The notes under the pieces: model-generated
What the model saw: the letters and a program-made list of their open reading frames with translations, nothing else
What the model was told of the DNA's origin: nothing
Database searches by the model: none
Position numbers and translations under genes: made by a program
Shown here: one piece after another, positions 1 through 55,002 of the stretch
Layout of the letters: each line of letters opens with the position of its first letter
Position numbering within the stretch: the first letter of the stretch is position 1
Virus record (IMG/VR): IMGVR_UViG_3300021479_000008
Coordinates: 1 to 55,002 of that record
Strand: one strand, 5' to 3'
Length of the DNA stretch: 55,002 nt
Origin: a virus
Taxonomy: Duplodnaviria; Heunggongvirae; Uroviricota; Caudoviricetes

Positions 1-239
1 GTTTGCAAATGCATCATAGGATTTATACCCACTATCTTGAACAAGAATATTGCACCACACTTCGGACATACATCCAAGTTCTCATGGGTGAATGCTACAA
101 TGCTACACGTTCCTGAATTGGCTATCATTGGACGCTGTATCCGTGCTGTGACTTTTTCTTGGCAGTCTGGACACGTGAACTCGGCCATGTTCGGGCACTG
201 AATAGGATCTATTTGCGGTTGTGGTATTCCCGGTGTCAT
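1..239 (-). CDS. Hypothetical Zn-ribbon protein, truncated at window edge
   Basis: Hand translation from the ATG overlapping the queE stop (ATGA): MTPGIPQPQ...CPDC...CPKC; the frame stays open to the edge. Not in the ORF track. Confidence 0.55.
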   Translation of the reverse strand, partial: MTPGIPQPQIDPIQCPNMAEFTCPDCQEKVTARIQRPMIANSGTCSIVAFTHENLDVCPKCGAIFLFKIVGINPMMHLQ

Positions 240-958
240 CGTACCAACTCCTCCGTGTACAGACTCAACACCTTATGTAACTGCAAGCTGACCCGGAAAG
301 CGGGATATTTCTTTTGCCATTCCATACACAACCTAACGTTCTCTCCCCGAATAGTGTTCTCGTTGTTGATGGGTTGCAAGTATGTCGGCTTGCTTTTGGA
401 TATGGCTAACAGTTTTTCATCTGGAACAAAATCCTTATCGACAAGAATCTTCAGCTCATTTGCACGGTTCAACATCTCATCTTTCACACAAAGCTTCGGA
501 CTTACTGTAATCCACACGTCTTGTTTGAATGCCCATTCTGGTACGATTGTTCCTGATGTTTCGATATGCACTTTTTTGAACTTGCTCCAAAGATAGGAAA
601 GCAACGTACTGAGATCATGCATCATTGGTTCTCCACCGGTAATACATACCCGTTTTACGTCCTTTGGAATTTCGTTGACTATTTCCTCTGCTGTCATTCG
701 TTGCTTTACACGGTAATCGGTATCACAGGCGAAGCGTCTGCCGTCATATAGACTACACTGCTCGGTATAGATCGGTAAATGCAATGGCCGCTCGGATGAG
801 TCCGTACTATATCTTTCAACATAACGTTCCTTAGGAAAAGGCTTACCGACTGTACACCCGGCCAACCTCACGAAAGCCATAACTGCCCCACAATAAACTC
901 CCTCTCCTTGCGGAGATACAAACGTCTCACTTACTGGATACACCTTCCCATTTTCCAT
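236..958 (-). CDS. queE: 7-carboxy-7-deazaguanine synthase (radical SAM)
   Basis: SETFVSPQGEG, FVRLAGC...CDTDY, VCITGGEP, HIETSG, ITVSPK, LQP and SLQLHK motifs. Confidence 0.85.
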   Translation of the reverse strand: MENGKVYPVSETFVSPQGEGVYCGAVMAFVRLAGCTVGKPFPKERYVERYSTDSSERPLHLPIYTEQCSLYDGRRFACDTDYRVKQRMTAEEIVNEIPKDVKRVCITGGEPMMHDLSTLLSYLWSKFKKVHIETSGTIVPEWAFKQDVWITVSPKLCVKDEMLNRANELKILVDKDFVPDEKLLAISKSKPTYLQPINNENTIRGENVRLCMEWQKKYPAFRVSLQLHKVLSLYTEELVR

Positions 959-1458
959 TATCTGACTTCCTTTCCTTTTCTTTCTCCATACAACCCGGTA
1001 TGGCCTTTTCGTTCTGCAACTTCTTGTGACGGCGGTGGTTCCTTCTCTGGCATATCAAAACCTAATACCTTAAACAACGAACGTACTGAGCCGAACAATC
1101 CCCCAACCATTGGAAGTTTCTTTTGTCTCGGATCACTTTCTGGATACAAGACTAAGACTCCTCCTTCTTGGGAAATGTCCGCATCCATCGGTATTGGTAA
1201 TCCATCTACTCCCGACGTCAACTGGTACGATGTTAACACGTGGTCTTCTGGATTCTCTATCCCCTGCTCCTTCATTATACAGATTTGGCAAGCAGTAACT
1301 GAACGTATGATGGGATTTATGACCATCATAATTAACCGACCGCATCTCCGACAATGGATTGGCGTTCTTCCTTGACCATCGGTTCTACGGGGGACCTCGA
1401 AATGGACAAAGTCTCTGAAATTTTCTGCCATGATTGACTCCACAACATCCACAACCAA
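958..1458 (-). CDS. Hypothetical Zn-ribbon protein (start uncertain: 1458, 1431 or 1329)
   Basis: CRRC...CQIC pair; stop abuts the queE start. Confidence 0.6.
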   Translation of the reverse strand: MVVDVVESIMAENFRDFVHFEVPRRTDGQGRTPIHCRRCGRLIMMVINPIIRSVTACQICIMKEQGIENPEDHVLTSYQLTSGVDGLPIPMDADISQEGGVLVLYPESDPRQKKLPMVGGLFGSVRSLFKVLGFDMPEKEPPPSQEVAERKGHTGLYGERKGKEVR

Positions 1459-2186
1459 CTCGCGTTAATCGTTCCTGTTATTCCGTTGTACAATGGCTTC
1501 TTACTACCATACAAAATACCTTCTTCGTTACTGGGAAAGAACTCGAATACGGCTTTGTTCAACGATGCGGCGAGATACGGAACAATTCCACACTGTCCTA
1601 TTACTACGTCAAAGTAGTTCACGTAATTGACTATATCTTTTACTGGGAAAGAGCTTATATCTCTTGGATCTAACGTTAACTCAATCTCAGGATGATTACG
1701 TTGCAGGTACTCGTAAAACTTTTCACTTTCTGTATCATCCCAACGCTGGATTAATACTTGGATACTGTCTGTCTTTTCTCGTTGCAAACGTAACGCATTC
1801 AAGACTGGATTAGGTTTTGCACCGCAACCATACAGTATACTAAAACCATCCACAATGTTTTGACCCAGTTTCAATGCTATACTTTTCGCTCTGTCAAAGT
1901 CTTGATCGAAATCTAGGAAACAATCGTATTCTCGTCTTGCACGTTCTCGCCACCCGGAGTAATCGTATACGGGAACGTTTTCTTTTACTACACGCAGACA
2001 TGGTTCAAAGAATGAAAACCTTTCGTGCATTCTGAACGTAAACATATACTGTCCACGGGAAGTACGCGTAGCATTCTGCATGTTAAACATTCCCGTTGCC
2101 ATTTCCAATTGGTATGCTTGAACGACAGCGATACCAAATAGAAATTCTCGCAAGTCATTGGACATAGTTACTAGGATGTTATCCAC
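1332..2186 (-). CDS. Putative GT-B glycosyltransferase (GT9/heptosyltransferase-like)
   Basis: C-terminal FDVVIGQCGIVPYLAASLNKAVFEFF resembles the GT9 DLVIGxDSGxxHLAAALGKP motif; GT-rich context. Confidence 0.5.
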   Translation of the reverse strand: MDNILVTMSNDLREFLFGIAVVQAYQLEMATGMFNMQNATRTSRGQYMFTFRMHERFSFFEPCLRVVKENVPVYDYSGWRERARREYDCFLDFDQDFDRAKSIALKLGQNIVDGFSILYGCGAKPNPVLNALRLQREKTDSIQVLIQRWDDTESEKFYEYLQRNHPEIELTLDPRDISSFPVKDIVNYVNYFDVVIGQCGIVPYLAASLNKAVFEFFPSNEEGILYGSKKPLYNGITGTINASWLWMLWSQSWQKISETLSISRSPVEPMVKEERQSIVGDAVG

Positions 2187-2187
2187 T

Positions 2188-2505
2188 TTATACCAACTTC
2201 TTTTCTGGATCTATGAAAACCTTCTTAAAATAACAACTAGCGCAGACTTTGGTATTACCAATCTTGTCCCCAAGTTCTGGAAACAACTGAATCGCGTTTT
2301 CTTCCGTGAAATAAGACTTACATTCTGAACACCACAACATTGGTTTTTTAGGACGTTGCTTTACTTCGAGATAGGCTTCGAGTATTGCCGATCCAGCTAG
2401 TACTAAAAATTCGAGTATTGCCGATCCAGCTAGTACTAAAAATATGACTACACCCAATACCAAACATACTACCCAATGCGTTCCCATCCATACTAATACC
2501 TTCAT
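2188..2505 (-). CDS. Membrane-anchored protein with CxxC...CxxC
   Basis: N-terminal hydrophobic helix (partly duplicated); CSEC and CASC. Confidence 0.6.
   Translation of the reverse strand: MKVLVWMGTHWVVCLVLGVVIFLVLAGSAILEFLVLAGSAILEAYLEVKQRPKKPMLWCSECKSYFTEENAIQLFPELGDKIGNTKVCASCYFKKVFIDPEKKLV
2377..2442. repeat. Perfect 33-bp tandem duplication (FLVLAGSAILE x2)
   Basis: ttcgagtattgccgatccagctagtactaaaaa at 2377-2409 and 2410-2442. Confidence 0.95.
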
Positions 2506-4721
2506 GCTGCTACCACCTTGTTGAAAACTCTTCGCCAGTTCTCTACCAACGTCTTGGCGTTGTAGAAACGCTCGGCAACACGATACATCTTCTCACCAAG
2601 CTCTTTTCTACGTTCTGGTTCGTTTACCAACGTAACGATTCTATCTGTCCACTCGGCTGGTGTACGGCAGAGTAACCACTTTAAGTCTTCTCCTCCCAGC
2701 TCGGCGAATTCTCGGTACGGTTGTACGTCACTCGATACACAAGGTACTTTCAACGCAGCGGCTTCTAACATTTTGATACAACTATTGTGTGTTACAATAC
2801 CTGATGGAAGCACAAATAAATGATCTCCATCAACTTCTACTGCAACTGTATTTACTTTCAATCTACTCAACGTAAGTATTTCTCCATTATCTCTTGTGGA
2901 CTGATACTTATCCATGGTTTTTCTTATACTTCCACTAATTATTTTATACTTTTTTCCAAAACCCGTAGCGAATCTTCTGCCAAATCTAAAACGATAACTT
3001 ACCAACAAACATGCTAACTGCAAATCTCTCACTAACTTCCAATTCCGTGTAATACCAAATTTCCAAACATGTTTATTCCCTCTAGTTCCAGCATATTTAC
3101 CATAATTCTCTCCTTTTGGTTTGTGTCCATCTCCTTCTAACCATCCGTCGATAATACCTTTTATAAACTCATCAGATTCTCTCCAAACAGCACGCAGAAG
3201 ATGTTTTGTATATGAATCTTTACCTCCCACAAACTGGTATAATAATCCTCTTAATGTATTCGAATTCGAAAAGGTAAAGCTTGCACCATGTCCTTCTGAT
3301 GATGGACTAACGAAAGTAGTAGCCCCCCACTCTTTCCCCACGTCATGTAATTTCTTTATAAGCCATTCCTTTCGTCCATCAATAGAAATAAAAATAGAAG
3401 TTGATCCACCTATTTTCCCAGTATCGGTTGGATTAGTACTAATACACCCATCAGCTACATACTGTCCAACAAACCATCCTGCTTTATAATTACAAATCCT
3501 AGAAGGATTTATTGGACGATCTGGAAGGTGCGTCGTAACTTCAATCAACGGCTTCCAACGTTCGCCCGAACTCTTACTTCCGACTGATTGCAAAATATCT
3601 CCGATCTTAAGATTTTTAGCTTTGATTATTTTACCGTTACTCAACTTAAATCTATGACTTCTAGTTACGTGGAAAAAGTCACCACCACGTATGCCTACTG
3701 AAACTCCCTTTTTGTTTTTCTGCATCAGTTCCCACGTAATAACTTTTCGCCACTTACCATCTGGTCCGGGTAAATGTTTTTCTTTTCCATCTGCCTTTAA
3801 AAAATGTATCAAACTACATCTTATTGGAACTTCATCAATTAATCCATATATTGACGTTTCAGTAGATAAACACTTACTCCGGTTGAACCTATGGTCAGAC
3901 AGAGGAGCTAACATGAAGTCCCAAGCCCAAGACGCTAAGCGATTCGGATACTCACTGACTGGCACCCAAGGACGAAACAGCGTATGGGGATGCGTGGCAA
4001 TAATACTTTGGGTTAGTACTCTTTGTTTATTGTAGACCGCAAACTGTTGTGCTCCGACTGCATACCCAAGTTTTTCTTTTGTACTGACTATCTTCTCGTC
4101 TATCGCGGGAGCACCAACTATCTCCATTCGCAGGTTCGGATACTTATCGAGTATATCTGGAATTACCGAGAAGCAGTCCTGTACATCTTCCCCGTGAGTG
4201 TTCGATCCGCCCCATCCCATGATTACGAAACCACTGTTATCAACTATTTCTTTGGGATGGAACAAATTTAGGTCTACGGCGTTTGGAACAACTACTATTT
4301 CTTTTCCGAGACGAAAGTTGAACTTGGCTGTGGACGCAAGACCTCTCGTACTCACGGTGAGTATGTCTGCTTCTGCGGCACAACGAGTAAACGAATCCGT
4401 TAACTGGTTAAATGCTTGCTTTCCGGGATTCGAAGCGGGTAGTGCCCATATATCGTCATCTAGATCGTAGACTATCTTTATACCCGCTTGTTTCATTCGT
4501 TTCAATGCGTAAAGGTTTAATTCGCCTACTTGACGCTGGACGACCGCAACTTTATACTGGGATAGCTCAGTAACGTCAAGGGCTCCGAAACGAAGTATGA
4601 ATGCTGAGCCGTACAGGTTCATGTGCGGCTGGAACATACGCCACAACGCACATGCGTCTACGCCCGCTGGCAGAAAGCATATCGGAATATTACTTTGAAC
4701 TATGTTTTGACTTGTGCCCAT
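2502..4721 (-). CDS. GT4-like glycosyltransferase interrupted by an intein
   Basis: DLDDDIW, ADILTVST, VVPNAVD, GWGGSNTH; after splicing FNRSK/SCIKMLEAAALKVPCVSSD. Confidence 0.85.
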   Translation of the reverse strand: MGTSQNIVQSNIPICFLPAGVDACALWRMFQPHMNLYGSAFILRFGALDVTELSQYKVAVVQRQVGELNLYALKRMKQAGIKIVYDLDDDIWALPASNPGKQAFNQLTDSFTRCAAEADILTVSTRGLASTAKFNFRLGKEIVVVPNAVDLNLFHPKEIVDNSGFVIMGWGGSNTHGEDVQDCFSVIPDILDKYPNLRMEIVGAPAIDEKIVSTKEKLGYAVGAQQFAVYNKQRVLTQSIIATHPHTLFRPWVPVSEYPNRLASWAWDFMLAPLSDHRFNRSKCLSTETSIYGLIDEVPIRCSLIHFLKADGKEKHLPGPDGKWRKVITWELMQKNKKGVSVGIRGGDFFHVTRSHRFKLSNGKIIKAKNLKIGDILQSVGSKSSGERWKPLIEVTTHLPDRPINPSRICNYKAGWFVGQYVADGCISTNPTDTGKIGGSTSIFISIDGRKEWLIKKLHDVGKEWGATTFVSPSSEGHGASFTFSNSNTLRGLLYQFVGGKDSYTKHLLRAVWRESDEFIKGIIDGWLEGDGHKPKGENYGKYAGTRGNKHVWKFGITRNWKLVRDLQLACLLVSYRFRFGRRFATGFGKKYKIISGSIRKTMDKYQSTRDNGEILTLSRLKVNTVAVEVDGDHLFVLPSGIVTHNSCIKMLEAAALKVPCVSSDVQPYREFAELGGEDLKWLLCRTPAEWTDRIVTLVNEPERRKELGEKMYRVAERFYNAKTLVENWRRVFNKVVAA
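2784..3872 (-). mobile_element. Intein (363 aa) with in-frame LAGLIDADG homing endonuclease
   Basis: Starts CLSTETSI, block B VTRSH, LAGLIDADG-like GQYVADG and DGWLEGDG, ends VTHN followed by Ser+1. Confidence 0.9.
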
Positions 4722-5031
4722 GTTTCTTGTCTTTTACAACCTTGTGTTTTCTCTTTTGCTCTTTGTCGTATTTCCTGATCTCTTTCTCGGACTGCTTCTT
4801 ACGCCTGTGGCGCATCGTCTTACTGTAATCTGCGTCCTCAAAGCCCATGATCCAGAACGTTCTTTTTTTCAACAGCTTCCATATCTCTTCGTCTAACGTA
4901 TATGGGTTATCTGCTTTGGTTTGTCCCGCGAGACACGCTTTATAACCTTTCTTGGCATACTTATTCCGCAACCGTTCTTTCAGCGTCGACTTCCAAACCT
5001 TTTCGCTTGTTCCCAACGGAGATTTCATCAT
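4690..5031 (-). CDS. Basic protein with Rmf/CrpP-like motif
   Basis: GYKACLAGQTKADNPY...FWIMGFEDA; Lys/His-rich tail. Confidence 0.45.
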   Translation of the reverse strand: MMKSPLGTSEKVWKSTLKERLRNKYAKKGYKACLAGQTKADNPYTLDEEIWKLLKKRTFWIMGFEDADYSKTMRHRRKKQSEKEIRKYDKEQKRKHKVVKDKKHGHKSKHSSK

Positions 5032-5473
5032 ATTCCTTTTTCGTATACGTCGTTGAACATTTCGATGTCTCCCAAATCCGTACTGAAATCAAATCTACTC
5101 CTTTATCTAACAACAATCCAGGAGCAACGTCCTCAACAAAGTAATCGGCTAAGTTCTCGACTGTGGGATTGACTGGAATAGATACGAATGCTTTTCTTTC
5201 TTCCAGGTCAAGATTTGTTACTAACCACCAATACAACGGATCTTTCGTCCACAACAACGTCTTGTGGTCCCAGTTATCTTCCAACCATTTACAGAGAATG
5301 TCTTTGATGACTCCAAAATCAATTACCCGTCCGAGATTATCAAGACTGTGTGAACCTATTGTTAACTCCCAACGGTAGTTGTGCCCATGGATATACCTAC
5401 AGTTACTTTCGTGACCATATACCCTGTGTCCACAACAAATTTCGTGTTCACGCGTTACTGTGTATCCAGCCAT
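4961..5473 (-). CDS. queD: 6-carboxy-5,6,7,8-tetrahydropterin synthase
   Basis: GHRVYGHESNCRYIHGHNY, VIDFGVIK, WDHKTL, NPTVENLA, VRIWETS; likely start MAGYTV at 5473, overlapping the upstream TAA. Confidence 0.9.
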   Translation of the reverse strand: MAGYTVTREHEICCGHRVYGHESNCRYIHGHNYRWELTIGSHSLDNLGRVIDFGVIKDILCKWLEDNWDHKTLLWTKDPLYWWLVTNLDLEERKAFVSIPVNPTVENLADYFVEDVAPGLLLDKGVDLISVRIWETSKCSTTYTKKEYDEISVGNKRKGLEVDAERTVAE

Positions 5474-5763
5474 TACTGTACCCCAGCTTTCAGGGCGTGT
5501 TGCTGCATTAGCGTTTGAGTACATTCTATATCCACATTCCTACCACACTGGAACTTGTCGGCTATGAACTTATCGTCGGTGGTAATGACTATTCTGACGT
5601 GATCTTTTTTGTTTTCTCCTTGCTCACACGCGCAATCGGCCATGAGACAAATTTCGTAGTCAATTGTTTCATCGTCTGGATCGTAACATTCTTTCTTTTC
5701 TACTACCAACGTATGCTTGTCTAGAACCAGATCGTATTTTCCGTTGCTGTCTTTAGTTACCAT
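5473..5763 (-). CDS. Hypothetical protein
   Basis: Tightly coupled ORF in the minus-strand gene run. Confidence 0.6.
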   Translation of the reverse strand: MVTKDSNGKYDLVLDKHTLVVEKKECYDPDDETIDYEICLMADCACEQGENKKDHVRIVITTDDKFIADKFQCGRNVDIECTQTLMQQHALKAGVQ

Positions 5764-6310
5764 TACTGCTCCTTTGATTTAGGACGTAATCCCAACCTTG
5801 TTTTTCTTGCCAGTATTTCAAATACTTTGCTATGGCCTTGGCGACTTTCCAGTTGTCCCCAACCTTTTTTATTGCTGCATTACAATGCCAGCAAGTAATC
5901 CCACGACGACTTCTACGCTTAAGCTTGAGACGAACCATACGCACAGCTTTCTTACGACTACGACTGGTATATGCATACTTGTATTCTTCGTTGTATGCTC
6001 GCCATGTACCCATCTCAGTTTTTTCTGCTTTGATTTTAAGCTGAGCTATTTTGTGGCAATGATCTTGGTGTAAACCCACATTCTTAACCTCACGTCCGCA
6101 GATACAACGATTATTTTGTTTCTTCAACTGATTATAATATTCTTCGGATGTTTGCCCATACTGATTACGGTGAGTGGAATCGTGAGACTTGGCTACTGCC
6201 TCAGAATGATGCTTACGCCTATGCCGAAGAAACTTAGCGTAACCACCTTCAGCTTTGGTACCAAACTTCTTGTGGCACGGCTTGCATCGATATATTTTCT
6301 GTTTCTTCAA
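5753..6310 (-). CDS. Endonuclease VII-like nuclease with N-terminal C2H2 finger
   Basis: YGQTSEEY...QNNRCICG...LHQDHCH...RGITCWHCN; N-terminal CKPC...H...H. Confidence 0.75.
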   Translation of the reverse strand: MKKQKIYRCKPCHKKFGTKAEGGYAKFLRHRRKHHSEAVAKSHDSTHRNQYGQTSEEYYNQLKKQNNRCICGREVKNVGLHQDHCHKIAQLKIKAEKTEMGTWRAYNEEYKYAYTSRSRKKAVRMVRLKLKRRSRRGITCWHCNAAIKKVGDNWKVAKAIAKYLKYWQEKQGWDYVLNQRSSNGN

Positions 6311-6516
6311 CTGCTACGTTTCCCTTGTTTCCAATCTTTGTATTCTTCCCATGTCCAATTACTTTGACGAATAGCTTCTGCTGCGGCTTTACTTCCCGCG
6401 TTGTAACCTTTCATCCACTCCGGATTTCCCGGACACTCCAAACACGTTTCACTCTCTGCTACAAAAGCGTCAAGCTCTTTCTGTTGTTCTGCATTCATCT
6501 GTTGTTCTGCATTCAT
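6307..6516 (-). CDS. Hypothetical protein
   Basis: Small ORF directly downstream of a TCTGTATAAT element. Confidence 0.6.
   Translation of the reverse strand: MNAEQQMNAEQQKELDAFVAESETCLECPGNPEWMKGYNAGSKAAAEAIRQSNWTWEEYKDWKQGKRSS
6481..6516. repeat. Perfect 18-bp tandem duplication including the start codon (MNAEQQ x2)
   Basis: ctgttgttctgcattcat at 6481-6498 and 6499-6516. Confidence 0.95.
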
Positions 6517-6521
6517 AAGAT

Positions 6522-6531
6522 ATTATACAGA
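6522..6531 (-). promoter_or_regulatory. Putative promoter element TCTGTATAAT (copy 1)
   Basis: Exact 10-mer at a gene junction, 5 nt before the ATG. Confidence 0.6.
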
Positions 6532-6535
6532 AACG

Positions 6536-6757
6536 CTAATTGAATTTTCTGTATACCTTCTCAAGTGTTTCAAATTGCTTTGGTGATAGGCTCTGGCCCT
6601 TGTAGAACCAATCACTGACACTGGCAACAAAGTCTATCTCCCAGTCCGTTAACTGTGCTTCATCTTCCAACGCCGTGAGCATGGCTAACGTTCTCTTGCC
6701 TTGATCGTTCAACGTAACCGTATCCGGCTTTACCGGAACTTTGTTTTTAGTCTTCAT
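6536..6757 (-). CDS. Hypothetical protein
   Basis: LTDWEIDFVASV...LSPKQFETL pattern resembles small phage helical proteins. Confidence 0.65.
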   Translation of the reverse strand: MKTKNKVPVKPDTVTLNDQGKRTLAMLTALEDEAQLTDWEIDFVASVSDWFYKGQSLSPKQFETLEKVYRKFN

Positions 6758-7158
6758 CTAAACTGTATCTTACTTTCAACTTCGAGCCATACATTCCCAT
6801 CCTCATCGGCTACACGATGTACTGGAGTATGTGTCTTGTTTGTTTCTCCAACGTTGGCTTTTATGATCGTAAGTTTCTTACCACGGCCTTTTCCTGAAAT
6901 GGCTGTGACTCTAGCTCCACGGGCAAACACTTTCGGCTTTACTTTCTGCGGACGGACTAAATCTACTTCTTCACGTTGTACTGGAGCACGTACTTTACCC
7001 GACGCGACAATGGCATCTGTAAATACACGATGGTCTGGTGGTGCTTCCGCTTCCATCATCTGTATATCTGCTACCGATGATGCTTGAGAAAAACTATTCT
7101 TCGCACCTGGTATTAACCAGCCCGAATCTACACGTTCCGGTTTCCAATCATTTCCCAT
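6754..7158 (-). CDS. Hypothetical protein, possible SH3-like C-terminus
   Basis: FARGARVTAI...HRVADEDGNVWLEVE; coupled to neighbours. Confidence 0.6.
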   Translation of the reverse strand: MGNDWKPERVDSGWLIPGAKNSFSQASSVADIQMMEAEAPPDHRVFTDAIVASGKVRAPVQREEVDLVRPQKVKPKVFARGARVTAISGKGRGKKLTIIKANVGETNKTHTPVHRVADEDGNVWLEVESKIQFR

Positions 7159-7164
7159 AAATCC

Positions 7165-7854
7165 TCACAGTGCACTTAGTCTCCAATCGTTTTTGTTGAC
7201 TGTTCTACGATCACGTCTGCTGCCTGCTGGTATCTGTACTTCGGCTGTACTCTTGGCCATTACCTGAGTCCAGCCTTTCGTTTGATCGTAAATGGAAATA
7301 TACCCGCCTACCGCGAGTTCAAACTGCTTGGTCGTGTGCTGTTTGAAATCCTTACGGTCCAATGCTGTCGGCTCGAACCAAGACGGAGTGACGAAGTCTG
7401 ACAACAAGACTCCATCTATTTCATACCCCAACGAATCTGCTTCTACAGCGTCGCATACTTCCAACGCGTAGATGTTATTATCCGATCCCTGAATACACGT
7501 ATCGATCCAAGGGTCACCTAATATTTCAAGTAACTCATGGCTCAACGTTACCGTCCACGAATTACCTGATTGGATATCCAACTTGGCGAATACCTTACCA
7601 AGCGGTGTTCCTTGGGCTGTCATTTCGTGATAGCCCAAAGCTCCGGCTTGGTCTGGATTATCGACTATGACTAATTGCCACCAACCTTTCGTCAATACGT
7701 TTCCTTTGGGAAGGAAAATCAACGTACTATCGATCTGCCAGTAAGGACAGAAGTCACTACTGACTTGTTTCTGCAACGCAGGTAATACATCCGATACTTG
7801 CTTATCAGTCAATACGGTAGACTGATTGGTAATTGCTATGACTGGTATTGCCAT
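7165..7854 (-). CDS. Putative zincin-like metallopeptidase
   Basis: ALGYH and TLSHELLEILGDP (HExxE), LEVCDAVE. Confidence 0.55.
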   Translation of the reverse strand: MAIPVIAITNQSTVLTDKQVSDVLPALQKQVSSDFCPYWQIDSTLIFLPKGNVLTKGWWQLVIVDNPDQAGALGYHEMTAQGTPLGKVFAKLDIQSGNSWTVTLSHELLEILGDPWIDTCIQGSDNNIYALEVCDAVEADSLGYEIDGVLLSDFVTPSWFEPTALDRKDFKQHTTKQFELAVGGYISIYDQTKGWTQVMAKSTAEVQIPAGSRRDRRTVNKNDWRLSAL

Positions 7855-7862
7855 CTATCCTC

Positions 7863-8474
7863 CTACTTCACTATATACTGGGTGTAGCCGTTCTCGGTCA
7901 GCTGCTGATTGAACTTCGCTTTGAACTCTTTTGGAGAAAGCTTCTGAGCAGGAACGTTAATCCTATTTGGCAACTCAGCTGCACGTTTGGCAATTGCCGT
8001 TGTGGCTGGTGTCGGTAGCTGAGTAGCAAACCCGGCAAGCACTGATAGGATGACTCCCAACAATCCCTGTACCAGACTCGATAACTTTGAATCTGGAATC
8101 TTGAGATCGTTCCAGAACTGCTGAATACTGGCTTGCAAAACACTTAACGCAGTGGAAATCTTACCCAGCAATGTTGTCTTGTCTCCGGTAGAGGCATTGT
8201 AATTGTTTACTGCCGTTTGGAGATCAGCAAATCCTGTTTTTACTAGCAGGATAGCTGTATCAATTACCGTTCCTTCTCCAACAGGAAGTACTCCTGCTCC
8301 ACTCAATAGATCGACTATAGATTGAAATGCTTGCAACCCAACGTTTACATACTTGAGTATCGAAGCAAAGACTGTTCCGAATGTACAGGCTGTTTCCAAC
8401 GTCATTGTTCCCAACGTGGATAATACTCCAACACTACCTAACAACAACTTCCCGAACGTTCTTCGTGTTTGCAT
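7863..8474 (-). CDS. Exported protein with twin-arginine-like signal, possible lipoprotein
   Basis: MQTRRTFGKLLLG...ETAC; amphipathic helical body. Confidence 0.6.
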   Translation of the reverse strand: MQTRRTFGKLLLGSVGVLSTLGTMTLETACTFGTVFASILKYVNVGLQAFQSIVDLLSGAGVLPVGEGTVIDTAILLVKTGFADLQTAVNNYNASTGDKTTLLGKISTALSVLQASIQQFWNDLKIPDSKLSSLVQGLLGVILSVLAGFATQLPTPATTAIAKRAAELPNRINVPAQKLSPKEFKAKFNQQLTENGYTQYIVK

Positions 8475-8607
8475 TGTATTCTCCTTCGCTTATTTTTGCT
8501 ACTTCCCATGCAGTTACTACATCAATCGGATCACCAAAGAAATCTGGAAACCATATCCAACTTAAAAACAATTTGATTCGACGGTACCAATACTTTATCT
8601 TTTTCAT
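8434..8607 (-). CDS. Small hypothetical protein (57 aa)
   Basis: Hand translation MKKIKYWYRRIKLFLSWIWFPD...; ATGA overlap with the upstream stop. Not in the ORF track. Confidence 0.45.
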   Translation of the reverse strand: MKKIKYWYRRIKLFLSWIWFPDFFGDPIDVVTAWEVAKISEGEYNANTKNVREVVVR

Positions 8608-9311
8608 TGGTACCTTTCGTTGACATCTTCCAATCGAAGACTTTGTACTCTAGCAATGTTATGTCCCCAACTCCTGCCTCCAATATGCCCGACTGCCGAC
8701 TTGAATGACTTCACACATTGCCACCCAAGATTATGTAACAACCAACAAATCTCAACGTCACTATGAATATGAATATTTCCTGGAGTAGATTCATCTAGGA
8801 ATACTCCAGTTTTATTACCACGTGCTACACTTACTTCTTTCATCGCTTGCATCGATAATACCCACGCGTGACCTGTGACATAATCGGCAGGAACACTTAT
8901 CTGATACCTTCTCGGTTCTGGATCGGATTGCAGACTACCGACTAGTCCGACCTTACCGGTTTTTTCTACCTCTGCCCACACGTCGTACATTTCTTCCAAC
9001 CATCCCGGTCCGAATACCATGTCCGAGTTCAAGACACAAACGCGTTCCGTTCTGGCAAGACTCAAACCAAGATTTACAGCTCGCGTAAACCATCGTTGGA
9101 ATCCCGTACGAACTAACAACGCATTCGGATACTTACGGATTAGGTTGTCAAGGAATTGTGCACCTGGAATATCGCTTGCGTCATCTACGACAATTATCCT
9201 AATGTTCTTGGTATGTTCTACCAACGTTGCAAGACACTGTTCTAGTAACTCACCCGTGGGGAACTGGGGAACTGAATGATACGTCACGATAGCGTCGGTC
9301 GGTGGAACCAT
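8604..9311 (-). CDS. GT2 family glycosyltransferase
   Basis: IIVVDDAS, WFTRAVNLG, VCVLNSDMVF, HSDVEICW. Confidence 0.85.
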   Translation of the reverse strand: MVPPTDAIVTYHSVPQFPTGELLEQCLATLVEHTKNIRIIVVDDASDIPGAQFLDNLIRKYPNALLVRTGFQRWFTRAVNLGLSLARTERVCVLNSDMVFGPGWLEEMYDVWAEVEKTGKVGLVGSLQSDPEPRRYQISVPADYVTGHAWVLSMQAMKEVSVARGNKTGVFLDESTPGNIHIHSDVEICWLLHNLGWQCVKSFKSAVGHIGGRSWGHNIARVQSLRLEDVNERYQ

Positions 9312-9790
9312 TACTCTGATCTCCAGACTGCATCTGACTTTCTCAACAAAAGAACCTTATTGCCATACCAACTAACTTGTCTACGTTTGCGTAGTAGACG
9401 TTCAAACTTATTACTTTTAACGTAACCATACTTAGAATCCCACAACCAACCATATTTCGTAAGCTTCTGCTCATGGATGATTAGCCGCAGTTTTCTTATC
9501 TTCAGTCTACTACTAAATCGCAACACCTTACTTTGTATCGGGAAGTATTTCTTCTTGTCAATGTCTTTACTAAAGTTTCCCGACCGGTATATGTAAACCA
9601 TTTCATCTATATTACATACACCATGGTAAATCGCACCACTAAGAGCAAACGCATTCTTTGAATCTGTGCTGGAGTATAAGCTACCATTTTTTCTTAGCTC
9701 CAGAAAACTTCCATCTTTACTGACTATCTTTTTCACTACCTTCTGTGACTTGTCCATAATTACTGGGAAATTATTGCAATGTCTTTGCAC
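9311..9790 (-). CDS. Hypothetical basic protein
   Basis: ORF fills the gap in the gene run. Confidence 0.5.
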   Translation of the reverse strand: MQRHCNNFPVIMDKSQKVVKKIVSKDGSFLELRKNGSLYSSTDSKNAFALSGAIYHGVCNIDEMVYIYRSGNFSKDIDKKKYFPIQSKVLRFSSRLKIRKLRLIIHEQKLTKYGWLWDSKYGYVKSNKFERLLRKRRQVSWYGNKVLLLRKSDAVWRSE

Positions 9791-10041
9791 TTCTTCAATC
9801 CAGCTTGCAGGTTTGTCAGTGTCTTAACTATACTCTTGTCATCTATGAAAGGTAGGACTTGATTGATCTCACTCGCTACTACATCGGGTTTGGTTGTTTC
9901 TCCGGTTGCTAAGAAACTACTGAGCGGAGTGTTACGTAACTTTTTCAAAGCGTTACTGACGTCACTCCAGCCTTTGGCAGTGGAAATGTCTGATACGAAA
10001 CCTTCACTGTCCACAAGAAAGAAACTCATTTTGTTCCTCAT
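9760..10041 (-). CDS. Hypothetical protein (start possibly MSFF, after a GAGG RBS)
   Basis: Downstream of a TCTGTATAAT element. Confidence 0.6.
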   Translation of the reverse strand: MRNKMSFFLVDSEGFVSDISTAKGWSDVSNALKKLRNTPLSSFLATGETTKPDVVASEINQVLPFIDDKSIVKTLTNLQAGLKKCKDIAIISQ

Positions 10042-10045
10042 TCAT

Positions 10046-10055
10046 ATTATACAGA
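10046..10055 (-). promoter_or_regulatory. Putative promoter element TCTGTATAAT (copy 2)
   Basis: Exact 10-mer in a 24-bp intergenic gap. Confidence 0.6.
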
Positions 10056-10065
10056 TACGCAGTTT

Positions 10066-11679
10066 CTATTTTATATACTTCGTCAGGCCCGCGAAAGTAT
10101 TGACACTTTTCATCATGTGAAGGTTAAATGATCCCAACCCAGCTCGTACCAGTACATCTAATTTCTTTTGACGCATATCAACAACTACCGTGTACGTTCT
10201 CAATTTCTTCTGTCTTGCTTCTTTCATTTTCCTTGCCAATGAAGACTTGTGCATGGTAATTTTCGTATTCTTCATTCCTGGGAATAGGGTTTTTACTTCT
10301 ATACCTACTCCCTTTTTCATCACGTCGAACGGTTCGTGATCGGCTAATTGCGTACCACCTATTGCTTTCGCGACTAGACCTTCACTCAACGTCGATATGT
10401 TATACTTTTCTTTCGTCATGGGAACATACGATGCTTTCGCGCGCTCGATCTTGTTCTCGTCTTTGGGTTTACGCCCGTAAGGATGACGGCCTGAGCCTAG
10501 TCCTCCTCCGTACATGGATACTGGTTTGTGAGACTGAATGGAAACCTGGGGATAGTTATGAACATGATCTTTTATATACTTTTCTATAAACTCTTTCTTG
10601 GAAGGCTCCATCTGATATCCCTTTCCAAGAAGTACAAATGCCCCGCAATCGGCAAAATCTTCGTTTGGATTTCGCTCTGCGTAATGGCGGGTGAACTTTA
10701 TTCCAGCTTTATGTGTCCACTTACTCGTAGCTTTTGGCCATCCTGGTCTTTTCTCAACATAAGGTAAGGATTGCCCTGGTTTCCATCCTATTATCCAACC
10801 CGATAAATCCTGCCATGCTTTTTTCTCCTCTTGTGAAAAGTTTTCGTATATAGAATGAAATACTTCATGTACCACAGTTATTTCTATGTGGTATATCCAA
10901 CCTTCTCCTTTTCCAAGCCTAGTTCTGTTGATGAAATTTTTCGGATTAAAGAATATCGTACTCGTCTCCGGTTCATACTTACCGTGTACTGCATTTAATT
11001 CGTTGGCACTTTTGATCTGCTTTACGTATACCAATAATTCTGGTGGTACACGGGAGATCATCGCTCTAAGACCTTCTTCTTCCGGTCCGGTAAATCCACT
11101 GATCTTGATTCCGTGCCACAACGTTCCGGAATAATCTCCTGCTGGGGAAGATTCTGTGGCTGCTTCTAACTCTTTCTTAGGCTCCCACCAGTCACTACAA
11201 AATTCGTCTGCGGGTAGGGGAAGTTTCTTAGAGCCATCATTCCACTTGATGTAATACTCGTTACTACATTCTTTCTTATCTTCGCTCACATACTTACACG
11301 AAGCACAACTACTTCCTCCTTTTGGAACCTGCATTGCTGCTTTGTGATCATCTGGGTAAGTTGCTTCACCAGCTTTCAAAGACTGCCTCAACGTCTCGGC
11401 TAAATCACCTTGGAAAGAAGTAGCATACCTACGTAAGAAAGATTCTCCGTGACGCTTGTACTGATTCCTCATGTCCTCTATCGCATCGGCATTGGAAATA
11501 CCACGATGCCTGCCGTAACGTTCTACGGCTTCATTGCACTTAGGACATAGATTCTTTTTTGTGTTTACGTTGCAGACTTCACAGTGTCTACCTGATCCCG
11601 GACCACCACTGGTAATATCGTGGACGGTATCGGCTATTGCTTCTACAGCACTGGCGACGATGTCTTCTACGGGAATCAT
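10066..11679 (-). CDS. Multi-domain GGPGSG-motif protein with zincin metallopeptidase domain
   Basis: HEVFH plus downstream NEDFAD; GGPGSGR and GGLGSGR motifs; Cys clusters; C-terminal PD-(D/E)xK-like FDV...IEVK. Confidence 0.7.
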   Translation of the reverse strand: MIPVEDIVASAVEAIADTVHDITSGGPGSGRHCEVCNVNTKKNLCPKCNEAVERYGRHRGISNADAIEDMRNQYKRHGESFLRRYATSFQGDLAETLRQSLKAGEATYPDDHKAAMQVPKGGSSCASCKYVSEDKKECSNEYYIKWNDGSKKLPLPADEFCSDWWEPKKELEAATESSPAGDYSGTLWHGIKISGFTGPEEEGLRAMISRVPPELLVYVKQIKSANELNAVHGKYEPETSTIFFNPKNFINRTRLGKGEGWIYHIEITVVHEVFHSIYENFSQEEKKAWQDLSGWIIGWKPGQSLPYVEKRPGWPKATSKWTHKAGIKFTRHYAERNPNEDFADCGAFVLLGKGYQMEPSKKEFIEKYIKDHVHNYPQVSIQSHKPVSMYGGGLGSGRHPYGRKPKDENKIERAKASYVPMTKEKYNISTLSEGLVAKAIGGTQLADHEPFDVMKKGVGIEVKTLFPGMKNTKITMHKSSLARKMKEARQKKLRTYTVVVDMRQKKLDVLVRAGLGSFNLHMMKSVNTFAGLTKYIK

Positions 11680-11685
11680 TTTTAC

Positions 11686-12072
11686 CTAAGCGAATGTAAC
11701 GTTTCCTTGTTGAACAAAAAAGTGGGCTTCACAACCACTCGTAAGCAATACAGATGATGAACCTGCGACTAGACTTAAATCTTCGTAATTTGTACCCACA
11801 AGATTCCAACGCCCTGGCTTAGGATCAATATCAGGTGGAACTTTGGGAGACCAACACAATACCCAATGTGTTCCAACCGATCCTTTATTCTGTTCAAAAC
11901 ACTTAGGACACATAAACGTTATTCCATCAGCTTCTTGTGGTGTATCTACATATACTTGATATTCACGTGGTCCTGTTACTTCCTCATCAGTACCATCTTC
12001 CTTACGTCTAGTCCATTGCTCTACTCTTTCTTCGCGACGTAGGAACTGCGGTTCTAATGTACTAAGTCTCAT
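11686..12072 (-). CDS. Cys/His metal-binding protein (DUF6527-like)
   Basis: FMCPKC...RWNLVG...DLSL...GCEAHFFVQQG pattern; family recalled from motif only. Confidence 0.45.
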   Translation of the reverse strand: MRLSTLEPQFLRREERVEQWTRRKEDGTDEEVTGPREYQVYVDTPQEADGITFMCPKCFEQNKGSVGTHWVLCWSPKVPPDIDPKPGRWNLVGTNYEDLSLVAGSSSVLLTSGCEAHFFVQQGNVTFA

Positions 12073-14099
12073 ATTGCTGCAGCTCCAAAAGCGCGGAACA
12101 TACCACCGCCATTTATCCTGCGTCTCCTGTTACGCAATGCACTGGCATAATAGGCACTAGGTGTTGCTATGGCTGTAGTACGAACGGGTACCATTGGAGG
12201 AATTCCACCCGGCTTTGAACGTTTCAACAACTTCATTCTTTGTTCCTTGGTGTCTTTACTATTACGTCTTTGTACGTCCATAAATTTGTTGTCCTTTTCC
12301 TGCGGATCGTCTACCGGTACTTTCTGCCCTTTTCCTCTCTTGGCTAACGAAGGAGGAGCGAACCACGTCATTGGATCGATATAACCCCATGACTGGGCTC
12401 CGGCCATTGGTTCTCCTTGATCTCCGAACGCGGCTATCTTCGGTGGCCGTATTAACTTATCCGATCTATCTGGGAACAACTTCAATTGGTTTTTGTTCTT
12501 ATGGGCTAGTGCTCGTTCCTTTTCCGGACTCTTCCACTGGTTAAGACCTTTTGCGGAAGATTTACGTCCTGAACCTGGTCCACCCGCTTTGATAGTTGTC
12601 TCTCCACCTATACCGTACCTTTCACTCAAAAAAGTTTTCAAATCATTGAGCGCAACTTTGAAAGACTGTTCTTTATCTTGTTCTGCGTTATGCTGGGTGT
12701 AGTAACCGATCCTCTCTAGTTTATTTCCCGTAGCTCTTGGAGCGTTTGTTATCTCTGTAACTTTAACATGTCCAACATCAGTAGGATGCTTTACTACATT
12801 TACTTGATGGCCTCTAGCTGTGTAGTACTGATTACTAGTACTTTTGAACCCTTCTTTGAACTTGCCATAACTTGGATGCCTACCACTACCGGGGCCACCT
12901 GCATCCACATACGGTTCTATTCCAGCCCGACGCTCTGATTTCTTAAACTCAGAAGGCGATTGTCTGATTACTTTCCCTGCATACATCCGTGTCATCTTCT
13001 CTACGTACGCACTGGTTGCTTCTTTATGCGCGTCCTCGTGCTTCATACCTGCTTGTTTCGCTAACTGATATATACGCTGGTACTCCTTCATTGCTTGTTT
13101 CTTGCGGCCACTTCCCGGTCCTCCGGCGAATAGATTCTTTGGAAGACTAGGTTCTATGAAGCTTTTTCTGTCGGCTACGGCTTGGCCCATCTCTCTACTG
13201 GGGTAGCAGCCAAAGCTACGGTCTACACCCGAATCACTTACAACACAATACTGAGTTCCCTGTTTTACTATTCTCTTTTTCCCTTTTGGTGGGTTTGGCG
13301 ACGTTTCCAGTTCTACATTCTCTTCTTTCGCTTCTACTAATCCTCCAACGTGTTTCTGCTTTCTGATGAGCTTACGGAAATGTTTACGCTCTCTACCATT
13401 GTGATCGTCTGGTGGTAGTATTTCTCCCGTCTTACGGTCTACTTCCCACTGAACATCTTTATAGGCTTCGTGCGTAATCGTCGCATCTGGATCGTCAGGA
13501 TCGTGGGTTGCCTTTACACTTGTCGGAAACATGCTAGGCTCTCTGTCTGCCAGATTTGTGAGATACATGAAATCGCGAGAAATATTCTCACCGTTACGGA
13601 AACGTATGTTGGCTCGCGTTCCTTTTACTTTCATGACTACGCCACGTCCGTGGAATCCGTGTACGTATACCTGGTCTCCAACTCCGAATGTACTGGAGAA
13701 TAACATCTTGTTACTTTCTTCTTTGATACGCTGCTTGAATTCTTTCAACGGGCAAACCGTAACACTTCCGTAAAAATGATTGGGCAAATCATAGTTTTTG
13801 AAATAGGCTTCCTTGGCGGCTAACACATCTGGGAACCCAAGCATACATTTGTCTTCGTCCCATTGCGTTCCTTGCTTGTCCGTCTGGTGGATAATGTACA
13901 CGAACTTTGCTGATGTATCTGGTCCGAGAAAAACATCTATGGCGTCCCCGTCGGCTCCTGTTGTACCAACTATGTACCCATAATCATGTGAAAGTACCGT
14001 ACTCCACGGTTTTCCAGATTGTTTATCAACTCCAGACCGGGTGCTTCCGGCTGGATTCTCTATACAAATCTTTATTCCACGGAATACGGTGTATTTCAC
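12069..14099 (-). CDS. Polyvalent-type protein: N-terminal InPase (inorganic pyrophosphatase-like) domain plus three GGPGSGR-delimited modules
   Basis: IENPAGSTRSG...DYGYIVGTTGADGDAIDVFLGP...WDEDKCMLGF; GTG start with GGAGG RBS. Confidence 0.75.
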   Translation of the reverse strand: MKYTVFRGIKICIENPAGSTRSGVDKQSGKPWSTVLSHDYGYIVGTTGADGDAIDVFLGPDTSAKFVYIIHQTDKQGTQWDEDKCMLGFPDVLAAKEAYFKNYDLPNHFYGSVTVCPLKEFKQRIKEESNKMLFSSTFGVGDQVYVHGFHGRGVVMKVKGTRANIRFRNGENISRDFMYLTNLADREPSMFPTSVKATHDPDDPDATITHEAYKDVQWEVDRKTGEILPPDDHNGRERKHFRKLIRKQKHVGGLVEAKEENVELETSPNPPKGKKRIVKQGTQYCVVSDSGVDRSFGCYPSREMGQAVADRKSFIEPSLPKNLFAGGPGSGRKKQAMKEYQRIYQLAKQAGMKHEDAHKEATSAYVEKMTRMYAGKVIRQSPSEFKKSERRAGIEPYVDAGGPGSGRHPSYGKFKEGFKSTSNQYYTARGHQVNVVKHPTDVGHVKVTEITNAPRATGNKLERIGYYTQHNAEQDKEQSFKVALNDLKTFLSERYGIGGETTIKAGGPGSGRKSSAKGLNQWKSPEKERALAHKNKNQLKLFPDRSDKLIRPPKIAAFGDQGEPMAGAQSWGYIDPMTWFAPPSLAKRGKGQKVPVDDPQEKDNKFMDVQRRNSKDTKEQRMKLLKRSKPGGIPPMVPVRTTAIATPSAYYASALRNRRRRINGGGMFRAFGAAAI

Positions 14100-14258
14100 A
14101 TCACCCTCCGATCAAAATTCTCGTGTTTAAGACACGTATAGGAGATAGGGCGTGCCTGCGTTTACGTGGTTTGAGACGGGTTATTTTCGTAGCAGAGGGG
14201 TTTGGATAGGGAAAGGGAAAGGACGTGTGTAAACGCGTTTTGCACATAAGTAACAACT

Positions 14259-14462
14259 TTACGAACCACTTGGAATCTGCGGCGGTGTAAAAGACGTATT
14301 GTTGAACAAATACGTTACTTTCGGGCTCTCACGAAATGTACCACCAGCGTTTTCAAGACTTTTCTGGTTGGTAAGTCCTTGCGAGGCCAACTTTACTAAC
14401 AAGCCAGCAGTTTCTAGCGCATCTTCACGAGCGCGCAATAGTGGAGCAACGTGTAACGGCAT
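14259..14462 (-). CDS. Hypothetical protein (67 aa, MPLHVAP...)
   Basis: AAGGAGG RBS before the ATG at 14462. Confidence 0.5.
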   Translation of the reverse strand: MPLHVAPLLRAREDALETAGLLVKLASQGLTNQKSLENAGGTFRESPKVTYLFNNTSFTPPQIPSGS

Positions 14463-14463
14463 T

Positions 14464-14814
14464 TTAATACCCTCCTTGGAGTGATAGTTCTTTGTAACTG
14501 TAATCCTTTTCTTTACCTTTGTGCTTCTGGTGCAAAGATTCTGCACACTCAACGGTCCCAAAGATCACGTGTACTCTATTTGTCCCAAGTTTCTGATGAA
14601 TTTCTGCAATCTGTTCCCACGAAGGATACTCAATACGGAACTCTGTACGTGGCAACTGGATAAGAAGGTCTATGTCGGACCAGTCAGTCTGCTTCCCCGA
14701 TGCATACGAACCTATCAACAGAATCTTTTCTACTTTCTTCGGGAATAGGACTATGTTACAAATGTCTCTTACCAGTCCTGCTTTCTCCAGAATCTGTGAT
14801 TTGGTAAATATCAT
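14464..14814 (-). CDS. Minimal nucleotidyltransferase (Pol-beta superfamily)
   Basis: LLIGSYASG...SDIDLLI (GS...DxD). Confidence 0.8.
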   Translation of the reverse strand: MIFTKSQILEKAGLVRDICNIVLFPKKVEKILLIGSYASGKQTDWSDIDLLIQLPRTEFRIEYPSWEQIAEIHQKLGTNRVHVIFGTVECAESLHQKHKGKEKDYSYKELSLQGGY

Positions 14815-15326
14815 TAGTCACCATACGTACTAGTAAATCGTTGTATTCCTTTAATCCCATTGGCAACTTGTGGTTTAGCAGTTCTACTCCCATTCCAACA
14901 CTGTACCTTTCCAACTTTACCATTTACAAAATTAACCTGTATCCAAGTTCCGTCACCTTCATATTCTGTGTTTCGAGAATACATCCGACGGGTTACTGAA
15001 TTATTATCTTTCCCAAAAGAACGCATTTCCATCATATGATCAACAGTTTCAATACTATCCGAACCCGCATTCATATCGGGATTATGTTCGACCAGTCTTT
15101 GTCTCGCTTTCTGCCGTACTGCCGGTGTAGTGCTTGGATCTGGACGCGAAATGATCTTCGAGTAAGGTCTAGCTAGCATTGCTGTCTCGGCTTCACTCGG
15201 CGTATCGTGCTCACTGATTACATCCTGATATTTCGTATCGACAACTTTATACTTACGTCCTATCTTGGAACTGCCCCCTCCTTGACTTCCTTCACAGTAT
15301 AACGTTATGGAATCTTGAAGGTTCAT
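14814..15326 (-). CDS. Hypothetical protein with MNLQ N-terminus
   Basis: MNLQDSITL resembles the N-termini of 25206-26429 and 26954-27859. Confidence 0.6.
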   Translation of the reverse strand: MNLQDSITLYCEGSQGGGSSKIGRKYKVVDTKYQDVISEHDTPSEAETAMLARPYSKIISRPDPSTTPAVRQKARQRLVEHNPDMNAGSDSIETVDHMMEMRSFGKDNNSVTRRMYSRNTEYEGDGTWIQVNFVNGKVGKVQCWNGSRTAKPQVANGIKGIQRFTSTYGD

Positions 15327-16294
15327 GCCGTCACCATACGCTGTGCTTCTTTTATGTCAGCTAAAACCATCAACTTTACCAAATCCAAAAAGTTTGTTTC
15401 TGGAACCCATCCCAACTTAACGGCCGCTTTGGTAGCATCAGCTAAAATTGTATATGTTTCACTATGTCGCAACGAATCACTAGAGAATGGGACTAGATCT
15501 ATTGTACGTACATCGGCAGCTTGCATTGCAGCTTTCAGAAATTCTTGTACCGTATGACCAATCCCCGTACCTATCACAAAATCTTCCGGTATATCCTGTT
15601 GTAGCATCTTATACATCGCTTTGACGTAATCGCTGGCATAGCCCCAATCACGTACTGTTGTAATTGTACCAAGCTTTAACGCAGGTTTCTCTCCGATCGC
15701 ATACTGTGCAACTGCACGTGTAATTTTTCTCGTGACCATGTCTTCTGTTCTTCGAGGACTTTCGTGATTGAAAAGAATACCACCAACCACGTAATAGCCT
15801 TTGTCTCTGTACATCTCAACTATTCTGTGTGCTGCATACTTGGATATACTGTACGGAGTAATAGGATTAAACGAAGTATTTTCATTTACTACAACCTGTC
15901 CTTTCCCATCAAACTTACCGTACATAGTTGCAGAAGATGCCTGGTAAACACGAGTATTCTTGAACTGCAACTTTTCGACGCAACGCATAAGCCGCATGAA
16001 ACCGTTCGTGTTAACATCAAACGTATCAACGGGATATTCTATACTGGCTGGAACAGTTGACTGTCCCGCAAAATTGTAAATCTCATCTGGTTCAACTCTT
16101 CTGAGTAACGTCAATAATGATAATTCGTCTCGTATATCGGCATAAGCATATCTAACCCCGGAAATAAAATTCCCGCCAGATGATAGTGTACTTCCTCTGG
16201 CCGTTCCCCATACCTCATAACCAAGTCCGAGTAACAACTCTGCCATATAACTTCCATCTTGTCCAAGAGCGCCAGTGATTAAAGCTTTTTTCAT
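15323..16294 (-). CDS. gmd: GDP-mannose 4,6-dehydratase
   Basis: ALITGALGQDGSYMAELLL, YQASSATMYG, YSISK, LFNHESPRR, RDWGYASDY. Confidence 0.9.
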   Translation of the reverse strand: MKKALITGALGQDGSYMAELLLGLGYEVWGTARGSTLSSGGNFISGVRYAYADIRDELSLLTLLRRVEPDEIYNFAGQSTVPASIEYPVDTFDVNTNGFMRLMRCVEKLQFKNTRVYQASSATMYGKFDGKGQVVVNENTSFNPITPYSISKYAAHRIVEMYRDKGYYVVGGILFNHESPRRTEDMVTRKITRAVAQYAIGEKPALKLGTITTVRDWGYASDYVKAMYKMLQQDIPEDFVIGTGIGHTVQEFLKAAMQAADVRTIDLVPFSSDSLRHSETYTILADATKAAVKLGWVPETNFLDLVKLMVLADIKEAQRMVTA

Positions 16295-17568
16295 TTTGCC
16301 CCTATCGTCATCGTAGCGATTCGCTGTTCTGTCTCAACTATCATGGGACGTGGAAGTGGGAAGATAAACCTGCCCCCACCTTCCAACCATTTCTCTTCTC
16401 GTTTACGAATACTCTCACGGAAGTGCCACGGAAGTACGAGTGCTGTTTTTGCCTTACTACGAAACTCTTCTTCAGTAATAATTGGCCACCATGTTCCAAC
16501 CATTCGTAACCCAATCTTATGCTCATCTCGATCGGCTACACCAAGGACCATTTCCGATCCGCCGTTCCGAAACATAAACTGGGTTAAGACTGTACCGCGA
16601 GTAGAAGCTCCGTACGCATACAAAGGAGCATATTTCTCCAACGTCATTTTCAACACAGTAGCCAGATTCTTTGCCCGTTCTGAAAACAAATAGTAGGCTG
16701 CATTCGTATCAAGACCCATCTTCATTTCCAACAACTGGGTTGTGTACATTGTATCACCCAACGACTTCGTTTCCTCTGTCATTTTGTTTACAAATGGCGG
16801 ATGGGAAATATATACCCGTAACGATCCACCGTTTGACTGACTCAGTTCCACACCTTTTATTTCTAGACCTGCACGCTTCACCGCTTCTTGTAACGATAAC
16901 AACGAGTAGTAGGCAATATGTTCGTGACAAATAAAATCCAACGCACAGTCTTTCAGCATCGTACCGAGATAGTTTAACTGGATGATAAGAATGCCTTCAT
17001 CATCTAACAGGTCTCGGCAATCTTCCAGAAACTTTACCGGATCACTCACATCGTAGAACATTGCGACTGCCGTAATGATCTTGAACTTGGGAACGACTCC
17101 CATTACCGTGACTGCTTCTTTGGAAAAGAACTCCGGTATACCTACATCTATCTTATCGTTCGCCATGCCTTCGGCAATAAGTTCTCCGCACGGATCGACT
17201 CCGAATGTCATGACTCTTTTATCGTACCAACCTAATAGGGTACCGTCATTCGCGCCAATATCCAATACTCTATCTCCCGGTTCCATCTGAACTGCTGCCT
17301 GGGCATGTTGCACAACTGCAAGCAATTCGTCTCTCATCTGTTCGTTGATACCACTACGATACCAGAACTTACGGTACAACCTTTCTGGGCTGACTTTATT
17401 CTTCAACTGAACAAGATGGCAACTTGGACACTTCATAAGTATAAGCGGAGCTTTCAATAATTTCTCGTCTTTCTCTTTTACGAAATCAACAACGTATTGC
17501 TCCCCCATGTCTAACAACGGTGTTACGGGTGTCTTGCAGATCAAACATTCTTTCATTTCTTCGATCAT
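16291..17568 (-). CDS. NDP-hexose C-methyltransferase-like SAM-dependent methyltransferase
   Basis: N-terminal CLIC...CPSC, VLDIGANDG, ICHEHIAYYS, YGASTRG, LPWHF. Confidence 0.8.
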   Translation of the reverse strand: MIEEMKECLICKTPVTPLLDMGEQYVVDFVKEKDEKLLKAPLILMKCPSCHLVQLKNKVSPERLYRKFWYRSGINEQMRDELLAVVQHAQAAVQMEPGDRVLDIGANDGTLLGWYDKRVMTFGVDPCGELIAEGMANDKIDVGIPEFFSKEAVTVMGVVPKFKIITAVAMFYDVSDPVKFLEDCRDLLDDEGILIIQLNYLGTMLKDCALDFICHEHIAYYSLLSLQEAVKRAGLEIKGVELSQSNGGSLRVYISHPPFVNKMTEETKSLGDTMYTTQLLEMKMGLDTNAAYYLFSERAKNLATVLKMTLEKYAPLYAYGASTRGTVLTQFMFRNGGSEMVLGVADRDEHKIGLRMVGTWWPIITEEEFRSKAKTALVLPWHFRESIRKREEKWLEGGGRFIFPLPRPMIVETEQRIATMTIGAK

Positions 17569-18698
17569 ACCAACACTCCCTTATATTCCAGACTACACAC
17601 TCGATTATAAGCCCCAACCCATTTTCTCATGCAATACGCCGTTCGATGTATAAATGACTTGGCATCTACAGTCCAAATCTTTCCTGTAAATTTCTCTACT
17701 TGATCTTCCATTCTTTCTGCCAACGAAAGATAACAATCTGAATACGTCGTACCATCCAACTTTTCTTCATGCAACCATTCTGTCAAATCTTCGAGCATCT
17801 GGATACAAGCATATTCTTTTACTAGGTCTTCCATGTAGTCGTGATTGTTACGAATGTGATTTACAATGGGAGTACCTATTCTGATCTTCTGTCCCATCTT
17901 CTTAACGCATGCTTGCAAAAAATATCCGGTAAAAATATCAGCGTGATGGTCTATTCGCATTCCGTTGATTACATTTCCCATCGGGATGAAGTAGTTGGCG
18001 ACCATTGCTTCTCGACTAACGGCTGTGTTCTGGGAATTTATGGGAGACCACGTCTTGTCCCCAAGAAAGAACGATCTACTATTATATACCGGTTCTGGCT
18101 TTGACGTAAAACTCATCCACGTTAAAGCGTCTAGGTCTGGATCTTCCATCCACAACCCCTCATTAACAGCTACAATTCCGTTTACATCACTCTTTAATAT
18201 GACTGGCCCTTTTTCATTTCTTTGTTTATAAGGAAATCCTCTGGGATAAGCCTTCAAACGCAAATGATTGCAAATGTTACACCACGACGATTGTACTTCC
18301 GACTGTGTGTCTCTTTGTCCAACTAAACTGTGTAAATTAAAAAATCCAGAATCTTCGCGACAGTAATTATCATCATCTATACTGATGATGACTTCACACC
18401 CATCTTGAAGTGCTTTGAGATACCCAACGTTCCGACGATTATCCGAATTTACTGGGATAAGATCAAAGCCGAATTGTTCACGTAAAAACATCCGCTGCAC
18501 GTTTATAGGTTCATGCCAAACATCCCATCCAGCGGATGAAAACCTATAACACTGTTCGTACAACTCATGCGGCGTTTTTAGATCTGGAACAATGTAAAAC
18601 GTAACATCTTCTTGTACACCTTCGGCTTCCGCTTGCTTACAGTATCCTTCCAGAAACTTTCCATCGCCAATCGTCGTGCATACTAATCCAATTTTCAT
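17565..18698 (-). CDS. RGP/GT75-like (UDP-sugar mutase-like) protein
   Basis: SDNRRNVGYL, IISIDDDN, RGFPY, GLWMEDPDLDA, NSQNTA. Confidence 0.65.
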   Translation of the reverse strand: MKIGLVCTTIGDGKFLEGYCKQAEAEGVQEDVTFYIVPDLKTPHELYEQCYRFSSAGWDVWHEPINVQRMFLREQFGFDLIPVNSDNRRNVGYLKALQDGCEVIISIDDDNYCREDSGFFNLHSLVGQRDTQSEVQSSWCNICNHLRLKAYPRGFPYKQRNEKGPVILKSDVNGIVAVNEGLWMEDPDLDALTWMSFTSKPEPVYNSRSFFLGDKTWSPINSQNTAVSREAMVANYFIPMGNVINGMRIDHHADIFTGYFLQACVKKMGQKIRIGTPIVNHIRNNHDYMEDLVKEYACIQMLEDLTEWLHEEKLDGTTYSDCYLSLAERMEDQVEKFTGKIWTVDAKSFIHRTAYCMRKWVGAYNRVCSLEYKGVLV

Positions 18699-18704
18699 AT
18701 TCTC

Positions 18705-21122
18705 CTATCTGTTTGCTGGCCTCATGCTGATGTTGTCTTTGATCCATGTTCCCAGTTGCGTTCTCGCAGTAAACAACTCCTGCTTTGTCATCGTATCCAA
18801 ATCCAATATCAATGTACTGGGATCGTCGTCGTTTAGTTCCCACATCTTCGAGAAAGCGTCAATCGGAAGTTCTTTGATACCAAAACGTTCTGGGGTAATC
18901 CATACTTGCGATCCCGGATATGGCTGAAACATATGCAGACTAGCTGCGTCGGGTTTCGCTGTCTCCAACCATTTCTGCATCTCGTCTATACTCTCCCAAG
19001 TCTCACCGGGAAAACCTATCAACAAATAGGCTCTGGCGACTATACCCGCGTCTTGGCAAATCTTGATGCCTATCGTGTTTGCTTCTGGAGTAGTTCCTTT
19101 GTTCATGGCTTTGAGCATTCTCGGGGAACCATGCTCGACACCGAATCCCATTTCGGTGCATCCACGTACTGCCATGTACTCGAACAACTTTGGGTCCATC
19201 AGATTAACTCTACTCCATCCGCGCCAGAGCATTCCGTAGTCATGGAATATATCTACCAGCTCCATACAACGTTTTGCTTTGATTGTTAAGACGTCATCCC
19301 ATATTCTCAACGAATTAATGCCATGATTGGCCAACCATTTAACTTCTGCTTCCACCTGAGCAGGGGTTTCTTCACGTAACTTTGTTCTTGCGTCTGCACA
19401 AAAGTAGCACCCATACGGACAATTATGCACTAACACTCCATTCGCAAAGTAGTTATGCACTGGATGAACGGTAATATTATAAACCTTTGCTTTACCAACA
19501 AATGTTTTTTTAACTACCTTTGTCCAAACCCCATAAGCTGTTGTATTAGATGGGACCTGTTGTAGGTTTTCAAATGGCGAGTCCACACTATAAAAATCTT
19601 CCACCCATATTTCTTGTAATCTTTCCGTTCTACCTTGTCTTTTTTCTTGTCTTTGTGCCAATGTTCTCCATGTACCAAAATAGCTTTTTTCTTCTTTGAA
19701 TCTACAAAATCCGGATTTCGTCTTGTGCCAGATATACACGGCCCTATCCAAAACTGTCCATCTCCAACGTAACGAAAGTCTGGAAGATATTGACGTAATA
19801 TAACTTCCAATCTTGCCTCGGGCCTGCTTTGCGTGATCCCTGTTCCGTGAGATCGTTCCCACGGCATCGTCATTAAACCTTTTTTCCATCTCTTGGTCAA
19901 AGCCTTCGACATTATTTTGCTGTATTTCCTCTTGATTGTTTCTGAAACTTTTTTTGCTACTTCCGGACGTTTCATTGGATTCAAGTCGCCTTTCTTGCAT
20001 TCCGATAAAAGCTTCCGAACCCTTTTGGTAGGAACAGGAGGATGCCCCCAAAACTTGGACCGTTCCTCCTTCGTCATTTTCCTCGCCATTCGTCTCATCT
20101 GTCTGTTGCCGTGTGTTGCCATATAAGCTTTGTAACATTCCACAGAACAATACGTTGCCTTCCTGATCTTGTATTCCTGAAACTCGGTCAGACATTGTGG
20201 ACAACATATCCATTCCTTCACAGACATCTTTGATTTCTTCCCATCCATATGGACTCCAAACGGGATGTTCTCCGGTAATCTGTAAAACTGTTCCATTTTC
20301 TAACTTTAATTCCCACACATCAGTTGCATCTCTTTCCCAAACTGCTTGAACCGGAGCTGATACACATTCAGAACTATCTGTATTAAAACCCCGTACTAAA
20401 TCTCCAACTTTAATCGCTTCAACTGGAAGCGCTGTTCCATCGTGTAATGTTACTAACGTTCCTGCTACAATACATCCCCGCGCAGTCCATAAAGAACCAA
20501 TAGTCCGTTCTGTTGCATCCACTGATTTACCATGCTGGGAATTAACAAGTAGACCTCCTTTGCCCCATTCTCCATCCCACAGATCGTATGCTGGTAATGG
20601 CATCTTCAACACATCCGGTAACGGTGGTTGTGGATTGTAATGTATCGTTCCATCTAAGTCAAACCATCCGAAACCCGGCACGTTTAGAATTTTGCCTTGT
20701 TCCCAATCGTTGCAAAACTGGACGAAGGAGTCTTCGCACTCTCCAGCCATGAGATAATCAAAACCTTGAAAGAACTTCTTGTGCTTGAACTGCTTATGTG
20801 GTCCGTGGAGAATATACGTTACATGCGGACCACCTGCTACCTTTACTTTCGCTGGCCATGTGGCAGCAAGCTGTCCTCCGAATTCTGCGTTAGGCGTTAC
20901 GCAACTTACTCCGAGAATATCACATGGCTCAAGCAACTCTTTCAAAACGATTAACTTTCCACGTTCGTTATCCCACGCTGTCAGTTTGTGACAATCAACA
21001 ATCTTTACCTCATGCCCAGCTTCACGTAAAGCCGCACCTAGATAAAGTAAACCAAGGCTAACATGGAGGCTTGGCGTGAATAAAGCAAACGACGGACCGC
21101 CTGTGAGAATTACTTTAGCCAT
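18705..21122 (-). CDS. Cobalamin-binding radical SAM protein interrupted by an intein
   Basis: B12 domain (SLGLLYLGAALREAGH, VAGGPHVT); after splicing TARG/CPYGCYFC; GVEHGS, LLIGFPGET. Confidence 0.9.
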   Translation of the reverse strand: MAKVILTGGPSFALFTPSLHVSLGLLYLGAALREAGHEVKIVDCHKLTAWDNERGKLIVLKELLEPCDILGVSCVTPNAEFGGQLAATWPAKVKVAGGPHVTYILHGPHKQFKHKKFFQGFDYLMAGECEDSFVQFCNDWEQGKILNVPGFGWFDLDGTIHYNPQPPLPDVLKMPLPAYDLWDGEWGKGGLLVNSQHGKSVDATERTIGSLWTARGCIVAGTLVTLHDGTALPVEAIKVGDLVRGFNTDSSECVSAPVQAVWERDATDVWELKLENGTVLQITGEHPVWSPYGWEEIKDVCEGMDMLSTMSDRVSGIQDQEGNVLFCGMLQSLYGNTRQQTDETNGEENDEGGTVQVLGASSCSYQKGSEAFIGMQERRLESNETSGSSKKSFRNNQEEIQQNNVEGFDQEMEKRFNDDAVGTISRNRDHAKQARGKIGSYITSISSRLSLRWRWTVLDRAVYIWHKTKSGFCRFKEEKSYFGTWRTLAQRQEKRQGRTERLQEIWVEDFYSVDSPFENLQQVPSNTTAYGVWTKVVKKTFVGKAKVYNITVHPVHNYFANGVLVHNCPYGCYFCADARTKLREETPAQVEAEVKWLANHGINSLRIWDDVLTIKAKRCMELVDIFHDYGMLWRGWSRVNLMDPKLFEYMAVRGCTEMGFGVEHGSPRMLKAMNKGTTPEANTIGIKICQDAGIVARAYLLIGFPGETWESIDEMQKWLETAKPDAASLHMFQPYPGSQVWITPERFGIKELPIDAFSKMWELNDDDPSTLILDLDTMTKQELFTARTQLGTWIKDNISMRPANR
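19422..20474 (-). mobile_element. Intein (351 aa) with a nested out-of-frame endonuclease gene
   Basis: Starts CIVAGTLV, block B ITGEHP, ends VYNITV...NYFANGVLVHN; the +1 residue is the first Cys of CxxxCxxC. Confidence 0.92.
19514..20296 (-). CDS. Vsr-like (PD-(D/E)xK) homing endonuclease with Zn and NUMOD3-like motifs, +1 frame inside the intein
   Basis: CPQC...YCSVEC; GDLNPMKRPEVAKKVS; SRPEARL...NPDF...ILVHGEHWH; start may be Met24 at 20227. Confidence 0.8.
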   Translation of the reverse strand: MEQFYRLPENIPFGVHMDGKKSKMSVKEWICCPQCLTEFQEYKIRKATYCSVECYKAYMATHGNRQMRRMARKMTKEERSKFWGHPPVPTKRVRKLLSECKKGDLNPMKRPEVAKKVSETIKRKYSKIMSKALTKRWKKGLMTMPWERSHGTGITQSRPEARLEVILRQYLPDFRYVGDGQFWIGPCISGTRRNPDFVDSKKKKAILVHGEHWHKDKKKDKVERKDYKKYGWKIFIVWTRHLKTYNRSHLIQQLMGFGQR

Positions 21123-21491
21123 TTATTTTCTCCACGGCTCATGGACCAATTCATCGTCTCGATCTAATCCACTACTTTGCCTAAATGCTTGATTCGATTT
21201 GAATCCTATAGGCTTACCTTTTGGGTCCGTTTCTATCACATACGCCATTTTCTGCATTTGGTATAAACTGAGAGTATTACGTAACGTATATGATGAACAC
21301 TCTACTACCGTTCTAAACGGAACAATAATTGGTTTATACGAAACAGCATCACACGTAACATGCTGTTCACTTGTAGCTTCCCCACGAATTGTTCTGGCAA
21401 AGATGCACGAATCACACAACGATTTTCCATGCAACGGCGTGCCATCCCTTACACCTCTCCATCTTTGGCTCATACTTATTCTCCTATCCAA
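21123..21491 (-). CDS. Hypothetical Cys-rich protein
   Basis: CDSC...C...C; abuts the downstream start. Confidence 0.6.
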   Translation of the reverse strand: MDRRISMSQRWRGVRDGTPLHGKSLCDSCIFARTIRGEATSEQHVTCDAVSYKPIIVPFRTVVECSSYTLRNTLSLYQMQKMAYVIETDPKGKPIGFKSNQAFRQSSGLDRDDELVHEPWRK

Positions 21492-22210
21492 TTCAACGCG
21501 ACTTCGTGATTACTGTTTCCGTGTGTTCCTACTGCACCGATATGCTGCCAATAACTATTCTCCGTTGTCCAACGTTCTCCCGGTCTGGCATAAGCGTGAT
21601 GAAGGTCTACTGTATTACCTCCACCCAAATGTTCTGGTACTGCAAATCCTCCATGACCTAGTCTCCAATTCGGAGCGTACTCTTCCCATTCGCGTCTGGA
21701 GACGGTTCCTATACCGGCTATGGACGTTACTTGAATATCTGTTCCTCCCGGGCCTGGTAAATACATCCAACCTTGTGTTTTAACTGTACGATGATGACGC
21801 GTGTAAGAGCTTCGGTATACTGACCATGCTTTTGCATTAGGGCGACGTTCTATCAGCATTATCAATGCCGTTAACCAATCTGGGTTATACAAGACATCAT
21901 CGGTCAACAAACAAACGTGAGTGACTTCCGGGTGATGACGAAACATCTGATCTGTCGTCCATATCACAACTGGATCTAATCCGTTTATCCATTCCGGTTG
22001 TTCCGCCGTTAACGTTCTGGAAAAGGGGAACTTGAATATCCAAGACTTGTAGTCGAATGTAATATTCGAAACTTTGTACGTAAAGTACATCCCAAACACT
22101 TTGTCTTTCAAATCTAGCTTTGTTTTTACCAACGAAGCAAAAGAACGTTCGGCATACTCCTTTCTCTGCTCGTTGTAAATATACGACACCAAATTTAGCC
22201 CAAGGTTCAC
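21476..22210 (-). CDS. GT-A (GT2-like) glycosyltransferase
   Basis: THVCLLTDDVLYNPDWL, WQHIG; likely GTG start at 22210 with AAGGAG RBS. Confidence 0.6.
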   Translation of the reverse strand: MNLGLNLVSYIYNEQRKEYAERSFASLVKTKLDLKDKVFGMYFTYKVSNITFDYKSWIFKFPFSRTLTAEQPEWINGLDPVVIWTTDQMFRHHPEVTHVCLLTDDVLYNPDWLTALIMLIERRPNAKAWSVYRSSYTRHHRTVKTQGWMYLPGPGGTDIQVTSIAGIGTVSRREWEEYAPNWRLGHGGFAVPEHLGGGNTVDLHHAYARPGERWTTENSYWQHIGAVGTHGNSNHEVALNWIGE

Positions 22211-22722
22211 GCTATCTCCTTGACTGCATACATCTTTTCTTGGTGGTCTATATTCCACAACAAGTCGATCTGGTGAATTATCTCTGAGCGCTTGTCGTTC
22301 AGATCGTTGATACTGAACAAAACTTCGGCGGCTCGTTTCGAGGCTTGTACGGCAAACCTGTCTGGAGCGTCTCTCAGGATTCTGGCTTCGTCTTCCAATT
22401 CCCAGATCTTTCCGTTTATGTCTGAAAGCTGATCGTACAACGAATCGTATTTACTAACTATCTGGTCACTCGTTGCAATATCTGGAATATAGTACTTGAT
22501 AAGATAGTCTTGGACTAGCTCGTACTCATCCATAAAGGCCAGGGCATTTCTGTGTTTTGTCTTGTCTCCTTCTAACACTTGACGGGTTACGGCTTTCAAC
22601 ATTGCTTTAGGACGCATCTCTGGTTGTCGTTCCATGACTCCCGTATCGCAATGAACCAGTTTCAGTTCCAAAATCGTCTGTCGATCTACAAGTTCACCAG
22701 GCTTTGGACGAATTATTGACAT
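22207..22722 (-). CDS. DUF6165-like coiled-coil protein
   Basis: PGELVDRQTILELK...INGKIWELEDEAR...LNDKRSEIIHQI; family recalled from motif. Confidence 0.55.
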   Translation of the reverse strand: MSIIRPKPGELVDRQTILELKLVHCDTGVMERQPEMRPKAMLKAVTRQVLEGDKTKHRNALAFMDEYELVQDYLIKYYIPDIATSDQIVSKYDSLYDQLSDINGKIWELEDEARILRDAPDRFAVQASKRAAEVLFSINDLNDKRSEIIHQIDLLWNIDHQEKMYAVKEIA

Positions 22723-23591
22723 ACACTCTCCTTTTCCAACTTTCTATTCAATCCATGCTGTCCAAAGAATAATGCACACTGCTTGGCTGCTTCTTCTGGA
22801 GGCGTACCATATACTGGTGATGCTTCCGGCCAATGTGTATTACTAAATGTGCTTCCAAACTGTCCTTGATGATGTCTTGCGGGGTGTGGCTCGTATAAAA
22901 ATATATTTGCTTGTCCTACACCACTCGCTAGTACGTACTGACTTGATCTACATCCGACGAATGCTTTGGCAGACTTTATTACAAATGTAGCCATTCTCCA
23001 ACTTAACTTATTCGTTTCTATAAATTGCTCATCTGGGAGCAATGAACGTAACGTGTTCAGGAAAGCTCCTTTCTGATCTGCATACAGCTCGTTAAAAGAA
23101 TAAGCTATGAAATCTTCCGGCTTGTTTTTCCACCTACCAGCTTTAGTTAGTATCAAATCCCAATACTGATTGTCTGCTTCATTAGCGTGAGCGGGAAATA
23201 TTGCTGCACCAGTACTGATAAAAGGACAAACAGGCTCGGGTAGAACGATTCCTTGCTGCGATGCTATGAAATCGACTAACGGTTGATTTGGTGCTGGATG
23301 ATGCCTGTACGTAAGGTGATAAACATTCTCGTACTGATATCTCAATGCTTCGTCGTTCTGCGGGATGGCTGGCTGATCACCATATGGACTGCCTTCACAT
23401 GCCCACGGCTCATTTACGAAAGCAGTGTCTATATACTCCTGTTGCTGGAGTAATGGAAGCAGGCTACGGTAACTGGGCATGATGCCCATATCTACTTTTT
23501 CATTATGCTTACGACTCAGTTCTCGTACTGTCGGAAGGCTCCACAAAATGTCCCCAAATTTTCCACTGAACGTACAGAGCGTCTTACTCAT
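22713..23591 (-). CDS. GT9/heptosyltransferase-like glycosyltransferase
   Basis: GKFGDILWSLPTVREL; AKAFVGCRSSQYVLASGVG. Confidence 0.7.
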   Translation of the reverse strand: MSKTLCTFSGKFGDILWSLPTVRELSRKHNEKVDMGIMPSYRSLLPLLQQQEYIDTAFVNEPWACEGSPYGDQPAIPQNDEALRYQYENVYHLTYRHHPAPNQPLVDFIASQQGIVLPEPVCPFISTGAAIFPAHANEADNQYWDLILTKAGRWKNKPEDFIAYSFNELYADQKGAFLNTLRSLLPDEQFIETNKLSWRMATFVIKSAKAFVGCRSSQYVLASGVGQANIFLYEPHPARHHQGQFGSTFSNTHWPEASPVYGTPPEEAAKQCALFFGQHGLNRKLEKESVCQ

Positions 23592-24922
23592 TATGCTCTC
23601 CTATTAGCCTTCATACACTTTTCTCCGTCGGCGTGCAAAGCACCGCACTTGGTACATACTTTAATCGTTTTTCCTTTACCACGTACAACTGGGTTATAGG
23701 CTATTTGGTTTTCAGTATCGTCTACCTTATCGGACAACGCGGCAGGCCCAGCTTTCATCTTTTTCTTAGCGAACATCTTCTGTCCGCGTACTGGACTAGG
23801 ACTAATTGGCATCGGGTGTGTTGAACGCATACTGCTTCCATTCGGTGTAGTTATACGTCCCATGTTCCCTGGCATCATTGCATCCATGCTGTCGTGCTGT
23901 GCTTTCTTTTCTTTACTACTAATATGGCCTTTGTTTCTCGTTGACCAGTTTTTCTTTGCTCCTACTGACGTTCCGGCTGCGGCTACGTACTGGATTTTTA
24001 CCTTTTCTGGATCGCCTACCAAACTTACTTCGTTGTCTTCCAGTTCGTATTCCTGTTTGAATGTTTTTCCATCGCAGCTATATACAAAATACTTCTTGTA
24101 TGGAAATACATCGGTGATATACGGATACGGTCCCGATACAGCTTTGGGGGAAGAGCTATCACCGCCCTTGTGATACTTTTTCTGGATACATTCTTGTAAC
24201 TGACTACGTAGATCGTTTTCTCCCATATCTGCGGCGGCGTTCAACTTGGCGATTCCGAACTGTGTGTCGATCGTACTTGAACCGTGGATCACGGGTATAC
24301 TGGAAGATGATCCATGGACTGTGACGTTGATCGGTCTGCCTGTTCCGGCTTTCGATTTCTGTGAATTACCTTTACCCTTACCACCTTGTCCCAAAGCTTT
24401 GGCGGGGGGTTTGATACTCTGTCCCGGATTGCCGGCTCGCGTAGAAGCATTTCCCTGTCCCGGCTTTGGTACACCCATCTTCGGAGGAACAACCTGCGCA
24501 CTCGGTCCTGGTGCTACACCAGGCTGGTGCCCGACTAGACTTGGACGTGATTGGTTCATCGTTTGTCCCGGCTGCTGCTGAGTGTTAATAGGATTGCCGT
24601 TCTCGTCGTATCCCTGTGCCTCATCTGGATTCTGTCCGTTCTGATCCAACATTGGTTGCTGATTAGGCTGGAGATTGTGTAACGTGCTCAGATGACTGAT
24701 GACACTCTGCACGGGCGCCAAGTTACGCTGGGTCTCTTCTCGGGCCATGTCGTACTCAAGCTTTTTCTGTTGCAGCTTACCGAACTGATCTTTGGTGGCT
24801 CCAACAGGGTCCTGGACATGACGGGAGACGTGGTTTGTCAACGGCGATGCTTTCGTTGCAGCTAACAACGCAGGTATATTTTCAATCGCCTTGCCGTCAA
24901 TTATATCGCGTAGGGTTGTCAT
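23591..24922 (-). CDS. Putative head morphogenesis/scaffold-like protein, P/Q/G-rich
   Basis: Coiled coil, disordered region, YITDVFP...YFVYS.DGKTFKQEY...VGDPEKVKIQYV domain of a type I associate with phage head proteins. Confidence 0.45.
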   Translation of the reverse strand: MTTLRDIIDGKAIENIPALLAATKASPLTNHVSRHVQDPVGATKDQFGKLQQKKLEYDMAREETQRNLAPVQSVISHLSTLHNLQPNQQPMLDQNGQNPDEAQGYDENGNPINTQQQPGQTMNQSRPSLVGHQPGVAPGPSAQVVPPKMGVPKPGQGNASTRAGNPGQSIKPPAKALGQGGKGKGNSQKSKAGTGRPINVTVHGSSSSIPVIHGSSTIDTQFGIAKLNAAADMGENDLRSQLQECIQKKYHKGGDSSSPKAVSGPYPYITDVFPYKKYFVYSCDGKTFKQEYELEDNEVSLVGDPEKVKIQYVAAAGTSVGAKKNWSTRNKGHISSKEKKAQHDSMDAMMPGNMGRITTPNGSSMRSTHPMPISPSPVRGQKMFAKKKMKAGPAALSDKVDDTENQIAYNPVVRGKGKTIKVCTKCGALHADGEKCMKANRRA

Positions 24923-25139
24923 GTTGTTTTTCCTTTTCGAGCAACATCGTCGGAACGTTTAACGATTTCGCATACTTGATTGTCTTCGCATTTATACCAA
25001 GGTCTTTGCACAACCTATCGATTGTATTTCTGTGTACTTCCAGTTCCCGTGCTGCGGCTGACAAGTTTCCTTCGCACTCAAGAATCTTTTCTAATACTAC
25101 TTGTCGCTTCAACTCGAATATTGTCTCTTTGAGGCCCAT
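24897..25139 (-). CDS. Fis-type helix-turn-helix protein
   Basis: LECEGNLSAAARELEVHRNTIDRL. Confidence 0.8.
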   Translation of the reverse strand: MGLKETIFELKRQVVLEKILECEGNLSAAARELEVHRNTIDRLCKDLGINAKTIKYAKSLNVPTMLLEKEKQHDNPTRYN

Positions 25140-25205
25140 TACTTCTTACCTCGCTTTGACTTGTTGTGTTGACTCCATGCTATTTGGAATGGGATAGAGC
25201 TATCT

Positions 25206-26429
25206 TCACCATACTTTTCTTTTAACTTCAAAACTTTGTTCCTCTCGTCCCGGAGGCGCCGTAAACTTCATACGCTTCTTGGTACGCATCTTCTTGATTA
25301 GCTTACTACCTTTTAGCACATCATACTGTTTTCCAACACCATGGCAATCTGGACATTGCTTGGGAAGACTGTTTTCATCTTTAGCAGGTATGCGTCCTTT
25401 ACCCTTACAAGTAACGCACCTTCTACCACTGCCGGGACCACCTGCCTTAACGACGCGGGAGAAATCAGAATTCGTAGCGCCTTTATTCAATACTCTCGGT
25501 CCTACTCCCGTTCCCGGTCCCATCAATGGTGCTTGTCCGAATCGATCGGTATAACCCGGCTTCGTTCCTGGTGCGAATACTTGACTCTTACGTGCGTTCC
25601 ATTTCAGTTTTTTCTGGTGGTGGATTGGCAGACTATCGGATGAACTTTCTTCCAACGAACCACTTGATCTCGCCATCTTTCCCGATTCCTGTTTGCTGGA
25701 GAATACGCCACTGTCGGATAGTACCGGTCCTTGATTTTCTCGAATCTGTGCCGTTCTCAGTTTCTTTACTTTCTTCTTCGAGTGCATCGTATCGTGCGGC
25801 CGACTACCCGCTTCTCCGGTGTCTTGCAGTCCGACTGGTTCTGGTCTGCTCATGCCCACTGCCGCACGCAACTGGCAGGCTGTACTCAATGGACTACCAA
25901 TGGCTTTTATTATCCCATTTCCATTACCGTTCTTTTTTGGTGGGCCGATCAAAGCCATTCGCTTCAAGGCTTTCGTTCCAACCCATGCCATGATCCTGAC
26001 TTCGCCACGCTGTCTCGCGGCTGTCGTTCTGTGTTTGCCGTCTAGTACGACTATTTCTGGAATGTATCCCAAGGCGGTCATTCCACGTTTTCGCTTGTTC
26101 AGGTCTATGACTATCGGTTCGTCGGCCATCGTTCCGGCGTTGATGAAATGTTTTACGCGGTCCGGGTGTGCTGGATTACTACAACATGCGGCGGCATTTA
26201 TGTCTACTTCCATGAGCACAAACTTCTTCGAGCTCAACCAACGGTCTGCCCACTGTTCTCCCGTCAGGTATTCTCCCGATCCCGCGGCTATGGTAAGCCT
26301 CTGCTTAATCATGTGGGCCATATCCGATACACGTCTTCCGACTTGGTGCTTCGTACGCGTTTTCGGTATCACTGGTAACGGTTGTGGCAGGTACAATGGC
26401 TGCATGGAGACGGCTTCTTGTAGATTCAT
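25206..26429 (-). CDS. ParB/Srx-like domain protein with GGPGSGR motif and DnaJ-like Zn finger
   Basis: VVLDGKHRTTAA; VKAGGPGSGRRCVTCKGKG...CPDCHGVG; MNLQ N-terminus. Confidence 0.65.
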   Translation of the reverse strand: MNLQEAVSMQPLYLPQPLPVIPKTRTKHQVGRRVSDMAHMIKQRLTIAAGSGEYLTGEQWADRWLSSKKFVLMEVDINAAACCSNPAHPDRVKHFINAGTMADEPIVIDLNKRKRGMTALGYIPEIVVLDGKHRTTAARQRGEVRIMAWVGTKALKRMALIGPPKKNGNGNGIIKAIGSPLSTACQLRAAVGMSRPEPVGLQDTGEAGSRPHDTMHSKKKVKKLRTAQIRENQGPVLSDSGVFSSKQESGKMARSSGSLEESSSDSLPIHHQKKLKWNARKSQVFAPGTKPGYTDRFGQAPLMGPGTGVGPRVLNKGATNSDFSRVVKAGGPGSGRRCVTCKGKGRIPAKDENSLPKQCPDCHGVGKQYDVLKGSKLIKKMRTKKRMKFTAPPGREEQSFEVKRKVW

Positions 26430-26713
26430 CGCTTACTCCCTTTACTGGGATAATGTTCAACTGGGCATGGAACGTTTACACCAGTGTTTCCATTCTCGTA
26501 ATTATTACAATGTGGCTGCTTGTACACGACTGCACCTATACTGATTCCAACTCCGGCTAGTTCCCATACTATATTCTTTTTCAGGAAATGTACTACACGA
26601 TTAGGTTTATGCTGTGGTTCCTGCAATACCCGCCACTCGTCACGTTTGTATGTCTGGGCAGAACATATCCCGACTAGGAGGATAATTGCAATGATCGTTC
26701 GCATGATATTCAT
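26426..26713 (-). CDS. Small exported/membrane protein
   Basis: Signal peptide MRTIIAIILLVGICSA (start possibly 26704); second hydrophobic segment. Confidence 0.6.
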   Translation of the reverse strand: MNIMRTIIAIILLVGICSAQTYKRDEWRVLQEPQHKPNRVVHFLKKNIVWELAGVGISIGAVVYKQPHCNNYENGNTGVNVPCPVEHYPSKGSKR

Positions 26714-26721
26714 TATACAGA
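26712..26721 (-). promoter_or_regulatory. Putative promoter element TCTGTATAAT (copy 3)
   Basis: Exact 10-mer at a gene junction, 7 nt before the ATG at 26704. Confidence 0.6.
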
Positions 26722-26952
26722 ACCTCTCGTTCTAAACATTTTCTGTGACGTGAACTTGGGAGCCATGTCGATATGAATGAACGTACCCAGACTAATACGT
26801 TCACGCTGACCGTTATCTAACCGGATGAACACGACTGGACCGTGACTGTCTCTACGGATGGAAAGAAACTCAAAATTATGTGGCAACGCAAGTTCACAAA
26901 TCGCTATGAACTCGTCTACGTTTAGCTTTTCGCAGACTTCGAGCCCAGTCAT
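26713..26952 (-). CDS. Hypothetical protein
   Basis: Tightly packed ORF. Confidence 0.55.
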   Translation of the reverse strand: MTGLEVCEKLNVDEFIAICELALPHNFEFLSIRRDSHGPVVFIRLDNGQRERISLGTFIHIDMAPKFTSQKMFRTRGSV

Positions 26953-26953
26953 A

Positions 26954-27859
26954 CTAGTTGCTCCTCACGAGATTCTTTAACGATGTTTTGATTCCGTACC
27001 GCTGTTTCAACATCCCGACTGACTTGGCTATCTGGGTTTTATCTTTACTTGTGTTTCTGTACTCGAACGTTCCCTGACTGACTCGTTGTGCGCTGGTAGT
27101 GTAGTTCCTCTCCGTTACGTTGACACCTTTTATTTTCCCGTTGCTGAGATATGCATCTACCTGTACTGATGCTCCCGGTCCTTGGTGCAAATGGGCTGGC
27201 ATACTGGAAGTGTCGTAAATACGACTGACTCTTTTCTCGCCTTGGTACTCACCCGGTGCTGGTACTGTCTTGGTGACTTTGGAGATTAGAGCGAAGTCAC
27301 CTTTCAACCTATGTGGCTCCGACGAAAGATTCTTGATGTTCTCAGTTTCGTCCTTTGGCTTGACCCAAGTGAGTCTGGCTCCATCCGATGTCTTGGTCTG
27401 CATTATGACTTGACTCTTCGGAACTGACTTTATTGATATGGCGTTTGGATCAGGGGGAACTATATGTCCCGACTTATCTGTGACTGGAATAAAATTGCCT
27501 GATCTACTTACCTTACTCGGAGTACTAAACACAGGAGGAGTTCTACTATCGTGACTTTCTTGTAACTCCAGATCAGACATTTTCGCATACGGAACCATAC
27601 CGCCCAAACCTTTTACTGGGTGTAGTGGTTCTACGGCTACCATCTGATCACTGTGTCCTATCTTCGGCATTACGTTACTGACCTTTAATTCGGTACCATG
27701 CGGAAACTCAAACTTACCTCCACTCTTCGGATGGTAAGAAGACGTACCCGGTTTCATCGTGACCGTATCACCTTCTTTGATAGGACGACCGCAGTTCGGA
27801 CCATGACATCCACTGCCCGGTCCGCCTGCCAGTAACGTTATGGCTGTTTGTAGGTTCAT
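26954..27859 (-). CDS. MNLQ/GGPGSG-motif protein, putative internal head protein
   Basis: MNLQTAITLLAGGPGSGCHGPNCGRP; no SD, 6 nt after TATAAT. Confidence 0.65.
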   Translation of the reverse strand: MNLQTAITLLAGGPGSGCHGPNCGRPIKEGDTVTMKPGTSSYHPKSGGKFEFPHGTELKVSNVMPKIGHSDQMVAVEPLHPVKGLGGMVPYAKMSDLELQESHDSRTPPVFSTPSKVSRSGNFIPVTDKSGHIVPPDPNAISIKSVPKSQVIMQTKTSDGARLTWVKPKDETENIKNLSSEPHRLKGDFALISKVTKTVPAPGEYQGEKRVSRIYDTSSMPAHLHQGPGASVQVDAYLSNGKIKGVNVTERNYTTSAQRVSQGTFEYRNTSKDKTQIAKSVGMLKQRYGIKTSLKNLVRSN

Positions 27860-27865
27860 ATGCTT

Positions 27866-27875
27866 ATTATACAGA
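27866..27875 (-). promoter_or_regulatory. Putative promoter element TCTGTATAAT (copy 4)
   Basis: Exact 10-mer in an 18-bp intergenic gap. Confidence 0.6.
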
Positions 27876-27877
27876 TT

Positions 27878-28132
27878 CTAAGTTCCTATTTCCCAAAGAG
27901 ACTGCCACCATGTTAATACTTTCGCTTTTTCTGGTATTGGTTCTGTTACTGGCTCGTCTGGATGCAACAACTCAACCGGTTCAGGTATTTCTTCTACCGG
28001 AACTGGAGGTGCGTCTTCGGCGTCTATCACCATACGCACAATTGGTTTTTCACCTTTTGGTTCTACCCGTGTCACCGCACGTAACTTGAGACTTACCTTT
28101 CTGACTTTCCTTTCTTTTGGTTTCCGCGGCAT
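27878..28132 (-). CDS. Hypothetical protein
   Basis: AGGAGG RBS; basic N-terminus, Pro/Glu-rich middle. Confidence 0.6.
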   Translation of the reverse strand: MPRKPKERKVRKVSLKLRAVTRVEPKGEKPIVRMVIDAEDAPPVPVEEIPEPVELLHPDEPVTEPIPEKAKVLTWWQSLWEIGT

Positions 28133-28140
28133 ATATCCTC

Positions 28141-28305
28141 CTACGAGTTTTTCATTCGATTGTTATCGTTCGTCCACACTGGATCACCGGCACTGGGATT
28201 GACCGGAACAACCTTACCGCAAATAGGACAAGGCTTTCCGGGTACCTGTTCGGGTGAATCATGCTTGGAGGATGTCGAAGCGTCGTTAATATTGAAATCT
28301 GCCAT
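28141..28305 (-). CDS. Small hypothetical protein (54 aa) with CPIC
   Basis: Hand translation MADFNINDAS...CPICGK...KNS; AAGGAG RBS; fills the gap exactly. Not in the ORF track. Confidence 0.55.
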   Translation of the reverse strand: MADFNINDASTSSKHDSPEQVPGKPCPICGKVVPVNPSAGDPVWTNDNNRMKNS

Positions 28306-28757
28306 TACTTCTCCTTCTTATCTGGAAACGGCGGTGAATCAGGAACCGGAATTGGATTATCTCCGGCTAGTGCTGTTTCTTCCAATACCTTATCCATTAC
28401 ACCAAGCATCAAAGCAGCACTCGATCGTTGCTGTGGAGTAATGTCTGGATGCGTATCTACTGCACGTATACTCAATAATTCTTTCAATCGCGTACGTTCG
28501 CCATCGGCGAGAGTCAACGGTTTGGCTTCTAACTTTTCCAGAAGCTTATCCATTTCTTTATAGCGTAAATGTGGATGGTGGAGCTCCTTGGCTATACGAG
28601 CTTGTACCTGTGCCCACAACGGACTTACTTGCGTGCCCAATTCCACCATTTTTAATTCCATAGTTCTCATACGGGAGTACACTAAACCTATAGCGCCAAG
28701 AAAGGCAACAAATAAAGCTACAACCATACCTGCGATGATTTGTTCAAATACAGTCAT
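28305..28757 (-). CDS. Membrane protein (single N-terminal TM plus coiled coil), possibly lysis-related
   Basis: IIAGMVVALFVAFLGAIGLVY; AAGGAG RBS. Confidence 0.6.
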   Translation of the reverse strand: MTVFEQIIAGMVVALFVAFLGAIGLVYSRMRTMELKMVELGTQVSPLWAQVQARIAKELHHPHLRYKEMDKLLEKLEAKPLTLADGERTRLKELLSIRAVDTHPDITPQQRSSAALMLGVMDKVLEETALAGDNPIPVPDSPPFPDKKEK

Positions 28758-28789
28758 AGCTTTATCTCCTTTGTAAACATTACTACAGT

Positions 28790-28993
28790 TTAGTGAGGAG
28801 GACGATCTCCTTCTAAAGGATCGACTGACTGACCAGTTTGTCCCGGCACAACTGTTAACGTTGCTTTCGTACCGTCTGCATTCGTAAACTCAGTACTGAT
28901 GGTGTTAAGCTGCGTGAAAGCTTTTACTTTTGTTGGAACCCACAAAATGTCTCCAACGTTAATTACGTTACCCCAATAGTCAGTTAGCGACAT
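28790..28993 (-). CDS. Hypothetical protein
   Basis: AAGGAGG RBS; coupled to the upstream ORF. Confidence 0.55.
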   Translation of the reverse strand: MSLTDYWGNVINVGDILWVPTKVKAFTQLNTISTEFTNADGTKATLTVVPGQTGQSVDPLEGDRPPH

Positions 28994-29783
28994 ACACTGC
29001 CTCCTTTGCTACATAGATCGGATTCTTACTACTGTCCCGACGCTTGAAAAATCCAGCGTGCTTGTCTGGGTGTAGACTCCAGCATTTTCCTTCGTCCGTA
29101 TGGGTCATACTGTTCAATATTGTTCCAATCTTAAAATCTTCTTCTGGAGACGTGTAGTCTGGGCAAATGTCGTGCGTAAATTCTGTTCCAGGAATCAACT
29201 GATTCTTATCAGTCACTTTCTGCCACGTATATCTAAATGAGTTCTCAACTTGAACAACGGCGATGCTCCATTCAGTAGTAACCGGATACTGTACTTGTTT
29301 CTGATGTTCTTTGATCTCATACAACTCTTCTTTCAACTGCTCGATTGTTTGTTTATCCTTCACTATCTGTATGTGATTATACCAGGCTAACCCACCCCAT
29401 CCAAGCCAACTACAGATCAAAATAAAGCTCAATGCTACGCCTGTAACTCTGGAATACCCACGATTATCCTTCCCGCGTTGGATACTCCGGGAGCTTGTCT
29501 TTAGCTTCGAGATAAAGTATGTCCACGTAACGCCTAGTATCGTTGATCTCTGCACCATGTTTCTCACGCGTACTTTCAACCCGTGCTTCAAGCTTCTCAA
29601 AACGGGCATCCACTGTTCTCTCTCTGGTTCTGCGAGCAATACGAGCAGCGCCAAGAGCAGCAAGAATAAAGCCAGCCACGATAAGTTGGAGTGTAGCCTG
29701 TGTAAAGCTCCACCACTCACTGGCGTTGTTGGTTGCAGGTTCGAGATAAACATTATATACCATCCGCTTGGACTCCTTGTCAT
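28980..29783 (-). CDS. Membrane protein; 5' half overlaps 29464-29763 in another frame, true start unclear
   Basis: TM segment VALSFILICSWLGWGGLAWY, coiled coil, Cys-containing beta domain. Confidence 0.5.
   Translation of the reverse strand: MTRSPSGWYIMFISNLQPTTPVSGGALHRLHSNLSWLALFLLLLALLVLLAEPEREQWMPVLRSLKHGLKVRVRNMVQRSTILGVTWTYFISKLKTSSRSIQRGKDNRGYSRVTGVALSFILICSWLGWGGLAWYNHIQIVKDKQTIEQLKEELYEIKEHQKQVQYPVTTEWSIAVVQVENSFRYTWQKVTDKNQLIPGTEFTHDICPDYTSPEEDFKIGTILNSMTHTDEGKCWSLHPDKHAGFFKRRDSSKNPIYVAKEAVYVAN
29464..29763 (-). CDS. Holin-like single-TM coiled-coil protein
   Basis: AAGGAG RBS upstream; LQLIVAGFILAALGAA followed by a charged coiled coil. Confidence 0.55.
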   Translation of the reverse strand: MVYNVYLEPATNNASEWWSFTQATLQLIVAGFILAALGAARIARRTRERTVDARFEKLEARVESTREKHGAEINDTRRYVDILYLEAKDKLPEYPTREG

Positions 29784-30200
29784 TTAGTTGCTCCTGGCAC
29801 GTATTTCGACTAAAATCTCCATGTGCAAGACAGCATTTCCATAACTTCCGTCCAAGTATAGTGTATATTCTGTTCCCACTGTCGGCTGAAACGAAGCGTC
29901 TCCAAAACTTCCTTGGAATACCCCAATACTACCTGGTACAAAGTTTAACGGTACGTTGATACATTCTTGTACTGGTGCTCCGTTACTATCGTACAAGTTT
30001 CCGGTTATACTTGCTCCACTGGCCCAGTACTGATTCAACACGTTGTCGTATACACCGTTTACCACCAAAGTCTGGGTATTGCCTTGGGTAATAATCAGCT
30101 TTGCTGGCGTTGCTGAAATCATCTGACTATTTCCTCCAAGAGTTGCCCCGCCTTTTACTACAACTTGCGGACTTACGTTAGCTTGGTATACTGAAATCAT
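29784..30200 (-). CDS. Beta-rich hypothetical protein, possibly structural
   Basis: Beta-strand/Gly pattern; located in the fibre-like gene block. Confidence 0.55.
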   Translation of the reverse strand: MISVYQANVSPQVVVKGGATLGGNSQMISATPAKLIITQGNTQTLVVNGVYDNVLNQYWASGASITGNLYDSNGAPVQECINVPLNFVPGSIGVFQGSFGDASFQPTVGTEYTLYLDGSYGNAVLHMEILVEIRARSN

Positions 30201-30202
30201 AA

Positions 30203-31228
30203 TTACCTGGCAGCGATTGCCGTTCTGTATGCCGCACCATATTTCTTGTAGTTAACGTTGTTCGGGTCGTAGGCTATTTCCAAATCTGTACGATATAATT
30301 CCAACGTTGTGGGATGAAACGTCGCAGCGAATGGAATCAACGGAACCAACGACCCCGTCAATCCTTTTCCTGTTGGATCAGAAGCTCCTATTGTTTGCAA
30401 TCCCAATACCACGGCTTTCGGATACCTGATGAAGATGTTGCACCAGTCGTTGGAACAGGAATTATTCGAGTGGCTAAGAGTGATGTCGGAATTACTAAGG
30501 CTCTCTGCTCCTATTCCCAGTCCATTGTTAAATCCAGAAGCAGCTTCAGTGTCTGGATACGTGATTGGAACTAGGGGACCATTCCCACCATACATAGATA
30601 TCTCAATGGGAAATGAAGCTTTGTCGTTCTTCATTGCTGCATACATTGCATCAACGTATACTGTCCACGTGTTCTGCAACCCACTTGCGTTCTTTGGATT
30701 GGAATACGGATACAACTGCCCTGGGCACGGAATGACTGCTCCTCCACCGCCTCCGATACCCAACCTGATGTAGGCTAACTGATTCTTCCAACTGACTGTA
30801 TTGTAATGCTTAACCAATGCTGCGTGGAAGGCTTGCAATCTTGTCTGGAAGAAACTGTTGAATACGACAGGATAGTTACTGTAGGCGGGGCAACTTACGG
30901 ACGGAACCTGTTTCAACACATAGCTGGGTGTGCTCGTATTCGGACTGCCACTCGTTACTGCCCAGACAACTAATGCTATTTTCTTCTTGGCGTTGACATA
31001 CGTTTGCAGGCTGTTGTCGAATGACGTAAAGCTGTAAACGCCTTGCGATGTCTCGATCTTGTTCCACGACATGACTACAACAACACCGTCGATGTTCGGT
31101 ACTACGTATTTCTGGAAATCATTGTAGTCTGCGTTGCCTTGGTTGGGAAGATTCCAGGCCATGACTAACGGTTTTTGTCCCCAACAGAGGCTGCTTACTA
31201 ACATCATCAATACTAAAGCTTTTTTCAT
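30203..31228 (-). CDS. Secreted glycoside hydrolase-like TIM-barrel protein (GH-A-like)
   Basis: Signal MKKALVLMMLVSSLCWG; IDGVVVVMSWNKIETSQGVYSF. Confidence 0.6.
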   Translation of the reverse strand: MKKALVLMMLVSSLCWGQKPLVMAWNLPNQGNADYNDFQKYVVPNIDGVVVVMSWNKIETSQGVYSFTSFDNSLQTYVNAKKKIALVVWAVTSGSPNTSTPSYVLKQVPSVSCPAYSNYPVVFNSFFQTRLQAFHAALVKHYNTVSWKNQLAYIRLGIGGGGGAVIPCPGQLYPYSNPKNASGLQNTWTVYVDAMYAAMKNDKASFPIEISMYGGNGPLVPITYPDTEAASGFNNGLGIGAESLSNSDITLSHSNNSCSNDWCNIFIRYPKAVVLGLQTIGASDPTGKGLTGSLVPLIPFAATFHPTTLELYRTDLEIAYDPNNVNYKKYGAAYRTAIAAR

Positions 31229-31238
31229 ACCTTTCTCC

Positions 31239-33062
31239 TTATTGTACAGATGCTTTTCCGGTGACTGTGGCTTTTCCTGCCATGTTCGCCGTTCCGTTTG
31301 GAGCTTGATTCGTAAAGTTTGCTATGGCTTGGGCGTATGGATTGTTGACTCCTGCCCCACCACCTGACACATTGTAACTACCCGCACTTCCTGATACCCC
31401 GGAAATATTGATGGTAAAGCCCGTTCCCGATCCGGATGTTGCTACCGTAGCTACACCATTTCCTGTGGTACAGGCTGTCCCCGTCTGGTTGATGGAAAAC
31501 GTGAATACGGCTGTTCCACTAACGGAAGTCACAATGTATGTTGCATCGTTGTTCCCGCAAGTGACTGTTCCTTTGTCTCCAATCGCGTAGGTTGCTCCAC
31601 CTGATCCCAACGTACTAGCTATGATTCCACCCGATGATCTGTTGTACCATGACGCACAGTTTGTCAACGTACCCGGATTACCTGTTGCTGGCAGTCCTGC
31701 CCACGTAGTCGTAAAGGCGAAAAGGGCGTCACATGAATAAATCTCAGCTACCTTGGCATGTCGCTGAGCGGCGAAGCTTAGCAGATATGTTAACGAACCT
31801 GTAGCACTGGAAGCTGAGGCAGCGGCTGGTGCTCCTGTACCATTTGTTGGATCTGTCGTGGTCAACGTTTGCAGGTAATTGATCGTACCATTCAGAAAGT
31901 ACAAATTAAAATTGAAACACCAATCGCTGATACACGAAGTCGTATCGTCTACGTCATTATCTCCAGACGCATAATTGGCTGCGTCTCTATTCTGCAACCC
32001 GTTCGTACCGAATCCAAACTTATTCTGGGTAGAGTACAAGGCTTCGCAATCTGAATAGGCGGAGTTCTGCGGATTGCCGTTGGAGTGCATCGACTCAATT
32101 ACTCCCCAGGCTGGTGCATACGTTACGATTAAACTACCTATCGTAATGTACATCGATTCTATATAGCTCTTAACGTTTCCCGTTCCCGTTACGTTGCATA
32201 CTGGAACAGCTGGAGAGACTGAGCTCGTTCCTGCGTAGGCAATAGCGAATGAAGCATATGCCGCTGGAACTGTCCAGAAGTTTAAGCCCAAGACACTCGC
32301 TTCTCCTCCTTGCGTCATACCAAACTTTACGTACTTCAAATGGGATAATATCGAAGGGACGTTCGCACAGTCTGTCGTTCCTACTCCACTGGCACAACTG
32401 GCTGAGAAATGAATAAAGAACTGAGTAATAAAAGCTGGCCATGCTGTTGCTATTGGCTGTCCTGGTAACGAGACGGGAAGGCCAGTCGTATCTCCACCAC
32501 CGAATGTACACCCACCTGTAATACACTGAGTTATGTTGTACTCACATCCTGTTCCACAACCTGTCGCTCCGTTGGCGTTGCCAAAAGGACTCGTGGCTGG
32601 GTTTCCAGCGTAGTTTGCACTGACCGTCATATACTGCGGTGCTGCGGCTCCGATGGCTGTCGCATAAGTCTGGGTGAAAACGTATGGGGGAGTACAGTTA
32701 TTATTCCCGCCTTCCAACGCGGGAGCGACTATCATGCCTATTGACGTGGCTCCATTACTAATCCAGGCGTTTAGATTTGCATCTAACGTTGTCCAGTTCA
32801 ACGACATTGACGTTGCGCCCGTATCTACAACGTTCCAACAAACAATCGGCGTTACTCCTTTTATACTGGAAGCGAGTGAACCGACTGTTGCGTTGTTAAA
32901 AACGTTGTTGACTATGTCTGTGTATACTGTACCAGTTTGTCCGCCACTGGCTAACGGGGCTTGGGCTATCATTACTCCGTTAAACTGGGCGTAGGATAGG
33001 ACTGTCAATGTACACACGAGAACGAGTAATTGTAAAACCTTTTTCATTACCATACCCAACAT
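31239..33062 (-). CDS. Secreted glycoside hydrolase-like protein, paralogue of 30203-31228, with a Gly/Thr-rich insert
   Basis: Signal MKKVLQLLVLVCTLTVLSYA; shared CISDWC/CSNDWC, LQT, TG.TGSL and AEIY/LELY motifs. Confidence 0.55.
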   Translation of the reverse strand: MLGMVMKKVLQLLVLVCTLTVLSYAQFNGVMIAQAPLASGGQTGTVYTDIVNNVFNNATVGSLASSIKGVTPIVCWNVVDTGATSMSLNWTTLDANLNAWISNGATSIGMIVAPALEGGNNNCTPPYVFTQTYATAIGAAAPQYMTVSANYAGNPATSPFGNANGATGCGTGCEYNITQCITGGCTFGGGDTTGLPVSLPGQPIATAWPAFITQFFIHFSASCASGVGTTDCANVPSILSHLKYVKFGMTQGGEASVLGLNFWTVPAAYASFAIAYAGTSSVSPAVPVCNVTGTGNVKSYIESMYITIGSLIVTYAPAWGVIESMHSNGNPQNSAYSDCEALYSTQNKFGFGTNGLQNRDAANYASGDNDVDDTTSCISDWCFNFNLYFLNGTINYLQTLTTTDPTNGTGAPAAASASSATGSLTYLLSFAAQRHAKVAEIYSCDALFAFTTTWAGLPATGNPGTLTNCASWYNRSSGGIIASTLGSGGATYAIGDKGTVTCGNNDATYIVTSVSGTAVFTFSINQTGTACTTGNGVATVATSGSGTGFTINISGVSGSAGSYNVSGGGAGVNNPYAQAIANFTNQAPNGTANMAGKATVTGKASVQ

Positions 33063-36000
33063 CCCGATCCACGATAGAACGTAAGTAAATCAGCAGCGGC
33101 TCCCGTTAGACCCAGTACGTTGAAGACTGTACCAGAAGCTGATGCTCCTTCTATCGTTCCGGTAAGATGTATCTTTTGCTTTGATCCCGTACCACCTGGT
33201 GTAAATGTAATTACTGATTGTGCTGTAGTCGTAGAGGCTACATCTGTAATTACACCATCACCGATGACTGCAGCAGCAGTAAAGGCATCTGCTCCAGCCG
33301 TAAGATTAGTAGCTCCGTTTGTAGCAGTCTGTACTCCGATCTGATCTGCAGCAGCAGCTGTTGCCTGAGAGTAGTAAATTGTACAATCGAAACTCCAATT
33401 GGCTGCAACCAATGGTAACGTAGCAGTTAACCCCGTGATCGTTGTCAACGCAGTGCACGGAGTAAGTGTACCACCCGTGCCGCATGTTACATCTGCACCA
33501 GTTACAGCTATAAACTGGGCTGTCTTTATAAAACCAAGTGTATTAGCTGCGGTGGTTCCAACTCCAAGCAAACCCGATGCGACTTCGTTTATGTTTGTTG
33601 CAACCGCGGTATTGATACCACCGGAATTGAATCCGATCAATCCCGTATTGATTGTCCTTACACTACCTTGTTGCTGTGACGTACCTCCCTTATCTACCTG
33701 CCACTCGGACGTTGCTCCACCCGCACCACCTAAAAACTGTCCTAGTAACGCTGTAGCGGATGATGACGTAACTGTTACAGCAACAGAAAAGGCCGGACCT
33801 GCTATACTAGCGTTGTTCCATGTCTCCGTGACGGCTAATGCTGGAATATTTGTAGCAGTTGCATTTGTTCCTTCATCTAGTTCAGTCGAACCCGACTGCA
33901 CCCAAAACGCAAAAGGGTTCGTGATGATCGCATTCGTTCCAGCTATAGGGGCTCCACTCACGGCCAACGTTGCTGCTTTCGTAAACGTCTGGGAAGCAGA
34001 AGCTGATGCATAAGTCGGAGCGACAAATAAGAATTCTCGTTGCGTTGCCACGGTACCAGTCGTAGCCCACGTACGTGTGCCAGTTACCGTTTGTAACCCA
34101 GGCGCTTCCGTTGCTGCTGTCAATCCAGTATCAGTTGGTATTGTCAACTGCCAATACGGTAAAACTCCTGATGATCTAGTGGTAGAAGTAAACGCGACTG
34201 GCTGATTGGCTGTGATTAACGATGCTGAAAATGTAAACTTCGGTGTTCCCGTATCCGCACTTCCAACTGATCCTCCAGCTGCAACCGCTAACACTCCAGC
34301 CGCGCTCAACGTAGAAGTATTTGATGGTGTCTGCGATGCTTGTGCTCCAGCTCCTGTCATGAGTGCAGTACTGGTAAGAGAAGCTGCACTCGTTACACAC
34401 GTTGTACATGGAACTAAATCACCGGCTACGATCGTGTGGTAAGACCAGAATGACTGCACTGGAACGGATGCTGTTGCTGATGTATACCCCGTGCCGGCTG
34501 CACCAACATTAAAACTGGCTACGGCTGTACCTGCACCGTTCATCGTTGTCGTACACGTTGCGTTCGCACCATTTCCAGCAATAGCACAGGCTGGTCCGGC
34601 TCCACTACCTGGATACATTCCGGCTGGATATGTTCCTCCACTATTGAGTGGAATCGTTGCTATACCACCGCCGCTGAATGTGATTGTTCCTGCTGTTGCT
34701 TGGGTGACGTTGGTACTATAGACAAATCCCGTGGCTGACGTATTCGGTTCTACGATCTGGTATAACGTTCCACTTACTATCGGGCAGACTATCTCGACCA
34801 TGTTTCCCGTAATAGGAAAAGGATCTGCACCTTGTCCACAAGAAAATCTTCCAGCTCCCGGTGATCCGTTTGAACTTACTCCACCACCTGCGGCTACAAG
34901 ACCCACTGTACTTAATCCATTCACACCAGAATAACTCAACAATCCTGTTATATCGGTAATATTACTATCCCATCCTGGAACTGTGCTGTTGACGAATAAG
35001 AATTGTCCGTTACCTCCGATCGGTAACCTGGCCATGGCTGGTGTACTGTTCATATACAACGTATCACCGGCTGTGGTCAACGGCGCTATTGTTTGTGGGT
35101 TCTGGAGAATGAATTCTGTACCGTCATAGATCACACTAGCTATGGCTGTCGTTACTAGGTCATTGGCTATGAGAGCGGTTGTTCCACTTTTCGTAATTGG
35201 CTTGGCAGTTAGTCCATTTACCGCCAACGTTGGTGCTGCGCCACTATTATTCGCGACTGGTAGAAAATTTATCTCAAGTCCGGCTACCAACGATGTTGCG
35301 GGAGGGGCTAACGTTACAACCTGTGCTTGGGCAGTACCTGTGGCTGCCATGTACTGTGTACTGGTTAAATCTGCCCAGCTTTTATACGTTGGGTCTGCAC
35401 TATTTCCGGCTGAAGCGAACAACATATTCGTCGTACCCGGTCCTGCTCCTCCTATTGCACTTCCGTTACCTTCGTTTATACTTACTGTATGCGCTCCAGC
35501 TCCAACGTTCACGTTACATGTACTACCTAACACACAGGATTGTCCGTTGGCTGTTAACGTCGAACTTGTTGGGGAAGTCTGGGGATTCTGCAACTGGAAT
35601 TGTGTACCATCGTAAATGACAGATGCGATTGCCGTAGTAGTTAAATCGTTCGCTACGAGTGCTGTCGTTCCGCCTTTGGTGATAGGCTTGGCTGTCAAAC
35701 CATTCACAGCTAACGTCGGAGCGGCTAGTGTATTATTTGCTACCGGAAGGAAATTGATTTCTAATCCAGGAACTAATGCTGTAACAGGAGACGCCAATGT
35801 TACTACTTGGGCTTGTGCTGAACCCGTTGCGGCTACGTACTGCGACGAATCTAAATCCCCCCAACTCTTTCCTTGCAGTGCTGTACCACTTACCCACTGA
35901 GCTATCTGAACATTGGCGGGTGATCCTGATATCGTCGCGCAACCAGCGCATGTACCACTGGAAGTGACTAGAAGATTTCCGGAGCTGTCTACTTTGAGGT

Positions 36001-36259
36001 AATGCCAGTTGCCCGCACTGTCTTGGGCTACTACTGCACTTGGGGGAACGAAGCCGCCTATCTGAGCACGTATACCCGTACTGCCTGATGTTAGAAGATT
36101 ACCCGAGCTGTCTAGCCCTAGATAGGCGAATATTCCATTTGTCTGTTGACCAGACAATGCAACTGGTTGCACGAAGCCTGTCGGTGGGGCTTGTCCTTGT
36201 CCGTACGACAGGACTGTTAACAATAGCATCAAAACAACTAACTGGAGTAGTTTCTTCAT
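33047..36259 (-). CDS. Large fibre/adhesin-like protein with signal peptide and internal 97-aa repeat
   Basis: Signal MKKLLQLVVLMLLLTVLSYG; Thr/Ala/Gly-rich beta segments; tail-fibre-like repeat. Confidence 0.65.
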   Translation of the reverse strand: MKKLLQLVVLMLLLTVLSYGQGQAPPTGFVQPVALSGQQTNGIFAYLGLDSSGNLLTSGSTGIRAQIGGFVPPSAVVAQDSAGNWHYLKVDSSGNLLVTSSGTCAGCATISGSPANVQIAQWVSGTALQGKSWGDLDSSQYVAATGSAQAQVVTLASPVTALVPGLEINFLPVANNTLAAPTLAVNGLTAKPITKGGTTALVANDLTTTAIASVIYDGTQFQLQNPQTSPTSSTLTANGQSCVLGSTCNVNVGAGAHTVSINEGNGSAIGGAGPGTTNMLFASAGNSADPTYKSWADLTSTQYMAATGTAQAQVVTLAPPATSLVAGLEINFLPVANNSGAAPTLAVNGLTAKPITKSGTTALIANDLVTTAIASVIYDGTEFILQNPQTIAPLTTAGDTLYMNSTPAMARLPIGGNGQFLFVNSTVPGWDSNITDITGLLSYSGVNGLSTVGLVAAGGGVSSNGSPGAGRFSCGQGADPFPITGNMVEIVCPIVSGTLYQIVEPNTSATGFVYSTNVTQATAGTITFSGGGIATIPLNSGGTYPAGMYPGSGAGPACAIAGNGANATCTTTMNGAGTAVASFNVGAAGTGYTSATASVPVQSFWSYHTIVAGDLVPCTTCVTSAASLTSTALMTGAGAQASQTPSNTSTLSAAGVLAVAAGGSVGSADTGTPKFTFSASLITANQPVAFTSTTRSSGVLPYWQLTIPTDTGLTAATEAPGLQTVTGTRTWATTGTVATQREFLFVAPTYASASASQTFTKAATLAVSGAPIAGTNAIITNPFAFWVQSGSTELDEGTNATATNIPALAVTETWNNASIAGPAFSVAVTVTSSSATALLGQFLGGAGGATSEWQVDKGGTSQQQGSVRTINTGLIGFNSGGINTAVATNINEVASGLLGVGTTAANTLGFIKTAQFIAVTGADVTCGTGGTLTPCTALTTITGLTATLPLVAANWSFDCTIYYSQATAAAADQIGVQTATNGATNLTAGADAFTAAAVIGDGVITDVASTTTAQSVITFTPGGTGSKQKIHLTGTIEGASASGTVFNVLGLTGAAADLLTFYRGSGCWVW
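35090..35866 (-). repeat. Two 291-bp (97-aa) homologous units at 35576-35866 and 35090-35380
   Basis: SWxDLxSxQYxAATG.AQAQVVTLA...GLEINFLPVANN..AAPTLAVNGLTAKPITK.GTTAL.ANDL.TTAIASVIYDGT.F.LQNPQT occurs twice. Confidence 0.9.
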
Positions 36260-36819
36260 ACTGTTCCTCTTGGTAACGTTACCATTACTGGAACATGATC
36301 CGGTTCGTGGAGAGCTTTTCTATGGGCTTCATACCAGAACATCAGCTCTAGTCTGTTGTCACATCCGGTCTTGTCGAATACATCTCGCAGGTAATTCTTT
36401 ACTTCTTGCTGAGACGCCAACCCGACGTTCTTGGCTATTTCGGGATATGTCTTTCCTTCGACCAGAAGCCTTACTATGCTAAATTCTCTGGGGGTGAAAT
36501 GGAAATGTCCCGGTACCGATTGCTGTTCGAGATTCAACACGTCTACGAACATCTTGCCGATCTCAAACGTTACGTGCAACGAATGTATCCCAAGTCTCTT
36601 ACCAAGACGATTGATTCTGTTCTTTACTGCGTTGTATGACTTGTTCAATTTTCTAGAGGCTTCATCGTGCTGCATTCCTTGCAGAATACAATTTACAACT
36701 TCTTTGTCTAACGGAGGCAGTAACGTATACAATTCTTTCGCCCTCATAACTGTTGTCCAAGCCGCCGTAGCTGTATAATCCAAAACTTCCTGTATCTGAT
36801 GATCTAGTACTGTCTGCAT
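36256..36819 (-). CDS. Tandem LuxR-type HTH transcriptional regulator
   Basis: LDKEVVNCILQGMQHDEASRKL...VKNRINRL and FTPREFSIVRLLVEGKTYPEIAKNVG...VKNYLRDVFDKTG. Confidence 0.8.
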   Translation of the reverse strand: MQTVLDHQIQEVLDYTATAAWTTVMRAKELYTLLPPLDKEVVNCILQGMQHDEASRKLNKSYNAVKNRINRLGKRLGIHSLHVTFEIGKMFVDVLNLEQQSVPGHFHFTPREFSIVRLLVEGKTYPEIAKNVGLASQQEVKNYLRDVFDKTGCDNRLELMFWYEAHRKALHEPDHVPVMVTLPRGTV

Positions 36820-36837
36820 ACCATCCTCTTAGAAAAC

Positions 36838-36920
36838 TTTGGTGCGGCCCAGTTTCTTCGTCGCTTTGCACCGTTGCAACCATTGACGCTTATAAAGAAC
36901 ATGCTGGTCTCCGCACCAAA
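36838..36920 (-). other. Predicted intergenic RNA stem-loop structure
   Basis: Perfect 10-bp inverted repeat tttggtgcgg/ccgcaccaaa enclosing CCAG/CUGG, CGUC/GACG and UUGCA/UGCAA stems. Confidence 0.5.
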
Positions 36921-36924
36921 CCTT

Positions 36925-37500
36925 TTATGCTGCCGTACCGAATTGCAATACCAACTTGGTACCTGGCCCGGCTGTGACTGTCAACGTATCCATTCCCACC
37001 AACGGAGGATTGACGGAATTATCCGTACACGTAACGTTGGCTGTTCCAACCTTCAGTGCTTTAAACGTCGCACTTCCGTCTGGGTTCTGTGTCAACGTGG
37101 CTATGGTTGGATCGTCAATGCCCCACGTTACCGAGGCTGGGTTAAGAGTTACGGAATTGCCTACGGCGTCTGTCTCAATCGCAGAACATGGAATTGTCTG
37201 AGTGTCTGTTTCTTTACCTGGCATACCTGGTTGTTCTCCTTGAAACTGAATTTCCAGTTTTACTGGATGTTGGGATGGTTGCAGAATCTCAAGAATTGAC
37301 TTCACGTTGTCTTGCGTACTTTCTACTGCATTTTGGACTGAGATCTGACTCCTTGCTATGATCGCCTGTCCTTTTACTAACAAATCGATCTGCTCTTTCA
37401 ACTGATCGACCGACTTGTTAATCTTATCTATATCGGAATCAATATCATTCAACTTGCGGAACAACTGATCGTGGTTTTCGGCTAGCCAGTTCACTTCCAT
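36925..37500 (-). CDS. Coiled-coil plus Ig-like (Big-2-like) domain protein
   Basis: VTWGIDDPTIATLTQNPDGSATFKALKVGTANVT. Confidence 0.7.
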   Translation of the reverse strand: MEVNWLAENHDQLFRKLNDIDSDIDKINKSVDQLKEQIDLLVKGQAIIARSQISVQNAVESTQDNVKSILEILQPSQHPVKLEIQFQGEQPGMPGKETDTQTIPCSAIETDAVGNSVTLNPASVTWGIDDPTIATLTQNPDGSATFKALKVGTANVTCTDNSVNPPLVGMDTLTVTAGPGTKLVLQFGTAA

Positions 37501-37509
37501 ACTTCCTCC

Positions 37510-37794
37510 CTACAACTCCTCAATCATCTTCTCAAGATCGACTGGTAGTGATAATCCGTGTACGGAAATACCTTTCGTTGTTACGTAATCTTGTTGCTTA
37601 TCTGCATCGACGGTTGGTTTGTCCGCTCCCATTAGTACGTCTTTCTCGTCTGCTCCTATTACCTTGAATATGAGATCGGGCCGTTCTCGTATCGCATCAA
37701 GACGTTCCTTCGTACTCATCTGGGTGATGACTCGTACTACGTGTCTTACTACCCCGGCTGGTGTTTCTATCAATACGAAGTCACGGTGTATCAT
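37510..37794 (-). CDS. Hypothetical protein
   Basis: GAGG RBS; tight packing. Confidence 0.6.
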   Translation of the reverse strand: MIHRDFVLIETPAGVVRHVVRVITQMSTKERLDAIRERPDLIFKVIGADEKDVLMGADKPTVDADKQQDYVTTKGISVHGLSLPVDLEKMIEEL

Positions 37795-37803
37795 AACTAC
37801 TCC

Positions 37804-38118
37804 TCAACGACTGTACCAACCTTTGGTAATATCCGGAAACTTCTCGGCTAGACTATTGCCTGGACTACCATCGAATTTGGTTGTGTTTGTCAGCCCATCT
37901 ACACCAAAAGGAGCGAATGGTCTCTCACTAACTACCTTCTGCATCATCTCTTTACTCGGACTGAGACCAATCGTCAAATGCTGGATAATATGCTGGCAAC
38001 GATTCACGTTACGAATAATAGCGTCACGTTGTTTAAATCCAAATACAGAAAAGAATAACAACGCCAATGCTTCCCCGAATACTGTTGGTCTATCAAATCC
38101 AATTATCTCTTTATCCAT
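37804..38118 (-). CDS. Hypothetical protein
   Basis: AGGAGG RBS. Confidence 0.6.
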   Translation of the reverse strand: MDKEIIGFDRPTVFGEALALLFFSVFGFKQRDAIIRNVNRCQHIIQHLTIGLSPSKEMMQKVVSERPFAPFGVDGLTNTTKFDGSPGNSLAEKFPDITKGWYSR

Positions 38119-38126
38119 ACTTCCTC

Positions 38127-39896
38127 CTATTGCGTTAAGTCTAATACGAAATCATCGTTACGGCAAATGCTCGGTGTTCCTGGTGTCATACCAAGACCAC
38201 ACAACATATCTGACGTGAAAAATATCTTCGTTCTATCCTGGGAAGGGGAACTGATGCAGTACTGTGCCCAGAAGTTCGATACGGGAGTACCACTGTTGTA
38301 ACACTTACCGAATCGGAGTATCTTATCGGTTCCATCTACAGTGACTCCGTACAATTCGTTCTTGTAAGGACCTACCCATACTGCGTTCGGTCCAGCGGAT
38401 GAACCTAACAACGGATTCACGTCACTGGTGATATCTGCGCTGAAATGGTTTTCTTGGCATGGGTGACAGTCGAACGTTGCTATGGTAGTAAACGCATCAA
38501 GACTGGTATATGGGTGCTCGTCTATAGAAGGATTTCCGGAATTGAAATAAAAGCTCTTACCCATTGCCCCGTGGCCTGTAGCGTTTGACTTGGGCGTAAA
38601 AATAACAAAGTTAGCTGTCTTCGGCTGCCAGAAAAAAGGACCAAGATTATTACACGATGTTCCTATACAACTCGCAGGAGAGAAACTTACCCAAGGACCT
38701 ATCGTTGTTGCTTCATGCATTCCCCACGTAGCGTTTATTGCTGTCAATACGTTTGTGCTACCATCTGGACCATACCAGATTGGATTCGTCCCATTACCTT
38801 TCGTATCGAATGTCGTACAGCCTATTCCCGGTTCGTAATAGAAATACAAATGGGAACTGTCTTGCGCTCCGGCCCAACTAATGCCACTGGAAAAGGTTTT
38901 ATCTCCCAGACCAACTGAAAAGATCGTATGCGAGATAGGCTTGCCCGGTTGTGCGAACTTGCACTGGGCTAAATCGTATACCTTTGACCAGACTGGGGGA
39001 TTATCTAGATCTAGGCACTGTCCTTTACCACAAAGAGTACTTGAAGCTGAAAACGTTACTGCGTAGATCTGGAGACCCGTTCCCGTACCACCTGGAGTAA
39101 CGTTACTGAATCCCGGAATACAATACCAGATTAGTGGATTTACCTGTGACCACTGTGCTCCACCATCCGGACATTCTGTGATTACTTTACCTGAGTATGC
39201 TTTGTCCGTTACTGGATTGAATCCACTTACGTAATTACTTCCCCACGTACTCTTCAACGTGATTGCTGTGGTGGCAGTGTTACTGATACGATCGAACGAT
39301 CCACCACTAGGCGTACTGTTCCACTGGGTATTAGCGTCTTTACCCATTGTGTTTTCGTCACTGACACGACACAATCGGAACTTACTGAGGACTGTATCCT
39401 GTACACAGGTCCCGGCTGGTATTTTCGTGTTGAACGGTGCGGCTGGTGTTTGGACTATATCTGTTCCCGTGTAGGCGTTGGAATACGATGGCGGTCCCGT
39501 ACTGGGCAATGATGCTACAACGTTGACTGTTGCAGTGGCTGATTCGGTTGCTCCTGTACTGTCTGTTGCGGTAAAGTGTACAACGTACGTTCCTATCTTA
39601 GGATAAAAATGAGTGACTGACATACCGCAAAAGTTTGGCGACGTACACGTTATACCATCACCGAATGTCCATGTCCACGTTGTGATCTTGGCGTTGGTAT
39701 CTGACTTCGCTGTTCCGACGAAAGCGACCTTGGAATTTGAACTCGACACAATCGTGGAGCTTACTGGGGTGACAGTTACGGTGATATTATCTAAGGCTAA
39801 CGTGGTAGCGTTTGGCGTTGGTGCTTTACTACTTACTGGATGAATGATACTACATCCTATTCCGAATAGCAACGTTAACAACCAAAATTTTCTCAT
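38127..39896 (-). CDS. Secreted PKD-domain protein with putative beta-propeller
   Basis: Signal MRKFWLLTLLFGIGC; PKD motif WTWTFGDG...HFYPKIGTYVVHFTATD; C-terminal SPSQDRTKIFFTSD. Confidence 0.7.
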   Translation of the reverse strand: MRKFWLLTLLFGIGCSIIHPVSSKAPTPNATTLALDNITVTVTPVSSTIVSSSNSKVAFVGTAKSDTNAKITTWTWTFGDGITCTSPNFCGMSVTHFYPKIGTYVVHFTATDSTGATESATATVNVVASLPSTGPPSYSNAYTGTDIVQTPAAPFNTKIPAGTCVQDTVLSKFRLCRVSDENTMGKDANTQWNSTPSGGSFDRISNTATTAITLKSTWGSNYVSGFNPVTDKAYSGKVITECPDGGAQWSQVNPLIWYCIPGFSNVTPGGTGTGLQIYAVTFSASSTLCGKGQCLDLDNPPVWSKVYDLAQCKFAQPGKPISHTIFSVGLGDKTFSSGISWAGAQDSSHLYFYYEPGIGCTTFDTKGNGTNPIWYGPDGSTNVLTAINATWGMHEATTIGPWVSFSPASCIGTSCNNLGPFFWQPKTANFVIFTPKSNATGHGAMGKSFYFNSGNPSIDEHPYTSLDAFTTIATFDCHPCQENHFSADITSDVNPLLGSSAGPNAVWVGPYKNELYGVTVDGTDKILRFGKCYNSGTPVSNFWAQYCISSPSQDRTKIFFTSDMLCGLGMTPGTPSICRNDDFVLDLTQ

Positions 39897-39899
39897 AAA

Positions 39900-40106
39900 C
39901 TATCCTTTTACCAACTTCAATGTCCTTGGATTGCTTTCAGCTTCCACCTCACGATCAGTCCTATTACCATTCTTTATAAAACTATTTACGGCATCGACTG
40001 TTTCTGTTACCAATTCTGTTGTAGCCAAATCGGTAGACTTTCCTTCCATCAACTTATTCCCATATCTGATTTGAATCTGTTCTCGTACGTCAGGTAACAT
40101 TCCCAT
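39900..40106 (-). CDS. Hypothetical protein
   Basis: GGAGG RBS. Confidence 0.55.
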   Translation of the reverse strand: MGMLPDVREQIQIRYGNKLMEGKSTDLATTELVTETVDAVNSFIKNGNRTDREVEAESNPRTLKLVKG

Positions 40107-40119
40107 ACTTCCTCCCTCG

Positions 40120-41022
40120 TTACAACTGACTCCAGTCTATGCCTTGTTCTTCGGCCAATACCTTTTCTCGTGGGCCACTACTCTGCTCATCGTAATCGTT
40201 CCAAGTACCGCGTGCTACTTTTCTGGTGACTGGGGTAATGGTCTGCAATATCTGTGTTTCTAATTCTCCACTGAAGCTTTCCAATATTCGTGCTGCGACT
40301 GGATTTGGGCTCCACACCGACTGAGCGTAATCACGTTTACCACCGGCTGCATCGAAGGCCGCTTGACTTTGTACTCCTTGGGGCAACGGCATTCCACTAT
40401 CGTCAAAGCTGCTCCAGTAACTGGCTACCTTCATTAACGAATTACTATGCTGTGCCTTAATATCATTTACTGCGACAACGTTTCGTGCTACACTATCCGT
40501 TATCGAGGGGATACTTATCCAACTAAAATCTGTTCCCTGCTTACCGAACGTAATACCCGAAAACTTCTGGGCTAATACCTTAAGATCTGCACCAGTATTA
40601 AAATCTAAAATCAAACGTTGATCGTCGTAATTGGAAGCGTTGAGTATTTTCTGGGTAGAAGCTGCACTTAGCGAATCGACTACATTCTGTGTTGATGGAA
40701 CCGTAACTCCTTTGGCGTTTAACTTAGCGCACCAAGGATCTAACAGAAACATGAACTTCAATCCCATTTGCTGGCAAAGACTGGCTAACGTAATCGCGTT
40801 CTGATTACAGGCTGTGGCGTATGCCCCTTGCCACGTTCCAATTACTTCCGTAATACCGTCATCCAACATCATTTCTAATTGCTTGGTGATTATCTTGGGG
40901 TCGTTTGGGCTATACGGAATACCACGATGTACGTGAACATCACCATTATAACAAATGTAGTGAGTACACTGTATACCAGCCCAGCCTTTGACTTTACTTT
41001 GAATCAAATCTAGTGCGTTCAT
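40120..41022 (-). CDS. GH99/GH71-like glycoside hydrolase
   Basis: YSPNDPKIITKQLEMMLDDGITEVIGTWQG; TWNDYDE. Confidence 0.55.
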   Translation of the reverse strand: MNALDLIQSKVKGWAGIQCTHYICYNGDVHVHRGIPYSPNDPKIITKQLEMMLDDGITEVIGTWQGAYATACNQNAITLASLCQQMGLKFMFLLDPWCAKLNAKGVTVPSTQNVVDSLSAASTQKILNASNYDDQRLILDFNTGADLKVLAQKFSGITFGKQGTDFSWISIPSITDSVARNVVAVNDIKAQHSNSLMKVASYWSSFDDSGMPLPQGVQSQAAFDAAGGKRDYAQSVWSPNPVAARILESFSGELETQILQTITPVTRKVARGTWNDYDEQSSGPREKVLAEEQGIDWSQL

Positions 41023-41030
41023 ACTACTCC

Positions 41031-41264
41031 TTAGTACAGACCAAACAAATGCAGAAACAAACCAAATACCAACAGGATCAAAAACCAGTATATGATCTGT
41101 TGAGTCAATGCATCAGCTCCAAGTTTTGCGGCGACTAGGAACGTGAGCTTGAAAAGAATCAAGCAGAGAAAAATCAAAATAATTACCCCGATTATAATCC
41201 CCGCGAATCCGTCTATACCTAAAAACCCGTAACGCGTTAACGGTGCTACTAAAGATGCTAACAT
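41031..41264 (-). CDS. Two-TM membrane protein, possibly holin
   Basis: Two long hydrophobic helices. Confidence 0.65.
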   Translation of the reverse strand: MLASLVAPLTRYGFLGIDGFAGIIIGVIILIFLCLILFKLTFLVAAKLGADALTQQIIYWFLILLVFGLFLHLFGLY

Positions 41265-41416
41265 ATTATCCTTTCTTTAACCAGAATGGAAGTAACCTAC
41301 CTGGATTAGGGAAATAACTTATACCTATTCCAACTTGTAGACTTGCACACCACACTGGACGATGGAATATTCCACGACAGAAATGAATGTCTCTATACCA
41401 CACAACTTTACCAGCC

Positions 41417-42391
41417 TTAGTTTGCATGCTTGGCATGACCGTTTGTTTTCTCTTTCTTGGGAACTTCCTCGGCTTCTATGACTGGCAACGGACGTTTGAA
41501 CGTCGATTCGTGATTACGTAACTGAGCGGCTAACATTAATGCATCCAGACTTACCACAACGTTATTACCATCTCCCGTGGTAAGTAAATGACTTCCGTTT
41601 TGTCCTGGAATAGGCTGCATATTAAGACCGGCTGTCATTCCCGTCAATGCTGCACTGGCTCCAACTTGCCCACTCAATGCTGCCAACGTTGCCATATCTG
41701 CCATCTCATGCGGATTCTTCGGATTCACACCATGGATTCTCATCCATTCGTGTATCGCACCGAATATGTCTGATTCTGCTTCCAGTAACATTTTCCTGTA
41801 GGTATTGACTCTACGTTGATTGTTCTTACTGTCCAGTCTTTCGTCTGCATAAAAAGGCTCACCCTGAAATTTCTCATTTATCTTTTCTACCAGACGTTGA
41901 CGACGCATAAGAACCTGGATAATAAAAGGGGCTGTTGCTCGTATTGCTTTTCCTGATTCCAGATTTTCTCTTACTGCTTTCCTCAACGAACCTACTAACG
42001 CACGATTCGTTAACCAGTAACCGTTTTTCCTTTTTGCTTCCCAGTCTCCCAACCAAGGGACACGTTTCTTGTTTCCGTGTTTGCTTAGAGCTTCCTGTTC
42101 CCATACCTTCTTTGGTGAGACCATCCATATAAAAAACTTCCGTTCTAACTTGTCCTTGAGTTTCTTCTTGGCGAAGGATTCTATGCAACGGTGGTGGTTC
42201 ATAGAACCTTTGTGTTTTCGATACGTTACTTCCCCGTTGAATTCTCTCCACCAGTCTGGTAGTAGATCCTTTAGTTTGAGATAGAATTTCCATCCTGCAC
42301 TCTCGTACTCTTTACTGCTCTTTGCTTCGTCACTCAGGATTTCTAACTCTTCCTCGTCTTCCAACCAATCTTCTTGTTCACGCTTGCTCAT
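41417..42391 (-). CDS. Hypothetical protein
   Basis: 324-aa ORF; acidic N-terminus, basic middle; no recognised family. Confidence 0.7.
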   Translation of the reverse strand: MSKREQEDWLEDEEELEILSDEAKSSKEYESAGWKFYLKLKDLLPDWWREFNGEVTYRKHKGSMNHHRCIESFAKKKLKDKLERKFFIWMVSPKKVWEQEALSKHGNKKRVPWLGDWEAKRKNGYWLTNRALVGSLRKAVRENLESGKAIRATAPFIIQVLMRRQRLVEKINEKFQGEPFYADERLDSKNNQRRVNTYRKMLLEAESDIFGAIHEWMRIHGVNPKNPHEMADMATLAALSGQVGASAALTGMTAGLNMQPIPGQNGSHLLTTGDGNNVVVSLDALMLAAQLRNHESTFKRPLPVIEAEEVPKKEKTNGHAKHAN

Positions 42392-42393
42392 AC

Positions 42394-42560
42394 TTAGGCA
42401 GTTGCAACTTTACTGGGATCGTATGTTTCTAACACTGGTCTGTTAGCTTGTTCTATTGCTTCAAACAACTGATCGATACTCAACTCATCCAACCTCCAAC
42501 CATCATATATATATCTTTTGCACGTTCAAGACCTTTTCCTATCTCTTCTTTGGTATACAT
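42394..42560 (-). pseudogene. Small gene frameshifted at an (AT)5 run (54 aa if (AT)4)
   Basis: GAGGT RBS; MYTKEEIGKGLERAKDIY joins DGWRLDELSIDQLFEAIEQ...ATA* if one AT unit is removed at 42505-42514. Confidence 0.5.
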
Positions 42561-42567
42561 AAATACC

Positions 42568-42885
42568 TCACTTGACTATTGCTTTGGCTGCTGCTTGCAT
42601 TAGATCGACTGTACTGGAAGGAACTTCAGAAGTAAGGGGAATAACCTTTTCGATGACTTCTTTGATTACCTGCTTGGCTGACCTTTTTGGTTTACCACGT
42701 TTCTGGATAAACCTATAAAAATCTCTGCCGTATAGGTCTCTGGTTTGGCAACCAGCTTTGGTGGCCCTGTCTTCCAGAAATTCTGGTGTACTATTCTTGG
42801 CTGTTGCTAGACCACCTAAACTACCTCTAGCCTTTGCGGTTAATGCTCGTCTCGACACGAAGGCGCCCATTTCGTTTTCCTTCAA
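42568..42885 (-). CDS. KGG-repeat-like small protein
   Basis: ARGSLGGLATAKN..PEF...TRDLYGRDFYRFIQKRG resembles the GxKGGxxTxxxxGxEFYxEIG pattern. Confidence 0.5.
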   Translation of the reverse strand: MKENEMGAFVSRRALTAKARGSLGGLATAKNSTPEFLEDRATKAGCQTRDLYGRDFYRFIQKRGKPKRSAKQVIKEVIEKVIPLTSEVPSSTVDLMQAAAKAIVK

Positions 42886-42910
42886 CAGGATTAACGACTA
42901 CCTTACGTTA

Positions 42911-43075
42911 CTACTTCTTAGGGATGGGTGCCTGGTTGTTAGTGAACTTTTTACCAAGGGCTTGGGCGGCTGACGTACTCGTATCTTGCTGCTTACCCCA
43001 GCTCTGATCTATGCTATGCTGAACCACTGGACTTGTACTGTTTCCTTTTTGATTATTTTGCGCTGTGGCGGCCAT
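42911..43075 (-). CDS. Small hydrophilic hypothetical protein (54 aa)
   Basis: Hand translation MAATAQNNQKG...PIPKK; AGGAG RBS. Not in the ORF track. Confidence 0.55.
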   Translation of the reverse strand: MAATAQNNQKGNSTSPVVQHSIDQSWGKQQDTSTSAAQALGKKFTNNQAPIPKK

Positions 43076-43167
43076 TTGAATTTCTCCTGCCGAAGACTAC
43101 TGAACGAAGTCTGGGGCGTAAGTATATTAACAAACTCAGGTTGTTCCTAGCTACAACTTACCTAATA

Positions 43168-43656
43168 TTACGTAGAGGGCAGACTTGACGCATCTTTCAA
43201 CGTATCTGGGTGTTTTGCTCCAACTTCACCTGATGGTAAATAAATAGTGTATGGAAGTCCTTTGGCTTTAATTTTATTGACTAGATCGAACATCGTACCA
43301 CCTTTCATTCTCTCCTCTGGGAAGAGAAAGAATTCGTCACCTAGGTTTACCAGCGTATCGTTCTGGGCCATCCAGTGGCTAGTTATCTCGGACTGACTGA
43401 GATCGTTAATTAAACAGTGATACAGTTCTAGGATTAGGCAGTCGAACTCGAATTTCCCGTTCTGGTCTCGGTACTTACTGTTTCTTTCTTTCACTACCTT
43501 TCCTATACCTTTATCGACGGAGGAGATCACAAATAAGACGTGGGCATACTTTGCCTTTACCTCGTCGATTATGTCGTTTACTAGCTTGATGTCTATGGCG
43601 TTGATACGATTGTAATTCGTTCTACGGTTGTAGGCTCCGACTAGGACTACTCTCAC
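43168..43656 (-). CDS. Hypothetical alpha/beta protein, possibly SLOG-like
   Basis: MRVVLVG...GIG...MKGGTMFDLVNKIKAKGLPYTIY. Confidence 0.55.
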   Translation of the reverse strand: MRVVLVGAYNRRTNYNRINAIDIKLVNDIIDEVKAKYAHVLFVISSVDKGIGKVVKERNSKYRDQNGKFEFDCLILELYHCLINDLSQSEITSHWMAQNDTLVNLGDEFFLFPEERMKGGTMFDLVNKIKAKGLPYTIYLPSGEVGAKHPDTLKDASSLPST

Positions 43657-43835
43657 TGACCACCTCCAACTGGTACGTAATCATAAGCTTTGTGATTTAT
43701 AACAAGCCTGACTTTTTCCGGTCTTTTATTTTTCACAGCCATATCTAAAATCATTGCATCACCAGACGAGTTTGCATCTGGAACTAAGTTGATATACAAG
43801 CTTTCATCTTTTGCCCATGACACTAGTGCTCTCAT
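43653..43835 (-). CDS. Hypothetical protein
   Basis: 4-bp overlaps with neighbours. Confidence 0.55.
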   Translation of the reverse strand: MRALVSWAKDESLYINLVPDANSSGDAMILDMAVKNKRPEKVRLVINHKAYDYVPVGGGQ

Positions 43836-44023
43836 ACTGTATCTCCATTCGTAGATTGATGCTTGACTAGATATTCTTTATCGTGTTTACTGGCTTCTTC
43901 TATTGTCTTGAAACCTACCCCAGGATATTTTATACCTTCAATTTCTGTTACAGCGTTGATCGGAGGACGAGCACATATATGACACCAGACAACGTAACCT
44001 TTCGGCAATCTCCACTGACTCAT
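43832..44023 (-). CDS. Hypothetical protein with CHIC...H..H
   Basis: 4-bp overlaps; Zn-finger-like residues. Confidence 0.55.
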   Translation of the reverse strand: MSQWRLPKGYVVWCHICARPPINAVTEIEGIKYPGVGFKTIEEASKHDKEYLVKHQSTNGDTV

Positions 44024-44247
44024 ACTTCCTCCAATACAACTACTTCCTGGGCATGGTAACCTTTTTGTGTTTTCTCTGGCTTGAATTCTACACGTTCACC
44101 ATCTCGCAACGTTTTGAATCCTTTACCGTCAAGCTGGGAATAGTGTACGAATATATCGTCGGTCATTCCCGTCTTTTCGTCAGGGATAATAAACCCGTAG
44201 CCTTTGCTGTTGGAAAACCACTTGACACGTCCTTCTATTCTATCCAC
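44020..44247 (-). CDS. cspA: Cold-shock domain protein
   Basis: GRVKWFSNSKGYGFI...DIFVHYSQL...GFKTLRDGERVEF. Confidence 0.92.
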   Translation of the reverse strand: MDRIEGRVKWFSNSKGYGFIIPDEKTGMTDDIFVHYSQLDGKGFKTLRDGERVEFKPEKTQKGYHAQEVVVLEEV

Positions 44248-44410
44248 AACTTTCTCCTTTTATTTTCTTGATCTCTTTTACTATGTCTTCAACTGTTGGT
44301 CTACTTAATCCTAAAGCAGCACCAATTCTATTTATCTCAGCGTCATGACTTTGACGTTCTAAATATTCGTCTTGATTAGCTGGATCTAACGTATCATCTC
44401 CAAAGCTCAT
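44240..44410 (-). CDS. Small hypothetical protein (56 aa)
   Basis: Hand translation MSFGDDTLDPANQ...; ATGA overlap with the upstream stop. Not in the ORF track. Confidence 0.55.
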   Translation of the reverse strand: MSFGDDTLDPANQDEYLERQSHDAEINRIGAALGLSRPTVEDIVKEIKKIKGESCG

Positions 44411-44910
44411 TGACGTCTCTTTTTCTTCAACAATGCCTCGGCAAACAGCTCCAAATCCCTCTTCCAGACTCCATGATGCTTAACTACACTACGAAACTCT
44501 TCTATATCATGTTTACGGACGCGGAACAAATATCTACCACGTTCGTCTTTCTTCTGCTTTGAATGCTTGTTGAGAATAACACCTACGTGACATAATTCAT
44601 GGTCTATCAACGCGTACTTCTTTTTCTTACCGAACTTTGGATCGTTCCACACTTCCTTGTTCAAGAGTATTACAAAATCGTATACCGCTAACTCACGCTG
44701 TAGATCAGAGGCTTTACAACACTTACCAAGAATAAGATGACCGTCTCGGTCTGGTTTCAATGCAATACGCCACGCCAACGCGATTTTGGCTCTCTTAATT
44801 TCCTTATGATACTTTTTACGCATTTTACGCATGTACTTATACGGAGATTCAGTTTCTGGTATAAGCTCAAATCGTACTGGCTTTGGTTTTTCCTTTTTCT
44901 CTTTCATCAC
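44407..44910 (-). CDS. Putative phage metallopeptidase
   Basis: ALIDHELCHV...KHDIEEFRSVVKHHG. Confidence 0.75.
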   Translation of the reverse strand: MMKEKKEKPKPVRFELIPETESPYKYMRKMRKKYHKEIKRAKIALAWRIALKPDRDGHLILGKCCKASDLQRELAVYDFVILLNKEVWNDPKFGKKKKYALIDHELCHVGVILNKHSKQKKDERGRYLFRVRKHDIEEFRSVVKHHGVWKRDLELFAEALLKKKRRQ

Positions 44911-45098
44911 AACTCCGAAATAAACTTAGGTCTTGTTTCCAACGTCAACTGCCACTGATGCCAATAAGTAGATCTACCAACTCTGTACACAAGCGTACCT
45001 ACTTGTAAACCAACGGCACTAACAACTCCACGTCCCTTGGGTGTTTTTACAATATCACCACGTTGAAACTTTGCTGGTATACAACGCAAATCTTTCAT
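44907..45098 (-). CDS. Small SH3/KOW-like protein
   Basis: KFQRGDIVKTPKGRGVV. Confidence 0.5.
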   Translation of the reverse strand: MKDLRCIPAKFQRGDIVKTPKGRGVVSAVGLQVGTLVYRVGRSTYWHQWQLTLETRPKFISEL

Positions 45099-47842
45099 TC
45101 TACCTCCAATCTACTGACTCGATTATGCTTACGTACTGTAATTGTTCTTTCTCCATGTAACTCAGAAAGTATTTCCCGGTTATGACTACAAATCCAGATA
45201 GCGCCAAATCGTTTCTTCAGGTCTTGCAACGAACGAGCAAACTGTCTGGCTGTCTGGGCATCAAGCCCTTCTCCCGGTTCGTCGAGTATCAGAAGATTAC
45301 ATTTCGGGGCTACCTCACGTAAAGCAAAACTGGAAATAAGTCCTGCTAGTGCTCTTTCTCCACTTGACTGATCGTCTATCTCTGCTCCACCTCTTGGGTT
45401 GATGATCTTAGGAGAAAACTCGCCGTCTTCAATCTCAAACCGCACTTGTAACTCATTATCACTGAACAACTCGGCATAATAACTGGCAGCTCGATTAAGT
45501 ACTGGGCACAACTGTACATTAAGAAAAGCGGGGATACCATCTCTGGAAAATGCCTCGGCAGCGAATTGATATACCTTAGATTTTCTCGCATAGTGTTTCA
45601 ACTGTAGCTTCAACTTTGCTTTCTTTCGTTTGAGTTTTCTAAGTCTTGACTCTGCATGTTTGATTGTTCTTGATTCTTTGGACTTGGCCAATATATCGGC
45701 GTACTGCGAACGCAACGTTTTCTCCTGCAAACTAAGTTTAGTAAACTGTTCCTGTTCTTCGTATTCCTTATCCTGTAACACACTAACTTTTTTGTCATAA
45801 CGTTTTAACCTTTTCTCTGCTTCATCCCATATCCTACGTCTTCGATCGAACTCGGCTTGTACTTTTTTGGAATAACGCTTTGTCCACGTCTTACTGACTG
45901 GTTGGAAACACGTTGGACATTCTTTCTTATGGGCGACTTTAAACCACCTACCACTTACCTCTGTATATTGCTCGAACTCACGTTGACTGACTATATACTT
46001 TTCCTTCAGCTTATTCAACTTATGAATCTGACTTACCAACTTCTTGTTACTGGGGCAAATGATCTTTGATAACTCCTTCTTGGCATTTTCCCAATTCTCT
46101 TTCACGTTCCTTAACTGAATACTGGAAATAGACTTGAGATCTACTATGGAACGTACTGTATGCTTGATTGCTTCTCTGGCCCCATTCAACTTCCCAAGTA
46201 TTCTATAACGCTTGGCTTCATTTTCAGTAATATCCAACTTTACAAGCTTAAGCGCTTTTTCAAAACGTTCAAGATTTTGGACGCGAGACAATACTTCAGT
46301 TCTGGACTTTCTGGTTCCAGATAGAAACGCATTGGCAACAGATCTGTCAATGTAAACGGCGTTGGCAAGCGTTTGCCAAGTAAAACCTGTACTTTGTTCA
46401 ATTTGAATCTGTGTAGTACCTTCTTTTCTGTCATTTGATTTCATCCCCGAACTAACATCTACTCCATCTTTCTTCATCTGTAGCATTGGTGGCCTACGAC
46501 CACGTTTTATCTGAATGATCTGACCTTGATGATTTCGTAACTTCAACCTAACGTATGCTTCATCTTTTGTCCAACGACTGGCCCAACTGTCATGCTTCTG
46601 TTCTTTAAACGTCCTACCAAATAAAGCGACTGGAATAGGCTGTAACAATGATGTCTTTCCGGACCCGTTGCTCTTACCACCTCTGTCTTCGTTTACTCCC
46701 CGAATAATAGTAATACCATTACTTGAAAGATCAACGTCAAGTGTTCTGTATGAAAGAAAGTTCTTGGCTCTCATACTAAGAAACTTCATACTAAGACTTT
46801 GACGTGTACCACCTTCACACTGGGATAGGACTTGGAGCATGTACTCTATAACCATCGACGGGGCATTCTTGCTTTGCTTAATAAATTCTCGTACTTTCTT
46901 TTCGTCGGAATCGGATGTGCTAATTCTGGATCGTCCAAAGTCGCTAACGCTTTCATTGAACTTTGGTACGACGAAGATTTCTGCTCCTTTATACTTTCGT
47001 TCTGCTGTATGTCTAGCTTTTTCAAGTCGTCTACCGTAATCTTGACTAGCATCACAGGACACGGGATATCTAATCCTGGTGCCTGTCCAGCTCGTAGGCT
47101 TATATCTTTCAAACCCATCGACACTGACGTCATACCATCCTGGGATGGTTGAAAGCTCAGATGCGAGCCCATCTTTCCCCACAATAATATATCGTTTTTG
47201 TTGATTGACTTCACCCCAATCTGTGCAGAAAGGGCTTCCAACATAATACGTCTGCGTTCCTTCAATACGTTGCGGTAGATGGATATGACCAGCAATAGTG
47301 TATCTATAACTAGTAACCCGAAGATCGCCCACAGAAAGTTTTGCATCTGACTTACCTCCCAAATTATTGTACTTTGCTCCACTAATGTCTTGGTGAAACA
47401 ACAACACATCTTTCGTTTTATCTGGGTGTGACTTTAGTAAATTCTTGGCTGATGCTTTTACGTTTGCTACTGTATCCCAAGGGAGAATAAACAACCTCTC
47501 TTCTCCTGTGTTGTATATACCCGGTTTATCGTATGTCTTGGCCCCTGCTCGGCGTAATATTGAAAACCAGTTATTGGCCTGCGTGTACTGCCCTATCCTG
47601 TCGTGGTTTCCAAGTACACATATGACTGTGTATCCAAGTTTTACTGCTTGGCGTATTGCCCTTTGCCACCACTGCACAACTCTAACGTCCACTGGATTGT
47701 ATGTGGCTTTGAGGTCTCCACATACTACGATCGTACGCAGCTTATACTTCTTGCACAAACGCAGTATCTGATCCCATGCTTTGGAGCAGAGATCCAGATT
47801 TGAAAAGTCACACTGAAAATCGCCTGTAACTAAAAACGACAT
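45095..47842 (-). CDS. SbcD/Mre11 nuclease fused to SbcC/Rad50 ATPase (gp47-gp46-like)
   Basis: GDL, GNHD, GHIH phosphoesterase motifs; NGSGKTS Walker A, CPTC hook, SSGE signature, LLILDEP Walker B, all in one ORF. Confidence 0.9.
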   Translation of the reverse strand: MSFLVTGDFQCDFSNLDLCSKAWDQILRLCKKYKLRTIVVCGDLKATYNPVDVRVVQWWQRAIRQAVKLGYTVICVLGNHDRIGQYTQANNWFSILRRAGAKTYDKPGIYNTGEERLFILPWDTVANVKASAKNLLKSHPDKTKDVLLFHQDISGAKYNNLGGKSDAKLSVGDLRVTSYRYTIAGHIHLPQRIEGTQTYYVGSPFCTDWGEVNQQKRYIIVGKDGLASELSTIPGWYDVSVDGFERYKPTSWTGTRIRYPVSCDASQDYGRRLEKARHTAERKYKGAEIFVVPKFNESVSDFGRSRISTSDSDEKKVREFIKQSKNAPSMVIEYMLQVLSQCEGGTRQSLSMKFLSMRAKNFLSYRTLDVDLSSNGITIIRGVNEDRGGKSNGSGKTSLLQPIPVALFGRTFKEQKHDSWASRWTKDEAYVRLKLRNHQGQIIQIKRGRRPPMLQMKKDGVDVSSGMKSNDRKEGTTQIQIEQSTGFTWQTLANAVYIDRSVANAFLSGTRKSRTEVLSRVQNLERFEKALKLVKLDITENEAKRYRILGKLNGAREAIKHTVRSIVDLKSISSIQLRNVKENWENAKKELSKIICPSNKKLVSQIHKLNKLKEKYIVSQREFEQYTEVSGRWFKVAHKKECPTCFQPVSKTWTKRYSKKVQAEFDRRRRIWDEAEKRLKRYDKKVSVLQDKEYEEQEQFTKLSLQEKTLRSQYADILAKSKESRTIKHAESRLRKLKRKKAKLKLQLKHYARKSKVYQFAAEAFSRDGIPAFLNVQLCPVLNRAASYYAELFSDNELQVRFEIEDGEFSPKIINPRGGAEIDDQSSGERALAGLISSFALREVAPKCNLLILDEPGEGLDAQTARQFARSLQDLKKRFGAIWICSHNREILSELHGERTITVRKHNRVSRLEVE

Positions 47843-48121
47843 TTACGTATTTTCTTCCAACACTTTTCCACGACCAGCTTCATGTACAGCCGGGATAGAA
47901 CACCAATCTGGTGATAACTGAGAATACTCTTCATCTGTTAAAGCCCTTCGGTAATGTATCGCCAATTCCATTGCTTCAACTGAACTTGGAAACTGTCCAA
48001 CACCACTCAAAAGAAACTTAGCCGTTTTTATCAACACGCGCTTCGTTGATTCTGAGACTTCATCCAACAACAATGTTCTTCGTTTCTCCATGTCTAATGC
48101 TGCAACTGAGGAATGCCACAC
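47843..48121 (-). CDS. Hypothetical protein
   Basis: GTG start after GGGAGG. Confidence 0.55.
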   Translation of the reverse strand: MWHSSVAALDMEKRRTLLLDEVSESTKRVLIKTAKFLLSGVGQFPSSVEAMELAIHYRRALTDEEYSQLSPDWCSIPAVHEAGRGKVLEENT

Positions 48122-48145
48122 GGGCCTCCCATCATTAAAATCGAG

Positions 48146-48277
48146 TCACTTATTGACTGTAACGATTGTCGATACGTAACGAGCATCAACTATCAAACCT
48201 TCCCAAAATTTCTGATCCATTGTCTCTTGAGCTTCAGCGCATGGATTCTTTATGGCAACTACACATCGTTCATTCAT
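48146..48277 (-). CDS. Small hypothetical protein (43 aa)
   Basis: Hand translation MNERCVVAIK...; GAGG RBS. Not in the ORF track. Confidence 0.4.
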   Translation of the reverse strand: MNERCVVAIKNPCAEAQETMDQKFWEGLIVDARYVSTIVTVNK

Positions 48278-48284
48278 AACATCC

Positions 48285-48467
48285 TCACTCGTCGATCTTC
48301 TTGCCTTTGGCAATTGCTTGAAATGATTTACCCAACGTATCTAGCTGGGCACGACTCATTTCTAATGGCTCATCCCGTCCTGTCTTACTCAACACTTCCA
48401 TTGTATATCTTCCTTCTCCAACGTACGTAACGTAAATCGTTCCTCTTCCAATTCTTATCTCAGCCAT
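48285..48467 (-). CDS. Hypothetical protein
   Basis: Start overlaps the upstream stop. Confidence 0.55.
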   Translation of the reverse strand: MAEIRIGRGTIYVTYVGEGRYTMEVLSKTGRDEPLEMSRAQLDTLGKSFQAIAKGKKIDE

Positions 48468-48853
48468 TACTTTTTCTCCTCTTTCTTCTCGATCTTGGTA
48501 AACTTCCCTTCTACAACATCGAGTGAATATACATCCTTCTTTACCTTTGCTTGCTCGTATACCTTATCTGATTCTTTTTGCATTTCGGAATTAGCTTTCG
48601 CTTCATCAGCTTTTGCGGTATCAAAAGCTAGCTGTAATTCTCTCATTTGTAGATTAAGTCTTTGTGCATCACTAGTAGCTTGTACTTGCCGTTTCTGCGC
48701 ATCGTCTATCTTATGCTGAATGGAAAGCAATACAACGTGATCTTCCGGTTTTACGGTTGGTATTTCCTGTGCGCCTATAATCCCAATACTAAAAAACAAC
48801 ATTACTGCCCACTTCTTCTTCATCGTTCGTTCTCCTTTTATATTTTTGCCCAT
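48467..48853 (-). CDS. Exported coiled-coil protein (likely start MKKKWAV)
   Basis: Signal-like MKKKWAVMLFFSIGIIGA after AAAGGAG; long coiled coil. Confidence 0.6.
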   Translation of the reverse strand: MGKNIKGERTMKKKWAVMLFFSIGIIGAQEIPTVKPEDHVVLLSIQHKIDDAQKRQVQATSDAQRLNLQMRELQLAFDTAKADEAKANSEMQKESDKVYEQAKVKKDVYSLDVVEGKFTKIEKKEEKK

Positions 48854-48990
48854 CCAAACGGTGTTTTAATCTTATAACACCTAATACACTCATACAAACC
48901 AACTGAAAGAGGATTAGCTGCTACTTGTGGTCGTCTAACAGTAACTAATTGCGGTTTATGCCAACCTATAAAACACAATAATCTACTCAT
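48838..48990 (-). CDS. Small Cys/His protein (DUF1660-like)
   Basis: MSRLLCFIGWHK...CIRC; ATGA overlap at 48987-48990. Confidence 0.5.
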   Translation of the reverse strand: MSRLLCFIGWHKPQLVTVRRPQVAANPLSVGLYECIRCYKIKTPFGWAKI

Positions 48991-49985
48991 CTTTCTTCCC
49001 TCCTGAAATACTTGCAGAGTTTCCACAACACTGCAACTGTGGCAGGCATGTCATCGCCTACCGAATTTAACAACAGAATTGACTTACTGATTACATTTGT
49101 ACGTTCTGAAAAATCTGTTTCTGCTACCAGAATTGCTTGCAGGTATTGACTTACCCTACGACGTATGATTACGTTTGATTCTGGAGCAGTGCTCATTAGA
49201 CGCTTGCCGACACTTTCCCAATCTCCCTTTATCACTCCACGGCAAATGGCATATACGTCCGCTTCTGTTTCTAATGCTACCTTTGACGCTTCTTCGGCTG
49301 TTGTTTCTGGTTCAATGTATTTCTGTACTGCACGCAATACTGATCTACCACCTGTGATTCCTTTTTCCAACAAACAATCTGCTAACTCACTTACGCTCTT
49401 GTCACTTTTACATTTCTCCAACGCACGCTTGACAAGCTTCTTGACTCCACTAATATCTAACGTACTAATTTCGTACATCGTACAGCGAGACTGGAGTGTG
49501 TCGAGTATACTGACTGGTTTGGTAGTACAAATAAACCACCACGTTGTCTTTGGACTCTCCTCGAAGAACTTAAGTAACAGATTCTGTGCGTGCTTAGACA
49601 GCTGATGGGCTTCATCGAGAATATATACCCGCTTCTTGCTTCCTGGCTTTGGAAAATTAAATGCTCCACTTGTAGCTTCTCTCAACGCGTCTATTCCCGT
49701 AATATCAGAAGCGTTGATTTCAACTATATCGAATGCACTGCTTCTACGTCTACATTTTCTACACGGATGACCAAATCGTTTCTGGTGAGTACACTGGAGT
49801 GAAATGGCCATGATTCTTGCAATAGTAGTTTTTCCTGTTCCTGTTTGACCATGCAACAACCAACAACGTGAACTGTGTCCCGAATCCATCTGCCCGCGTA
49901 TTTTCTTAACTAGACGGTCCAACCCAACTAACTCCTCAAACGTCTGAGGTCTCATGCTCAACGCGAGATCGTCTGACGGTTTCAT
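48987..49985 (-). CDS. dnaX: DnaX (gamma/tau)-like clamp loader AAA+ ATPase
   Basis: RPQTFEELVG, GQTGTGKTTIARI, EINAS, ILDEAHQLS..AQNLLLK, SRC. Confidence 0.85.
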   Translation of the reverse strand: MKPSDDLALSMRPQTFEELVGLDRLVKKIRGQMDSGHSSRCWLLHGQTGTGKTTIARIMAISLQCTHQKRFGHPCRKCRRRSSAFDIVEINASDITGIDALREATSGAFNFPKPGSKKRVYILDEAHQLSKHAQNLLLKFFEESPKTTWWFICTTKPVSILDTLQSRCTMYEISTLDISGVKKLVKRALEKCKSDKSVSELADCLLEKGITGGRSVLRAVQKYIEPETTAEEASKVALETEADVYAICRGVIKGDWESVGKRLMSTAPESNVIIRRRVSQYLQAILVAETDFSERTNVISKSILLLNSVGDDMPATVAVLWKLCKYFRREER

Positions 49986-49997
49986 ACTAAACGTATC

Positions 49998-50369
49998 TCA
50001 TCTAACAACATCTGACCACACTTTGGACATCGTAGATTTAGCTATCGTTCTTTCGACTGGTGTTGATGGTATCGTTAACAAACGTATAGGAACTTTTCTA
50101 GGTGTATAAGAACGTACTGGAATAGAACGTAGGGCGGAAGCTTGGTGTAACAACACTTGATGCAATTCAATATCGACTAAAATCTTTGACTTCAATGCCG
50201 GATGACTTATTTTATCTCCCCTATACGTATAGCTCCAGTCGTGCAACCATTTATACAACGTTGTTTTTCCTATTCCAAGAGCTCTAGCGGCTAGTATTCG
50301 ATCTCCGTGTAGTAGACTAACTGTTTCGAGAACATACTCCTTCTCTACTTCATACAACGGGCGAATCAT
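49998..50369 (-). CDS. Fis/NtrC-type HTH protein
   Basis: PLYEVEKEYV...GDRILAARALGIGKTTLYKWL. Confidence 0.8.
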   Translation of the reverse strand: MIRPLYEVEKEYVLETVSLLHGDRILAARALGIGKTTLYKWLHDWSYTYRGDKISHPALKSKILVDIELHQVLLHQASALRSIPVRSYTPRKVPIRLLTIPSTPVERTIAKSTMSKVWSDVVR

Positions 50370-50616
50370 ACTTCACCCCCTTCGGCGTGTACCTAATGAC
50401 TGCATCTACCAGATCTTGTACCGTTTTTATACGATCATACTCTTCATCTGGAATTACCGTATGGTAGTACTCTTCCACATATGTTCCTAACTTTATTACA
50501 TCTAACGAATCCAAACCCAAACTTTCTAACGTTTTTTCTGGGGGCAGCTCAACTGTCCGTATCTTATCGTGATACTCAACTATCTTTTTTGGAACGTATG
50601 TGCTTGGATGTTCCAT
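50350..50616 (-). CDS. acpP: Acyl carrier protein
   Basis: LESLGLDSLD...EEYY...IPDEEYDRIKTVQDLVD. Confidence 0.85.
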   Translation of the reverse strand: MEHPSTYVPKKIVEYHDKIRTVELPPEKTLESLGLDSLDVIKLGTYVEEYYHTVIPDEEYDRIKTVQDLVDAVIRYTPKGVKYDSPVV

Positions 50617-50853
50617 TTAGTCGGCTCGTCTCTTTGTTACGAATTGCGAACGTTGCATTTCCATCGCCAGTTCAAATGCGTCTTCTAACTTAGCTTCGGA
50701 GGCAGTCTCGAAATTCTCCATGATCCAAAACAAGATCGTTCTGGGTGATGTAACGTCATGCTCTACTAACGTAAACGTTCGCTCTCCATTCTTAGTAGCT
50801 TTGGCGTAACACTTATTATCAATCTGTACTTGTCTGTCCTTGGATGTACGCAT
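50617..50853 (-). CDS. Hypothetical protein
   Basis: AGGAG RBS before MRTSKD (ATG at 50853). Confidence 0.6.
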   Translation of the reverse strand: MRTSKDRQVQIDNKCYAKATKNGERTFTLVEHDVTSPRTILFWIMENFETASEAKLEDAFELAMEMQRSQFVTKRRAD

Positions 50854-50860
50854 ATTTCTC

Positions 50861-51184
50861 CTATCCGATGCTTTGACCAACGCGTGCTGCCATCGACTCA
50901 AGTGCCAACTGACCACGCCTCAACTGTTCAAGTATCTCCCTTTTCTTCTGACTACGTTTCAATCTAATCTCATCTGTATCTCCTACTGGTACAGTCCTAA
51001 GGAATGTATCAATAGCGACTTGTAACTGCGGCATGTTGTTTGCATCGCGTATGACCAACGGAAGAGCTTGCCCTATTACCGTAGCAAGATCATCATGTCT
51101 ATCTTCATACCCAAACAACGTAGAGATAGGATCTTCCTTAGGTTCTTGTATTTTTTCTGGTACATGAATATCTGTCTTAGCCAT
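50861..51184 (-). CDS. Hypothetical protein
   Basis: AGGAG RBS. Confidence 0.6.
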   Translation of the reverse strand: MAKTDIHVPEKIQEPKEDPISTLFGYEDRHDDLATVIGQALPLVIRDANNMPQLQVAIDTFLRTVPVGDTDEIRLKRSQKKREILEQLRRGQLALESMAARVGQSIG

Positions 51185-51186
51185 TG

Positions 51187-52131
51187 TTATTTCTCCTTTT
51201 TCTTAATTGTTTCTGGATCTACAAAGTTCCACTTAGGTTCGTAGAAGTAGGCCATATACCCAGTCTTTTTTCTTTCAATTGAACCACCACCAGCTTTGTT
51301 TTTACGATTGCTTATAATTCCTTTTACTCCCACTTGCTTCCCTTTACGGATGATTGCCCCATCCGCAATTCTACGCATCCATACAACTACACTGGAATAG
51401 TATTGGATTCCGTTTCCGCCTGTTACATACTCCGGGTTGCCAAACATTTTACCTGGGTTTGTTCTCAACTGCGCGATCAGAATAATCAACGTATTTGTTC
51501 TAGCTGCTAGCGCCATCCAGCGCTTACTCACTGCATTCAAAAACACAGCGGGGGACGTTCTTGTCCGCATGTTTTGCTCGGTTAAGCCCGCCATCAATTC
51601 TTCTTCTGGAGAAAATGACGTTGTGGAATCTACAACGAGTACCCGCTTTCCTTTAGGGTCTTGCTTGTGCATCAACTTCATCCACATCTCAGCACGATTG
51701 AACACATCTTCGGCAGCTTCCACATCGTATGGAACAAGCTTATTTTTCTTCTGTTTCTTGTGTTTGAATTCTCCATACTCCGGTTCAAACAATGCGACTA
51801 ATTCTGGATCTACACCCTGTCTTGCAATATGAATTGGATCGTAGCTATTTTCTCCGTCTAGCCATGCTCCATCGGCATCGTCTTTTTGGGCCAGTCCCAA
51901 TATCCATGCTGCTATCGCCGATTTACCTGATGACGGGGGACCGGCAATAAGTACTACCTTTCCATACGGTACACCAAGTTTCTTTGAACCGAATACCTTG
52001 TTTGCCCAACTAGACAAAAGATCAAGCCAATGCAAAGGAGGCTTAACAAGGCTTTTATACCCAAGATTCTTCTTGATAAGCTCAACTACCTCTTGTCCGG
52101 ATATCTTCTTTTTACGATGGTGACGACTCAT
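51187..52131 (-). CDS. recA: RecA/UvsX-like recombinase
   Basis: GVPYGKVVLIAGPPSSGKS, LDGENSYD, LVVDS, IAQLR, GGNGIQYYSSV, KNK. Confidence 0.88.
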   Translation of the reverse strand: MSRHHRKKKISGQEVVELIKKNLGYKSLVKPPLHWLDLLSSWANKVFGSKKLGVPYGKVVLIAGPPSSGKSAIAAWILGLAQKDDADGAWLDGENSYDPIHIARQGVDPELVALFEPEYGEFKHKKQKKNKLVPYDVEAAEDVFNRAEMWMKLMHKQDPKGKRVLVVDSTTSFSPEEELMAGLTEQNMRTRTSPAVFLNAVSKRWMALAARTNTLIILIAQLRTNPGKMFGNPEYVTGGNGIQYYSSVVVWMRRIADGAIIRKGKQVGVKGIISNRKNKAGGGSIERKKTGYMAYFYEPKWNFVDPETIKKKEK

Positions 52132-52901
52132 CTCATCCTCTTCCCAGCTTCTGACTGTTTCTGGTCTGGGATTATGTCATCGAAGATCATGGGCACTTTC
52201 TCTTGGAATTCTTTCAACAACGGAATCGTTACCTGCTTCATCTGGGGATGTGTTTCTTTACTGGTACGCATCACTAGGAAATGTCTCCAGTTCCTCAGGT
52301 TACCGGTGATGATTATTCTGGATGCAAGGGCGTTGGGGAATACTGAACGGGCTAGTTGTGGTGCCCATTTCTTAGCTAGTAAACCTTTGTACACATTTTC
52401 TGCATGCTGTATCGCACCTAACCACGTCTCATCGTATAGGCACGGACCACCATGTTGATGGGACCAAAATGTATCGTGCACAGCGGCACGTTTGGCTTCA
52501 TCTCCAGCTAAACAAAACTCACACTCAACTCCAACTACAGGATAAATAAAAGAGGGAGGAATCTTTTTCTCGTAATTTACAAACCTCGTGCTTTCCTGGG
52601 TATAGCTGAATAGACGATGGCGGACTATCTCGTGGGTAATTCCGCGATCAACGTAAGCGTCTACACTTACTGTAGCGTGCTCGACTACTGACCAGTCTCC
52701 GTGCTCCAATACTACGTGCTGTATGATCTTCTTCCAACTATCTTGGGTGACTGCATCCTCCGAACGATGACTGATTCTAGCACACCATTCTATATGCTTC
52801 AACAAATGCAAACCATGTCTATATTCAAACTGATCCGTTATCAATGAATCCATATCATTTGCTGGTGGTAACATCTTCGCATACGGCTTAATTATCTTCA
52901 T
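52128..52901 (-). CDS. thyX: FAD-dependent thymidylate synthase
   Basis: HGDWSVVEH, HEIVRHRLFSYTQESTRFV, ARSVFPN, NLRNWRHFLVMR. Confidence 0.92.
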   Translation of the reverse strand: MKIIKPYAKMLPPANDMDSLITDQFEYRHGLHLLKHIEWCARISHRSEDAVTQDSWKKIIQHVVLEHGDWSVVEHATVSVDAYVDRGITHEIVRHRLFSYTQESTRFVNYEKKIPPSFIYPVVGVECEFCLAGDEAKRAAVHDTFWSHQHGGPCLYDETWLGAIQHAENVYKGLLAKKWAPQLARSVFPNALASRIIITGNLRNWRHFLVMRTSKETHPQMKQVTIPLLKEFQEKVPMIFDDIIPDQKQSEAGKRMR

Positions 52902-53390
52902 TTAATCTCCTTCTCGTGCTTGTCTAACGTGATGCCTGTGTAACAAATTTTGTACCACCTGTCCTCCAACCAATACTGCACCTGGAGATTCTTCCGATGA
53001 CGTTGCACGGTAATGTGCTTTCTTATGGTTTGGTCGCATGAATTCCATCATCGCATAGTTTGCAATGTCTATCAACCATTCTGTGTTTCCCGTTTCTTTG
53101 TATTTCTTCAAACGCTGCACCAAACACGGGATGGAATCTGGTACATACTCTTTACGCATGACATGACCATACTTTATGAATCCATGAATCATTCTATTGA
53201 CCATGCCTTGCATGAAAAATACACTTACTTGATCTTGCGGAACATGCTTTGTCCACTTAATGACTAATTTGGCTGGATTAGTGTCTTTAGGAGTGCTTGC
53301 CTGATAGGGCGTAGACGCAATAGGACGCGTTTTAAGCGATGTTTTTCGTTTTGTAGTGGTTTTGGTGGTTGGAGTGCTTTTTCTTGCCAT
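52902..53390 (-). CDS. Hypothetical protein, possible MazG-like all-alpha NTP pyrophosphatase fold
   Basis: RLKKYKETGNTEWLIDIANYAMMEF; next to thyX. Confidence 0.45.
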   Translation of the reverse strand: MARKSTPTTKTTTKRKTSLKTRPIASTPYQASTPKDTNPAKLVIKWTKHVPQDQVSVFFMQGMVNRMIHGFIKYGHVMRKEYVPDSIPCLVQRLKKYKETGNTEWLIDIANYAMMEFMRPNHKKAHYRATSSEESPGAVLVGGQVVQNLLHRHHVRQAREGD

Positions 53391-53405
53391 TTTCGATTCC
53401 TTACA

Positions 53406-53439
53406 AATGTAAAATGCGGGAGGCTTTTACACCTCCCGC
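53406..53439 (-). terminator. Rho-independent terminator-like hairpin
   Basis: GCGGGAGG-loop-CCTCCCGC followed by ATTTTACATTT, just downstream of the SSB stop. Confidence 0.7.
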
Positions 53440-53447
53440 TACCCGTA

Positions 53448-53903
53448 CTACTTCCGTGGCTTACGCGGTTTGCGCTTCTTTGCTGCTTTCTTCCGTGGCT
53501 TACGTTTTGGCTTCTCCTCGGCCTCCGACTCTTCTGATTCTTCGGCTTCGGATTCTTCCTCGGACTCGGATTCGCTTTCACTTTCTGACTCCGACTCTTC
53601 CTTACTCTTTTTACCTTTCTTCTTTTTCTTCTTGTCCGATTCGGACTCCGATTCACTCTCGGACTCTTCTTCACTCTCTTCTTCGGACTCTTCCTCGGAT
53701 TCGGACTCCGATTCGCTCTCGGATTCCTCACCTTTCTTTTTCTTCTTCTTTTTCTTCTTATCCGACTCGGATTCACTTTCCGATTCAGACTCTTCTTCCG
53801 ATTCTTCGGCTTCGGATTCCTCTTCCGATTCCTCGGCGCTGGATTCTTCGGCTTCTGAACTGCTCTCTTCTACTTCTTCATCTTCCTTCTTCTTACGTCC
53901 CAT
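53448..53903 (-). repeat. Low-complexity (ES)n / poly-E / poly-K coding repeats
   Basis: Repeated tcggactccgattc-type units; two ESESESESDKKKKK blocks. Confidence 0.9.
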
Positions 53904-54596
53904 ATTACCTTTCTCCTTTTCAGTGTCTTCACGTCCAAAGTACGCATCCTTCTGCCATTGTTCGTCGTACGGGTACATATTACAATCAACAAACGGTTTC
54001 AGCTGTTTGATGATGCCTTTAGGAACGGAAGTCTTTTCGTCTTCAGCTTCGATTTCACCATATCTCGTCTTAAGACGTTGACCACGACGCCGGATGCTGA
54101 AATTATACCCGGCTTTGTGATTGAGATAAGCCTTCCTGTCGTTGTTGATGACTGATAGAAGCTTATACCCAATGTTCTCCGTTCCGCTTCCCTGACTTAC
54201 TGTCCATAAAAAAGGACCGACTAGTTCTTCCAACTCCTTATCAAATACGGCCACGTTAACAGCTAACTTCAAAGCTGGAGCAAGTTTCTTTGCTTCTTTT
54301 GTCCTCCCTTCTTTTTCTAGTTTTGCACGCTTCTTGCACAACCAACACTTTCCAACTTCACCCGGTCTGTTACCACAACGTGCAAGTCGTTTGTTCGGTC
54401 CAATGTCTCTGTGTTCCTGATACTCCATGTAGATAAATGGAGAGTCTCTTTCTTTGTCGGCTGGCGTACGGAGCAGCCGGAGTATGTTACGTCCTTCCTG
54501 GAGTGTGAATTTACCTCCCATCTCCGCGCGCTTCATTTTCTGCCCAGCTTGCTTTTGTACTTCCGCTAACTCTTCGTCTTCTTCGTGATGTCCCAT
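53448..54596 (-). CDS. gp32-like single-stranded DNA-binding protein with very long Glu/Ser/Lys tail
   Basis: FTLQEGRNILRLL, H...C...CWLC Zn site, GYNFSIRRRGQRLKTRY; located in the replication block. Confidence 0.7.
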   Translation of the reverse strand: MGHHEEDEELAEVQKQAGQKMKRAEMGGKFTLQEGRNILRLLRTPADKERDSPFIYMEYQEHRDIGPNKRLARCGNRPGEVGKCWLCKKRAKLEKEGRTKEAKKLAPALKLAVNVAVFDKELEELVGPFLWTVSQGSGTENIGYKLLSVINNDRKAYLNHKAGYNFSIRRRGQRLKTRYGEIEAEDEKTSVPKGIIKQLKPFVDCNMYPYDEQWQKDAYFGREDTEKEKGNMGRKKKEDEEVEESSSEAEESSAEESEEESEAEESEEESESESESESDKKKKKKKKKGEESESESESESEEESEEESEEESESESESESDKKKKKKGKKSKEESESESESESESEEESEAEESEESEAEEKPKRKPRKKAAKKRKPRKPRK

Positions 54597-54604
54597 GTTT
54601 CTCC

Positions 54605-54838
54605 TTAATCAAACTCGCATTTAGTTATTTCAATCTGAACTCTATCGCACGTCAAACAATGACGTTTATGCTTTTTCCACTCACCTCCGGTATACCACCT
54701 TGGATCTTTTGTAAACATCTGAGCTAGTGGTGGTAGACCATATTGGACTGGACCTGATGCTATTACTTTCCACTTAGACCATGTATGTAAATGAAATATG
54801 CCCCACAATTTTCGTTCCTGAACTTGTACTACTTCCAT
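54605..54838 (-). CDS. Small Cys/His protein (DUF1660-like)
   Basis: GIFHLHTWSKW...CLTC; GGAGG RBS. Confidence 0.5.
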   Translation of the reverse strand: MEVVQVQERKLWGIFHLHTWSKWKVIASGPVQYGLPPLAQMFTKDPRWYTGGEWKKHKRHCLTCDRVQIEITKCEFD

Positions 54839-54848
54839 ACTACCTCCA

Positions 54849-55001
54849 CTAATTGTACGTTTTGAGAACTTCGTCGTCTATGCCACTGACCCTTTTCAAC
54901 GATGCTTCTCGTTCCTGAAACCAGAATGAAATACAACTACGCGCTGCACCACTTAACAATATTACACCTATGATGATAAGAAAAAGAAAGCCGACTAACA
55001 C
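54849..55001 (-). CDS. Membrane protein, 5'-truncated at window edge
   Basis: Hand translation VLVGFLFLIIIGVILLSGAA...LKTYN*. Confidence 0.5.
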   Translation of the reverse strand: MLVGFLFLIIIGVILLSGAARSCISFWFQEREASLKRVSGIDDEVLKTYN

Positions 55002-55002
55002 C

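Follow-up and report, generated by a model that had tools for sequence, protein, structure and literature searches.

In an uncultured phage contig of 119,002 bp, seven proteins consist of unrelated modules that are joined or headed by one short peptide, a hydrophobic-x-Ala triplet (h-x-A) followed by GGPGSGR. The reading that we favour, if only slightly, is that this junction combines a lineage-specific maturation-protease site with a tag that different lineages share and that would lie at the new N-terminus of proteins packaged in the head. The triplet, [L/I/V/M/F]-x-Ala with Gly, Ser or Cys rarely in place of Ala, would be the recognition site of the phage's own capsid-maturation protease, a scaffold-fused serine protease of predicted assemblin/gp21 fold that would cut after the small P1 residue. 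The sequence GG[P]GSG[R/C], with H/K/R and P/K after it, would be a flexible tag forming the new N-terminus of each freed module; candidate readers of the tag are the prime-side pocket of the protease, the scaffold and the capsid interior. The carriers would be polyvalent cargo comparable to the internal proteins of T4, some stringing several enzyme modules together and others placing a single module behind a leader of 11-24 residues, with a repertoire of pyrophosphatase, HExxH peptidase-like, PD-(D/E)xK nuclease and ParB-like modules and zinc ribbons. The prohead would take them up, and maturation would split them into separate proteins, to be delivered with the DNA. We infer cleavage, the identity of the cutting protease, packaging, ejection and the role of the tag from the patterns described below.

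A repeated peptide under selection

The analysed window, contig positions 1-55002 (55,002 nucleotides), contains seven copies of GG[P/L]GSG[R/C] in a six-frame scan, all on the minus strand and all in frame within four long ORFs (10066-11679, 12069-14099, 25206-26429 and 26954-27859). Five copies read GGPGSGR (11587-11607, 13104-13124, 12879-12899, 12564-12584 and 25422-25442), one reads GGPGSGC (27806-27826) and one GGLGSGR (10486-10506), exactly as an earlier note on this DNA had recorded. The preceding triplets are LFA, VDA, IKA, VKA and LLA, plus ITS and MYG; the count in that note, five of six GGPGSG copies behind hydrophobic-x-Ala, is correct. The whole-genome scan that it had proposed adds two GGPGSGR sites outside the window, both in small ORFs (SLQA-GGPGSGR in 92974-93282 and TLHC-GGPGSGR in 97509-97838). 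Given how often each amino acid occurs in the ORF set (39,285 residues), chance would supply about 0.003 copies of GGPGSG and 0.00016 of GGPGSGR. P3 is L, I, V or M at all nine contig sites (chance ~9e-6), and P1 is Ala at six of them (chance ~8e-6).

Codons differ between copies at nearly all positions, Ser being TCA or AGT and Arg CGN or AGR. Selection therefore acts on the peptide and not on the DNA, as had been proposed, and a DNA recombination hot-spot is ruled out by the same lack of codon conservation. Four protein-level identities were also rejected. The P-loop Walker A motif (GxxxxGK[ST], as in the GGPGSGKGT of adenylate kinases) has Lys where the junction has Arg or Cys and then H, K or R; the copies here are spaced by 50-100 residues or come 12 residues after the N-terminus, in a stretch predicted to be coil. 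The double-glycine leader of C39 peptidases needs hydrophobic residues at -4 and -7, whereas the conserved hydrophobic residue here is at -5 and position -4 varies among K, D, E, Q and T. Signal peptidase I requires a small residue at -3, which the pattern does not offer, and an adenain-type site, (M/I/L)-x-G-G with the cut after the second Gly, is out of register.

Modular architecture of the carriers

The 676-aa polyvalent protein (12069..14099, minus strand), defined by Pfam InPase and PHROG matches and 43 homologues, contains InPase, SH3-like and further regions in aa 1-325, followed by a 75-aa helical module, a 105-aa module and a basic C-terminal 'A' module of 171 aa, with h-x-A and GGPGSGR at every module boundary. 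InPase is assigned by Pfam (PF18823, E = 5.8e-40, aa 4-125), and through this part the protein matches PHROG minor head, virion structural and DarB-like proteins; in matches among 471 cultured-phage records, the InPase module is annotated within portal, minor head or virion structural proteins. The tags, all on the minus strand, lie at aa 326-332 (13104..13124, preceded by L-F-A at 13125-13133), aa 401-407 (12879..12899, between V-D-A and HPSYGK) and aa 506-512 (12564..12584, after I-K-A). The last of these heads the 'A' module, which is terminal in 31 of the 44 family members. InPase and the other modules give this ORF the at least two repertoire domains per polypeptide that characterise polyvalent proteins.

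Modules are shuffled among the 43 homologues, and the motif is the exact point at which relatives gain, lose, fuse or split them, which establishes it as the true module junction that the earlier note had supposed. Three relatives have InPase in a gene of its own, but in this phage it is fused, and MKASIDA-GGPGSGR is the N-terminal start of one protein and internal in another. Across 83 junction sites in 42-43 homologues, a hydrophobic residue occupies P3 in 83/83 and Ala occupies P1 in 73/83, with P2 and P4-P8 unconstrained; fixed P3 and P1 beside free P2 and P4-P8 make the pattern of a protease subsite rule. Internal copies could instead be scars of in-frame gene fusion that persist as harmless flexible linkers, and leader-like sequence with a former start Met does occur inside some proteins (DMKASIDA-GG within P0012, KMNTAISLYA within InPase-module proteins). 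Most internal sites, however, have no leader remnant and yet keep P3, P1 and all seven tag residues. They are kept through synonymous change across the 83 sites, an indication of ongoing selection at internal positions, and we give the scar explanation very little credence.

The 537-aa protein (10066..11679, minus strand) was dissected from its HEVFH motif and CxxC pairs, database matches and AF2/Foldseek. It begins with a 24-aa leader, a tag, a CxxC...CxxC zinc ribbon and a Cys-rich module (~aa 100-170), and continues with an HExxH module (~aa 184-390), a second tag and a PD-(D/E)xK nuclease module (aa 405-537). The first tag, GGPGSGR at aa 25-31 (11587..11607, minus strand), follows a leader that ends in I-T-S, and in a relative the leader, tag and zinc ribbon form a 67-aa gene of their own, equivalent to the N-terminus of this ORF. 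L-E-A (aa 171-173; 11161..11169, minus strand) is an h-x-A site without a tag at the boundary of the Cys-rich and HExxH modules. Stand-alone Cys-rich homologues stop at query aa 166-179, matches to the HExxH module start at 168, and homologue P0292 has DLEA-GGPGSGR at the end of its Cys-rich module; the ends and starts of these separate homologues place LEA at a module boundary, as first suspected. The variant tag GGLGSGR (aa 392-398; 10486..10506, minus strand) stands between M-Y-G and HPYGRKPK at the head of the nuclease module and is predicted by AF2 to be coil, with pLDDT 53-58 beside a domain with pLDDT > 92.

Three modules of this protein are found separately among 1026 database matches, and zinc ribbon, Cys-rich, HExxH and PD-(D/E)xK modules each occur alone elsewhere, which makes the ORF a multi-domain polyvalent protein as well. 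The AF2 model of aa 372-537 (pLDDT 89) has Hjc resolvases, SPARDA nuclease domains and restriction enzymes as its top Foldseek matches, and D, E and K of the nuclease module are invariant in the alignment. The HExxH module has the HEVFH motif and no Pfam match at E<=5; its homologue in P0300 weakly matches the lethal-factor-type ATLF (E=0.0018, below the cut-off).

In the 407-aa protein (25206..26429, minus strand), known from motifs and weak DnaJ_CXXCXGXG and Anti-TRAP matches only, an N-terminal DGKHR (ParB-like) part and a low-complexity middle precede V-K-A, GGPGSGR (aa 330-336; 25422..25442, minus strand) and a CxxC...CxxC zinc ribbon; a relative that bears ParB_N gives a weak alignment to the ParB-like motif. 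Once the junction motif is cut away, the modules that follow it have no significant mutual similarity (blastp E > 0.04). The contention that the motif parts unrelated modules therefore stands, but the labels 'peptidase' and 'ParB-like' given to two of them reduce to the motifs HEVFH and DGKHR and weak matches.

The 301-aa protein (26954..27859, minus strand), of no known family, starts with the 11-aa leader MNLQTAITLLA (27827-27859) and GGPGSGC-HGPNCGRP, the tag occupying aa 12-18 (27806..27826, minus strand). The same leader with GGPGSGC..NCGR also heads ~160-aa stand-alone nuclease proteins elsewhere. A second 11-aa leader in the contig is MDLRTTITLHC, and two further proteins have leaders of 23-24 aa; unrelated proteins thus share a short N-terminal leader that ends in h-x-[small]. 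The 11-aa form is present in many relatives.

The maturation protease and its candidate sites

An ORF at contig 95866-97506 encodes a protease-scaffold fusion between portal and major capsid protein, in the order portal (PF04860), protease-scaffold, capsid; its C-terminal part is acidic and coiled-coil-like. The AF2 model of the protease domain (pLDDT 85.6) has, as its best 50 Foldseek matches in the PDB, only herpesvirus assemblins or T4 gp21 (probability 0.82-1.0, TM 0.33-0.52), and a language-model search returned the DUF2213, YonD_N, S77, S78 and S80 families. All 120 homologues retain S63, S150, H104 and E152, and 119/120 have H73. By its modelled fold the product is a prohead protease of the assemblin/gp21 type, fused to scaffold, as expected if the phage encodes its own processing enzyme. 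Assemblins cut between Ala and Ser in (V/L/I)-x-A-S, and gp21 cuts after Glu in (L/I)-x-E.

The expectation of similar sites in capsid and scaffold was also borne out. The major capsid protein has a variable N-terminal leader (8-37 aa), then [I/V/M/L/F]-x-A before a conserved AADF, a match at pattern level only in 119/119 and 118/119 homologues. The scaffold has seven conserved h-x-A columns, likewise at pattern level only, none of them within the protease domain; control patterns gave 1-4 conserved columns, mostly within that domain. Because these are conserved homologous positions, structural reasons could explain their conservation. Gene position speaks against the head-cargo reading, since most carriers lie far from the head module: 5/7 carrier genes, and all four in the window, adjoin sugar-modification genes, and the head module has only carriers of 102 and 109 aa, the latter between portal and protease. 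In three relatives, no tagged gene was found in the head module +/- 10 kb.

The sites might be cut by another protease, either the zincin-like HExxH module of the 537-aa protein or a host enzyme, which we consider quite improbable. An in-chain metallopeptidase domain has been proposed to process polyvalent proteins (Iyer et al. 2017, PMC5512222), one carrier does contain the HEVFH module, and the module homologous to it in P0300 has the weak lethal-factor-type match given above. That peptidase assignment nevertheless falls below Pfam thresholds, and most tagged proteins of relatives, as well as every one in contig G005, lack a recognisable metallopeptidase within their own chain. The P3/P1 rule, moreover, equals that of assemblin-fold proteases and recurs in the capsid and scaffold sites.

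Separable tag and upstream site across lineages

Comparison of lineages indicates that the signal has two separable parts, h-x-A and tag. The triplet still ends modules whose successor lacks GGPGSG, and in one other phage contig GGPGSGR comes right after the start Met with a good ribosome-binding site upstream; a second Met-GGPGSGR case has no evident ribosome-binding site. In contigs G005 and G003, P1 is Lys, P3 is still hydrophobic and the tag is kept (27/27 sites), and 18/20 sites of G005 fall in 8 genes of the run that immediately follows the genes for a Mu-type portal and a Peptidase_S78_2 protein. Against the protease rule, the triplet before GG.GSGN is (E/Q)-x-K in some lineages, where P3 is not hydrophobic. 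Tagged proteins elsewhere bear MuF and ART-PolyVal domains.

The independence of the tag lends some weight to an explanation that we regard as unlikely, in which the peptide only docks on scaffold, capsid interior, portal or DNA and multi-module proteins stay uncut and whole. The tag is common to lineages with differing upstream residues, it can come immediately after the start Met, where no site precedes it, its structure is predicted to be flexible, and other short peptides, GTSEGAxKAWDTRGRG and WRTVRGRK, take its place before the same nuclease module. Its seven strictly conserved prime-side residues exceed the known need of any protease with assemblin fold, so that its function may be unrelated to cutting. 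Docking leaves unexplained, however, the fixed P3 and P1 around a free P2, the h-x-A at tagless seams, the same rule at the capsid leader and in the scaffold, and the interchangeable fused and split gene versions.

The tag is apparently both widespread and undescribed. A back-translated motif scan of IMG/VR gave, among the matches listed, about 20 real occurrences in low-/mid-GC contigs and mostly out-of-frame noise in high-GC contigs; the related-locus search found no IMG/VR relative of the 676-aa protein. No Pfam family covers the tag, and GGPGSGR, GPGSGRH, GSGNFGH, HAGRPG and similar strings occur in no paper in the literature searched, where GGPGSG alone refers to split-GFP linkers and adenylate kinase. 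A text search of the MuF toxin paper found no mention of a junction motif or linker. Against GenBank phages, neither capsid, protease and nuclease module (tblastn) nor the locus (blastn) had a match, and a MuF-tagged protein (tblastn) had one, which is uncultured. A further point against the maturation-site reading is the lack of tags in the cultured phages compared: SPbeta, the type phage for YonD_N-family proteases, shows the same portal-protease-capsid order and no tag, and in four others with an InPase protein (Tenacibaculum Larrie, Bacteroides BF1-TP2, Cellulophaga phiST and Bacillus Dartukuta) there is none near the InPase gene; consequently, no cultured carrier was found for proteome comparison.

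A broader reading, which we put forward tentatively but hold to be plausible, is that GG.GSG[R/N/C] is a general 'cargo code' of tailed phages, pairing a lineage-specific protease site with a cross-lineage tag read by a conserved feature of the HK97-fold prohead. Injected effectors and their exact mature ends could then be recognised without experiment. Should the maturation-site reading hold, one short peptide would mark phage proteins that are carried in the head and co-injected with DNA, together with the start of each mature effector, and polyvalent proteins would be dismantled by the head protease instead of, or besides, an internal metallopeptidase. Thousands of uncharacterised phage proteins (anti-defence enzymes, nucleases, ADP-ribosyltransferases) would be open to targeted tests, and phage capsids would have a natural loading-and-release tag for foreign proteins.

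Comparison with known systems

The internal proteins of T4 (IPI-III, Alt), which bear the capsid-targeting sequence and are processed by the prohead protease gp21, resemble the carriers in having a ~10-residue N-terminal leader on unrelated cargo; the leader ends in a site, hydrophobic at P3 and fixed at P1, which recurs in capsid and scaffold, and T4 gp21 has the fold predicted for the protease here. In contrast, the leaders share no sequence similarity with that of T4, P1 is Ala here and Glu in T4, nothing in T4 is known to correspond to the strongly conserved prime-side tag of 7-9 residues, and sites here also lie inside multi-module proteins. Herpesvirus assemblin sites agree in hydrophobic P3, Ala P1 and small P1', a likeness of specificity drawn purely from such patterns, and the systems further share the protease fold, the scaffold fusion and a scaffold with several sites. 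Assemblin is, however, an enzyme of eukaryotic viruses whose only known substrate is the protease-scaffold itself, with no known cargo proteins or GGPGSG tag.

HK97 gp5 contains F-N-K103-S104, where the gp4 protease cuts between K103 and S104. This hydrophobic-x-Lys rule is that of G003 and G005, and in G005 an S78-type protease adjoins the tagged genes; HK97 differs in that it is not known to have tagged cargo, and its protease is known to act only on the delta domain of the capsid protein and on itself. Heads that contain anti-defence or enzyme cargo, trimmed by a head protease, are also known from the Dar system of phage P1 (DarA, DdrB, DarB) and from phiKZ/SPN3US, whose head proteins are cut by gp175-type proteases. 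Those cleavage motifs are unlike the one seen here, and a common tag on the prime side has not been described for them.

A parallel in composition is offered by the polyvalent proteins, some of whose domains, including the ParB-like one, are shared with DdrB and DarB (PMC5512222). Like the carriers, they string together conflict-type modules (InPase, metallopeptidase-like, ParB-like, nuclease, zinc ribbons) that shuffle rapidly, and they too are predicted to be processed into units; for this processing Iyer, Burroughs, Anand, de Souza and Aravind (2017) proposed the internal metallopeptidase as the enzyme. A text search of that paper (PMC5512222) found no junction motif, whereas the seams described here carry a defined peptide that fits a prohead protease rule.

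The GG[P/L]GSG[R/C] motif and its carriers

The window makes up the first 55 kb of a 119,002-bp phage contig that has a G+C content of 44% and carries nearly all of its genes on the minus strand. A six-frame scan of the window recovers the motif as GGPGSGR five times and as GGPGSGC and GGLGSGR once each, in exact agreement with the positions assigned in the earlier note. All seven copies lie in frame within four minus-strand ORFs of 537 (10066-11679), 676 (12069-14099), 407 (25206-26429) and 301 residues (26954-27859). Two further copies occur in the remainder of the contig, in small ORFs of 102 (contig 92974-93282) and 109 residues (contig 97509-97838); given the amino-acid content of the 39,285-residue ORF set, chance alone would yield 0.003 GGPGSG. 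Codon choice varies among the nine copies at Gly and Pro, at Ser (TCA or AGT) and at Arg (CGN or AGR), bearing out the synonymous variation noticed earlier, and the peptide rather than the DNA is therefore conserved. The modules behind the motif had been called unrelated and indeed are so once the motif is removed (blastp, all E > 0.04). All nine copies have L, I, V or M at P3 and six have Ala at P1, the remainder having Ser, Gly or Cys there. Four copies stand only 11-24 residues past a start codon, two of them behind the near-identical 11-residue leaders MNLQTAITLLA and MDLRTTITLHC. The N-terminus of the 407-residue ORF (26385-26429), MNLQEAVSMQP, resembles the former leader and has no tag after it.

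The 676-residue protein begins with an InPase domain (PF18823, E 5.8e-40), the defining domain of phage-type polyvalent proteins (PMC5512222). In the 537-residue protein a leader is followed by a zinc ribbon and then by Cys-rich, HExxH and C-terminal modules, and each of the modules is also found alone in a scan of 1.8 billion representatives. The last of these models confidently (pLDDT 89) as a PD-(D/E)xK nuclease, with structural matches to Hjc, the SPARDA nuclease and restriction enzymes and with invariant D, E and K residues. The labels "peptidase" and "ParB-like" proposed previously are putative, being drawn from motifs and from sub-threshold database matches.

Residues 507-676 of the 676-residue ORF (12069-12581) form a basic, low-complexity "A" module (KxSxAKGLNxWxSxEKE...) that ends in a Gly/Ala-rich hydrophobic tail and may serve to anchor the polypeptide, either in the capsid or on DNA. 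Of this module, the 102-residue ORF has only the first conserved element. Between the two large carriers lies a 128-residue ORF (11686-12072) that lacks the tag, contains a CxxC motif, matches DUF6527 weakly and overlaps the stop of the 676-residue ORF by 4 nt. Variants of a promoter-like phage cassette, (A/T)ATCTGTATAATA, occur at 27865-27877, before the 301-residue carrier, and at 10045-10057, before the ORF that ends at 10041. They stand 4-6 nt ahead of the respective start codons, a very tight spacing for an ordinary leader RNA.

The motif as a module seam

Among 43 homologues of the 676-residue protein, 83 GG.GSG sites define a consensus in which P3 is L, I, V, M or F at every site and P1 is Ala at 73 (otherwise Gly, Ser or Cys), with P2 and P4-P8 free. 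The prime side reads GG[P>V]GSG[R>C] from P1' to P7', followed by H, K or R at P8' and P, K or G at P9'. InPase comes first in 19 of the 44 proteins of this family and the basic "A" module last in 31; middle modules are gained and lost exactly at the motif, and those between sites shuffle. Upstream h-x-A (hydrophobic P3, free P2, Ala at P1) is retained at module ends even if the next module has no tag. One such boundary from the earlier note, LEA-ATES, coincides with the end point of stand-alone copies of the preceding module, and a homologue reads DLEA|GGPGSGR there.

Fusion and fission of genes also occur at the motif. InPase is a separate gene of 213-241 residues in three syntenic relatives, a 67-residue gene of one relative comprises the leader, the tag and the zinc ribbon and corresponds to the start of the 537-residue ORF, and MKASIDA|GGPGSGR starts one protein and is internal in another, its start Met kept. 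An internal leader with its start Met would fit internal motif copies that are fusion scars, the third by weight of three rival readings; against it stand a peptide that is conserved through changing codons and a P3 that is hydrophobic at all 83 sites.

A candidate maturation protease

Downstream of the portal region, a 546-residue ORF (contig 95866-97506) combines an N-terminal domain containing invariant Ser and His residues with an acidic, coiled-coil-like scaffold part. The top 50 PDB matches of the AlphaFold model of this domain (pLDDT 85.6) are only herpesvirus assemblins and T4 gp21, and a language-model search indicates the same protease clan. Assemblins cut at (V/L/I)-x-A|S and gp21 at (L/I)-x-E|, so proteases of this fold typically recognise a hydrophobic residue at P3 and a set residue at P1. 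The next ORF encodes the major capsid protein, whose N-terminus varies in sequence and length (8-37 residues) among 119 homologues; its leader ends in [I/V/M/L/F] (119/119), a free residue and A (118/119) before a conserved AADF. In the scaffold part, seven columns read h-x-A in at least 70% of 120 homologues; equal-content control patterns yield one to four columns, mostly within the protease domain. Similar sites in capsid and scaffold had been predicted, and candidate sites are present in both.

The simplest account would be a two-part signal composed of a maturation-protease site (h-x-A here) and a flexible tag: the protease would cut at h-x-A, and the tag would become the new N-terminus of the cargo modules. 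This account agrees with the head-cargo idea put forward earlier and with its prediction of capsid and scaffold sites; cleavage, virion location and ejection remain its inferred part. The rival of second weight assigns the cut to a host enzyme or to the HExxH module, the latter of which does reside in a carrier; against it, the h-x-A rule is that of the capsid leader and of the scaffold beside the assemblin-like domain.

Prime-side conservation exceeds the needs of such proteases, which points to a further role for the tag. The weightiest rival holds that it is a docking peptide that is never cut. GGPGSGR directly follows the start Met in one contig, with a good ribosome-binding site in front, and in a second, AT-rich contig with no evident ribosome-binding site, and the tag region is predicted as coil (pLDDT 53-58) adjoining a domain above 92; against this rival, the upstream h-x-A persists at module ends that precede untagged modules.

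The tag in other phages

The same tag appears in unrelated IMG/VR contigs among the matches listed. Contig G005 (58% G+C) contains 20 sites spread over 9 genes, every one of the form h-x-K|GGPGSG[R/P]; 18 of them fall in 8 genes of the run that begins just after a Mu-type portal and a Peptidase_S78_2-domain protein; contig G003 has seven sites of the h-x-K|GGPGSG type. HK97 gp5 reads F-N-K103|S104 at its known maturation cut site. P1 thus varies by lineage while the tag is constant. Further proteins carry x-x-K|GG.GSGN[F/Y/W]GH.GRPG, one having both forms, and MuF and ART-PolyVal domains are among the tagged proteins. Alignment additionally reveals other short peptides substituting for the tag before the same nuclease module.

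These substitutes, xGTSEGAxKAWDTRGRG and WRTVRGRKVFI, occur in proteins P0354, P0400, P0425, P0338, P0378 and P0379, and every form before the nuclease module ends in a G-R-(K/P/G) element that may be a common functional core. In G005, the portal gene (L247:17271-20003) has a LAGLIDADG-type insertion, probably an intein, and the protein beside it has a Ser/Asp-rich, scaffold-like part before its S78_2 protease domain. In the cultured Tenacibaculum phage Larrie (L254:1734-3455), a 573-residue protein encoded shortly before a structural protein carries the annotation ClpP and has an InPase domain at its N-terminus; a pyrophosphatase may here be joined to a head protease.

Gene neighbourhood and relation to known systems

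Most carriers lie outside the head module, and five of the seven carrier genes adjoin sugar-modification genes. The 109-residue tagged gene sits directly between the portal (Pfam Phage_portal) and the next head gene, that of the protease-scaffold. In three relatives no gap separates these latter two genes, which adjoin or share 4 nt, and the head modules contain no tagged gene; the 109-residue gene thus appears to be an insertion peculiar to this genome, probably a cargo gene that entered the head operon recently.

The GG.GSG tag is not mentioned in the papers searched, and no Pfam family covers it. The closest systems are the T4 internal proteins, which have a capsid-targeting sequence and are processed by gp21, alongside the P1 Dar cargo, head processing of the phiKZ type and the polyvalent proteins described by Iyer et al. 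Against this background, what the analysis contributes for this genome is the match of the tag-site rule to the capsid-leader and scaffold sites, together with a predicted assemblin-fold protease; the A-versus-K switch of P1 between lineages is a further addition.

Follow-up and report, generated by a model that had tools for sequence, protein, structure and literature searches.

A class B (B12-binding) radical SAM gene in the window, the 55,002-nucleotide stretch of phage DNA analysed here, carries what is very probably a non-canonical mobile intein, in which the homing endonuclease is a separate +1-frame gene placed in the middle of the intein (Table 1). The double coding is real: it is maintained by selection and lies far beyond chance. 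The evidence set out below supports an endonuclease that is translated separately and a host frame that is held open for splicing.

Table 1. Features of the radical SAM locus and its overprinted intein (positions in the window; a slash marks the insertion point or splice junction here and in the text).
Feature	Position	Strand	Details
Host gene, class B (B12-binding) radical SAM enzyme	18705..21122	-	805 aa including the intein
N-extein, residues 1–216	20475..21122	-	Ends ...SLWTARG; intein-less alleles read ...SLWTARG/CPYGCSFCADAR
Class 1 intein, 351 aa	19422..20474	-	Cys217 (20474) to Asn567 (19422); Pfam and alignment A4
N-terminal Hint part, intein residues 1–86	20217..20474	-	Beta strands in AF2 model m547fa1e292d7
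Overprinted linker, intein residues 87–317 (231 residues), intein frame	19524..20216	-	No stops, no predicted structure
C-terminal Hint part, intein residues 318–351, blocks F/G VYNITVHPVHNYFANGVLVHN	19422..19523	-	Confident AF2 strands
C-extein	18705..19421	-	Opens with CPYGCYFC, the radical SAM cluster motif
TAG in the endonuclease frame	20300..20302	-	5' bound of the nested ORF, just past intein block B
Nested ORF, putative Zn-ribbon, NUMOD-like and Vsr-like/EDxHD homing endonuclease	19514..20296	-	+1 frame; at most 260 codons
Likeliest endonuclease start (putative)	20246..20257	-	GGAG (20257–20254), 5-nt spacer, ATG (20248–20246, Met17)
Zn-ribbon of the endonuclease	20135..20203	-	C32, C35...C50, C54 (CPQC...CSVEC); alignment A3
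Vsr-like nuclease core, residues ~155–260	19517..19834	-	E160, D196 (NPDF), H214 (HGEHWH), D226

The host frame is unbroken over all 805 codons. Pfam assigns residues 20–135 of its product to a B12-binding domain and residues 565–719 to Radical_SAM, with Intein_splicing also found (E 3.2e-12, above the cut-off) and further matches to PT-HINT and Hint. The intein is inserted directly before Cys568, the first cysteine of the CxxxCxxC motif. It has both the N-terminal Cys217 (CIVAGT) and block B (TGEHP), each conserved from locus to locus, and it ends in ...VLVHN/C568, of which VHN/C is kept in every relative that reaches the junction. In the AF2 model, the N-terminal Hint part has pLDDT values (ten-residue block means) of 74–90 up to residue 70 and 52–56 at residues 71–86, and the overprinted linker is disordered, with pLDDT below 50 and secondary structure absent. 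The C-terminal Hint part is 51–62% identical between loci. All class 1 splicing residues are found; by sequence and model the element classifies as a class 1 intein that is expected to splice; coordinates, Pfam and AF2 agree on the 351-residue intein with normal splicing blocks that had been proposed for this gene.

The nested ORF begins at offset 826 of the host gene, which places it in the +1 frame. Other genes of the window phage have GGAG or AGGAG 5–9 nt before their start, and within the nested ORF the best ribosome-binding site precedes Met17 (GGAG 5 nt upstream of the ATG at 20248), not Met24, the internal start suggested earlier. Residues 1–24 of the nested protein have pLDDT below 50 in its AF2 model. 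The Zn motif holds up, as all four of its cysteines are invariant in alignment A3. Residues E160, D196, H214 and D226 are likewise invariant among the five sequences of A3 and fit the EDxHD pattern (motif definition in PMC3239194); D196 and H214 correspond to D51 and H69 of Vsr in an HMM alignment. The Foldseek search with the nested-protein model ranks 3R3P (I-Bth0305I) first (TM 0.71, target-normalised; probability 1.0), followed by Vsr (1CW0, 1VSR), and a profile search returns 3R3P at E 9e-5 and 1CW0 at E 2e-4. Pfam on the nested protein alone gives a weak Vsr match (E 0.0024) and nothing else, and phmmer against the PDB found nothing; the nuclease assignment thus rests on profile and fold matches, the latter from a model with a mean pLDDT of 64.8 (about 80 in the Vsr-like domain). 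Together they support a Vsr-like/EDxHD nuclease with predicted cleavage activity, as originally read from the +1 frame. Pfam found no NUMOD in the nested protein (P0002), which has a NUMOD3-like motif (NPMKRPEV) and matches phrog_3339 'homing endonuclease' over residues 28–136 (E 3.6e-4); its relative P0006 gives a weak NUMOD3 match.

I-Bth0305I (Taylor et al. 2011, PMC3239194; 3R3P), prototype of the EDxHD homing endonucleases and first for the nuclease domain in both the fold and the profile search, has in common with it the E/D/H/D residues and a C-terminal Vsr-like core, with about 22% identity over the aligned core; the N-terminal region of the window enzyme is likewise a putative DNA-binding region. 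I-Bth0305I is encoded within a recA group I intron and carries NUMOD2/HTH repeats, whereas the window enzyme is intein-borne and has a Zn-ribbon and the NUMOD3-like motif.

The intein frame avoids stop codons throughout the overlap. The nested protein contains 38 lysines, and 83 of its codons begin with AA, AG or GA; none of these is preceded by a codon ending in T, though 22% of all codons do so, which agrees with the original observation. Across the nested ORF the intein frame has 0 stops, compared to 14.5 +/- 2.5 (means 14.4–14.5, minimum 5–6) in 5000 synonymous-codon shuffles of the window ORF, so that P is below 1/5000. The third frame has 17 stops, against 16.7 predicted by the shuffles. 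Four further loci also have 0 stops in the intein frame, where shuffling gives 11.5 (L001), 10.1 (L027), 5.6 (L025) and 5.1 (L026).

The two frames are under different kinds of selection. NG86 dN/dS is 0.16–0.43 in the endonuclease frame and 0.6–1.5 (about 1) in the intein frame, and the difference rates between the window and L001 at the three codon positions of the endonuclease frame, 0.42, 0.35 and 0.68, agree with this. In its own frame the nested ORF evolves under purifying selection; the overlapped intein frame has no amino-acid constraint, yet in the window its stop avoidance is complete.

The same layout occurs at 15 further metagenomic loci (L001, L025, L026, L027 and eleven more) with GC contents of 0.38–0.64, which answers the search for other inteins with nested +1 ORFs and, with the lack of stops in the window, bears out the proposal that selection keeps the host frame open. 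The frame offset is identical at all 16 loci, the window included, and the nested ORF is intact at each of them (two are clipped by contig ends). Of the eleven, ten are free of stops in the intein frame and L048 has just one, against 9–104 in the corresponding frame of 35 free-standing relatives that are more distant. The endonuclease family numbers 2865 members. Fourteen nested endonucleases form one clade (support 100/98) placed within the free-standing relatives, a position that fits the proposed invasion of the intein by a free-standing endonuclease gene. A single-sequence scan of viral contigs gave no match, the endonuclease alignment retrieved nothing from 185,579 prokaryote genomes, and the sequence turned up in no RNA run. 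A further +1-frame ORF of the window, inside an SbcCD-like gene (46846–47409), has no family match and a non-protein-like sequence and was set aside as a chance ORF.

The distribution of the intein is patchy. The 14 closest phage alleles all lack it and read ...TARG/CPYGC..., with the insertion exactly at G/C. The intein-less phage allele L037 has ...ACTGCGCGGGGA/TGTCCGTATGGG... around the junction, and its identity to the window exteins is 72–78%; blastn of the gene against GenBank phages gave no match. Between the window and L025/L027, intein and endonuclease are 38–58% identical and the exteins about 30%. This pattern fits a mobile element.

The radical SAM precursor would be read straight through in frame 0, and the two Hint parts, N-terminal with 86 residues and C-terminal with 34, would fold together, leaving the 231 residues between them as a structureless tether whose sole requirement is to contain no stop codon. 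Splicing would link Gly216 to Cys568, and this joining is proposed to rebuild the CxxxCxxC iron-sulfur motif. Ribosomes would independently start inside the intein, most likely at the ATG at 20248 behind GGAG, and produce a Zn-ribbon/NUMOD-like/Vsr-like (EDxHD family) endonuclease of ~244 aa. The enzyme is expected to cut intein-less alleles in co-infecting phages, and repair after cutting would copy the whole element into them.

Two alternatives accept the nested ORF but give it another mode of expression or no function. Programmed +1 ribosomal frameshifting, which would fuse the N-extein, the N-intein and the endonuclease without internal initiation, is unlikely. The frames do overlap on one strand, and the ribosome-binding site of the nested gene is weak or missing in several relatives, which have no clear Shine-Dalgarno sequence before the nested start; the window and L027, however, have good GGAG/AGGAG motifs with start codons, and free-standing relatives are translated on their own. 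At most loci a stop in the endonuclease frame lies ~3–30 codons upstream of the Zn-ribbon and would confine a shift to a very short window, and no conserved slippery site was noticed in the start regions inspected by eye. Somewhat less probable still is decay: the +1 ORF would be a relic, reduced to junk spacer in what is in effect a mini-intein no longer able to home. The active-site region of L086 is degenerate and its branch long, and some lineages appear vertically inherited, but a relic is hard to reconcile with an ORF preserved at all 16 loci, with invariant catalytic residues in the five sequences of A3, with the low dN/dS of the endonuclease frame or with the absence of the intein from all 14 related phage alleles, which fits a recent gain.

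The remaining two alternatives concern the integrity of the host frame. In the fractured genes with split inteins described by Dassa et al. 2009 (PMC2677866), the enzyme halves are made apart and joined in trans, and Vsr-like endonuclease genes lie between the split-intein halves. L027 is a point in favour of such a state: it has a TGA in the intein frame after block B, upstream of the called endonuclease start (TTG 869) and 25 nt before the AGGAG-TTG. The same TGA amounts to one GGA-to-TGA change relative to L047, and L027 offers no credible start for the C-terminal intein fragment, so it was rejected as a working fractured gene; reading the TGA as the glycine aligned in L047 was also rejected, since no other in-frame TGA occurs in the 824 codons. 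The host frame of the window gene runs uninterrupted through 805 codons, with neither a stop after the N-intein nor a separate C-intein start, and a fractured gene is there very improbable. As the intein frame of L048 likewise contains one TGA, the two loci suggest that the arrangement can decay, or that their contigs contain errors. That the whole layout is an assembly or sequencing artefact, with the nuclease truly in frame via two indels or the host frame open by chance, is effectively refuted. The source is a metagenome of about 13x depth, inspected at the level of Logan contigs of one run, but this independent assembly by a second assembler (same run, probably the source sample) is identical to the window, with 0 differences and 0 gaps. 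The same +1 offset is common to all 16 loci and recurs with the zero-stop pattern on independent contigs from different samples over a wide GC range, and the shuffles practically never yield an open frame. Given the shared offset and the identical contigs, sequencing artefacts and compensating indels near the ends of the nested ORF, a concern raised at the outset, are excluded.

An overprinted, out-of-frame endonuclease has precedents, contrary to the initial view that the architecture lacked a formal description (10.1101/2025.01.02.630785; 10.64898/2026.09.14.751524; PMC11855218). Intein endonucleases out of frame or antisense were reported by Gosselin et al. 2025 (10.1101/2025.01.02.630785) and Phillips et al. 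2026 (10.64898/2026.09.14.751524), the latter citing Gorbalenya 1998 for an out-of-frame case. The window shows the features of an out-of-frame intein endonuclease: an endonuclease ORF between the splicing blocks, in another frame, with the host frame open. The actinobacteriophage inteins of Gosselin, Arsenault & Gogarten (10.1101/2025.01.02.630785), for which invasion by a free-standing endonuclease gene was proposed as the origin, are likewise contiguous, with the endonuclease in another frame between the splicing blocks. Their VSR-like enzymes are antisense and their same-strand case is endonuclease VII-like, and the host genes (terminase, polymerase, capsid and thymidylate synthase) belong to actinophages of high GC. 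The window, from a soil phage with 44% GC, instead encodes its VSR-like enzyme in the +1 frame of a radical SAM gene, on the sense strand. The cyanobacterial DnaX intein of Phillips, DeSimone & Gogarten (10.64898/2026.09.14.751524) resembles the window in its overlapping frames and open host frame, in a low endonuclease-frame dN/dS beside a raised intein-frame one, and in a sporadic distribution with a proposed secondary invasion of a mini-intein; unlike the window, it has a LAGLIDADG endonuclease in a +2 ORF and sits in a bacterial chromosomal gene. What is new is that a Vsr-like endonuclease is encoded on the sense strand, that the host is a radical SAM gene and that the clade is of this size.

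Overprinted intein endonucleases are not an actinophage or cyanobacterial oddity. That a Vsr-like/EDxHD lineage keeps ~0.7 kb of dual coding down to about 30% identity and over GC contents of 0.38–0.64 makes the arrangement stable under selection. Class B radical SAM enzymes are a new intein host, struck exactly at the iron-sulfur cluster motif, and the window connects contiguous inteins with the endonuclease family known from the fractured genes. Tentatively, the clade may represent a contiguous equivalent of these genes and their neighbour in evolution, and the overprinted state a long-lived, selectable stage linking mini-, split and canonical in-frame endonuclease inteins, in which reading of the host frame might also throttle expression of the endonuclease, though we regard this as rather doubtful. 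Gene callers report such loci as a single long gene whose insert goes unexplained, or as hypothetical genes that overlap; the stop-avoidance test finds them and is useful for annotation. Possible tools are an intein that tolerates a 231-residue unstructured insert and a nuclease with a long-target, modular architecture.

Two further systems are comparable to the window in part. The ShiLan-type hidden HNH insertions in phage methylase genes (Arsenault et al. 2025, PMC11855218) also combine an out-of-frame endonuclease gene with an open host frame, but they have an HNH enzyme and no splicing domain, and the insert stays in the host protein. The fractured genes (PMC2677866), which like the window come from phage-type environmental DNA, share with it the Vsr-like family and a same-strand endonuclease gene that lies between the intein halves, has a start of its own and overlaps the C-terminal intein part. 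Their host frame is broken, with a stop after IntN and a new start before IntC, whereas that of the window is continuous and selected to be stop-free. The clade and the fractured genes are alike in endonuclease family, strand and position, and a single point mutation without effect on the endonuclease protein, such as the AAC-to-AAT change of L048, would turn the contiguous form into a broken one.

The dual-coding layout at the class B (B12-binding) radical SAM gene is confirmed: an endonuclease gene lies in the +1 frame inside an intein whose own frame stays open. All coordinates given in the original prediction were correct on re-examination. The nested ORF starts at a host-gene offset of 826 bases and is therefore in the +1 frame, and the residue following the intein, Cys568, opens the radical SAM motif CPYGCYFC. 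The intein has the sequence and modelled fold of a class-1 intein, and splicing is predicted. The GC content of its C-terminal splicing part (window 19422–19513) is 0.315, far below that of the exteins (0.465); the values for the endonuclease ORF and the whole window are 0.423 and 0.441.

Features of the radical SAM locus
Feature	Position	Strand	Remarks
Radical SAM host ORF	18705–21122	-	805-aa protein
B12-binding domain	host residues 20–135	-	Pfam
Radical_SAM domain	host residues 565–719	-	Pfam
Intein_splicing (E 3.2e-12), PT-HINT, Hint	between B12-binding and Radical_SAM	-	Pfam
Intein, 351 aa	Cys217 (CIVAGT..., base 20474) to Asn567 (...VLVHN, base 19422)	-	
Nested ORF, 260 codons	19514–20296	-	+1 frame of host
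TAG in nested-ORF frame, directly upstream of ORF	20300–20302	-	

Alignment of the +1 protein with four relatives shows an invariant Zn-ribbon (C32, C35, C50, C54), an invariant NPMKRPxVA...KVS motif and a C-terminal core in which E160, P195-D196-F197, H209-G210-E211, W213-H214, D226-Y227 and W238 are the same in all five sequences. The AF2 model of this protein has a mean pLDDT of 64.8 (~80 in the core, <50 for residues 1–24), and its top Foldseek match is the catalytic domain of I-Bth0305I (3R3P; probability 1.0, TM 0.71 by target), followed by E. coli Vsr, in keeping with the predicted Vsr-like nuclease. With the family profile, 3R3P scores E 9.4e-5 and Vsr 2e-4; PDF aligns with Vsr Asp51 and WH with Vsr His69. 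The EDxHD family definition rests on exactly such residues, and I-Bth0305I is inactivated by D196A and H213A (Taylor et al., PMC3239194). By sequence and fold, the +1 protein qualifies as an EDxHD family member, and cleavage is predicted. The intein-frame model, built with relatives, has confident beta structure at residues 1–86 and 318–351; residues 87–317, the middle originally described as non-domain-like, have pLDDT <50 and zero secondary structure.

Across the nested ORF there are 0 stops in the intein frame and 17 in the third frame. In 5000 synonymous-codon shuffles with the nested protein and codon usage held constant, 14.4–14.5 ± 2.5 stops are expected in the intein frame (minimum 5–6), and the 16.7 expected in the third frame agree with the observed number. 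The nested protein contains 38 Lys. None of the 83 nested-gene codons that start with AA, AG or GA is preceded by a T-ending codon, the class that makes up 22% of its codons. The host frame is open more than by chance, as had been proposed. The zero-stop result is significant in all five loci tested, with P of 0.0014–0.002 in GC-rich loci and <1/5000 in the others.

A word-index search found four relatives, the nearest on a 1041-bp JGI contig (L001) laid out as in the window: one frame is open throughout 346 codons, ending ...VYNLTVCPTHSYVVNGLIVHN/CPFACGFCGG, with the endonuclease +1 to it. An exhaustive phmmer search yielded an endonuclease family of 2865 members, and the contigs of its three best matches (L025, L026, L027) have the same layout. 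Among the 63 loci of an alignment-based metagenome scan, the eleven closest (L043–L051, L077, L086) have 0 intein-frame stops across the endonuclease ORF, except L048, which has one; their host ORFs, where complete, encode radical SAM proteins of 842–952 aa. Together the searches gave 15 further nested loci with a common frame offset, and nested loci range in GC from 0.38 to 0.64. All 35 more distant scan relatives have 9–104 stops in the corresponding frame and are therefore free-standing genes, as are 19 of the 20 viral-contig relatives (12–54 stops). The twentieth, in a phage helicase intein (L013:1942–5514), is in frame (...YTGDGSFWV...NPDF...YWHT..., then NHNYFANSVLVSN/C), so the Vsr-like family occurs as free-standing genes and, in inteins, both in and out of frame. 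One free-standing relative with a weak NUMOD3 match, on a 91-kb contig (L002:5001–5939), has an STT3/PglB-like oligosaccharyltransferase gene on one side and other glycosylation genes on the other, and overlaps both neighbours by a few bases.

Between the window and L001, the endonuclease frame retains 46% amino-acid identity, with nucleotide differences of 0.42, 0.35 and 0.68 at codon positions 1, 2 and 3, a signature of purifying selection. In the intein frame, the same DNA gives 28.5% identity, with the first codon position most changed. On close pairs (L044, L046, L048, L077, and L027 vs L047), NG86 dN/dS is 0.16–0.43 in the endonuclease frame, 0.6–1.5 in the intein frame and 1.3–2.6 in the third frame. 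Constraint therefore falls on the endonuclease as a protein, and the intein frame is only held stop-free. Sequence and models together support the proposed reading of a separate +1 endonuclease with the host frame held open.

Compensating indels could mimic this layout. The sequence is present in only one public run, a soil metagenome that is probably the source sample, and an independent Logan assembly of that run contains it on a 65-kb contig (depth ~13) with 0 differences and 0 gaps over window 19000–20900. Compensating indels are excluded at the assembly level because the two assemblies are identical and the frame offset is common to 15 independent loci. Fractured genes, with Vsr-like endonuclease genes between split-intein halves, are also known (Dassa et al., PMC2677866); the window locus is not one, since its host frame is continuous. 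The 5' side of such a gene is resembled by L027, where a single intein-frame TGA (L027:841–843; GGA, Gly, in L047) lies just past block B (ITGEHPIFTRE, stop, W), 25 nt ahead of the AGGAG-TTG endonuclease start. No credible start for a C-terminal intein fragment was found in L027, and its TGA reflects a nonsense mutation, an error of assembly or the beginning of a split. The TGA of L048 (L048:603–605) coincides with AAT-GAG (Asn-Glu) in the endonuclease frame, and presumably comes from a synonymous AAC-to-AAT change; a T-ending codon before GA never occurs in the other 15 loci.

Genes of the window phage have GGAG or AGGAG 5–9 nt ahead of the start codon. Three ATGs precede the Zn-ribbon: Met17 (20248) follows a GGAG at a spacing of 5 nt, Met1 lacks a GGAG/AGGAG-type site, and Met24, originally named as an example start, has only GGGA at 11 nt and seems a weaker candidate than Met17. 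In L027, AGGAG lies 7 nt ahead of a TTG start; sites are weaker in other relatives. The endonuclease frame has a stop a few to ~30 codons upstream of the Zn-ribbon in the window, L025, L026, L043, L044, L048, L051 and L077, and is open for 45–100 codons upstream in L027, L047, L049 and L050. Where the stop is close, as in most loci, it delimits the gene, and a frameshift would have only a short stretch in which to produce a fusion. From these stops and the start sites, we infer that internal initiation is the most likely route to the endonuclease.

The source genome, an uncultivated 119-kb phage, has one copy of the endonuclease. None of the 14 closest phage radical SAM alleles (C-extein identity 55–78%) has the intein; their sequence at the site is ...SLWTARG/CPYGCSFCADAR. 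In L043, a metagenomic orthologue carrying the element, endonuclease identity is only 48–49%. Between the window and L025/L027, identity is about 30% in the exteins, 38–41% in the intein N part, 51–58% in the C part and 38–40% in the endonuclease, a pattern that fits movement of the element from one radical SAM gene to another, distant one, each time at the conserved cluster motif. Homing is predicted. Maximum-likelihood analysis groups the 14 nested endonucleases of this insertion site in a single clade (support 100/98) inside free-standing relatives. The host in L086 (L086:1454–3628) is another kind of radical SAM protein, seemingly of SPASM type judging from its Cys-rich C-terminal tail; there the intein precedes the third Cys of CxxxCxxC (CNHDCFF/CLVAGT...VVHN/CVYAQ), and the +1 Vsr-like ORF has 0 host-frame stops. 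The L086 endonuclease lies on a long branch outside the nested clade and has a degenerate HGExWH motif; the layout may have arisen a second time here, or this copy may be decaying.

The original prediction knew of no formal description of this architecture, but out-of-frame intein endonucleases had already been described. Three non-canonical types are reported from actinophage inteins, in which the endonuclease is LAGLIDADG or VSR-like on the antisense strand, or endonuclease VII-like in frame 3 of the same strand, and free-standing genes were proposed to have invaded inteins (Gosselin, Arsenault and Gogarten, bioRxiv 10.1101/2025.01.02.630785). A cyanobacterial DnaX intein holds an out-of-frame LAGLIDADG gene with the same dN/dS contrast between frames as here; its authors credit the first proposal to Gorbalenya 1998 (Phillips et al., bioRxiv 10.64898/2026.09.14.751524). 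Phage methylases contain hidden out-of-frame HNH genes (Arsenault et al., PMC11855218). Our literature search found no report of a sense-strand VSR-like/EDxHD endonuclease read +1 to a contiguous intein, of an intein inserted into a radical SAM host before the first Cys of CxxxCxxC, or of a deep clade (at least 14 members) that spans a wide range of GC.

Elsewhere in the window, 45095–47842 (-) encodes a 915-aa fusion of an SbcD-like metallophosphatase (residues 1–189) and an SbcC/SMC-like ATPase. A 187-codon +1 ORF inside it (46846–47409) matches no family and appears to be a chance ORF rather than a second nested gene. A 739-aa glycosyltransferase with a GT1/GT4-type C-terminus (2502–4721, -), in which Pfam detects no intein or LAGLIDADG domain, appears to contain another intein, whose LAGLIDADG-like endonuclease is in frame; by eye, this intein extends from CLSTETS... 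via VADGCIS and LEGDGH to ...GIVTHN/S.
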